Assembly (NCBI GenBank): GCA_001724265.1
Contig: MEDY01000221.1
Location: forward strand, 1 to 48,369
Direction: 5' to 3'
DNA: 48,369 nt
From: Rhizaria sp. SCN 62-66
Taxonomy: Eukaryota
Part shown: piece by piece, positions 1 to 48,369 of the stretch
Layout of the letters: every line of letters starts with the position of its first letter
Position numbering within the stretch: position 1 is the stretch's first letter
Made by a program: the position numbers and the translations under genes
Notes under the pieces: generated by a model
What the model was told of the DNA's origin: nothing
Seen by the model: only the letters and a program-made list of their open reading frames with translations
Databases searched by the model: none

Positions 1-1374
1 ATAAACCACGTAGTTTGATAACTTCTACGAAAGTGCGCCAAAGTCGCAAAAAAAGCGCGAAATCGCGTTTTTTAGTTGACGCTACATAGGGGTTACATAT
101 TTTAATGATAATAGTTTGGTTCGAGGGAAATGCTTGGTATTGCTGCTACGGTTATCCTAAAAAGGAGCAGTGCGCTTTTGATCAAGAAGTCGGAATAAAT
201 ATTGCTTATTGCTTGTTGTTGTGTTGTGAGTCCGTATCAGTCAGTCTAAGATAAGCGACAGTGACAATGTCACGCGTTATGAGTGTGTGCGCGGGTATTA
301 TAATTGTTGTAGGACGCACGCCGACGGCGCGGCAGGAACTCGAACACTCAGAGTGTTGGTAGATATGTCTCAGCTCATCGAGGATAGCGACGAATTCTCA
401 TATTGTGAGATAGAGCTATCACGAAACGAGCGAGCACACGGGATACTAGGATACACACCAGAAAACAGTGCAATATAGAAGCGTCGTGCATCTGTGCCCA
501 TTGGTTATGAGTGTGTGTTTGTTGTCTATACACTGAACGTGTAACTTCTGAATAACATTATTGTAACAAACAAAACCAAGAAACAAAAGATATCGATGTA
601 AAATGGGCGAGTGGCACCATCTAAGGACGTAAAAACGAACGAACAAGCACCAGAATTTTTGTCATACGGACGTATGTGCAGCGAAAAAACAAGGCAGATC
701 AATATAAAACAATCACCAGCGAAAGGGCAGACATCAGATTGCGCAGTAAAAGTAAAAAGAAGCTAGGATCAAGGAAGAACCAAAGAATATTGTACTCACA
801 TCAAATGCGCTCGCACCAAACAGCAGATTTGTTCTTTGCACGTAACACTGTGTTGTGTTGTTACCATCGTGTACAACAGTGCCGTGCCAATCTGTCTGTG
901 TTCTGCGATGTTATGCTTTGCCATGTTGCTGTGCTGCGTTGTGTTACCCTTGATTTGCTTGCTGTAGCATCGCGTCGTTAACAAAGTGGATGAATCTACT
1001 TAAAAGCCAGTTCTGGCGCAAGGGAATTGTAACACTCACTTTCGCAGCTAAGAGCACCAGCATCAATCATGTGAGCATTTTCGTGTCAATAGTACTTATT
1101 ATTCTTTGCAGTCCTTGATTGAAAATACATTAACTTTTTTTAAACAAAACGAAAGACATTTACCAAAACAGAGAACTGAACAAAAACAAAACACAGACTA
1201 TACTTCATGTGTCTGCTTGACAACTTACAACAAACTTACGTGTGCAAGTAGACAGCATCACACTGCACTGAGATACAAAATTTACGACACTGCTGCACTG
1301 ACACGCACGCACACACAGACAGGACAAGCACTCGCACACGCACCGTTCAGGCTAAGGCTGTGACGGTGCGGTGG

Positions 1375-4300
1375 TCAGATTTTGACCGGCGGCGCCTTGT
1401 TCTCGAAGAACCTCACGGTGCCGTCGAAGCCGGCGGTGGCGAAGAGGTGCGTGGTCGCGCGCAGGTCGGCGACCGAGGCCGCGGAGACCTGCACGGCCTC
1501 GAAGGGCACGAACATGGCGCACGTGACGGTGACGGCCTCGGCGCCCGGCTCGCTGGCCTGGAACGACTCATGCGCGTCGACGTGGTTGTCCTTACCGTTG
1601 GCGCCCGTGAGCGCCTCCCACAGGAAGCACGCGCCGTCCTCGGAGCCGCAGACGATGCGCGAGCCGTTGGGCGAGAAGCCTGCGCGCAGCTGCATCTCGC
1701 GGTTCTCAAGCCCCTTATACTTGGACTCGAGCGAGAAGTCCTTGAAGTTGATCAGCCGGATGCGGGAGTCGTTGGTGGTGACGAGCAGGTAGTGCCCGTT
1801 GGGCGAGAACTCGAGTCCGGTGACCTTGCGGCCGTCCTTGAACTGCCCTGAGCGGTTCCGGCAGTCGATCTGAGTGCGGTACTTGAGCTGGTCGGTGCGG
1901 TGCACGACGACCTGGCCCTGTGCCAAGCCGGCCACGGCGTCCGCGCCGTCGGGCGAGAAGGCCGCCGCGGTGATGATGCCGGGCGTCTGCGCCCATTCGA
2001 CGACGCGGTGCTGCGGGACCGACCACACGCGCAGGCGCTTGTCGAAGGAGCCCGAGAGGAAGTAGCGGTCGTCGACCGGGTGGAAGGCCACCGAGGTGAC
2101 GAAGTCGGTGTGCTGGAAGACGAGCACGCAGCGCGGGCGCGAGATGTGCCACAGCCGCACCGTCTTGTCGATCGACGCCGAGAGCAGGAAGGAGCCCGCG
2201 GACCAGGAGAGGTCCACCACGTCGGCCTTGTGTCCCACCCAGACCAGGTACGGCACGGGATGCAGCACGGGCGCCACGGCGGCCGCGGCCGCGGCCGCGG
2301 CGGCCGCGGCGGCGGCGCGCGGCCCCGAGCCCGATCCCGAGCCCGAGGTGCCCGAGGTGGCCGTGGTGGCGGCCGACTGGCGCGAGGTGGCCGAGACCGA
2401 GACCGACGCGCCCGACACCGAGTCCTGTCTCCGCACTCCGGAGACGGAGGCGTCGCGCTCCTGGGCACCGCTGCCGTTGCCGCCGTTGCCGCTGTCACGA
2501 CCGCGGCCGCGCTCCGAGCCCGACACGGAGACCGAGACCGAGGACTGGTTCACGGACGCGGCGCCCGCGCCCGCCGCGCCAGCAGCGGCGGCGGCGGCGG
2601 CGGCGGCCTCGGCGGCGGCGGCGGTGTTTGCGGCCTGCGCGGCCGCGGCGGCGGACATGAAGGGCGCGGCGCTGGTCCTGGCGGCGATCTCGGCCGCGGC
2701 GGGCGTGCCGGCCACGGCCCACACGGCGATAACGCCGTCGTGGCCGGCCGTGGCGAGGAACTGTCCGCACAGCGACCAGCGCATGGTCCAGATGGGCCCG
2801 GAGTGGAAGGGCACCTCCTGGCGCAGCGTCAGCGCAGAGAGCTCGCGCGTACCCTTGCGCTTGCACCGCACCTTGATGCGCTTGCCCGCCGCGCTCCCGC
2901 CGCCGCCGCCGTCGGTCGCGTTGTCCGGCTCGGCGGACTTGCCGCGCAGGCGCCGGAACAGCGACCAAAAGCCCTTGCCGCGCGAGGCCGTCGCCGTGGC
3001 GTCCGCAGAGTTGGCGTCGGCCGCGGAGGCCGCGGTGTCGTTGGCCATCGCGACTGGCACCGAGCCGCGCCGCGCGCCCGCGTCAGCCGCCGCCGCTGCG
3101 GCCGCGGCGGCCGCGCGCGCCTCGGCGGCCTCGGCGGCAGCGGCGGCGTTGTCAGCGGCGCCGATCGCCAGGCGCACCTCTGGGAAGACCTGTGGCGCCT
3201 GGGCCACGGGGCACGCGGCGCCCGAGTCCAGGTCGCGGATCACCACACCCGCGGCCTCGGCCTCGGCGGCGGCGGCGGCGTCGGCCGCGGCGGCCTCAGC
3301 CTCGGCGGCGGTCAGCCCGTGTCCGTGCGCGCGCGCGCGCGCAGCCGAGGCGGCCGAGGTGTGCGACGGAGGCGACCCCGCGCCCGCGGCGAACGCAGAC
3401 GCGGCCGTCGCAGCCGAGCCGGACGGGGGCGAGCGCACGGCGCTAGCGTTGGCGTTGTTGTTGGCGTTGGCGGCGACGGTGGCGCTCAGCATGGCCGCGG
3501 GCGCGGTGCGGTAGCCAGAGCCGGGCCCAGTGGCGCCAGTGCCAGCGCCAGTGCCGACGCCGGCGCCGGCGGTTGCTGTGGTGGAGAAAGCGCCGGCGCC
3601 CGCGCCGGGGGAGACGACCGAGGGCCGGGGAGGCGCCGCGGGCCGCAGCCCCTGGGATTGGACGCTGTGGCCCGGCTGCGGCTGCTGCTGTAAGGGCGGG
3701 GACGGCGACGGGGACGGCGACGCGGTGCCCGGGGCCGTGTTCGGGGTGCTCTGCAGCGGCTGCTGCTGCTGCGCAGCGTGCGCGGCGTGCGCGGCTGCGA
3801 ACGCGGCCGAGGACATGGTTGAGGGCCGCGAGGGCCGCTGCGGTACGCGCGGGGGCGCGGCGGCGGCGGCGGCGTCGGCAGCGGCCGCTGCTGTCTGCGG
3901 GGTGGGAGTGGTGCTGCTGCTCGCACTCGCAGACGGCTGCGACTACTGCTGCTGTTGCTGCGGCTGCGGCTGCGGCTGCGGGTGTTGGTGCACACGCATG
4001 CGCGCCATGCGGGCCGCAAGCAGCGAGTCGATGTGCGCGTCAGAGTCGGCACCAGCGCCAGGAGTACCGTGAGCACCTGTGGCAGCAGAGGCGTTGCGGT
4101 GCGCGAAGGACGCCGGCAGCGATGCCGAGGGCACGTGCCCTGAGGCCCCGCCGCCGCCGCCGGCGGCGGTGGTACTGTTGCGGTGCACGAGGTAGCTGCT
4201 CTGGCCAGACGCCGTGGCAGCGGCAGCAGCAGAGGCTGACGAGGCGGGAGCGAACGGGGAGGCAGCGGCGAAGGCGGCCGCCGTGTTGGAGTTAGGGGCC

Positions 4301-4694
4301 AGCACAGGCCCCGCAGTCGCGGTCGCAGGCGCGGGCGCAGGTGCGGGCGCGGGGGCGGGCGCTGGCGGGGGACTGGAGGAGCTGCTGGCGGCGGCGACGA
4401 CGGCGTCGACGTCGAGCGCGGCCGCGGGGGGCAGGTAGTCGATCTCCTGGGGGTCGTAGAAGGTCTCGTCCTCGTCGTCGTCGTCGTCTGAGGCGGCTCG
4501 GAGGTCAAAAAACAAGGTGAAGAATACAGTATATGTGAGTGATGCAAGTTAAATATGGGCTAAAAAGCATTGTGACGCTACAGTGGCGCATAACGAGTCA
4601 GTGTTGAGCTCCGAGAGATAGCAGGTAATGGAGGGTCAAACGTCGGAGAGATAAGGGACGTACCGATGCCCGCGTGGGGCTGGTGGCTGGACAT
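1375..4694 (-). CDS. WDR44: WD repeat protein 44 (Rab11-binding/rabphilin-11-like). Exons 4694-4664 and 4487-1375; 1047 aa if the in-frame TAG at 3945-3943 is decoded as sense
   Basis: WDR44-type WD40 repeats: KVRCKRKGTRELSALTLRQEVPFHSGPIWTMRWS, GHKADVVDLSWS, FQHTDFVTSVAFHPVDDRYFLSGSFDKRLRVW, RKVTGLEF, LLVTTNDSRIRL, KYKGLEN. Exon 1 MSSHQPHAGI G|gtacgt and acceptor cctcag| are phase-compatible and give the N-terminal acidic FFAT-like motif DDDDDEDETFYDPQE. ORFs 3943..4515 and 1375..3816 are in the same frame. Stop TGA. Confidence 0.9.
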
Positions 4695-5374
4695 TGCGTC
4701 AGACGCGCAGGCGCTGCAAGGGAAAAAGAATCAGAGCGGGGGGACTACGGAAAAAAAAGTAACCGGGAAGAAATGGGATTCCGTGAGATGTGGTTTAGTT
4801 CGGAGAAATGGCATGTGGCGCGCCTTGGTCAGGAAGTGCAGAGCGTAAATTGAGAAATTAAAGACACCGGTTGCGATGAAAGTGGCTGCAACGCAATATA
4901 TTAAAGTAAAGGGGTTATTTTTAGCGGAGATGAAAAGTTAATCTTCGAAAAAGTGTCATAACAAGGCGCTAACGCCCGCGGAGTGAAGTCAGTCATAACA
5001 GTGGATTGGGACGTCGAGAGGACGGAACTGCGAAGGCGCCAGCTCGCCAGCAAAGCGGGCTGAACGTGCCAAAATAAACCCGACCCATGCAACCAACACC
5101 TGCACAATCGCGGAAAGTGTCCTACATGCATAACCACGATCCCGGTGCTTGGCACGACATGGACCACGCCACGACTCGAGACAGTCGTGCTCCGACCACA
5201 AACGAGGAAACGGATGAACAGATCGGTTCGCAAAAAAGTCGGCTAAAAGAAACGACCCAAAGAGGACACTTGTGGATCTCTTGGAACTCGTTGATTTGAT
5301 CGTCAAGGAAGTGTAAAGCCTTGCCACAAGGTGAATCTTGCCCTTGAGGCTTTATCTTTAAGAACACACGCCAC

Positions 5375-8314
5375 ATGCCGAACTTGTGGTTGCAGCAGCA
5401 GGCGCCGCGCGACTCGCGAACGCAGCCCACAGTGAGCAAGCTGCTGCAGAAGCGCTCCCGCGCGCCCCTGGCGCCCGACACCGGCGCCTCGGCCGCGTCT
5501 ATCGGCGCCTACGACTCGGACGCGGCTACGTCTCTGCTCTACGGGCAGCCGCACTCGAACGTGCTCGACCTCAGCGCGCTCGCGCCCCCCGCGGCGCCCC
5601 TCTCCCACTCGCAGTCGCTCTCGCTCGACGCCCAGCAGCAGCAGCCGCTGCTGCAGGGCCTGCCCGCGCGCCTCGCGGCGGCGGAGCCCACGCACACGGT
5701 GCGCCTGCTGCCCGCTTTCGGTGCCGGCGCCGGCGCCGGCAGCGGCAGCGGCAGCAGCAGCGCTCGCTCCCGTCTGGGCACGGCCGCCTTCCTTTCCCTC
5801 GCGGGCACTGTGTCTGCGGCCGCGCGCAACCCGCCGCCGCTCCCCGCCACGTGCTCCTTCGTGCCCGTCGGGCTCGTCGACCGCAGCCTTGGCCGCGACA
5901 CCGGTGCCGGCACTGGCAGCGGCAGCGGCAACGGCGGCGGCAGTGGCGAGCAGCGGCGCGCTAGAGATTCCACGACGGTGTCCCATCTGGCCCCGGCGCC
6001 CTCGGCCGCGGCGGTGCCGGCCCTCTCCGCCTTCGCGCCCCCCTCCGCCTCAGCGGCCTCCGCGGCTGCAGCTGGCTCTGCTGCGGGCGAGGGCCACGGG
6101 CAGTCGCACAACCTCTTCGCCCACTCACTCGCCCCCGGCAGCCACTCGGCTACCGCGGCCACGGGTCCCATGGGTGCCGCGGGGGCCGTGAGGCCGCGCG
6201 CGGTGACGATGCGGCTGGCTGAGGACGCGTCGGGCGCGCTGGTGCCCGTCCCAACGTCGCAGCAGCAGCGCCCTTACTCGGGGCCCTATTCAGGGCCTTG
6301 GCTCGGGCTTGGGGCCGGCTTCGGACTGGGACTGCCGCAGACGCCGACGCCGACGCCGGCGCTGGTGGCGTCGCTGCAGTCGCTGCAGCTGCAGGCTCAG
6401 CTCCAGGCACAGGCGCAGGCACAGCTGCAGCTGTCCCCGCATGCTTTGACACAGACACAGACGCAGACACAGTTGCTGCGGCAGGGCGCTAAGCAACAGG
6501 GCTCCAAGCAATGGTCCCGGCAGGAGTCGAGGCCCGGCTCTCAGTCACAGTCGCGGGCGCACTCGCAGGCCCACTCGCGGGCACACTCGCTGACGCAGGC
6601 GCAGCTGCAGCCGCACTCTGGCACCAGCCCCAGCTCAGACTTAAACGCACACAAACAGCAACAACAGCCGCAGCCGCAGCGGCGTCGGTCGCGGCCGCCC
6701 TCTGCCTCATCCTCTGCCGCTGTCGCCGCCGCTGTCGCTGCCACAGGCTCTGAGCCCGCAGTCGCAGCATCAGACAGCCCGCACTCTGCCTCCGCCCCCG
6801 CCGCAGCTCCAGCCGCTGCGGCAGTGGCGAGTCCCGTGCTGCTAAGCGGTGCGCGCGTGCGCCGCGAGCGCGCCGCCGCGGCCGCCGCGCTACACGCGCA
6901 GTCGCAGTCTCTGTGCGACGACGCGCTGTCTGCGCGGCAGGCCGCCGTGGCCGCCGCACTCTCCCGCTCGCTCACCGCACAGCAGCGCGCCAGGGAGGAG
7001 GCCAGCATCTACGCCGCGCGCGCGCGCGCCAGGGCCGCGGAGGCGGCCGCCGCCGCCGCCGCGACGGGGCCCATCAACGGCGTCAGCGCCAGCGCCAGCG
7101 CCAGTGCCAGTGCGGGGACGACGGAGGTCACTGGTGACAGCGGCCACAACAGCAGTGCGAAGCCCGGGTCCCCTGCCGTGTCCGCGCGGACCGCCGCGAC
7201 TGCGCCCGGCGCCTTGCCCGGGATAGCGGTGTCATCGTCGGTGTCCTCGTCGTCGGTTTCCTCGGTGCCGCCGTGGTGGGTGGGCCGGCCGCTGGCGCCG
7301 GGGCTCGCGGCGCCGCCGCCGCGCCAGCCCGTGCGCCTGCCGCGGCCGCGCGTTGAGGTGCGCGTGCCCGACTTCACGCCCGTCACGCGCAACGTGCGCC
7401 GCAGCCAGGGCCAGTGGCTCAAGCGCTCCACAGAGGTCCGTCTAGCGCAACTTGTTTATCGTGAGTTTACAATTGCTCCTCGATCTTGATGTCTTTGGCA
7501 AAGCTTGATTTTCTTATGGTAAATTTACTTGATTTATTTGTTCAATATGCACTGTGTGATTTAATCATCTCACATAACCAATCTCTTCTTCCCACATTTT
7601 TTCCTTTTCTTCCTCCAGGCGACTGCCCAGCTGGTGGCCGCAGTCGCGACGACCGCGGCCGCGGGCGTCGACATCGCTCATGCGACCTCGGTCTCCGCGC
7701 TCTCGCAGTCTGAGCGCTCCCTGGCCGCCGTCTCGGCCCTGGAGACGCGTCTGGCGGCGGCTCGCGAGCACGCTATCGCGGCGGCCGAGGCTCTGGCCGC
7801 CGCCGAGGCCGCCGCGAGCGTCGCCGCGCGCGCCGCGGGCGTGGCGGCCGAGCTGCGCGCCGTGGCCGCCGCCGAGGCCGCGCAGCAGCGCGCCGTCACC
7901 GAGGCCGCGGCGGCGCTGGCGGCGGCGCAGTCTGCGGCGCGCGCGCGCACGGAGCAGGACCTGGGCGCGCGCGAGCTGCTACAGCGCGTGGCGCGGCTCC
8001 GCGCGCGCGGCTACGACGAGCTCCTCGCGGACGCCGCGCACGACGCAGACGGCGCGCGCGCCGACAACGTTGCGGACGCGACGAGTCAGCGCGAGCGCGA
8101 CCGCGTCAGGGAGCAGGAGCAGGAGCAAGCGCAGGCGCAGGGGCAGGGCCAGGGGCGGGCCAGGGGCGGGTTTGGCGTCCCGGCGAGGCTGGGTGCGCTG
8201 CCGCCGACGGTGGCCGTGTCCGCCGTGCGATCCCCGCTTGCGCCCGACTCGCTCACCGTCGCCGACGTTGCGCTCCCCGTCGGCGCTATGGAGCCCCGCG
8301 CGCGCCGCGGATAA
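5375..8314 (+). CDS. Unknown low-complexity protein with a C-terminal predicted coiled coil. Exons 5375-7435 and 7619-8314, about 918 aa
   Basis: ATG at 5375 and GC-rich coding-like sequence. An AT-rich 183-nt intron GAG|gtccgt...ttctcctccag|GCG (phase 0) joins ORFs 5375..7489 and 7634..8314. Stop TAA. No recognisable family. Confidence 0.75.
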
Positions 8315-8957
8315 GCGAGCCAGAGTGACGATGACTTGAAGTGAGTCGTTTTCTCCTTCGCTGTTTATAAGCTACTTAGGTCATGAAAGCTTTGTTTCAT
8401 TGTTTTCACATGTATATAGTTTAATTTTATTTAGAGTTTATCTTGATAGGATGTTTTGTCTCACATTCGTGTTAGGCACAGCCTTTTCTGAGACCGCGTC
8501 TGATGAAACACGAAACAATACACAACTCTATTTGCTTTGTTTTAACGTGAACATGTCCTGTGACGAACTGAAAAGAACTTGAAGCGTGTTCCTCGTGAGC
8601 TGAGACGCGCGGCAAAGTCCATAATTCGCGGTCTCCATGCAAGTGGCCCTCTTACTTTCACTAACACAGACAGGCAAGAGTGCAGCAACTGCCAGCGATG
8701 CAAGGATGCCAGCTAGGCCAAGGCTGAAGGGCGAGTCTCGCTTTCTAAGATTAGTCGCATAGCAATGAGAAGATCGTCAAACTCAATGAAAGGTTGTAAA
8801 TTTGCATTTTAACATAGCTTTCTGGTCGTGATTTTAATAACATGTTCTAGATAGCTCATAATCATGCTTATATCCTACCCTCAATCATGCCACATCATCA
8901 CACCAGACAGCGCTCGCGCGAGGCCTCAACTCGCCCTTGATCGCGCAAAGGATCTCC

Positions 8958-11900
8958 ATGGATTTTTCTTTCCCGCCTACGCCAGTCTCCACGGCTGGCC
9001 AGGACCCTTCTAAGCGGGCTGATGCTGCGTTGCAGCCTCCGTTTCCGCACGCAGCGACGCCGACATTCTTCACAACCGCTGCAGCTGCTCCTGTAATCAC
9101 AACTGCCCCTGCCACCGCGGCTCTGCCTGTCGCTGGCGCGCTACCCCCGATGCCCGCGTCCGCGTCGCAGCTTCCCCCTGCCGCGTTCCCGGCCCCCGTG
9201 TCTTTTTCATTCCGCCAGCCCCCCGCCTCGGCCCCCGCACCCGCGTCCGCCTCGTCCGCCGCCTCGGCCGCCTCCTCCGCCGTAGCACAGGGAGCGGCGA
9301 CGGCGGGCCCCCACGCCGCGCACGCACACTCGCACTCGCTCTCTGGCTCCTTTGCCGGCTCCGTCGCGGGCTCGATCGCCGGTTCGCCCCTCTCAGCCGC
9401 CCCCGCGCCCCCGCAGTCCGCCCTGTCCGTCATCGGCAGCACCGCACCCGCCGGGAATCACACTGCAACCGCTGCCGCTGCGCCTGCTCCTGCCGCCACA
9501 GTCCCAGCTCCAGTCGCCGTCGCTGCAGCTCCTGCATTTGCTCCTGCCACAGCGACCGCAGGCTTGGGCTCAGGCACCGCTGCTGGCACTGCCACTGCCA
9601 CAGGCTCGGGCTCAGGCTCAGGCTCGGGCTCGGGCTCGGCGCTGGCACAGCAGCTGCGCTCGCTCGAACACCGCCTTACCGCCCTCCGCGCCGCCGCCAC
9701 CGCTGCCATCAACAGCAACAGCAACACATCAAGCGCTGTCCCTGCCACTGCCAGTGCTGCGGCGGCTGCGCTCGCGACTGCGCGCGCCGCTGCCGCCGCT
9801 CTGCAGGCCGACGTCGACGCCCTGCGGCTCACCTTCCCCGCGCTCGCCGCCGCCGCCGCCGTGCTCGCCGCGCGCCACAGCGGCGGCGGCGGCGTTGGTC
9901 ACGGCGCGCACGGTGCGAACGGGCAGGACAACAGCGAGTGGGTCCTGTCGCCGACGTCGCCGCCGGCACGGCTCGCGCGCGCCGTCTCGGAGCTGGCCGC
10001 CATCGCCACTCTGCTCAACAGCGGCAGCGCAGCCAGCAATAGCAACAACAACAGCAGCAGTAGCAGCAGTATTATCAGCAGTATTACCAGTCACACCGCC
10101 AGTCGCGGGAGCTACGCGCAGGGCCACAGTGCGATCGCGGTGGAGCTCAGCGACCCGCTGGACGTCTTCGACGCCGCGTTCGCCGCCGGCAACAGCGCAA
10201 GCGGCGCCGGCACTGCTGCTGACGCTGCTGCTGCGAATGCCGCTGCGAGCGCACCGCTTTTGTCGCAAATCGGCTCGGCCCAGCTGCCGCCGCTGCCGAG
10301 TGCGAACAACGCGAGCACGGCCGCAACCGCTGCTGCTGCCGCCGCTGGCGACATCAACAGCTCTAGCCCGCTCGCCAGCGACGCGTCTGGCGTGTTTGCG
10401 GCCCCCCGCGCCCGCAAACCCCTCTCGGCCCGCCCTGCCAACGGGATCGCTGGAACGACTCCAACTGCTGCGGGGGCAGGGAAAGCAAAGGGCTCGTCCC
10501 GGTCCACGCTCGCGGCGGCGCCCGCGGCTGCGCGCACGGACACGGACGCGGGCGCGGAGGCGCTGGCGGCGCTGCGGCGCACGCGGGCGGCGATGCGCGA
10601 GGGGCTTGAGCAAGCCGGGCTTGCGCGGACCGGGCTGGAGGAGTCCACCGACGCGCTGCGCCTGGTGCGCACCGAGGCCGACGCCGCGGCGGGCGCGCTG
10701 GGCGCCTGCGTGGGGCTCGTCAAGGCCAACGAGCGCAAGGCGCTCTGGGAGCAGCGCGCCGTGGTGCTTGCCTTCGCTGCGCTGTGCCTCGTCGCCGGGC
10801 TCGTCATCGCGCGCAGGCTGCTGTGGTTCGCGCAGCCCGCGCTGTGGGCCGCGGGCGGGCTCAAGGGCGGCGTTGCGGCCGCGCTCGGCGCCGCGCTCAG
10901 CGGGTTCGGCCGTGCCGCCGCCAGCGAGGGCGTCGGGGCCGTGCTCCTGGGCAGCGGCGCCACCGCGGGCGCGGGCGCGGGCGCGGGCGTTGGTGTGGAC
11001 GCGCTGGCGGGGCTCAAAGAGCTGCTTGCCGCCAGTGTCCCGCTGCCGCCGCTGCCGCCGCACAGCGGCGGTGCCGTGGGCGTGAACAGCGCGGTGCGCG
11101 GCGGTGTGGAGCTGGAGGCTGTGACTGCCGTCGACGTGCACAGTATGCTCAGCAACGGTGGCAGGAACAACAATCATAACTATGACGAGAACGAGAGCTA
11201 CTATAAGCAGCAGAGGCAATTGGAGCTGGAGCAAGAGCAGGCGCACGCCGCCGCGACTGCTGCCGCTGCAGCCGCTGAAGCTAAGGCTGCCGCTCAAGCT
11301 AAGGCCGCTGCTGAAGCTAAGGCCGCTGCTGGCGCTAAGGCCGCTGCTAACGCTAAGGCTGTTGCTGACGCTAAGGCTGCTGCTGAGGCTCAAGCACAGG
11401 CTCAGGCTCAGGCGCAAGCGCAGGCCCAGGCTCTGGCGCTGGCGCGGGAGCAGGCCGCTGCGAAGGCCGCTGCGGAGGCTGCGGCTGCAGAGGCGGAGGC
11501 GGCTGCTGCTGAGGCGGAGGCCGCGGCGGCTGCAGCGGAGGCTGAGGCTGCCGCCGCTGAGGCCGACGCCGCCGCCGCTGCCGCCGCGCTTTCTACCGCG
11601 AACGCGGCCGTTGCTGCGGGTGGCGCCGGCGTGGTCGAGGTCGAGGCCACTGGGTGGGCCGCGCTCGACGATATTCTGCAGCGAAACGCAAACAGTGCCG
11701 CTGCGGGTGCAAGTGCGAGTACGGGTGATGTGACGAGCAAGGGAGCTGGCGAGGAGGCAAGGTATGTTCCCCGCAGTGTTGATGATAGCAATAATAATAA
11801 CGATGTTAATTCTCATACTCATAATAGTAATCATGATCCCAGTAGCCGCAGTCACGCTCACGACCACGCTCATGACCACGCTCATGACCACGCTCACGAT

Positions 11901-12188
11901 CACGGCCATAGCCACGGCCACGACCACAAGCACAAGCGCCCGCCGCGGCAGCGCACGATTGCCGAGACCGTTGCCGACGCCACCGCAGCTGTTTCCAAGG
12001 CCAACGCCAAGGCTGCTGCTGCTGCTGCTCCGACCGGCGGCGGCGGCGGCCACACGCACGGCCCCGGCTGCAACCATGGTCACGCCCACGGTCACTCCGG
12101 CGGCGGCGGCGGCGGCGCTCACGGCCACAAGGGTGGCGCCGTTCACGCGCAGCCCATCGCCTTCGGCTCCTTCGGGGGCGGGTTCTGA
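8958..12188 (+). CDS. SEC20: Sec20/BNIP1-like ER Q-SNARE with a long lumenal tail (isoform ending in the His-rich exon; possible in-frame intron 11762-11842/11845)
   Basis: Sec20-like SNARE motif plus TM: LAALRRTRAAMREGLEQAGLARTGLEESTDALRLVRTE...LVKANERKALWEQRAVVLAFAALCLVAGLVIARRL (about 10560-10825). First in-frame ATG at 8958. Stop TGA. Confidence 0.75.
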   Translation: MDFSFPPTPVSTAGQDPSKRADAALQPPFPHAATPTFFTTAAAAPVITTAPATAALPVAGALPPMPASASQLPPAAFPAPVSFSFRQPPASAPAPASASSAASAASSAVAQGAATAGPHAAHAHSHSLSGSFAGSVAGSIAGSPLSAAPAPPQSALSVIGSTAPAGNHTATAAAAPAPAATVPAPVAVAAAPAFAPATATAGLGSGTAAGTATATGSGSGSGSGSGSALAQQLRSLEHRLTALRAAATAAINSNSNTSSAVPATASAAAAALATARAAAAALQADVDALRLTFPALAAAAAVLAARHSGGGGVGHGAHGANGQDNSEWVLSPTSPPARLARAVSELAAIATLLNSGSAASNSNNNSSSSSSIISSITSHTASRGSYAQGHSAIAVELSDPLDVFDAAFAAGNSASGAGTAADAAAANAAASAPLLSQIGSAQLPPLPSANNASTAATAAAAAAGDINSSSPLASDASGVFAAPRARKPLSARPANGIAGTTPTAAGAGKAKGSSRSTLAAAPAAARTDTDAGAEALAALRRTRAAMREGLEQAGLARTGLEESTDALRLVRTEADAAAGALGACVGLVKANERKALWEQRAVVLAFAALCLVAGLVIARRLLWFAQPALWAAGGLKGGVAAALGAALSGFGRAAASEGVGAVLLGSGATAGAGAGAGVGVDALAGLKELLAASVPLPPLPPHSGGAVGVNSAVRGGVELEAVTAVDVHSMLSNGGRNNNHNYDENESYYKQQRQLELEQEQAHAAATAAAAAAEAKAAAQAKAAAEAKAAAGAKAAANAKAVADAKAAAEAQAQAQAQAQAQAQALALAREQAAAKAAAEAAAAEAEAAAAEAEAAAAAAEAEAAAAEADAAAAAAALSTANAAVAAGGAGVVEVEATGWAALDDILQRNANSAAAGASASTGDVTSKGAGEEARYVPRSVDDSNNNNDVNSHTHNSNHDPSSRSHAHDHAHDHAHDHAHDHGHSHGHDHKHKRPPRQRTIAETVADATAAVSKANAKAAAAAAPTGGGGGHTHGPGCNHGHAHGHSGGGGGGAHGHKGGAVHAQPIAFGSFGGGF
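11277..11384 (+). repeat. 18-nt coding repeat, 6 x xAKA[AV]A
   Basis: gaagctaaggctgccgct-type units inside the SEC20-like tail. Confidence 0.85.
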
Positions 12189-12636
12189 GGGGCTCTGTGA
12201 CTGGACGGCTGTGGCCGTGGCCGTGACCGTATGAGTGTCGCAATGGCGGTGAGAGCTGTATCACCGTGTTTGCTGCGGCACTGCGATGGTGGCCTCGCGC
12301 TGCCGCTGTGATTGTTGTGGTCTGCACCGACTGTGTCGGCGTTCGCGAGCCCGCCGCGACTGAGAGCGAATGTGTGCGACTGCTATGCGGCACACGTGCT
12401 CACAGCCGCGCGTCACGACTACTTAGAGAAGACGTGTTACCTAGAACGACTCATATTTTCTTTTTTAGAACGATAATAGCAATTTATTTTATAAATATAT
12501 TTCAGTCTGTGTGTATTGATTCAATCACACCTACTTTTTTTTTCACTTCGGAACAAGAGTTGACAAATGCAATGAACTCCAAATCACATAAATTGTTTTC
12601 CTGTGTATCTGAATTGTCTCTTTCCGGTTGCTATAG

Positions 12637-13389
12637 CCGTCATGATGCCAACAGCAAGACTGCTCCGTCTATCAACACTGCGGCGCCCGCAGCTGGCCAC
12701 ACTCCCAGTGACAGCCACAACAACTCTGCGACAGCGCAGGCGATCCCTGCGCCCGCCGCTGCTCCCGCAGTCGCAGTCGAAACAGCTGTGCCGGTAACCG
12801 CTGCGCCCACGGTCCCTGCCGCGCACACGGTCACTGCAGCGCCCGCAGTGGCGATGGAGCCCCCGACTGCAGCGCTTGCCGCCGCCGCGGCAGCAGCAGT
12901 GACGAAGCCCGCAACGTCGGGTTATGGCAACGGCGTAAACGTCGACACTGACGCTGGCGCTGCTGGCGGCAGTGCAAGCGGAGGTGCTGGCGCGCAGTCG
13001 TTGTTGTGGCAGCAACTCGCTTTCCATAAAGACCGCACCGGCGACGACGTCCACAGCAACATCAACAGCCAAACTAGTCACGGACCCACTCACAGTCACA
13101 ATGGTCATGGCCGCAGCACTCAGCAGCACCAGCACTATCTACACCAGCAACATGCACAAGCGCTGCATGCACAGGCTCATGAGGCCCGCCTCCGCGCTCA
13201 CGGTCACTCCGCCCATGGTCATTCTGCTCAGGGTCACTCTGCTCACGGTCAGTCAGCTCATAATCATGCTGCTCGCAGCCACGCGCACCAGCAACAGCTG
13301 CACCAACAGCAGCAACACCAGCAGCAGCAACAGCAGTACTTGTATCAGCAGCAGATGCACCTGCAACAGCAGCAGCAGCAGCGTCAGCT

Positions 13390-13422
<33 letters not shown>

Positions 13423-13555
13423 TCAGCAGCAGGCGCATGCCCAGGCACTGTTGCGGCAACGTCAGGCGCAGGAACACGCGCATCAGCAGCATCAACACCA
13501 CCTGCAGCAACAACAGGCTCTGCGCCACAGCCGAAACCTCAAGATGGAGCTTTAA
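12637..13555 (+). CDS. His/Gln-rich coding exon ending KMEL-stop; probable alternative terminal exon of the SEC20-like gene
   Basis: Coding-like composition starts abruptly after the pyrimidine-rich acceptor tgtctctttccggttgctatag| (12636). It is phase 2, matching the AG|gtatgt donor at 11762. Stop TAA. Confidence 0.55.
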
Positions 13556-14080
13556 ACGTCTCCTATAGTCTTTGCATTGGGACAAGCAACCACTTGACTG
13601 AACGAGTGGTGCGTTCATAAACTGCACTAATGTAACTTTTAAAAAGAATCGATTACTTTCAACTTACTTTCAACAAAATTGACAAAGAAACAATTTGTAT
13701 CCACTCTCATTTTTAGCTCCAGCTCAGGACTATGCTCTGGTCAGCATAATACACTCCTGCCATGATTACACAATTTGCTTGTGATGTTTGAATACTGTTG
13801 TTGAATTATAGAGAGTAACACCGCTTTATGCACACGTGCAGTGGAATAAATGTGACAATTGACGACCTCGATGCTGACGCGTCAGCGGCGCGAATAGATA
13901 GGACTAAGTAGAAAACAATATTCGACGTCATGGCATGTGGTCTGTTGAAGACACGTAACCGATCAATGCAACCCGTGATCACACACACGGCAGCAGCAGC
14001 GGCGAGAGCACAATCGCACAGCAGCGCATTGCACAGCAGCTGGAGCCCAGGTCATGGCAGCTGTGGCTCACTGGTGCAAC

Positions 14081-14746
14081 TCAGATGACGGCGGCGGCGC
14101 CGGGGCCGCCCAGCGGCTCGGGCGCACGCACGTACACGGGCTCCCAGGGCCGCGCCAGCGAGAAGCGCGGCACAACGCGGCGCCGCACCTCGGGCGCCGC
14201 GGCGGCGCCGGCAGAGGCGGCCGAGTCGGCCGAGTCGGCCGAGTCGGCCGAGTCGAGGACCGGGACGGCGGCGGCGGGCGCGGGCGCAGGCGCGGGGCCG
14301 AGCGGGTCCGGCCGCAGCATCATCTGCACGCGCACGTAGGTGTACATGATGAGCTGCAGCACGCCGAGCGTGAGCGCGCCGCCGACGAGGTAGCGGATGT
14401 AGCGCTGTGTGCGCGCCGTCGGGCTCTCAGGGTTGGCCGCCATCTCGGCGCGGCGCTGCGCGGGGTCGTACACATTGGCGTCAAACCAGTCGCTCGGCGG
14501 CCGCGGCGACGACTGCAGTGCGGCGGGGGAGCCGTGCAGCGCAAGGGGGGCGCGCGCGGCGGGGGACAGAGACATTGCAGTGACAGCTGCAGCACAGACG
14601 CGGGCACGTACCGGAGCCGTGGCAAAGAGCGCTGTAGGGCCGCGGCTGAGGGTTGCGAGGACGGAAAAGGCGCGCATAGTGGAGACAGTAAGCGGGGTAG
14701 CAGTGCGCGCAACGCGGCAAGTCGCGGGGGTCAAGCGGCGAAGCAT
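14081..14746 (-). CDS. Probable mitochondrial single-pass membrane protein of unknown function, 221 aa
   Basis: ATG start. The Arg/Thr/Ala/Ser-rich N-terminus lacks acidic residues (MLRRLTPATCRVARTATPL...), as expected of a presequence. One hydrophobic segment YLVGGALTLGVLQLIMYTYV. Stop TGA. Confidence 0.7.
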   Translation of the reverse strand: MLRRLTPATCRVARTATPLTVSTMRAFSVLATLSRGPTALFATAPVRARVCAAAVTAMSLSPAARAPLALHGSPAALQSSPRPPSDWFDANVYDPAQRRAEMAANPESPTARTQRYIRYLVGGALTLGVLQLIMYTYVRVQMMLRPDPLGPAPAPAPAAAVPVLDSADSADSADSAASAGAAAAPEVRRRVVPRFSLARPWEPVYVRAPEPLGGPGAAAVI

Positions 14747-15600
14747 AGCAGAAGGACGACGGAAGGTACGAGAACTGAGGGGAGGCTGCGGAGGGGGAAA
14801 TAGGTGATAAATGGGTAAGTTATGAGTTTGCGGTGTTTACGTAAACATGTTAGTGTGATTGTATCATTATAAAAAGTGAATACACTGTCATAAAACACTT
14901 TGACGAAAGAAGTGGCGCCCTATACTGGTTCGAAAATCCGCGCCGAGCCGTCAACTCGGTCCCGGTGGCCCGTGGCCACCCTCGCAACCGCCTCCAGAGC
15001 AGAAGAGCGGCGCCGTTGGCACTGTCTGAACTTGACATTGCGGCCCGGAGACACAGCTAAAATGACTTAGGACAATTTGCTGTGGTTTACACTGACGTGT
15101 TTGGCATTATCGAATGCGTTTATCTTTCGAAAGAAATGTCTCTCGAGACGCCTCTTAAATGTGCTTACGAAGACCACGTTGGTTATTGAGCGTGACTCTC
15201 GCCATCCGTTTGTTCATCTCTATGGCGTTGAAACGCGCAGACGTTGACTTATCCTTTCTAAATCATCTTATACTGTTGTGTTTTTACTCTTTTCGCCTCC
15301 GTAGTAGTAGTTCCTCGCGCTAAAGTCGCGACTTGAGAACCACTCCTACAAAGCGATTGATTGTCCTCAATTCTCGCTTTCCCTCCTTCGCGCGCGCTCT
15401 TTCCCGCAGCTTTGGCCGCGTTCGCGTCCTCTCATCAGGCCGCCCGCTTGCCCGCAGACTCTCCCAGCGGCGAGCCCTTTGCTGGCGCCCTCTGCGAGCC
15501 GCCCGGCCCGACAGACCCTCAGACAGACACCGCGCACCGTCGCGCGCTCGCACGCAAGCTGCCGGGGCTTTTTAGCACGACTAAACCCTAGCCTCTCGCA

Positions 15601-18600
15601 ATGCCGCTTGCGCACGCCCGTCTGTCTCTGTCGCGCCCGCCCGTGGCCGCCGGCGCCGCCACGCACGGGCCCGGCCCAGACCCAGACCCCGGTGGCGACG
15701 GCGGCGGCGGAGGAGGCGTGCTTCCTCGCCTGAACAGTCGCAGCGACGCTGTGGCCTACAACGGCGACCGCGGCGTACCCGCGCTACTGCGCCGCCTGCT
15801 CACGCCTTTGTTGATTGCTTCCCTATTTCTCCTGCTACACAGCTCAAGTCCCCGCTCCAGCTCTGGCTCCGGCTTCACCGGCGGCAGTCTCTTCAGCGGA
15901 CCCCTCGTGGCTTCGGCCGCTTCTCTCGCGCCGTCCCGCACGTCCGCGATGCTGGACGCGGAGCTGGAGCTCGACTTCGCGGGCCGCCTGGCGCAGTCCG
16001 CCGCGGTTGCCGACGCCGCTGCGCGGCTCGCCCGCGCGACTGGCTCCGCCGCGCGCGCCCCGCCGCAGCTGCCGGTCATGCCCGCGCTGACCTCGGTGCT
16101 CTTCCAGCCCCCTGAGCTGCACACTGCGGCGCCGGTGCAGGCCATGGCCAAGACTGCTCCTAAGGCTAAGGCAAAGGCTCAGTCGCAGACGCATTCCGAG
16201 GTCGCGGTGTCCCCGATGCCGGAGCAAATGACCGCGGCTGCGGAGGCGGCGACGGCGTCCGCAGAGGCCGCCGTGCGCGCTGCGCGCCGCCGCCACGAGC
16301 TGCAGCAGCTGCAGCAACAACAACAACATCAACTTAACATGCAACAGGCCAGCAGCAACCAGAACAAAACTGCTACGCTTAACGACAACAACATTAACAA
16401 CAACGACATCAACAACAACAGTAACAGTGGTGACTCAGCCTATGAGTCCGCCGCGTCCGAGTACCAGTCCCTCGACGCTGACGCTGAGGCTGCTGAGGCT
16501 GAGACGAAGACTGATGCCGACTCCTCAGCGTCCGACAACTCTGGCGACTTCTCAGGCGGAACCTCGGCGGCGGCGGAGGCGACAACCTGCGCGCTGCTGA
16601 CGCCTGCGACCAACTCGCTAACGTGCTTCATGGTTTTCCCCTTCGGCCACACGGTTGCTTTGGTGGACCCCGACACGGGGGCCGCGCTGGGCTGCCTCAA
16701 CGAGCTGCTCAACCTGCCCACGGCGGCGACCATCGCGCCCGTCACGCAGCTGCTGCTGCCGCTGTCGGCCACGCTCGCCAACGCCGTCGCGCGCTTCCTC
16801 TGCGCCGCCGTCTACCGGCCCTGCCCCGCGGCCTCGGGCGCGGCGACTGTGCTCCCGCCGTGTCAGGCGCAGTGCACCGACGTCGTGGCCGCCTACTCGG
16901 CGCTCGCTGCCGAGGACGCCGCCAAGGGCGCCCAGGCGCTCGACGTGCTCAAGACCTTCGGCGTGTGGGCGCGCCTCGTCTCCGGCTACTGCCTGACGAT
17001 GGTGTATCCCGACGCCGACGCGCAGGGCTTCCCCGCGGGCACGCCCGCTGACTCCGCGCCCGGGCCGTCGCAGCGCGTGTGCGCCGCCACGGCCGTGTTC
17101 CAGTACCCCTACGTGCTGCCGCTGCCGCAGCCGCGCTGCGAGGCCTACACGGGCGCGGCGTGTGCGGGCGTCGTTGAGCACGTGTACCTGCCGCCCGGCT
17201 ACACGCAGGAGCTGATCGAGACGGAGCTGGCGCTGACGCCCATGGTCGCGCGCGTGGCGCCCGAGCGCAGCGGCTGCGGCGCGCTGCTGAGCAAGTTCAT
17301 CTGCTCGCACGCCTTCTGGCCCTGCTTCAACGCCGACGCCGTGCGCATTGGCGCCACCAACACGACGCTGCCGATGCTGCTGCCACAGCTCACCGCGCGC
17401 TCCGTCTGCGAGGACTACGGGACCGTGTGCGCCGACTTCCTGGCCTGGGCGCCCGGCCTCATCCCGGCGCTGGGGCCCGTGCTGCTGCCCAAGTGCGACA
17501 CGGCCGAGTTTGGCGCGCAGTCGGACTGCGAGGGCGCCTCCATCGCCGGCACGGGCTCCATCCTGTTCCCCGCTAACGGCACGACCTACACCATCTTCGG
17601 CGGCTTTACGGTGCCCGGCAACGCCTTCACGGCGGCCACTGTGCAGAACACCACCGAAGGCTTCCCCTTCGCGCCGCAGCTGACGTGCCCGGCGCCGTTG
17701 GTGCTGCCCGACAACCCGTGGACCGCGCGGCGCTTCCTGGGCGGGACGTGCGCCTCGCCCTGCCCGTCGATGCTTTTCACCAACGCCGAGTACAACCGCG
17801 CGCGCCTGCTGCTGCTCATCTGCTCCGTGGTGTGTTTCCTGCCCGTGGTCTTCGTCATGCTCACCTGGCTCTGCTTCGAGGACCGGCGCCGCTCAGCCTA
17901 CTTCCTGCCCATCGTCATCATCTGCTTCGGCCTCTCGCTCTGCTTCTTCCTCTCCATGACCATCTACGCCGACATGGCCGCGGGCCCCGGCGGCTACGCG
18001 GCGACGCAGTGCTACTCCAACAGTGAAGAGTTCACCGTCTCCATCGGCGCCAACACGCCCCGCGGCGGCAGCTGCATCATGCAAGCCGTGTTCATCCTCT
18101 ACGCCATCCTCGCGCTCTCGGGCTGGTGGGCGCTTTCGGCCGTCGACATCGCGCTCCGCATCGTGCTGGGCAAGCGCTTCGCGCCCGGCTCGCACGGCGC
18201 GCTCGCCATCCGCGTCGCGTACAACGTCGTCGGCTGGGTACTGCCCATCGTGCTGTGCGTCATCGCCGTCGTCTACGACTCGGTCGGCGCGGGCGACGTC
18301 GGCATCGGCTACTGCTTCGTCCACTCGCGCAACTATGTCTGGATGCCCTGGTTTACGGCCTACATCCCGCTCATCGTCGCACTGGCCACGGGCGCGCTGT
18401 CGATGGCCGCCACGCTCGTCGTGCTCTGCCGCGCGGCGCGCATTGCGCGCGGGGGCGCCGCAGCCACGGCCGCGGCCGCGCTGGGCAGAGCCAACCGCGC
18501 CGAGGCCGACGCCGTCGCAGCCGCGGCCAACGCGGCCTACCCCACGTCGCGCATCGGAGACCACAACAGAGTCAGCATCAACACCAATAACAACGATGTG

Positions 18601-21600
18601 GTGATCGCCGGTAACAACAGCGTCGTCGTCGACAACAACACCAATAACGCCAACGGCGACGGCGACTTCGGCTACCAGCCCGTCGCTGGCGCTGTCACCG
18701 CCGGCTCTGCCGCGGCTGCTGCTGCGCAGCTGTCTGTGGGCGACGGGACTGTGGGCGACGGGACCGCTGGCGACGCGACGATGGGCGACAACGAGGGCGA
18801 CACGGTCACCGACGCCGACGCGCTCGAGACGCTGCCCGACGGCGCCGCGGCCGCCAGCGCGCACTACGACTACACCTACAAGTACGCCGCCTACCACAAC
18901 GACAGGGCCAAGGCAAAGCCCGCGCCCGCTGCGATTGCAGCGACCGACCAACTGGCCTCCGGCAGCAACCTGGGTGCGGCCGCCAGCGGGTCCGGCGTCG
19001 GCCTCCTGTCCGCGGGCTCGGCGCTGCCGCCCTCATCCTCGGCCGCCGCGACGGTGGGCGGCGCGGCGGTCCCTAGAGCGGCGACGACGACGGCCATGTC
19101 CCCCGCCGCGGCGGCCGCGACGGCGCTGGTGGCCGCGACGATGGCCATGTCGACGTCGTCGGCGACGGCCTCCGCGGCCGTGGCGGCGTCGCGCGCGTCC
19201 CGCGCCGCGCTGAGCCGGCAATACTCGGCGATCCTGGCCTTTGTCACGCTGTTCCTCTTCGTGTTCGTGACCGTCATCACCTTCCGCGCCTACGCCCACT
19301 TCCGCGAGGACGGCTGGGTGGTCTCGGCCGCCGAGCTCATCTTCTGCATCCTGGTCGAGGAGCCGCTGTCGCCCGGGCTCGACTGCGGCGTCGTGCCGCG
19401 CAAGCGCCCCGACGTGCAGTTCTGGTACTTCCTCCAGGCCGTCGTCGCCTGCGCGGGGCTCTTCTCCTTCTTCACCTTCGCGCTCACGGCCGACATCTAC
19501 AAGGTCTGGGCCGCGCGCTGCGGCCGCTGGTTCCGCGTCACGCGCTGCCGCGAGTTCGGCGCCGACTCGGTCGAGGGCCGCCGCCACGCATACACGCCAT
19601 CGGGGCTGCCCTGCGTCGCGCCGCGCTGCCTTCGCGGCACCTGCTGCGGCAAGCTCTTCCGCCGCGAGCGCCGCCGCCGGCACCACCGCCGCCGCGCGCG
19701 CCGCGACAAGGAGCGCGAGGCCGCCGCCGCAGCCGCCGCCGCTGCGGGCGCTGGCGCGGGCGCGGCTGCGGGCGCCGGCGGCGACGCCGTCCCTGCGGCT
19801 GCTGCGGCCGCGGTCGGCGGCGACGGCGCCGCGAGCGCGGGCGCCGGGGCTGGGCTCAACGACGTCGGCCACAGCAACTGCGTGAGCAACAAGCCCGCCG
19901 CTAGCGTCGGCCTCGGCCTGGTCGCCGGCGCAGGCGCAGGCAGCTGCGGCGCGGGGACCAACGCGGCGGCGCACAGCAGCGCGGCCGGGCACAGCCACGC
20001 GGGCGTGGAGATGCAGCCCTTCCCGGCGCACCTGCGCGCGCACGCGGGGGCGCACGCGGGCGCGGGCGGTGCGCCGTCGACGGCATCGATGCTCAGCGCC
20101 TCGGGCTCGGCCACGGCCGCGGGCGCCCCGCCGGGCAGCGAGGCGCACCGGCTGACGGGCATGGGCGGGCTCAACGGGCTCGCGCTGGGCGTCGACCTTA
20201 GCCTGGGCCTGGAGCTGGGGCTGGGCGACGGCGACTGCGACGACGCCGAGGCCGCCAGCCGCGCCTACGCGCGGCGCCGCTCCCCCATGCACGGGCTGCA
20301 CGGGCCCGCGGGGCTGGCCGACGGCAGCGACGCGCTGGGACTCACCGGCAGCGCCGCTGGCACCGCCGGCAAGAGCCTCGGCCACAGCCACGGCCACAGC
20401 GCCAGTGTCGGCACGGGTGCGGGCGCGGGCGCAGTCGTCGTCGTCGTGGGCGGCGGCAAGGGCCGCAGCAGCGGCCGCGGCAGCAAGGGCGGCAGCAGCG
20501 CTGGCCGCAGCGCGCGCGACCGCCGTCGGTACGTCTACGACTACGACTACGACGACGACGACGACGACGACGATGGCGTCCGCGGCCGCGACGGCGACGA
20601 CGACGATGACAACATCGACGACGACGAAGAGGGCCTCAGCGGCTCGCACACTGTCACGGCCGTCGGCGGCGCCCGCGCGCGCGCCCGCGGCGAGCGCACT
20701 CGCGGCGGCCGCCGCAGCTCCGGCATCGCGGCCGCCGCGGGCGCGGGCGCTGCCGCCGCGGCGGGCGTGGGCATCGGACTCAGCGGGAACGAGGACGATG
20801 ACACCCGCACTGGCACCAACTCGGGCACCCACACCGGCACGCACACGCACACGCACACGCGCGCGAGCCGCGCGCTGAGCGACGAGGACGAGGCCGAGGA
20901 CGGCGAGTACTGCTCCGACTACGACTACGAGTACTCGGACGACTACACCGGCTCCGGCTCCGGCTCCGACTCGTACACGGGCTCGCGCTCCGGCGCCTCG
21001 GATGACAGCGACTGCGCCTCCGGCAGCGGCGGCCGCACGCGCGGCGGCGGCGCGCGCGGCCGCAGCAGTGTGCGCTCCGGCGCGCTGCCCAAGTCGGTCA
21101 TGTTCAACCTGGCGGCCAACACGTACGTCGAGGACGAGCGCTTCAGCGGCGTGCACGGCGCGCCTGGCGGGCGCACGGGCGAGGACGAGGAGGACGACGA
21201 CGTGCTGCAGGCCGACATCGTCATCGACGGCCGCGACGACGACGACGTCGACGACGACGACAACGGTTGTGACGGCGACGGAGACGACAACGGCGACGCA
21301 GAGCTCAACGGCAACGGGGACGCGCGCGCCGGCGCCGGCGCCGGTGCCGGCAGCGGCCTGGTGGCGGGCGGTGCCTCCGACTCGGGGTCCGACGTGGACG
21401 CGCGCCACGTACGCAGCCGCGCGGCCCGGCTCAGCGCGCGCCGCGGCAGCGGCGGGCCCGTGCTTGTGACCCCCGCCATCGCCGCTGCTGCGGCCGCCGC
21501 CGCCGCCGCCTCTGGTGTCGGCTCTTGTGTCGGCTCTGGCGCGCTGATCGGCAGTGACGAGGCGCCGCCGCGGCGCCGGCGCAGCGGCCGGCGGCAAGCG

Positions 21601-24024
21601 AGGCCGTCGCGGTCGCACTCGCGCTCGGACGCACGCTCGCAGTCCCAGTCCCAGTCCCAGTCCCAGTCCCAGTCCCAGTCCCAGTCCCAGTCGTTCTTCA
21701 CGTCCCAGTCGCAGTCCGAGGCGGCGTCGGCGGCGCCGCGCTCACGGTCGGTGCTGCGGCACAGCTCGGTGTACGGCTCGCAGCTGTCGCGCGGCAGCGC
21801 GTCGCAGTACCCGTCGGCGACGCGTACGCGCAGCCTGGGCACGGCGCCGCTGCCCGACAGCGCGCTGGGACTCGACCTGGGTCTCGACCTCGACCACGAC
21901 CTCGGGCTCGGCATGGGCCACGGACACGGACACGCCTCGAACTCCAACTCGCAGTCGCAGTTGCACCTGGCGCGCTCGCAGGGCACGCCCACCGGCATGG
22001 GTCTGGGCCTCTCGATGGCCACGGCCGCCGCGGTCGGCGTCGGCCCCGGTCCCCAGGGGACCGGCATGCTCGGCGCCGGCGCCGGCGCCGGCCCGGGCGG
22101 ACTCAGCGGCGCCGGCGACACGGGCGCCTCGCTGACGGCGACGGGCGCCACGGGCGCGACGTCGCTGCTGCACACGCACTCGCACAACTCGCTCGAGACC
22201 GAGGCGGAGCACCGCTCGCGCTCGCGCTCGGGGGTCGCGCCGCGCACGCAGCTCGCCTCGCGCGGCGCCGCGCTGCCCGCCGGGCCTGACAGCCCGAACC
22301 CGAGTCTGGGCCACGGCAGCGGCGCGCTCGGCGCGGGCGGGCTCGGCGGACTGGGCGGCGCGCACGGCCACAGCCACGGCCACGGCGCTGACGACCTGGA
22401 TGTCGACTTCGCCGTCATCGGCATCGCGGGCCGACCCAGCGTCACCGGCGACGCCGCCGCCGCCGCGGTCGCCGCTGCCGTCGCGGGCGCGGGTGCTGGC
22501 GCTGGCGCCGGCGCGGCCGGGCTCGCCGGGCTCGGCTCCGGCGTTGACAGCCACGAGGCCGCCGGCTCGGGCGCGCCCACCGGCACCTGCACCGGCACCG
22601 GCACGGCCACGGGCGCCGACACCGCGGGCTCCGCCTCCGCCTCCGCCTCGGTCTCGGCCTCGGCCTCGGCCTCCGGCGCGGGCTCCGCGGGCGTTGCGGG
22701 CTCGCCGAGCCTGGGCGGCGCGAGCGCGGGCGCCGCGGGGGCGGGCCGCACGCCGTCGCTGCGCGCGCTGTCGACCGCAACGGGCGGTGCAGCGGGCGGC
22801 GCAGCCGGCGGCGCGCGCACCGCGGCCGGCAGCAGCGTCGCCTCGTTCTCCCTGCACCAACAGCAGCCGCAGCCGCAGCAATCTCAGCAGCAGCTGCAGC
22901 AGCAGCATGTGGGCAGTGGCGCGAGCCAGAGCCGCAGCAGCAGCCAGAGCGCCGCGTACTCGGTCGGCGCTGACAGCGTCAACACCATCGCCACCGCGGC
23001 CACGGGCGTCGGCTCGACGGTGCTGGCCTCGGGCCCGGTGGTGGTGCACGCGGCGCCGCCGCCCGCCGCCGCGGCCGCCGTGCCCGCAGCTTTCAACAGA
23101 GTCAGCAGCAGCAGCAGCAGCCACGGCAGCGCGACCAACGCGAACAACGCGGCCAGCAACAGCGCCAACTCCGTGACCGTGACCGTCTCGCTCGCGTCCG
23201 CAGACGCGAAGCCGGGGCTGCTGGCCGGCGACGACCCCGCCACGGCGGCCGCGCTGAGCAGCCTGATGCTGGCGGCCGAGAAGCCCGGCGCGCGCGCCGA
23301 CAGCGCGTCGTCGTCGACGGTGAGCGGGAGCCCCTACGCGTCGATGGCCGACTCGGACTCGGCGACGATGGTGGCCACCACGGTCGCCTCGGCGGCGCAC
23401 GGCTTCGGCGGGCTGGGCACGCTCTCGGTCGCGCCCTCCATGGGGCTGTCTTTCTTCGCGCCCTCGTCCGCGCGCAACTCGATCACGCTGCTCGGCGGCG
23501 GCAGCACCACGGGCACCGCCAGCGTCCTCGGCCTCAGCAACACCACCACAAGCACCGGCGCTGGCGCTGGCGCTGGCGCTGGCCCTGTAGTCGGCACGGG
23601 CCGCTGGCAGCCGACGCTGGGCGCGGCGCGCGAGCGCACTATCACCGACGCCGACGCCGACGCCGCCGCTGGTGACGGAGGACAGCCTGCCCACCGCGTG
23701 GGCGGGCCCACTGTCATCCTCAGCGCCTACGGCTCCACAGGCAACGGCACCGGCGGCGGCGGCGGCGCTGGCGTCAACGCCGGCTTCAGCCCCCGCGCGG
23801 CTGGCCTGCCTGGCAGCGACGACGGCGACGGCGATGGAGACGGGGACTGCGAGGAGCTGCACGTGCGCTTCCTGCCCCAGGGCCCACTGCTGGCCTCGTC
23901 CTCCACCGCCGGCAACGCGTTCGGCCAGGCCCGCGCCGGCCGCGGCCACGGGCTGGGCGGCTCCAGCGACACCGGCGAGAGCGCCGGCGACAGCCAAGGT
24001 GACAATATCAGCGGCAACAAGTAA
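15601..24024 (+). CDS. Frizzled/Smoothened-like 7TM receptor (Fsl-type) with two Fz cysteine-rich domains, 2807 aa, apparently intronless
   Basis: CRD-like patterns RFLCAAVYRPC...LPPCQAQCTDV and CEAYTGAACAG...CGALLSKFICSHAFWPC...RSVCEDYGTVC...LPKCD. Linker CPAPLV...GGTCASPCPSMLFT. Seven hydrophobic helices at about 17800-19500, including CIMQAVFILYAILALSGWWAL, GWVLPIVLCVIAV and GYCFV. Stop TAA. Confidence 0.85.
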   Translation: MPLAHARLSLSRPPVAAGAATHGPGPDPDPGGDGGGGGGVLPRLNSRSDAVAYNGDRGVPALLRRLLTPLLIASLFLLLHSSSPRSSSGSGFTGGSLFSGPLVASAASLAPSRTSAMLDAELELDFAGRLAQSAAVADAAARLARATGSAARAPPQLPVMPALTSVLFQPPELHTAAPVQAMAKTAPKAKAKAQSQTHSEVAVSPMPEQMTAAAEAATASAEAAVRAARRRHELQQLQQQQQHQLNMQQASSNQNKTATLNDNNINNNDINNNSNSGDSAYESAASEYQSLDADAEAAEAETKTDADSSASDNSGDFSGGTSAAAEATTCALLTPATNSLTCFMVFPFGHTVALVDPDTGAALGCLNELLNLPTAATIAPVTQLLLPLSATLANAVARFLCAAVYRPCPAASGAATVLPPCQAQCTDVVAAYSALAAEDAAKGAQALDVLKTFGVWARLVSGYCLTMVYPDADAQGFPAGTPADSAPGPSQRVCAATAVFQYPYVLPLPQPRCEAYTGAACAGVVEHVYLPPGYTQELIETELALTPMVARVAPERSGCGALLSKFICSHAFWPCFNADAVRIGATNTTLPMLLPQLTARSVCEDYGTVCADFLAWAPGLIPALGPVLLPKCDTAEFGAQSDCEGASIAGTGSILFPANGTTYTIFGGFTVPGNAFTAATVQNTTEGFPFAPQLTCPAPLVLPDNPWTARRFLGGTCASPCPSMLFTNAEYNRARLLLLICSVVCFLPVVFVMLTWLCFEDRRRSAYFLPIVIICFGLSLCFFLSMTIYADMAAGPGGYAATQCYSNSEEFTVSIGANTPRGGSCIMQAVFILYAILALSGWWALSAVDIALRIVLGKRFAPGSHGALAIRVAYNVVGWVLPIVLCVIAVVYDSVGAGDVGIGYCFVHSRNYVWMPWFTAYIPLIVALATGALSMAATLVVLCRAARIARGGAAATAAAALGRANRAEADAVAAAANAAYPTSRIGDHNRVSINTNNNDVVIAGNNSVVVDNNTNNANGDGDFGYQPVAGAVTAGSAAAAAAQLSVGDGTVGDGTAGDATMGDNEGDTVTDADALETLPDGAAAASAHYDYTYKYAAYHNDRAKAKPAPAAIAATDQLASGSNLGAAASGSGVGLLSAGSALPPSSSAAATVGGAAVPRAATTTAMSPAAAAATALVAATMAMSTSSATASAAVAASRASRAALSRQYSAILAFVTLFLFVFVTVITFRAYAHFREDGWVVSAAELIFCILVEEPLSPGLDCGVVPRKRPDVQFWYFLQAVVACAGLFSFFTFALTADIYKVWAARCGRWFRVTRCREFGADSVEGRRHAYTPSGLPCVAPRCLRGTCCGKLFRRERRRRHHRRRARRDKEREAAAAAAAAAGAGAGAAAGAGGDAVPAAAAAAVGGDGAASAGAGAGLNDVGHSNCVSNKPAASVGLGLVAGAGAGSCGAGTNAAAHSSAAGHSHAGVEMQPFPAHLRAHAGAHAGAGGAPSTASMLSASGSATAAGAPPGSEAHRLTGMGGLNGLALGVDLSLGLELGLGDGDCDDAEAASRAYARRRSPMHGLHGPAGLADGSDALGLTGSAAGTAGKSLGHSHGHSASVGTGAGAGAVVVVVGGGKGRSSGRGSKGGSSAGRSARDRRRYVYDYDYDDDDDDDDGVRGRDGDDDDDNIDDDEEGLSGSHTVTAVGGARARARGERTRGGRRSSGIAAAAGAGAAAAAGVGIGLSGNEDDDTRTGTNSGTHTGTHTHTHTRASRALSDEDEAEDGEYCSDYDYEYSDDYTGSGSGSDSYTGSRSGASDDSDCASGSGGRTRGGGARGRSSVRSGALPKSVMFNLAANTYVEDERFSGVHGAPGGRTGEDEEDDDVLQADIVIDGRDDDDVDDDDNGCDGDGDDNGDAELNGNGDARAGAGAGAGSGLVAGGASDSGSDVDARHVRSRAARLSARRGSGGPVLVTPAIAAAAAAAAAASGVGSCVGSGALIGSDEAPPRRRRSGRRQARPSRSHSRSDARSQSQSQSQSQSQSQSQSQSFFTSQSQSEAASAAPRSRSVLRHSSVYGSQLSRGSASQYPSATRTRSLGTAPLPDSALGLDLGLDLDHDLGLGMGHGHGHASNSNSQSQLHLARSQGTPTGMGLGLSMATAAAVGVGPGPQGTGMLGAGAGAGPGGLSGAGDTGASLTATGATGATSLLHTHSHNSLETEAEHRSRSRSGVAPRTQLASRGAALPAGPDSPNPSLGHGSGALGAGGLGGLGGAHGHSHGHGADDLDVDFAVIGIAGRPSVTGDAAAAAVAAAVAGAGAGAGAGAAGLAGLGSGVDSHEAAGSGAPTGTCTGTGTATGADTAGSASASASVSASASASGAGSAGVAGSPSLGGASAGAAGAGRTPSLRALSTATGGAAGGAAGGARTAAGSSVASFSLHQQQPQPQQSQQQLQQQHVGSGASQSRSSSQSAAYSVGADSVNTIATAATGVGSTVLASGPVVVHAAPPPAAAAAVPAAFNRVSSSSSSHGSATNANNAASNSANSVTVTVSLASADAKPGLLAGDDPATAAALSSLMLAAEKPGARADSASSSTVSGSPYASMADSDSATMVATTVASAAHGFGGLGTLSVAPSMGLSFFAPSSARNSITLLGGGSTTGTASVLGLSNTTTSTGAGAGAGAGPVVGTGRWQPTLGAARERTITDADADAAAGDGGQPAHRVGGPTVILSAYGSTGNGTGGGGGAGVNAGFSPRAAGLPGSDDGDGDGDGDCEELHVRFLPQGPLLASSSTAGNAFGQARAGRGHGLGGSSDTGESAGDSQGDNISGNK
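21643..21690 (+). repeat. (TCCCAG)8 coding microsatellite (Ser-Gln)
   Basis: Direct reading of the sequence. Confidence 0.9.
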
Positions 24025-25401
24025 ATCGCACGTGTGTAACTGTGCGCTCTACTTTGCGTCTTGACTCGACGTTGATTTTATTGAAAGATTTTACATATTG
24101 ATCGCAATAATTAAGAGCTGTTTGTTCAATCAATAGTTAATTAGATATCACCACGATATATATACGTATATTTGCTGCATTTGTTGCAGCACATTTTCGT
24201 TTCCTTTTACACTCACTTATTGCACACGCTTCTTTGTGTGGCGTTCCTGGATCACTGCCAGCACGCTTGTGTGTGCTAATAATACGAACCCTATGACAAC
24301 AACAGCTGCATGCAACTTGCAACGGAGGCCGCAAACATTCACAATGCGCCGGTGCCGAGCTTGTGTTTAGCTGTTGGGTTCGTTACTCTTGACTCACTAC
24401 CAACTCGATTATACTTAGTTCCCTTAGTTTATGCTTGTATTGTGTTTTTTTTTTGTTTTTGATTCGTCTGCACTCGATATGTGCTTTGTGGAGTACTGAG
24501 TACAGAACGATTCAGAACGTATTATCTAGTCTGTCTTCTTTTCGTGTTGTCCCCTAAACCTCATGTTCATCTCTATCTGTCTGTCTCTTGTCTGAATGCC
24601 ACTGTTCTTGCTTATCTGCGTCTTTTGACGTGTGTAAGGTTAATCCTAGTCCTAGTTTCACTACGACGACTTTGTACTCTCAGCGCAATCAACTCCAATG
24701 AACGCGATGTCTTTTTCACGCCTCGCTTTGATACTCTTTTGCATTCCAACTTGCTTACTCGCGCTATCGTCTGCACTCAGTTGCGTGCTCCTCTTTGAGC
24801 ATTGCTGTGCAGAGTATGCGTGTACGCATGCAGGATCACAACAACGTACCAAGCCCGTGAAGATGACATCGACTCGTCACACACACACGCACACATATGA
24901 CACATATTTGATATTTGCACATGATAGTGCTTCTTTGAATCCGTGTCATTGTTTCATTGTAGATTTGTATCATTAGATATCAATAACAACAGCAACAATC
25001 TCTGCTTTTTCTATGCTGAACAATGACCAAGACCAACAAATGCACATCCCAGACACAACAATCTCTCCGTCAACACCTATTATTGACACCTAGTTCTAAA
25101 TACTACCAACACTTTATCATACTACAGTAGAAATAAATATTATGACTTCAAGTTCCCCAAAAAAAAAAAAAAAAACGAAGAAGGTGTTACACAAATGTGT
25201 GAAACTAGGAACAGTGATAGCTGTGTGTGTATATTGTTTGTTGTGCATAGTTGCGCACTCACTCACTTTTGTATAAGCTTATGTCCTTGTAGTTCTAAAT
25301 AAACACGTTGTTTTTGATTGCTCTTTGCGGCACCTGGATGTTAAAAGATTGCTTCGCAACTCTGGCTTGTTGATCGCATTTCTGGGGTCACTCTTTCTTT
25401 C

Positions 25402-27003
25402 TTAGTCCTTCTTGTCCGCAGCGACGGCCGCGCCGTCTAGCACCGGCAGCGGCTCCTCCGCGCTGGCGTCGTCCTCGAGCGCGGGCAGCTCCTCCAAGGC
25501 CGCCTTGGCCGCGGCGCTCTGCTTGGGCTGCGCGGCAGCGCGCGCGGCGTCGTCAGAGCTGGTGCTGAAGGATGAGAAGGCGGCGCCCCAGACAGACTTC
25601 TCCTTGGCGTTGAGCTTGGCCTGGCGCACCAGCAGCGGGCGCATTAGCTTGTCCACCTCGGCGCGCTGCGCGGCGGTGACGGCGGGTGCGGCGAGCGCGG
25701 CGCGCAGCGTGGCGACGGCCTCGTCGACCAGCCCCGTTGCGGCCTCGGCCTGCGCGCGGCGAAAGAGCGCCTTGACGTTGGCGGGCTCGATGGCGAGCGC
25801 GTCGCCGGCGTGCTCGAGCACGTCACGCCACTTCTGCATCTTGTGCTTGACCGTGGCCATGTTGACGAGCGAGAGCAGCTTGATGGCGTCGGCCTCCTTC
25901 TGGTCCGCCTCGCTCAGCCCTGTCTCGTGCTCGAAGATCTTGACCGAGGCGTCGTAGCGAATCAGCGCGCGTTCGGGCTGCCCGGAGCGGAAAAAGTCGT
26001 TACCGACCTCCTTGAGCCGGCGTGCCTCCTCGGCCTTCTCGGCGGGGGTCATCTCCCACGCCTCCTTGATGTTCTCGAAGTCCTCCATCTCGATCTCGTA
26101 AAAGAGCTGCGCATCGCGTGGCAGCGCCACCTTGTGCCGCAGCGGCTCGAAGCCGTCGCCCGTGAGTTCGGACTCAATCCAGAAGTGCGCGCGCTCGCCT
26201 TTCTTCATCGTGCACAGCGCCGTCTCCAGCCCCGGCGGGAGCTGCGGGATGTCGATCGGCACCAGGATGGCGTCGTCGCGGCAGTCCAGGAAAAGCGGTC
26301 CGTCCTCGCCGCCGACGCGGCCGACGATCTTGATGTGGCAGATGGTGCCAGCCGTCGGCGTGTTCCAGCCCTCGCCGCGCGCGACGTACATCTTGACGAC
26401 GCCCGGAATGATCTGCTTCGCGTTGGGGTCCCACGACAGCAGCTCGATCTCGAACACCAGGTCGGCGTCCTCCGGGATCTTGGGCGGCGACCCAGCAGCG
26501 CCGTAGCACCAGTCTGCACCGCAGTCCAAAATGGCCAGCTCGCCCACCTTCATCGTACCGATCGCGTTGTCCCACGCGCGGATCACCGCCTTGTCGCCCA
26601 GAACAAACTGAAAAAGTGACAGCATCGTGAAAAAAAGTGGCAATCATGGAGAGAAACATGAGCTTAGGACCGTGCGGCAGAGCAGGCAGAGAAAAAATAT
26701 TCAGGCGCAAATGGAGAAGTTGTCATTTCACCGATATGAACGTACCTGGAAGGGCTGGTCGCGCTCGCGACTGCTATCGAAGAGGGTGCCATCAGCCTTG
26801 AGGCGGCCTACGTAGTGGCAAGTCACGATAGAACCGGGCAGCGGCGACGTGCCGGTACCGTAGCGGAGAATCTTCTTCACGACCTTGCCGTCAAACAGGG
26901 GAATCGTCTCCAGAACCTCAGGCTCAGACGTGGAAACAGTGGTGGTGGCGGACGAGTCCACCTCCACAGGCTCAGTGACCGTAGGCTCGGGCACGGAAGA
27001 CAT
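25402..27003 (-). CDS. FKBP51/52-type immunophilin (two FKBP domains plus TPR). Exons 27003-26746 and 26607-25402, 487 aa
   Basis: VTCHYVGRLKADGTLFDSSRERDQPFQ|FVLGDKAVIRAWDNAIGTMKVGE...YGAAGSPPKIP...FEIELL; second FKBP domain PGLETALCTMKKGERA; TPR KEVGNDFFR...NVKALFRRAQA. Intron CAG|gtacgt...tttttcag, 138 nt. Stop TAA. Confidence 0.93.
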
Positions 27004-27380
27004 AGTCTACACGGTGCAAAAGGAAATTGAACGCGTATTAAAAGAGAAATCAGAGCTTAAACGCATATCATGTCATGTTTAAGTAGATATAACTCTGTTG
27101 ACAATGAGTGCATCGACATTTTATTGTCCGCGTTTAATGCGTCGACAGAAACTTCTGGACTTGTCGCCCTATCAGCCAGTCGGGGTTCGTAAAAAGTGAC
27201 TGCCACTGCGCAGTTGACTGGGAATCATATGACTTAAGCTCATGCAACAATCGAAAGATCATATGATATAATATGCGGTTTGATGTTGACACTCATTCTC
27301 AAATCCATAGATCAAGTCAATTGGTTACAAGGCACACACCTTCCAGCACATCAAGAGATCCACGATGACCCAGGATCTGA

Positions 27381-27840
27381 AAATATGTTATTTAATCACA
27401 AATTTACGGCTTTAACTCATATTACATGCTTTAAATATATTTAATACATAGAATAGTAAAAAATAAATTTTAACAAAGCAATTAACTATTTTTGTAATAT
27501 TTTTTTATGATAGATTTTTTCTCTAGTAAAAGATTTATTTATTAGAATAAAAATAATATATTACACGTATTAATAAAAATGATTAAAAATGTTGATGCTA
27601 TATTTACTTCCCACCTTAATGAGAGCCAGGTCAGTTTTACTCGCAAAATTAAGCTTGAATATCCATAAAACATTTTTAAAACGAGTTTAATATTTAAATA
27701 ACATTATTACATCTTTCTTTAGTTATAGTAAAAATAATAAACTTTAATAGCTTTTAATCGTTTACAATAAGTATAAAAATATTATATTTGTTATACTTTG
27801 ATATCATATAGTTCATAATAATTTTAATCTTACTTTATTA
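27381..27840. other. Extremely AT-rich island
   Basis: Visibly more A/T-rich than any other spacer in the window; no ORF of 60 aa or more in the track. Confidence 0.6.
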
Positions 27841-27952
27841 CCAAGGTATTTCATGATTTCCTAATCACAGCTCCAACTATTGGCAATTTTCTGATACATG
27901 TACAATGTATACTCTATCGGAGCGAAAAGTCGTCAAATCAATCACTATTAGG

Positions 27953-28120
27953 ATATCTGTTGATTGATTGCTTCACGTCCATATCTGTTGATTTCCATAT
28001 CTGTTGATTGATTGCTTCACGTCCATATTATGATGAAGGACAATCGGATGAAGGACAATCGTTCTGTATTTTCACATTCTGTATTTTCACATTTGAGGTG
28101 CCCGCATTTGAGGTGCCCGC
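27953..28120. repeat. Cluster of short tandem duplications: 28/16/28-bp units, then three abutting 15-bp pairs
   Basis: atatctgttgattgattgcttcacgtcc x2 with a 16-bp partial copy between; gatgaaggacaatcg x2 (28032-28061); ttctgtattttcaca x2 (28062-28091); atttgaggtgcccgc x2 (28091-28120). Confidence 0.95.
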
Positions 28121-28147
28121 TGGCTGGCTGTATGGTCAAGACCGTGG

Positions 28148-31100
28148 TCACATCCAGTCGTCGGTCCAGTTAAATGCGACGCGCTCGCGAAGCATTTTAA
28201 CACCAGACACAGCCCACTCGTCACGCGTGAGCCATTGGTCACGCACACCTTCAGCCCAGCACACCACCGTGGCACCTCGCCATGACAGGTGCGCAGGGTC
28301 GATATCTTTAACGTTGCACAACACGTTGACGATCTCAATGCGGACATCCTTGCCCGTAATGTAGTTCACGAGCCGCTCCTCAACCTCATCACTGAAGCCT
28401 GGCACACGCGCGCCGCCGCCAATGAGCAGCACCTGCGTCGCCAGACGACGCCGCAGCTCCGGCGCCGGCACCGCCAGGATCGACGCAGTGATCGCCTTGT
28501 CCAGCGGCATCGTCTTGGCGGCCAGAGCAAACACAGGCGACGCCGGCGACAGCTCAAAATGCATCGTGGTGTTATTCTTAGAGCTATCAGCAGAAACGGC
28601 ACCGTTCTCGTTGTTATTCTCAGGGCGAGCAACACCCCAAGGCAGTCCCGCGGTGAGACACGCCGCGGCAGGCGGCGGTGTGGCATCAACAAAGGGGAAG
28701 ACACCAAGTGCGGCGGCTGATGCGGCGGCAGCGCTGCGTTGCGCCTGCTCTTCTGTCTCCCACACCGAACCAGGCTCAGGCAGGGCTGCATCGGGCGGCG
28801 GCAGCGCGAGTTCAGCAACAGCGGCCGCAGGCGTGAGCTCGCAGTTCGCGGGAGCAATGCGCGGCGAGACCTGGACTCCTCCGTCTGCGTCGCGAGCCAC
28901 GTCCAGCACCGTCACTGTGTCCTCGGTCGCGCTGGGCTGCAGCTCCACCTCGATGCCGCCCTCGGCTGCCGCTGCCGCCGCAGCTGCAGCGGCAGCGCGC
29001 TGCTCGCGCTGCTGCTGCAGCATGAGCTGGACTGACTTCTTGGGCCGCCCACGCGTGGGCAGCAGCGACGCGGGCTGCGCACCGGGCGGCAGCCCCAGCA
29101 CAGAGAGCGCTGCCATGGCGTCCGCGCCGGCGTCGGCAGCCGTGTACGTGAAGGCGGGCGCAGCGCACTGGGCCGCCAGCGTCGCGGGCAGTAGCGCAAG
29201 CGCCGGGTCAAGCCCCGCGACGGCGGGCGGCGCGGGCGGGAAGGCCAGCGCGCGCGCGGGGTGCGCCAGCTCGGGGTGGAAGAGCACCAGCGGCGCCAGC
29301 GCGGCCGCGGCAGCGAGGCGCGGTAGCGGCGCCACCAGCGCGAAGGGTTCGCCCGCCGCGGGGCCCGCAGCGGGGGGCTCCTGCTGGCACCAGCGCGCAG
29401 GGCACTGCGCCCACGGCAACATCACGGCGCTGGCGCGCGCGCGCGCGGCCGCAAAGAGCGCCGGCGAGGGGAAGCGGCAGTGGCGCTCCTTAAGTGCGTT
29501 GGCCTGCAGCCAGTCCGCAGTTAGCCACGACGGCCGCGGCACCCACGCTGCGCGACTGCCCTTTTGCTGCGCGCTAGCGCTCGCACTCGAGCCGGCGCTC
29601 GGCACAAGCGCAGACGACGAAGACGACGATGACGCTGCAGAGTCGGCAGAGTCGTCCGCGTCGCCCGTGCGCTGGAGGCCCCAGAGCAAAGCCGCAGTGA
29701 CGTCGGCGCCGCCGTAGGCAAGCGTGAGCGCGGTGCGCGGGACGGGCGCGCCGTCGTGGAAGCAGGCGACGCGCGTGGCGTGCGCGCCGACGTCGACGAC
29801 GCAGGCCGTGTTGATGCCCGCGGCGAGGCACGCCATGGCCGACTCACGGTGCACCCACGCGGCGCGGAAGCCCAGCCGCAACAGCAAGTGGTCCAGCAGG
29901 CGCGACACGTGCGCCACGGGCATGTCATCCGGCACCACCAGCGCCGCAGCGTAGCGCGACAGCGGGCTGGCCGCAGCTGCAGCCGTTGCCGCAGCCGCAG
30001 ACGCCGAGGCTGAGGCGGACGCGCTGCTCGCGGAGTCCTTCGAACCCGCACTGGCGCTGGCCTCGGCACTGGCGCTGGAGCCCTCAGTCTTGACGGCTTC
30101 AGCACCAGCACCAGCGGCGGTGCTGTTAGTCTTGGCCTCCGCCTCGGCGTCCGCGTCGGCATCATCATCATCGTCACCATCGCCGTCACCGTCTTCGCCA
30201 TCGTTGTCGCCGTCGTTGTCATTGTCGTCGCCGTCCTCCGCCTCGGCCTCCGCGGTGCCCGCCGCCGCGCCGCGCTTGCGTCCGCGGCCTCTGGCGCCCG
30301 CGCCCCTTCCAGCGTTGCCGCCCGCGGCGGCCCTGGCCCGCTCGGCGACCTCGGTGAGCGTGGGCGCGGCGAGCGGCCGCGGCGGCAGTGAGAGCCCCAG
30401 GTCCTGCTGCAGCGCGTCGTCGATGATGCGCGTCACCAGCGCCAGCGAGGACGCACCGTCCATCGACGCGCCCGCGCCCAGCGGCCCGCTCCACCCGTCC
30501 TCGCCTTCGCCGTCGCCGTTCTCGGCGTCGATGTCTTGCTCCTGGCGACGCTGCAGCAGGGCGTCCATGGCCCAAGTAGGGGGCGCGTCGCGCAGGCGGC
30601 CGCGGCGCAAAGGCAGGCGCAGCGCGTAGGGCTCGTGCGGCGCGATGCGCAGCGCGGCCGCGCCAGTCACGACCGCGGGCGCGGCCGAGACGTCGGTGAA
30701 GGCCCAGCCCAACGCCGCCTCAGCCTCCGCGGCCGTGCTCAGCTCGGAGACGGCAACAGCGGCGACAGCAGAGAAGGAGGACGTGGCAGACGCACTGTCA
30801 GCGGCGACGGCGTTGCTGTTGTCCTCCGCATTGCCACTATGCTGCTGCAGCTGCATCTCTTGCTCTTGCTGGAGCTCCTGCTCGATGTGCGGGTTGGCCT
30901 CGAGAAAGGCGGCACGCTGACGCTCTGTGCGCGCCTCAAGCAGCGCGGCGGTGCGCTCGCGGGCGGACAGGCGCGCGCGCAGCCAGCGGCCCACGTCGGG
31001 GTCCGCCGCCAGCGCAGCGCCGGCCGCGGGCGCGAGGTCGGCGTCAGGCGCGCCGCGCGCGGAGGGAAACGCGCCGCCGCGCGGGAGCCAGAAGCGCGCG

Positions 31101-31702
31101 TCCTCGGCGCCCGGCAGCGCGGGGAACGCGGGCGCGGCCGGCTCGGCGGCGGCGCCGGCCGGGACGCCGCCCGCAGCGTCGTCGGTCATCGCCTGCGCTG
31201 CTGGCGATGTCATTGGCGCGGCGGCCGCGGCGGCGAGCATGGTCTGCGCCGCGGCGGCGAAGGCGGCGGCCATGGCGGGCGAGACAACTGGGCGCGAGTC
31301 GGCGTCAGGCGCACCCAGCGCGGCGGCCGTGGGCGGCGTGTGCGCGCCGCGCCAGCTCTGCGCGAGGGTGGGGGCCGCGCGCAGGCGCACCGCGGCGGCC
31401 ATGGGGCGCTCCTTCGGCGCGGGCCAGTCCGCGAAGCCGATGCGTAGCGCGGCCGAGCCGGGGTTAATGACGACGATCTCGCCGGGCTCGCGCGAGAGCG
31501 CCAGGCGCACGGCGAGCGGCATGGGCCCCTTGCGGCGCTGCTGCTGCTGCAGGATCGAGGCCACGTCCGCGGCAGACGAGTCAGCGCTGAGACGCTGCAC
31601 AGCCTCGCTCAGGTCAGCCGCCGCGCGCGCCTTCGCAGCAGCCGCCTCGGGGTTCTTGAACGGGCGGCCGCGCTTCTTGCGCAGCGGGGCTCCGGGATCC
31701 AT
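28148..31702 (-). CDS. ARP8: Actin-related protein 8 (INO80 complex), 1184 aa
   Basis: IVVINPGSAALRIG; LGFRAAWVHRESAMACLAAGINTACVVDVGAHATRVAC...LAYGGADVT; PLDKAITASI...LLIGGG; C-terminus KDIDPAHLSWRGATVV...WLTRDEWAVSGVKMLRERVAFNW, matching ARP8/ACTR8. Stop TGA. Confidence 0.9.
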   Translation of the reverse strand: MDPGAPLRKKRGRPFKNPEAAAAKARAAADLSEAVQRLSADSSAADVASILQQQQRRKGPMPLAVRLALSREPGEIVVINPGSAALRIGFADWPAPKERPMAAAVRLRAAPTLAQSWRGAHTPPTAAALGAPDADSRPVVSPAMAAAFAAAAQTMLAAAAAAPMTSPAAQAMTDDAAGGVPAGAAAEPAAPAFPALPGAEDARFWLPRGGAFPSARGAPDADLAPAAGAALAADPDVGRWLRARLSARERTAALLEARTERQRAAFLEANPHIEQELQQEQEMQLQQHSGNAEDNSNAVAADSASATSSFSAVAAVAVSELSTAAEAEAALGWAFTDVSAAPAVVTGAAALRIAPHEPYALRLPLRRGRLRDAPPTWAMDALLQRRQEQDIDAENGDGEGEDGWSGPLGAGASMDGASSLALVTRIIDDALQQDLGLSLPPRPLAAPTLTEVAERARAAAGGNAGRGAGARGRGRKRGAAAGTAEAEAEDGDDNDNDGDNDGEDGDGDGDDDDDADADAEAEAKTNSTAAGAGAEAVKTEGSSASAEASASAGSKDSASSASASASASAAAATAAAAASPLSRYAAALVVPDDMPVAHVSRLLDHLLLRLGFRAAWVHRESAMACLAAGINTACVVDVGAHATRVACFHDGAPVPRTALTLAYGGADVTAALLWGLQRTGDADDSADSAASSSSSSSALVPSAGSSASASAQQKGSRAAWVPRPSWLTADWLQANALKERHCRFPSPALFAAARARASAVMLPWAQCPARWCQQEPPAAGPAAGEPFALVAPLPRLAAAAALAPLVLFHPELAHPARALAFPPAPPAVAGLDPALALLPATLAAQCAAPAFTYTAADAGADAMAALSVLGLPPGAQPASLLPTRGRPKKSVQLMLQQQREQRAAAAAAAAAAAEGGIEVELQPSATEDTVTVLDVARDADGGVQVSPRIAPANCELTPAAAVAELALPPPDAALPEPGSVWETEEQAQRSAAAASAAALGVFPFVDATPPPAAACLTAGLPWGVARPENNNENGAVSADSSKNNTTMHFELSPASPVFALAAKTMPLDKAITASILAVPAPELRRRLATQVLLIGGGARVPGFSDEVEERLVNYITGKDVRIEIVNVLCNVKDIDPAHLSWRGATVVCWAEGVRDQWLTRDEWAVSGVKMLRERVAFNWTDDWM

Positions 31703-32171
31703 CGGTCAGCAGTGGGCGGGAAAGTAGTCTCGTTTGGCCTGGTGGAGTGAGGACAGAAAATGACTCGAGGCAAGCGCTAAGAAATTAAGGGCAAGATTTA
31801 AAAGGAATATGTTAGACGAAACTCGCAAATATGTTCGTGCACTGAAATACAAAAGCCATATCGGAGGTCTCACGACACACAGGGTTGTTGATATGACGAC
31901 AATGAGGAAAGCGCTCGCTGACTGGACTGCGATTTTTTCGGTCTTGCCCCCGTCGGTGTCCGTTCGAAGTGTTGTCCAAGTCGCAGGTTCAAATGAGTGA
32001 ATATTTTCGTACTCCTATCGTCGATTGAAAAGTAGATGAGTGGGTTGCGACAAAACGCGCTATTTATAAGCGCAAAACGCATCTCTGATGCTGAGGCTCG
32101 ACGGGCAGCCTCAACTGCAAGTACGTTTTTACTCCTCTCCATCGCCTCTTCTCTAAGTCAGCCGTTATCCT

Positions 32172-33487
32172 ATGTACCACTCGATAGATATCACCATTAG
32201 CTCATCTATCACCCCAACAACATTCTCATTGTTCCTGCCAGTTACATATCTTGACACGACGTCTTCCGAGCCTCCACTTGGCGCGTCGCTGGTCTTCCCG
32301 TCCTCGCCGGCCAAGGGCTCTGCCCCAGCTGGGCCCCGCTTCGGCCCCCCGCCGCCGCCCCACGCGCCGCTGTCATTCCCTTCAACTCCCTCGCGCGCCA
32401 CTGCGGCCTCCACACACACATTCGTTCCCCCCGCGCAGCTTGCGCCGGGATCCACGCTGCTTTCACGCACCTCAGCCCCCTCTGCACCAGCCGTATCTGC
32501 TTCGACCCCCTCAGCCGCTGCTGCGACTGCAGCGACTGCAGCTGTGTCGGCCTCAGCGTCGGCGCTCGATGAGGACTTTCCGGTTGTGCCGGACGCCATG
32601 GCGTTTGTGCTGACGCAGCCCTCGCCCCAGCAGCCTACGCTCGCGCTCGCGCCCCACTCGCACTCAGGACCGCATGCGCTCGCTCACAGTGGGCTTATTC
32701 ATGACTCCGACTCCGCAGGCCCGCCGGGCAGTCTGGCGCCGCCGGCCGTCGGCCCCGCGCATTTGTCTGCGCCGAACGCGTTGCACGGTGCATTGCACGG
32801 TGCGACAACGTACGATGCGGTGTACGGCGCGGCCGGCCGCGCCCCGCGTCTGCGCGCCGCCCGTCTCCGCTCCGGCTCCGGCTCCCCCTCGCCAACGCGC
32901 TCGCCGGCGCGGTCGCCAGCGCGCTCTCCATCTCCGTCGCCGTTACAGTCGCCGTCGCCGTCACCAGCGCCAGTGCCAGGACAGGGACCAGCACTGCGCA
33001 GGCACTCGCAGTCGCTGTCATCGACTTCACCATACCAGCAGCAGCAGCACTCTGCGGCGGCCGTGAGCAACGCGGCGTTGGGCGCGGCCATGGGCGAGGT
33101 GGCCACGGCCGCCACCGCCGCCGCCGCCGCGGCCACGCTTGCCGCCGAGTCCATAACCGGCTCACACCGCCGTCGCAACCACCACAAAAACCTCCACAGC
33201 AACAGCAACAGCAACAGCAACAACAGCAACTGCATCAACGGCGCCGAGGCGAGCGCGGCTGTGCGCGCGGCGCGGTCGAGCGCGTCGGGGCGTGCGCTGG
33301 CGCTGCCCGTGGCCGCGGCCATCGCCGCAGCCGCGGAGGCTGCGCAGGCTGCGCAGGCAGGCGGGGCGGCGCAGCCGGGGCTGGCCGAGGCTGACGTCGT
33401 GTTCAAGAGTGACGACGACGATGGCGGCGATATTGATGACGACATCCGCGACTATGACTACGACGATGAGGACGCAGAGCCGCAGCC

Positions 33488-33537
<50 letters not shown>

Positions 33538-36500
33538 CTCAGCCACAGCAGTCTCGCCCCGGCACGGCCTCCGGCTCAGCCGGCGCTGACTCTGGCTCCC
33601 GAGAGCCTACACTGGGCTCCGGACTGGGCTCTGGTGTGGCGCTGCCGCCGCCGCAGTCGCGCTTTCTGTCCACACGCTCCCGCTCCAGGTCGAGATCGCG
33701 GTCGAGGTCGTCGTCGCCAATGCCGCCCTCCCCCGGCCGCGGCGGCCGCGGCGGCACCGGCGACGACGACGGTGATGACGGCGACGGCGGCTTCACTTCG
33801 TCGCCGCCGACGCGCCGCCGCACGCTCGGCGCCGGCCTCGGCGCCGGTCTCCGCGGCCTCGGCGGCAACAGCGGCAGCGCCGACGCCGCCGCGCACGCCG
33901 CATTCGCCAGCACGCTCATCGAGGGCGTCGGCGGCGCGGAGAGCGGCGGCTACATCGGCGGCGGCGGCGGTGGCCACGGCAGTGGTTTTAGCTTCGGCCG
34001 CTTGTCGCCGCGCACGGGACCACAGTCGCTTGCGACCTCGCTCCTGCTCTCACAGTCGCAGGCGCAGGCTCAGGCGCAGGCACAGGTTCAGGCGCAGGGG
34101 CGGTCGCCGCAGGTAGGCTTTGCGGCGTCCCGGCGGCTGACGCTGCCGCTGTCGCTGCCGCTGTCACTGACGGCGGGTTTTCCCTCGTCCCCGACCTCTG
34201 GCCCCTCGTCCGGCCCCGGCTCCCGCCCCGGCTCCCGCCCCGGCTCGGGCCTGCTGGCGTCCTCAGGCTCGGCGCCGGGCTCCGGCCGCGGCGGCGCGCA
34301 CTTCGCGTCCACGCCCCAGGCCTTTGCCTCCACACCGCAGGCCTTCGCGTCGACCCCGCAGGCCTTTGTGTCCACGCCCAAGGCCTTCGCGTCGACGCCG
34401 CAGGCCCTGTCTTCCGGTGCGAGCGGGCCGCCGGCGTTCGCCTCGACCCCGCTGGCCTTCGCGTCGACGCCGCTGGCGCGCGCGGCGCGGGCGCCCGCGC
34501 ACTCACCGCCGCAGCAGCTGCTGCTACGACCGCTGTCGGGGCGCCTGGGCGCGACCGCCGAGGCCGACGAGGAGGCTGAGGCCGGGGCCGGGGCCGAAGG
34601 CAACAGGGGCGGCAGCGGTGGCGACGGCAGGGACAAGCTGCAGCAGCTTCAGCAGCAGCGGCACACGCAGCATTCGCGGCGCCGCAGCAGCGTGTTTGAC
34701 TACGGGCTCACGGCAGCGCACGCGCGCGACGCCACCGAGGCCGCCGCAGAGGCCGCCGCAGAGACCGCTGCTGCTGCGGCCGCTGCTGCTGCTGCGGCGG
34801 AAAGCGCGGTCATGAGGCCGAAGATCAGCAGCAGACGCAGCAGCGGCAGCGCGAGCCCCAAAAGCGACGGCGACGACAAGGCTGCTGAGTACGACTACAG
34901 CCGCGAGGCGGCGTCGGCGCCCGCGGCGCTGCTGGCGCTGGAGGCGCTCGAGGCCCAGGCCGCGCAGCTGCGGCGGCAGCACTTGCAGCGCGCGGCCCTG
35001 CTCGCGCCCGACGCCGCCAGCGACGGCGACCGCCGCGACGGCGGCGAGCAGACGGGCTCCGCTGCCGACGCGGCCGCTGCGGCGCCCGGGTCCGGGGCTG
35101 GGCTCGACTGCGCTGCAACAGCAACCCATGCTGCGACCGCGACGGGGGACTTGCTGAGTCTGCTGTCGCTGCGGACTGCGGGGCGCGCGCCGGCCGCGGA
35201 GGGCGTTGCGCCCGAGCGCGGCTGCGGCCCCGACGTCTGCCAGTTGCCGGAGCACGCTGCGACGACTGCCGTGGCAGCGACGGGTGCGGCGTCTGCCGCG
35301 GCTCATGTCGCGACGTCTGCGCTGGGAGCCGAGGCCAGGGCCGGGCGGCCGCAGTCGGCGGCGCGCGCGACGCCGGGCCTGCTCTGGCGCCAACAGCAGC
35401 AACAGCAACAGCAGCAGCAGTTGCGGCCAGGCAGCGCGCACGCCGCCTCTGGCGCCGTCGCCGGCCCCGTCACCGCCGCTGTCGTTACTGCAGGCGGCGC
35501 CGGCGTCGGTGCCGGTGTGGAGCAGCAAGGCTACCGCGAGGGCTACAGCCGTGAGGGCCGCGCCGCGCTGCGGGCCGCCACCGCGGTCATGGCCACGGTC
35601 ACCGCAGCCAAGGCGCCATCAGCCACTGCCGCCGGTGCTGCCGCTGGTGCTGGTGCTGCGTCTGCCGCGGCACAGGCCCCGGCTGCGGGGCGCGCGCGGC
35701 CAGTGTCGGCGCACCCGCTGTCCGGGCACGTCGCGTCTGTGCGCACGGCGACCGCGACGACGACAGTGACTGCGGCGACTAAAGCGCGGCCAGTCTCCGC
35801 ACACCCTGCCATGTCCGGCCCCGGCCCCGCCAACACGGCCGCCAAGCTGAGCGATAACGCTGACGCAGTCGACGTCGGCGCTGACGCCGACGCCGACGGC
35901 GGCGCTGATGCCGAGGCCGACGCCGCGGCGGGCGCCGCGTTCGCCGCCGCGGCCGCGTCGAGCGCGCTGGCGCGGCGGCCGCTGACCGCCGTCGCGCGGC
36001 GCCGGCTCCCGCTCGGCCCGCACGGACTCGTCGCGCTCTCCCCCGCGGAGGCGCTTGCGGCGGCTGCGGCCGCGGACAAGGCAGCTGCGCGCAGGGCCGA
36101 GCCGCCGGCTGAGGAACAACAACCTCAGCAGCCGCAGTCGCAGCATTCGCAGTTGCGTGCGCGGCCGCACTCTGCGTTTGCGCGCGCGGGCGGCCGCGCC
36201 ACCGTGGCCGCGACGCTGGCCGCGCTCGACCGCGCCCTCTACGGGCCCGCAACAGCAGCAACAGCTGCAGCAGTGTCAGCATCAGCGCCAGCGCCGGCTG
36301 CCACTGCGACTGCGGGGACTGGGACGGGGTTGAGCGCGGCGCGGCGCGTCGAGGCGCGCGTCGACGCCGCGCTGGCCGCCGCGCTGGCCGCCGCCACCGC
36401 CGCTGCCACGGCCGACGGCTCCGTTAGCGGGATGCCCTATCCTGGTGACAGCGACAGCGGCGCAGCCGAGGGCAGCGGGGGCGGCGACGCGCGCGAGTGG

Positions 36501-37922
36501 GCGCGGCGCGTGCTGACCGGCCGCGCGCGCGCGCGTGCGCGCGTCGACTCGGGGCTCGGTCCGCGCGCGCAGCCGCCGGCGCTGCTGGTCTTCGCTGAGG
36601 CGCGCGCGCAGGCGCAGGCGCGCGCGCAGCTGCAGGCGCAGACGGCCACGCAGCCGCGCCTCGCGCCCATGACGCTCTCGCCCTCGCAGCTGCAGGCGCA
36701 GACGCAGCTGCAAACGCAGGCGCTGTCGGCAGCGACCGCGCAGCTGCAGGAGCAGACGCAGGCGCTGGCGCGCGCTCACGCGCTGGCGCTGGCGCAGACG
36801 CGCGCGCGCGTGCAGAGCCCCGCGCCGCTGCTGCTGCTTGGTGGCCCCGGCTGCGGCGGCGGCGGCAGCGGCGGCGACGGCGACCAGGAGCAACGTTGCG
36901 TCATTGACAGCAAGGCTGACATCAAGGGCCACAGCAAGGGCGGTTACGGCAAGGACTTTGAGTCCGCACCGACTGCCGCGAGGTCCAGCGCCGTCACCAG
37001 CGCCCAGCTCGACGCCGCGCAGCTGCAGCTACAGCTGCAGATGCAGCTCAGGCTGCAGCAGCACGCCGCTTCCAAAGCGGCGGCGACTGTACCTGCGGCG
37101 GCTGCAACGAAGCCGGTGTTGCGGCAGCGGCGGCCGGCGTCTGCGATGCCGCCGCGCTCGGCACTCGCCATTTCGCTGGGCCCCGCCCTCATCCCAGGCA
37201 GCACAAACGCGACGGCAGCTAATGCTGCTGCTGCTTCTGCAAGCGCCACTCCTGTCTCAGTCTCTGCGAGCGCTGCCGGTGCCGCCGTGGCCGGTGCGTG
37301 CGCTCAGCGCCCGCAGTCCGCGTCTGTCTGCGGCAGCGTGGCCCGCGGCAGCTTGGCTATCGGCAGCGCGGCCGTCGCCGCGACCGCCGCGACCGTGCAC
37401 GCAGGCGCAGGCGCAGACGCATGCGCTAATGCCACGACGGGGGGCCGGCCGGTCAGCGCCTCGCTCTGGGGCCCGCGCTCCGCTCTACAACTACAGCAGC
37501 AGAAGCCACGCTCTGTAACTAGCTCGCGCCCCAGCAGCTCCCACGTCCACGCTCACATGGACGCGAGCTCCATCCCGACTCGCGTCGCCGCCGAAGGCCA
37601 CGTTCTCGGCCACGGTTGCTGCCGCTACAACGCCGACACCGACACTGACGCCGCCTCAGTTTCCGTCCCTTTCTCTGTTCCCGCTTCTATCGCCCCTGCC
37701 TGTGCCATAGTGTAGCCCCCGCCCCCGCGCGGCGGCGCGGCGGTGCGCGCGCAGCTGGCGGCGCTGGCTGCGGCGGCGCAGCGCTCCGTGGCGGCCGCGC
37801 TGGCGGCCGACTGCGCGCCTCCTGGCGGGCCCGGCGCCGCGGCGGCCGCGGTCGACCTGCCGCGCGCGGCCGAGGGCACCGAGCGCGCGCTCAGGGGCTT
37901 GCTCGAGCCCGGCAGCGCCAAT

Positions 37923-37953
<31 letters not shown>

Positions 37954-38216
37954 GCGGCTTCAGTGGCGGCAGCGGCCAGGGTAACGTGCGTAGTGCCAAC
38001 GGCAGCAGCGTTAACGCGCATATGCGGCATCCGCAGCCGTCTCACCAGTCGCATCAGCAGCTGCAGCAACTGCAGCAGCAGCAGCAGCTTCAGCAGGCGC
38101 AACAGGCGCAGGCGCAGGCGCACGCGTCGGAACGGCGCGCGCTCCGGTCGGCGCTGCGGGCCGAGCTGGCGGGCGAGTTCGCGGAGCTGCTGCGCGCGGA
38201 GCAGGGCGCGCTGTGA
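32172..38216 (+). CDS. Unknown low-complexity RPxSA-repeat protein; up to 2014 aa if the in-frame TAG at 37713-37715 is decoded (start could instead be the ATG at 32598)
   Basis: ORF 32172..37715 continues in frame through TAG CCC CCG... into ORF 37743..38216 with the same codon style. It ends at TGA, where composition drops to AT-rich. Contains 10 RPx[ST]A motifs and FASTP heptads. Confidence 0.7.
33489..33527 (+). repeat. (CAG)13 polyglutamine tract in the CDS
   Basis: Direct reading of the sequence. Confidence 0.9.
34302..34478 (+). repeat. 21-nt coding repeat, 7 copies of F[AV]STP[QKL]A
   Basis: Five tandem copies at 34302-34406 and two more at 34437-34478, with synonymous divergence. 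Confidence 0.9.
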
Positions 38217-38640
38217 GCGACTGTGAGACTGAGATGACAGGCGCGTGATGCGCGCATGCAACAGGTTACTTTAGATTTTAACAATTGATTACTTGATTAC
38301 ACGACGTTTATTTAGACATGTTTAAGATTATTTAGAATGATATACACAATGTTACATATTGATTTTCATTAATGTTATATTATCCTGATAGTGTTACATT
38401 AGGGTTTGTTGTGTATTAACGCTTCCTGTCACTATTATACTCCACGCCAGCGTGTGACTGAGACAAGAGATCACGCAGAAGTTAGCCCTGGCCCTGGGTC
38501 AGACCTGACACAGAGATAGCGCGCGCAAGAGAGAGAGAGAGAGAGAGAGTAAGCGGGCGCACGGCGCGTGAAGCACAGCGCGAGCGCGCGAGAGAGCGTG
38601 CGCGGGAGAGGCGCACGGGGAGGGACTGGCGATGCAGTGC

Positions 38641-39305
38641 TCACGCGCCGTGAACCTTGACCTCGCCCTTCTCGCAGATCTTGTACTTGATGAGGAACTC
38701 GGCCGAGTCATGGCGACGGTCGCCGAGCAGCTGGATAACCTCGCTCTGGTCCGTCTTGTCGATCAGGATGGTGCCGTTGGTCGAGAACAGCTGCGCGCGC
38801 GCAAGGGAAAGATGCAACAGGGGAAAGGCGGGAAGAAGTGAGCGAAGGACGGGGACGGACGGGACAGAGCGTAGACAAAGAGTAGAGGGAAGGAAAGAAC
38901 AAGGATACAAAGCGTACCTTGCGCATGTACTTGAGGATCTTGCGGAGGTCGATATCGGTGGCTAGGCCGGCGATGGTGGTGAGGGACTTGTGGCCGTTGC
39001 GCTGCTGGCTGCGGATGTGGACGACCGAGCGCTTCGCCACGGGGGCCTGGTTCGACGTCTTGCTGACGGTCATGCTGTTGTCCGCGAAGGCATCTAAAGA
39101 TCAAAAGGAGGATAAGATCCAGAAGAAGATAGATCGGTCAGCGAAGGATGTAGGGAGTCAGATGGCGTCATTGAAGGTGAAAGAGGGCAGCGCGGAGGAA
39201 GTCTGCCGCGAATGGGCGCAAATTGATCAAGCAACGGGATAAGATCCGTAAATACGTACCGAAGTCGGTGTTCGCAAACACAATGTTGTTGGGCTTGAAA
39301 CTCAT
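38641..39305 (-). CDS. SUI1: Translation initiation factor eIF1/SUI1. Exons 39305-39260, 39093-38918 and 38790-38641, 123 aa
   Basis: The spliced product MSFKPNNIVFANTDFDAFADNS...VHIRSQQRNGHKSLTTIAGL...DLRKILKYMRK|LFSTNGTIL...VIQLLGDRR...FL...VKVHGA matches the SUI1 family. Donors G|gtacgt and AAG|gtacgc have consistent phases. Stop TGA. Confidence 0.92.
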
Positions 39306-39516
39306 TTTTTCAAATACTACTGACGTTGATCAGAGCGCACCAATTCCGTCTCAATTTTGCCCTCATCACCCACAGACCGAGCCCAGTCCCGCGGACTGGC
39401 CGGCTTAACTTTCGCCCCAGCCACAAATCAGTTTTGGTACACTGGGCAGCAACAGAGGAGAAACTGACCGCTGATATAAAGCTGTCTGTAACAGAAAGTA
39501 TATTCCGTTATTTTAA
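39306..39516. promoter_or_regulatory. Probable compact bidirectional promoter between eIF1 and the Dpy-30-motif gene
   Basis: Only 211 bp separate the two divergent start codons. Inferred from position; no specific element identified. Confidence 0.5.
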
Positions 39517-39918
39517 ATGTCTGCCCCTGCCGAGGTTTCTACCCGCATTCAGGTACGTTTAACAAAATTTGTATTTCTTAGCTTTTTGTTACACCCTACA
39601 AGTACCCTCTTTCTGCTCTCCTATTCACACTCTACTTCTGGCTTCTCTCTTGCTTTCTTTCGTTCTTCTGCCCTTCTTCAGGTCGAGCGCGCTCAGGACG
39701 AGCTGGCGCGCATCCAGGTGGACCTGCTGGAGCACATGTCGGCCGTGATTGCGGAGCGGCCCGCAAACCCTCTGGCGGCGCTGGCCGAGGAGCTGCTGTC
39801 GGCCTCCTCGGCGCCCGAGGCCGCCGAGCTGCTCAAAGCCGTCGACTGGGGCCAGGCACGCGCGCTGCCTCTCGCCGCCGCCGCCTCCGCCGCCGCACAA
39901 CAGCAGCAGCAACACTGA
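39517..39918 (+). CDS. Small Dpy-30/RIIa dimerisation-docking motif protein. Exons 39517-39552 and 39682-39918, 90 aa
   Basis: Pyrimidine-rich 129-nt intron CAG|gtacgt...cttcttcag|GTC. The motif LLEHMSAVIAERPANPLAALAEELL resembles the Dpy-30 pattern (L..L......RP.DP...LA..L). Stop TGA. Confidence 0.7.
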   Translation: MSAPAEVSTRIQVRLTKFVFLSFLLHPTSTLFLLSYSHSTSGFSLAFFRSSALLQVERAQDELARIQVDLLEHMSAVIAERPANPLAALAEELLSASSAPEAAELLKAVDWGQARALPLAAAASAAAQQQQQH

Positions 39919-40000
39919 GCGCGCCAACGGCCACATAAGCGTATTGCTCGCTTGTCCATCAATTCCTCAGAACGCTCTCACTCGGAGCAATTTCTCTCCC

Positions 40001-43000
40001 TCAGAGCTTGGCTTGCGGACTGCAGACCTCTGCCCAGCGCGCGGTTGTGAGCGGCACGTACGCGCCCTTGCCGTGGCCCGCGCCGCCCCACAGGTCCGCG
40101 ACCCACAGTGCGTCGGGCTCAGCTCCCGCTGCGCGCGCCGCCTCGCGGACGCGGTCCGGGTCGGCGCCCTGGTCGCGCAGCTCCGTCTTCTTGTGCTTGA
40201 AGGTCGACGTCACCTCAACCTGGCCCTGCGCCAGCACGCGCACGAACAGAGGCACGGCGTACGCCGGCAGGTGTGCGCGCGCGTGCTTTCCCAGCGCCGC
40301 GAGTGCCGCGGCCGCGCCGCCCGCGGCGGCCGCGCGCGCGGGGTCGAGCGCGACCGCGGCCATGCACGCGCGCCCGTCGCGGCCGGGCACCGCCGCGCCG
40401 TACACGTTGACCTCGGCGACCGCGCCCGAGGGCTCCGCCGAGAGCACCTCCTGGACCTCGTTGGTGCTGACGTTCTCGCCCTTCCAGCGGAACGTGTCGC
40501 CCACGCGGTCGACGAACCACCAGTAGCCGTCGCCGTCCACGCGCAGCAGGTCGCCCGTGCGGAAGTAGCGGTCGCCGCGCCGGAAGACGTCGCGCAGCAC
40601 CTTGCCCGCGCTGCTCGCCGCGTTGCCGTGGTAGCCGGCGTACGCGCGCACGGGGTCCCAGCCCACGATCTGCGCCAGCAGTTCGCCCGCCTCGCCCGGC
40701 GCGCACGGCTCACACAGCCCCGTGTCCTTGTTCCGCACCACGGCGTCCGCGGCGACGTCGTAGCGCGCGAGCCGCATGCCTGAGACCCAGTGCAGCAGCG
40801 AGCCCATGTGCCCCACGGCCCCGCGCGCGGCCACCGGGTCCCCCGCGCGGTGGTGGTGGAAAAGCCCCGCGTTGCCCTCGGTGGCCGCGTAAAACTCGCC
40901 CACCTCGGCCACGCCGAAGCGCGTCTGGAACGGGCCCCAGACCTCGGGCCGCAGCCCGTTGCCGACGGCGAGGCGGACCGCGTGCGCGCGGTCGGCGGGG
41001 CCCGGCGGCGTGGCGAGCAGGTAGCGGCACAGCTCGCCGATGTACTGCACGACGGTGACGCCGTGGCGCGCGCAGTCGGCCCAGAAACGGCTTGCGCTGA
41101 AGCGGCGCGCCAGCACCACGGTGGCGCCGCGCTGCACGCTGGCCATGACGCACACGACCGTCGCGGCCGAATGGTACAGCGGCAGCGGCGTCAGGAAGCG
41201 GTCCTCGGCGCGCAGCCCGTAGTGGGCCGCGAAGAGCGTGCCGCCGCCGTGCAGCCGCGCGTGGCGCACGCACGCCGCCTTGGGCAGCCCCGTCGTGCCG
41301 GACGTGTAGATGAGCAGCGCCGTGTCGTGGAAGCCCACGCCGCGGCGCCACGACCGCGGCGGCGCGGCGCCCGTGAAGGCCGCCGCCGCCCCGCGCAGCG
41401 CGTCGGCCGCCAGCACCGCGTCCAGCGAGTACACCGGCAGCGGCAGCGGCAGCGGCTGCGACGATGCGGCGTCGCTGGTGCTGGTGCTGGTGCCGTCATT
41501 CTTGCTGTCTCTGTCGTTGTCGCGGTCCGTGCTGTTGCGGCTGCTGCCGAGGCCGCCGCGCGCGCGGAGCGTGTCGGCACTCGAGCAGTCCGCGCTGTCG
41601 TTCGGGCCCACAGCCGCATAGAGCGACGCCAACGGCTGCGGGCCCGTGCCGCTGCTGTTGGCGCTGTTGGCGATGTTGGCGCTGCTGCCGCTGCTGCTGC
41701 TGTGGCCCCAGAACACGATGGGCCTGGCGGTGGCCTCCGCGCCGGCCAGGAAGCCCCCGTCGGCGCGGTCGAGGGCGAAGCTCACGGCGCCCCCGCTTCC
41801 ACTGCTGCTGTTGAGGTTGAGATGCTCTCCGCCGTCCGCGGCTGTCGCGGTGGCTGCGGTGGGCGCGGCGCGCAGCACGGCCAGCGGGCGGTACAGCCGG
41901 CCCTCGCGCGCGGCCGCCAGCGCCGCCGATGCGGACGCCGCCGCAGACGCCGCAGACGCCGCAGACGCAGGCGAGCTGAGCGCAGAGCCGGCCGGGGACG
42001 TCGCCGGTGAGGCTGCGGCCGAGTCGAGCAGGGTGGCCACCACCGCGCCCGCCGCCGCCGCCGCAGAGGCCGGCGAGTGCGAGCGTGGACTAGAGCGGGG
42101 CTTGGTGTCGCCGCCGCCGCCATGCTTGCCAGTCATGATCGCCGTCGCCGCGGCGGTTGCGGAGGCCTCCACCGTGCTGCCGCTGTTGCTATTGCGACTG
42201 ATCACACCGCTACAGCTGGCTGTGTATGTGCTGGCTGGCGCCGCGCGCGCCGCGGCGGGCGCGGCGACTGTGGGCTCCGGCAGCTGGGGCAGCAGCTCGT
42301 CGTCGTTGTCGGCGTCGTTGTCGACCTCGAGCCCGCTGAACGCGCCCGCGCGCACGGCAGCGGCCGCGCTTGCCGCAGCCGCGCTCCCGCTCCCGCTCCC
42401 ACTGCCGCTGTGGCTGCTGCTGCTGTAGCTGCTGCTGCTCCTGAGCGCCGCGTTTACTGCCGCTGCGGCCGCGGCGACGCGCGCCTTGCCCGCCGCGTCC
42501 GCGGGCGCGGGCGGCCCGATGCCCTTGAGTGCCGCCTCGCGGGCCCGCTGAGTAGCCCGCTGTGTCGCTCGCTGTGTGGCCCCCGCGGCGCCGCCCTGCG
42601 GCAATGCCTCCTCCGCGTCAGCGTCGGCGTCAGCGCCTGAGTCCAAAGCAGCTGCGGCGGCGGCGGAGGTGGTGGGCTGGGCGCGGAGGGCGCGCGCTGC
42701 GGCGGCCGCGGTAGTGGCGACGGCGGTGGCGGCCTCGACCACGGCCGCGGCGCGCGGGCCCGCGGCGGCGTCGCGCGCGCGCGTGGCCGCCGCCAGCGCG
42801 TCGATCGTCGCCGCGGCCACTGCGGCAGCTGCAACGGCCTCGGCCTCAGCGTCAGCGTCGGCATTGGCGTCGCCGCTGGCGCGAGCGGCGGGCAGGGGCG
42901 CGCGGCGCGGCGCGATGTCGTTGCAGCCGTACACAGCGACGTCGACACCACCGGCAATGCTGTTGCTGCTGTTGCTGAGCTGCGGCCCCGAGGAAAGCTC

Positions 43001-43984
43001 GCGGCCGAGGACGAAGACGGGCAACGGCGCGGCGCGCTTGCGGAGCAGGGGGTAGGCCTCGAGCACGGCGGCGGCGGCGTGCTCGTCGGCGACGAGCAGC
43101 TTGGGCGCGGCCAGGTCGATGCAGTGCGCCAGCGGCCCGCCCTTGGTGTTGTAGTTGAGCAGCGCGGTCACGGCGCCGACCTTGGCGGCCGCCAGCCACA
43201 CGCACAGGTACTGCGGCCGGTTCTCCATCGACAGCGCGATCACGTCACCCTGGCACACGTCCAGCGACTGCAATTAGGTCAGGGACAGAACAGACACAGG
43301 AAGAAGTGGTGTCGAGTTAGTGTGATCATATGTACGCACAAGAAATAATTATTTCAAAGCGAAACACTTGTTACATAGTAGAATACATAAAATTGCATCA
43401 ATAATATTGTCAGAACTCGTTCCGCGCGCGTACCCTAAGCCAGCGCGCGAGCCGGTTGGCGAGGTGGTCGGCGTCATGGTAGGTCCAGCTCTGCTCCTCG
43501 AAAGCCACGAAGACGCGGTGTGGGTGCCTGCGCACGGCCGCCTCCCACACGTCCGCGACCGTGAAGCTGCGCAGCGCGAAGTAGTGCGAGGTCGCGATGA
43601 GGGACACGTTTGTGGTGAGCGTGCCGAGGTCCTTGGCGAGGAAGTGGGCCGAGCGCAGCGGCTTGCGGATGCTGCGAAGGGCCGCTGAGACGAAGGCCAG
43701 GAGCGAGAGCAGGAACATGAGAGCGAGGACGAGAAAGAGCGAGAGATGGGACAAAGACGCAAACAGCGCTGTGAACGCGTGAGCAGAGGTCGGGGTGAGA
43801 GGCGAGGCAAGAAAGGACGAGTGCAAGGCGCATGCGAGAGCGGGTCAGGCACTGCGAGGCAGGACGCGACTTAAAGTGATTTAAAGAGGATGAGATAGAG
43901 AAACGAACCTGTGCCCACAGTCAGCCAAAAGGGGCTTCCGGCATTGTCAACAGCGGTGTCAAGACCGGAGTGGGCTTCAGCCAT
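40001..43984 (-). CDS. FATP/SLC27-family very-long-chain acyl-CoA synthetase. Exons 43984-43909, 43768-43434 and 43267-40001, 1225 aa
   Basis: IYTSGTTGLPKAA, LPLYHS, RRFSASRFWADC...VQYIGELCRYLL, GNGLRPEVW, EFYAATEGN, RDVFRRGDRYFRTGDLL, DRVGDTFRWKGENVSTNEV, YAVPLFVR, TSTFKHKK. Introns 43908-43769 (G|gttcgt...cacag) and 43433-43268 (AGG|gtacgc...ttgcag) keep the frame. N-terminal hydrophobic segment. Stop TGA. Confidence 0.93.
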
Positions 43985-44718
43985 GTAGTGGTTAGCGGCA
44001 ACGAGCGCGGCGACTTTGAGCGGAGTGATGTGCGAGAGTGCAGACCCATGGAGGCATCAAGGTAAGCGAGCAAAGATATGAGGCACTTCTGCACCGGATT
44101 TTGCAATGATAAAAATAAAATATAATGCTTCAAGTCATTTTGAATATAAAAACGGGATGTTTAAGAAAGAATACGATTATAATACCTTGATGCAGGTGCA
44201 TTTTTAACCTGACCCACAGCACCCCGTTGGCAACGCACTCTCGCGCGCTATTTCGATTTGATTTTGGCGGCTTCGTCTTTTGAATTGGGGCTGCTCGGTG
44301 GAGGTACTTCTCAGGGCGTTTAGCGCGTGCACCGAGCAATTTCAACAGGCGATACCGGAGTATTATTTCAAACTTTGGTGTTTAATGCTAAACTTGCTAT
44401 TTATATCTCTTGTTCACGCAATGTCCACAAACATTTTAATCGAAATGAAGAAGGGCGCGCTGCGCCTGCTCGGGACTGCGGCCCTTGACTGCAAATCATT
44501 TCCTACGTTATAATATCGTTGTAACGCTACTTTTTTCTGGTATGCCCACATATTTGCTAATTTCTTATCGAAATCAACGTGCATTCTTTCTTAGCACTCG
44601 TGTTCTTTCGTCGTTATACCTCCTGTTCAAGACCGCTCCCTAAACTGCCCCTCGTGGCAATCTGTCGACTCTTGCCGCTCCTGCCCCAGCGCCCGAGCCC
44701 AGGCCCTGTGACTTGTAC

Positions 44719-47700
44719 ATGAACCCACAATTCGAGCCCCCGCCGGCCAGGGCTTTGCTCCTGAAGTCACAGCTGCAGTCGCTGTCATCTCGTTCCTCTG
44801 CGTCCTCGACCGCGATGCTAGCTTCTGCGTCCCACTCCACGGCCTCCATCACCGCGCGGATTTCAGGCCCCGTGCCGGCCCCAACTGCCGGCGCTTGGCC
44901 CACGCACTTGCCCGCGTCCTCGCCCACGGCCTCGTCCGCCGCACTGGTTTCCGCGCCCCCGCGCTCGGCGCCCTCGGGCTTCGCCGCGCCCGCCCCGCGC
45001 GCCTCGCTGGTTATGACGGCCGGGAACTCATATGTTTCCGTTGGGGTGGCGCCCTCGCGCCCGCTGTCGCTGTTGATGCCCGCGGCGGGTTCCAGCGCGT
45101 TTATTCTCTCCAGCACCAGCCCCATCTCCGGTTCCGGCTCCGCCTCCCCGCCCGCCGCGCTGCATTCGCAGTCGAACTCGCAGTCTCAGCCACAGCCGCT
45201 CTCGCAGTCGCTGGCGCAGTCGCTGGCGTCGTCCATTTCGCCTGCGGTCGTGTCGAGGGTGCAGCTCACGCTCGCGCAAGCACGCCAGCCGCACCTTCCG
45301 CTTCAGCCTGCCGGCACCCACGCGCACGGCCACGTGCACGGCCCGTACTCGCCGGACCTCGGCCTCGGCGGCGCACCCGTCGTTGGCGCGTGCCTGCTGG
45401 GGCAGGGGCAGGGACTGCTGGGCAAGCCCACGGTCACCTCGCGCGGCGTGGCCGCGGTGCAGATGGCCTCGCGTGCGGCTGCCGCCGCCGCGGCCTCGGC
45501 ATCGGCCTCGGCCTCCGGCGTTGCGCCGGTCGTGCTGCCGCCGCCGCCGCCGTCCACGGGCCCCCGCGGCCTGGGACTCTCCGTCTCGGTCACCTCGAGC
45601 TACGGCCACGGTCACAGCCATAGCCACTTGGACAGCCCCAGCCAGTTTGCGGCGTCGCGCCTGTTGCCGCCGCAGCGGCTGGCGGCCTCGGCCTCGCACC
45701 CCGGCTTGGCCGCCGGCTCCGCCGCGGGCTCGGCCGCCACCACGCCCGCCTACGGCCCTACGCCTGCTTACGGCCCCGCGCCAGCTTGCGGGCCTGCCGC
45801 TACCACTGTTGCTGCTGCTGCGACGCCGTCTAACGCGCTGCTGAGCGCGCTGCCCAGCTCATTGCGGCCTTCCTCGGCACTGGGCGCGCTCGCCAGCGCG
45901 GGCTCCAGCTCTGCCGGCTCCGGCCCCGGCTCTGGCACTGGCTCCGGCGCCGGCTTGACATCTGCCGTTTCGCATTCGCGCTCACACTCGCAGTCACCGG
46001 CGGTGTCGCCCTGCGTGGGCGCGGTGCCCGTCGGCCGCCCCCGCGCCTCAGCGCAGGCGCAGTACCTCCTGCACTCGCAGTCCCATTCTTCCTCTCAGCC
46101 GCTGCCGCAGCCGCAGAGCCGCGGGCCGCGGCATCAGCTCTACAGCCACGGCCACGGTTACGGCTACAACTACGCCCACGGCTACGACGCCGACGCCGAC
46201 TCGGACTCGCAGTCGGACTGCGGCGGCGGCGCCGTCCGCCCGTCCCGGCAGCCGCTGCGCGGGCGCTACGGCCCCAGCGCGCTCACCGCCGCCGCCGCCG
46301 CCGCCGCCACTGGCGCTGGTGCTGGTGCCGGTGTGGGCGAGTGGTCGGGGGCCGAGTCTGGCGCCGAGGACTCCGCGACCGAGCAGCAACCGCAGCAGCC
46401 GCAGCATTTCGGCCGGCGCCAGCGCCAGCAGCCGCAGCGGGGCGCGCGCCGCGTTGCCGCCGCCACCCGAGGCGACTCCGCCGACGCTGACTCGGCCGCT
46501 GCCGCCGCGAGTGCCGCTGCGACGCATGCGGGCTCGCGGGCGCAGTCGCGCGCACAGTCCAGGGCGCAGTCGCGTGCCCCCACGCCGCCGCCGCGCGGAG
46601 CCCGCGCCGCGCACGGCCACGGTGCTTACGGCTACTCTGAGGGCGATGGCGACGGCCACGACGGCTACAACTGCGGCGACAACGGGGACCTGAGCGACGC
46701 ACACCGCGGCGGCGCCCCGCAGTTGCATTCGCAGTCCGCGAGCTCTCTGCACTCGCAGCCACAGGCGCAGAGCCAGGCGCAGCTGCAGGTCGGGGACCTG
46801 ATGGCGCTGACGATGGCGCCCGCGCGGCTGCGCGCTGAGGCCGCTCTGGCGGCGGGCGTGCTGCGCGAGACCGTGGGGCTCTTCAATGACGTTGTGGCCG
46901 CCGCCGCCGCAGCCGCCGAGGCCGCCGCCGCGGGCCGGCCTGTGTCCGTGCACGAGAGCGAGGGCGGGACGCTTGCCGACCACTGCGACTGCCCCAGCTG
47001 CGACTGCTCGGGCACGCACGCCGCCGCCGCCGCGACTCGTGCTGCAGCCGCTGCTCGTGCTGCCGCTGACGACAACGAAGACCACGACTATGACCATGAC
47101 GACGCCGATGACGAGGGCGAGCTCTACCTTGCGCCGTCCGCCGCGACGACCGCGGTGCTGATCTCCGCGGCGGCCGCGCGCGCGCGCCTCGACGCAGTGT
47201 TTGGCGCGCCGCGCTGGGTGCCCCGCGGCACGCCCGCCTGCGCGCGGCGCCACCGCACCACGCTGCCCGCGCCCGCACCGCGCGCCCTCTCGCTGCTGGC
47301 GCCCGGCGGCGCGCGCACACTACTGCCGCTGTTTGACGACGGGCTCCACGCGCTCGCCGCCGCTGCCGCGGGCGCTGCCGCCGCGAGCGATGGCGCCGCC
47401 GCGCAGGTGCTGTGCTCCGCGCCGCAGCCGCCATCGGCGCTGCCGCCGGGCCCTGACCACGGCGGCCACGGCCTGCTTGACGCTGCCGATGCGGACTCGG
47501 GCGCTGGCGAGGGCTGGACCGCCGCGGCCGTGGCAGCGCTGGCGCGCGTGGCGCTGGCCGCGGGGCTGCAGCCGACGGCGCCCTCGGTCGCCGAGACGCT
47601 CTCCGGCAGCGACCTGCTGGGCGCCGCGCTCGCCGCAGCCAGCGCCAGCAACAGCAGCGGCAGCGGCGGCAGCGGCGGTGTGTACGACGGGTTCTTCGAG

Positions 47701-48369
47701 CCCGAGCAGAGCGACGCCGTGCCCGACGGCGCCGCCCCGCCCGCCGCGGCCGTGGCCGCCACAGCGCTCGCGGGCGCCGCCGTGGCCAGCCTGTCCGCGG
47801 GTGCCTCGGCGGCCTCGACGCCCCCGCGCCAGCTACCCTTCGACGCGGCCCTCGCGCTGCTGCTGCAGCTGCTGCGCGCGGCCGCGCCCGACGCCGCCGC
47901 CGCGCCCGGCACCGTCGCGCACACCAAGGCTCAGCTGCTGGCTGCGCTGCGCGCCGCGCCGCCCGCCGCCGCGGCCTCCGCGCGCGCCGTCGCCGCCGCG
48001 CTGGGGCTGTCGCTGGCGGTGCCGCCGCGTGTGGCGCTCGTCTTCGGCGGGCCCGACGCGGACGGCCGCGGCTTCGCGCCCCCGCGCCTCTGGCTCGCGG
48101 GTACCGCCACGCCGCTCTACGACCCCGCCGCGTGCGCGGAGATGACGCGCGCGCTCGCCGCGGCTCGCGGCCACGCGCGCGCCGCGCTCGCGCGCACGCA
48201 GCGCGGGGCCGTGCGCTCCCGCAACCGCGCCGCGAGCGCCGCCTCAGCTGGCGCTGCTGCTGGCGCTGGCGCCGCGCCTCTGTCTGCGGCTGCGGCCGCG
48301 GCTGCGGCTGCGGCCGCGGCGAGCAACGACGCCGCGGCGCTGGAGCAGCAGCTGCGGCTGATGCGCGCG
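44719..48369 (+). CDS. Unknown Ala-rich protein, 3'-truncated by the window end (at least 1217 codons)
   Basis: ATG AAC CCA CAA TTC at 44719. The frame has coding-like codon usage and appears open to the last base (...CAG CTG CGG CTG ATG CGC GCG), which explains its absence from the ORF track. Confidence 0.75.
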   Translation, partial: MNPQFEPPPARALLLKSQLQSLSSRSSASSTAMLASASHSTASITARISGPVPAPTAGAWPTHLPASSPTASSAALVSAPPRSAPSGFAAPAPRASLVMTAGNSYVSVGVAPSRPLSLLMPAAGSSAFILSSTSPISGSGSASPPAALHSQSNSQSQPQPLSQSLAQSLASSISPAVVSRVQLTLAQARQPHLPLQPAGTHAHGHVHGPYSPDLGLGGAPVVGACLLGQGQGLLGKPTVTSRGVAAVQMASRAAAAAAASASASASGVAPVVLPPPPPSTGPRGLGLSVSVTSSYGHGHSHSHLDSPSQFAASRLLPPQRLAASASHPGLAAGSAAGSAATTPAYGPTPAYGPAPACGPAATTVAAAATPSNALLSALPSSLRPSSALGALASAGSSSAGSGPGSGTGSGAGLTSAVSHSRSHSQSPAVSPCVGAVPVGRPRASAQAQYLLHSQSHSSSQPLPQPQSRGPRHQLYSHGHGYGYNYAHGYDADADSDSQSDCGGGAVRPSRQPLRGRYGPSALTAAAAAAATGAGAGAGVGEWSGAESGAEDSATEQQPQQPQHFGRRQRQQPQRGARRVAAATRGDSADADSAAAAASAAATHAGSRAQSRAQSRAQSRAPTPPPRGARAAHGHGAYGYSEGDGDGHDGYNCGDNGDLSDAHRGGAPQLHSQSASSLHSQPQAQSQAQLQVGDLMALTMAPARLRAEAALAAGVLRETVGLFNDVVAAAAAAAEAAAAGRPVSVHESEGGTLADHCDCPSCDCSGTHAAAAATRAAAAARAAADDNEDHDYDHDDADDEGELYLAPSAATTAVLISAAAARARLDAVFGAPRWVPRGTPACARRHRTTLPAPAPRALSLLAPGGARTLLPLFDDGLHALAAAAAGAAAASDGAAAQVLCSAPQPPSALPPGPDHGGHGLLDAADADSGAGEGWTAAAVAALARVALAAGLQPTAPSVAETLSGSDLLGAALAAASASNSSGSGGSGGVYDGFFEPEQSDAVPDGAAPPAAAVAATALAGAAVASLSAGASAASTPPRQLPFDAALALLLQLLRAAAPDAAAAPGTVAHTKAQLLAALRAAPPAAAASARAVAAALGLSLAVPPRVALVFGGPDADGRGFAPPRLWLAGTATPLYDPAACAEMTRALAAARGHARAALARTQRGAVRSRNRAASAASAGAAAGAGAAPLSAAAAAAAAAAAASNDAAALEQQLRLMRA

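Follow-up and report, generated by a model that had tools for sequence, protein, structure and literature searches.

Codes in which a stop codon is ambiguous between stop and sense are known from Condylostoma, Parduczia, karyorelict ciliates and Blastocrithidia, where in-frame stops are frequent and the reading of each depends on where it lies with respect to the 3′ end of the mRNA. Nuclear reassignment of UAG only has been described for the rhizarian exLh (UAG = Leu) and for Iotanema spirale (UAG = Gln), and that report (Panek et al. 2017, PMC5304391) gives 384 UAG codons in 71 genes of exLh, with the codon at conserved Leu or Gln positions in these organisms and its meaning inferred statistically. 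Further UAG-specific changes are named in McGowan et al. 2024 (PMC11687900) for phyllopharyngean ciliates, Protocruzia tuzeti and the green alga Scotinosphaera (UAG = Ser), and a ciliate with UAA = Lys and UAG = Glu is described there as well (see also PMC10553269). These papers bear out a first-pass annotation of the present DNA that had called UAG-only nuclear changes rare and had cited the Leu and Gln cases (PMC5304391, PMC11687900). In yeast, which uses the standard code, near-cognate tRNA-Gln reads premature stops in Q-rich contexts at 5-7%, with the strongest effect only when the stop has a Gln codon on either flank (QXQ), according to a preprint (Leslie et al. 2026, PMC13192750).

The window, by which we mean the whole 48,369-nucleotide stretch of DNA that was analyzed, is a eukaryotic contig with a coding GC3 of ~ 0.9 and AT-rich spacers, and its sequence was matched in metagenome runs of bioreactor and wastewater origin. 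The source organism is an uncultured, GC-rich wastewater eukaryote with ordinary spliceosomal introns, and it has no close sequenced relative, as the best named protein matches are 30-49% identical. Thirteen genes were recognized, with the 3′ end of 12 inside the window. TGA terminates eight of these, namely the WDR44-like gene (1375-4694, minus strand, ending at 1375), a Sec20-like gene with a weak Pfam match (8955-12188, plus, ending at 12188), a small gene with a presequence-like N-terminus (14081-14836, minus, ending at 14081), an ARP8-like actin-related gene (28148-31702, minus, ending at 28148), the RPxSA gene (from 32172, plus, ending at 38216), eIF1 (SUI1; 38641-39305, minus, ending at 38641 with ..KVHGA then TGA, in three exons with two introns of GTACGT and GTACGC donors), a Dpy-30-like gene (39517-39918, plus, ending at 39918, with an intron at 39553-39681, GTACGT..CAG, GC 0.40) and the last exon of a FATP-type acyl-CoA synthetase (40001-43273, minus, ending at 40001 with ..AKL then TGA). 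The Dpy-30 and FATP genes are convergent and abutting. TAA terminates a Q-rich gene ending ..KMEL (12572-13555, plus, ending at 13555), a Frizzled-like receptor with Fz and Frizzled 7TM domains (15601-24024, plus, ending at 24024), the last exon of an FKBP-TPR gene (25402-26643, minus, ending at 25402) and the reading frame that ends at 8314.

A recount of the 12 gene ends agrees with the first-pass census of 8 TGA, 4 TAA and 0 TAG. One entry in that census depends on the gene model, as the TAA assigned to the gene beginning at 5375 (5375-8314, plus strand) holds if it is spliced to the exon at 7619-8314, but GTGAGT at 7461, the one donor that resembles the consensus, is not in phase. This gene may instead end at the TGA at 7487-7489, and the TAA at 8312-8314 would then close a small gene of its own; no TAG is involved under either model. 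The chance of finding 0 TAG ends in 12 is 0.28, 0.069 or 0.014 for a TAG share of 10%, 20% or 30%, and taken alone, from one contig and 12 genes, this absence is weak evidence. Two TAGs, at 3943-3945 on the minus strand (TAG no. 1) and at 37713-37715 on the plus strand (TAG no. 2), are the only stops found inside the securely framed exons (12,403 codons), as the first-pass annotation had also found over ~ 12,700 codons, a figure reached by adding small exons. The base at +4 is a pyrimidine after both internal TAGs (T and C, respectively) and a purine after 9 of the 12 real stops.

Both TAGs lie inside coding sequence. Coding sequence continues in the same frame after 2/2 TAGs vs 0/12 TGA or TAA ends (post hoc Fisher p = 0.011), and GC over the next 150 nt is 0.78-0.89 after the internal TAGs vs 0.33-0.68 after the 12 TGA or TAA ends. 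The same-frame coding score after TAG no. 1 and TAG no. 2 is 1.26 and 1.55 bits per codon, respectively, the best of the frames in each case, while 10 of the 12 TGA or TAA ends are followed by negative scores in every one of the three frames. At the two exceptions, the Dpy-30 and FATP ends, GC is 0.61-0.68 over 150-300 nt and only the other two frames are positive, the same frame being negative. Scored against the five wrong frames, the segments at 3946-4500 (minus) and 37716-38213 (plus) give +0.49 and +0.29 in the frame of their gene bodies, with the other frames at or below 0. Neither the WDR44-like gene (1040 codons) nor the RPxSA gene (2015 codons) contains any stop or frame break other than its TAG, which indicates that they are not old pseudogenes, and in both genes an in-frame UAG is found in an intact reading frame with coding sequence beyond it.

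TAG no. 1 corresponds to residue 195 of the ~ 1050 encoded by the WDR44-like gene, in the context CAG CAA CAG CAG CAG TAG TCG CAG, with five Gln codons 5′ and Ser and Gln codons 3′. Over the 300 nt 3′ of it, GC is 0.78 and the same frame has the top coding score of the three; the next ATG is 43 codons on. Exon 1 (4694-4664) begins with ATG and is separated from exon 2 (4496-1375) by an intron at 4663-4497 (167 nt, GTACGT..AG, GC 0.46). Close to its N-terminus the predicted protein carries an acidic motif of FFAT-like type; it also contains an IRDLDSG motif and a C-terminal WD40 propeller, where residues 768-991 match WD40 and beta-propeller families of Pfam, and this combination of N-terminal FFAT-like motif and C-terminal propeller is a WDR44-like architecture; human WDR44 also carries an FFAT motif. 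The FFAT-like motif and a WD40 landmark occur in one chain in the window gene (G1) and in the homologues P0002, P0004 and P0006, so that TAG no. 1 separates two parts that three homologues join in one protein. The bases of both TAGs are read from the assembly consensus; contig depth in independent runs is ~ 5-7, and the contigs aligned to the region are uninformative over 3845-3993. The ENA-derived protein P0005 is an example of how assemblies of this organism can be chimeric at Ala-rich repeats.

TAG no. 2 is at residue 1848 of ~ 2014 in the RPxSA gene, if translation starts at the ATG at 32172, in the context ATA GTG TAG CCC CCG; GTG precedes it and CCC follows it, and Gln codons do not flank it. 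The gene body extends from 32172 to 37712, and the coding sequence 3′ of the TAG (37716-38216, GC 0.82-0.89, same-frame score 1.55) comprises 166 codons and ends at the TGA at 38214-38216. The AT-rich spacer starts only beyond 38216 and not directly after the TAG, and the first ATG downstream is > 100 codons away. The RPxSA protein is a low-complexity orphan without a Pfam family, and its last 666 residues gave 0 matches among 1.84 billion representatives. PolyQ runs are present in the mRNAs of both TAG-bearing genes.

In-frame TAG is ~ 98% depleted, with 2 observed vs ~ 112 expected from position-specific base frequencies in 12,403 codons. At 2 in 12,403 codons UAG is not appreciably used in a sense role, and its count is within the range of the rarest sense codons here (TTA 3, ATA 4). 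That both internal stops are TAG says little, because 71-74% of the single-base nonsense changes possible in these GC3-rich genes would yield TAG (p ~ 0.5). In addition, GC pressure should purge TAA sooner than TAG, but 4 of the 12 genes end in TAA, which counts against UAG decoding.

Given these observations, the explanation we favor, tentatively and at somewhat less than an even chance, is that the organism as a whole decodes TAG and avoids it at gene ends. UAG would then be no ordinary terminator in this organism, with termination left to UGA and UAA, and both in-frame UAGs would be translated through to give full-length WDR44-like and RPxSA proteins. A UAG-reading tRNA would most likely be responsible, either one dedicated to UAG with the anticodon CUA or a near-cognate tRNA that competes strongly, and weakened UAG recognition by eRF1 may assist it; ARAGORN and Rfam found no tRNA genes in the window, and eRF1 is not encoded within it. 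The inserted amino acid is perhaps glutamine, as suggested by the run of five Gln codons that TAG no. 1 ends, although both TAGs are in low-complexity, non-conserved segments and neither falls on a conserved residue that can be aligned. In-frame UAG is no commoner than the least used sense codons, from which we infer that decoding would have to be inefficient or recent. Reading UAG as an amino acid fits the data but is unprovable from one contig. Of the case for reassignment made in the first-pass annotation, the position of the TAGs inside coding sequence and the 0/12 terminators stand, while the specificity for TAG is what plain nonsense mutation would produce, and the ~ 98% depletion of in-frame TAG, in contrast to its frequent use in exLh, weakens the case further.

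The same depletion of in-frame TAG is as strong as a stop codon should show, which favors a standard code in which both TAGs arose recently as nonsense alleles, or as consensus errors in a metagenome assembly of low coverage, and are tolerated, a reading we consider unlikely but deserving of serious weight. Tolerance would come from a few percent of near-cognate readthrough, by tRNA-Gln at UAG in Q-rich mRNA, or from a non-lethal loss of the downstream part; both TAGs would simply be in disordered low-complexity regions, and the missing TAG terminators would be a small-sample effect. With TAG making up 71-74% of single-base nonsense outcomes, two TAGs are expected about half the time, and TAG no. 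1 itself, as CAG CAG TAG closing a polyQ run, is a CAG-to-TAG change, the simplest mutation. The low depth of the contigs from independent runs (~ 5-7) and the occurrence of repeat errors in assemblies of the organism, such as the chimera P0005, leave room for consensus error, and yeast with premature stops in Q-rich domains, making 5-7% of full-length protein, shows wild-type growth (PMC13192750). Against this reading, two broken genes would be many for a set of 13; a random single-base change creates a stop in only 2.1% of cases, so two such errors in ~ 37 kb of CDS would imply an unusually heavy load of errors or mutations, and the 12,403 codons are free of any other stop or frame break. 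The lack of flanking Gln codons at TAG no. 2 and the improbability of 0/12 TAG ends at the usual TAG shares of 20-30% (0.014-0.069) also speak against it, as does, weakly, the start of P0005 at the first ATG past TAG no. 1, which fits a stop in that assembly too. The remaining accounts have less in their favor. Readthrough-extended genes occur in animals and fungi, and gene-specific programmed readthrough under the standard code, with a leaky UAG at both sites yielding short and long isoforms, would suit TAG no. 2, which is near the 3′ end and is followed by a 166-codon extension that retains coding signal. The pyrimidine at +4 of both TAGs is likewise compatible with it, C at +4 being given as the leakiest context in PMC13192750. 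This is nevertheless improbable, as the short isoform ending at residue 195 of ~ 1050 would have no conserved domain except the FFAT-like motif, RNA structure 3′ of the TAGs does not exceed that expected from composition (z = - 1.89 and + 0.45 vs shuffles), and no known readthrough motif was seen at either TAG.

If both TAGs were ordinary terminators, nothing at these loci would be unusual: the WDR44-like locus would hold two genes, one with the FFAT-like motif that closes with the TAG and one for the WD40 part that begins at the ATG at 3816. RPxSA would stop at 37715, what follows being a relic or a coding piece of its own, and a TAG share of 2 in 14 genes would be normal. For P0005 the gene caller chose the ATG 43 codons past TAG no. 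1, and P0001, a predicted protein from a sister species, likewise is without the N-terminal part. The downstream pieces, however, share the upstream frame and follow with no spacer, where every other gene boundary shows an AT-rich spacer or convergent overlap; > 100 codons pass after TAG no. 2 before an ATG occurs, and the FFAT-like motif and WD40 domain stay in one protein in homologues, all of which leaves this account with a low probability. The least probable explanation, with a very slim chance, is that short, GC-rich, frame-keeping introns excise the TAGs from the mRNA. Three frame-keeping GT..AG spans (105-201 nt) do cover TAG no. 1, but their GTGTGC donor is weak and their GC is 0.69-0.75, whereas the recognized introns (129-167 nt, with pyrimidine-rich 3′ ends) have GTACGT, GTACGC or GTGAGT donors and GC of 0.34-0.46. 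Over TAG no. 2 there are 0 frame-keeping spans with a consensus-like donor, and the coding signal is unbroken across both sites.

Compared with the described systems, TAG no. 1 resembles Q-context readthrough in yeast in that its mRNA is Q-rich and five Gln codons precede it, but, unlike the QXQ arrangement given in the yeast preprint, it is followed by Ser and then Gln, and TAG no. 2 is without Gln flanks. Condylostoma-type ambiguous codes, in which a stop is read through or terminates according to context, are a possible model for an intermediate state here, although such codes have frequent in-frame stops and here there are two in one contig. The Protocruzia, Scotinosphaera and ciliate cases indicate that UAG can shift independently of UAA in several unrelated lineages; these UAG-specific lineages are mostly AT-rich ciliates, whereas here the organism is rich in GC (GC3 ~ 0.9), with introns of the ordinary spliceosomal kind. 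UAG is common in exLh and Iotanema and differs in that respect from the 2 UAG codons in ~ 12,400 found here, both at non-conserved low-complexity positions. What the present organism would share with exLh and Iotanema is UAG within genes that end at other stop codons, as all 12 ends seen here do, with UAA still a stop.

Thirteen genes were recognised in the window, 12 of them with their 3′ end inside it: a WDR44-like gene (1375..4694, minus strand), the 5375 gene, a Sec20-like gene named from a weak Pfam match (20.8 bits, under the cut-off of 27), a Q-rich gene with the C-terminus ..KMEL, a small presequence-bearing gene, a Frizzled-like receptor, an FKBP-TPR gene, an ARP8-like gene, the orphan RPxSA gene (32172-38216, plus strand), eIF1, a Dpy-30-like gene and an FATP-type acyl-CoA synthetase; the thirteenth runs off the window's end. 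The first-pass annotation had counted eight TGA, four TAA and no TAG terminators, and the same counts were recovered for the 12 genes. Its two in-frame TAGs, at 3943-3945 (minus strand; TAG no. 1) and 37713-37715 (plus strand; TAG no. 2), were likewise the only internal stops in 12,403 codons of securely framed exons. Three of the 3′ ends were counted as anchored: that of the WDR44-like gene coincides with the end of P0001, a sister-species protein; that of eIF1 reads ..KVHGA, presumably its usual C-terminus; and that of the acyl-CoA synthetase reads ..AKL (40001-40012), which we take to resemble a peroxisomal targeting signal. A six-frame scan of the window added no gene to the 13, and notably none with TAG as its stop; each open reading frame that does stop at TAG either runs antisense to a longer frame with a better score or lies within a 5′ leader. 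With TAG shares of 20-30% among terminators, the probability of finding none in 12 is 0.069 to 0.014.

The TAA of the 5375 gene, at 8314, is reached only via a splice with an out-of-phase consensus-like donor, and the gene may end at TGA 7489 instead, TAG being the stop in neither option. At this odd junction (7461-7619), that donor is GTGAGT at 7461, whereas splicing in phase to exon 7619-8314 would need GTTTAT at 7454; an alternative is a separate small gene with a ten-codon first exon that begins at an ATG overlapping the TGA (TGATG at 7487-7491) and uses the donor GTAAAT at 7519. A third TAG, at 15589-15591, lies in frame three codons 5′ of the first ATG of the Frizzled-like gene; the 76-codon frame before it contains no ATG and has a mildly positive coding score (+0.19 per codon), and the region (15361-15600) is read as a GC-rich 5′ leader of that gene or, less probably, an upstream exon. 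The sister FKBP-TPR protein ends ..NFSL in all three members (P0025, P0145 and P0146, both genomic and transcript-like), 53 residues short of the orthologue in the window, where the extra tail is low-complexity (25402-25563). The Sec20-like gene closes, at 11900-12188, with a His-rich tail (HDHAHDH.. and GHAHGH.. repeats) preceded by a long Ala/Glu/Lys-rich region, an unusual ending for a tail-anchored SNARE-like protein.

So far as can be judged from sequence, both TAGs sit inside coding sequence. Downstream of TAG no. 1 and TAG no. 2, the GC content remains 0.78-0.89 and the highest-scoring frame is that of the gene (1.26 and 1.55 bits per codon), whereas the 150 nt following the 12 TGA or TAA ends have a GC content of 0.33-0.68, and after ten of the 12 every frame has a negative coding score. 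The other two ends belong to the convergent, abutting Dpy-30-like and acyl-CoA synthetase genes, where the same-frame score after the stop is negative and the other two frames are positive. Coding sequence continues after two of two TAGs and after none of 12 TGA or TAA ends (post hoc Fisher p = 0.011). Both TAG-bearing genes are otherwise unbroken, and the +4 base is a pyrimidine at both TAGs and a purine at nine of the 12 true stops. An exact look-up of the products of both genes from their first ATG gave no identical entry in the protein collection.

TAG no. 1 is residue 195 of the WDR44-like gene, in which ATG 4694 is followed by a 167-nt intron (GTACGT..AG, GC 0.46), an exon opening with an acidic FFAT-like motif, the TAG, an IRDLDSG motif and the WD40 propeller. 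Of five homologues compared, P0002, P0004 and P0006 share the order of an N-terminal FFAT-like motif and then WD40 in a single chain; P0003 has no FFAT-like motif, and the predicted P0001 begins only at an internal Met. Given this shared order, a stop at residue 195 would delete everything conserved. The piece before the TAG (3946-4500) scores +0.49 in the gene's frame and at or below zero in the five wrong frames, and five Gln codons in a row directly precede the TAG. Public protein sets call the gene only from an ATG 3′ of TAG no. 1. P0005 (compared with 3310-3816), a public, ENA-derived protein, is chimeric: residues 1-169 match the WDR44-like gene from the post-TAG ATG exactly, the remainder comes from P0144, a different gene of this organism on a 112-kb contig, and the join falls in an Ala-rich repeat, indicating that assemblies of this organism misjoin at low-complexity repeats. 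Contigs of four of 14 sequencing runs (X3, X4, X5 and X6) were compared with positions 1-20000, a comparison in which low-complexity matches from other organisms dominate; no variant is listed at 3943-3945, which lies in a stretch treated as repeat (3845-3993) and carries no depth figure. In X4 and X5, a second, diverged version of 1614-1761 and 18144-18402 is present, with about 19 differences per 150 nt in the WD40 region; it represents a related strain or sister species co-occurring in that study.

After TAG no. 2, the RPxSA frame runs on for 166 codons to a TGA, more than 100 of them without an ATG, and the AT-rich spacer begins only past this TGA. The piece after the TAG (37716-38213) scores +0.29 in the gene's frame and at or below zero in the five wrong frames. 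The product (2014 residues) carries at least eight R-P-x-S-A motifs, a FASTPQA repeat block and polyQ runs. A Pfam search of the gene returned no family, and its C-terminus (the last 666 residues, across TAG no. 2) had no homologue among 1.84 billion representatives; the product is a lineage-specific low-complexity protein.

The window is a gene-dense eukaryotic contig with coding sequence of 70-78% GC (GC3 ~0.9), spacers of 24-50% GC and abundant low-complexity Ala-, Gln-, Ser- and Gly-rich runs in its proteins. The spacer between the FKBP and ARP8-like genes (27301-27900) has 24% GC, compared with 38-50% in the other spacers. For 1300-4800, a fraction of 0.92-0.99 of sampled words was found in three metagenome runs (bioreactor or wastewater; two studies), and the region is partly present in a polyA metatranscriptome. 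The window's FKBP protein is recorded on contigs no longer than 48,324 bases, and the window is probably a complete contig. The closest named protein matches, from animals, plants, green algae and fungi, are just 30-49% identical. A sister species is found among unnamed metagenome proteins, with 89% identity across the WD40 domain (P0001) and 69% to the window's FKBP (P0025); the FKBP search returned the window's own protein, this sister and then animal and plant matches at 30-36%. Scans for the WD40 domain gave 90 pattern matches in metagenome contigs, with a single locus at 38% identity and none from the organism or its sister, and 66 in genome contigs and eight in viral contigs, with no relatives in either. 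A homology search with the Frizzled region had no matches, an Atlas lineage search returned generic AMP-binding clusters only, and a repeat search of the window for an organism-specific element found just low-complexity coding repeats. Rfam detected no family and there is no tRNA gene in the window, nor is eRF1 among its genes.

These two TAGs are very probably either translated through or very recent lesions. The first-pass proposal that UAG alone has been reassigned, independently of UAA and with rare use, gains from the position of the TAGs in coding sequence, where TAG behaves unlike TGA and TAA, from the lack of TAG among 12 terminators, from the otherwise unbroken state of both genes and from the pyrimidine at +4. 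It is weakened by the 98% depletion of in-frame TAG (two observed against 112 expected, or about one per 6,000 codons), which is unlike the known lineages. This depletion is stop-like, yet the count is on par with those of the rarest sense codons (TTA, three; ATA, four). A further point against reassignment is that GC pressure would eliminate TAA ahead of TAG, yet four genes end in TAA. The place of TAG no. 1 at the end of a Gln-codon run also counts against it; in yeast, tRNA-Gln decodes premature stops lying in a Q-rich domain with 5-7% efficiency, sufficient for normal growth (2026 preprint; PMC13192750). On balance we lean, a little short of even confidence, toward UAG being decoded organism-wide and avoided as a terminator. 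A standard code with tolerated nonsense alleles or errors is unlikely but far from negligible: 71-74% of single-base nonsense changes in these GC3-rich genes yield TAG, so that two internal stops both being TAG is expected (p ~0.5) under plain mutation or error, and repeats can be misassembled in this organism, as in P0005.

Readthrough specific to these genes is improbable, and no RNA structure beyond composition was found 3′ of either TAG. Ordinary termination, with a split gene or a relic tail, is similarly improbable. Introns spanning the TAGs are very improbable, since recognised introns (129-167 nt, GC 0.34-0.46, donors GTACGT, GTACGC or GTGAGT) do not resemble these sites: across TAG no. 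1, GT..AG spans that keep the frame offer only a GTGTGC donor and a GC content of 0.69-0.75, and across TAG no. 2 there is no such span whose donor is consensus-like.

To our knowledge, UAG and UAA nearly always change meaning jointly, and the few lineages we know of with UAG alone changed were all observed late, once UAG had become common as a codon. If organism-wide decoding is true, the rarity of UAG in a GC-rich, non-ciliate genome would point to an early or ambiguous stage of change. Such a stage, in an uncultured, deep-branching, GC-rich wastewater-reactor eukaryote that has abandoned UAG as a terminator and decodes it, probably as Gln, while nearly lacking it and still terminating at UAA and UGA, is possible but doubtful; mutation pressure in a GC-rich genome would not account for this loss of UAG. 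It would be a living intermediate, outside ciliates, as foreseen by the 'ambiguous intermediate' and 'unassigned codon' models, and a non-terminator yet near-unused UAG would reveal the sequence of steps, with UAG lost as a terminator before it spread as a codon, making competing models of code change testable via the tRNA set, eRF1 and readthrough efficiency. On the practical side, gene callers split or truncate genes with an in-frame TAG, such as the WDR44-like gene. Were these merely two tolerated nonsense codons, the finding would be ordinary. A literature search of the full text of main articles found no paper describing a UAG change in a eukaryote from wastewater or with a GC-rich genome. 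The rhizarian exLh, in which UAG encodes Leu, has 384 UAG codons in 71 genes, and known UAG-reassigned lineages use UAG freely (PMC5304391), whereas the window has two in-frame TAGs. If the decoding is true, this organism would differ from every UAG-only reassignment described in the cited sources in that its UAG is far rarer and its genome is GC-rich and non-ciliate (PMC5304391, PMC11687900).
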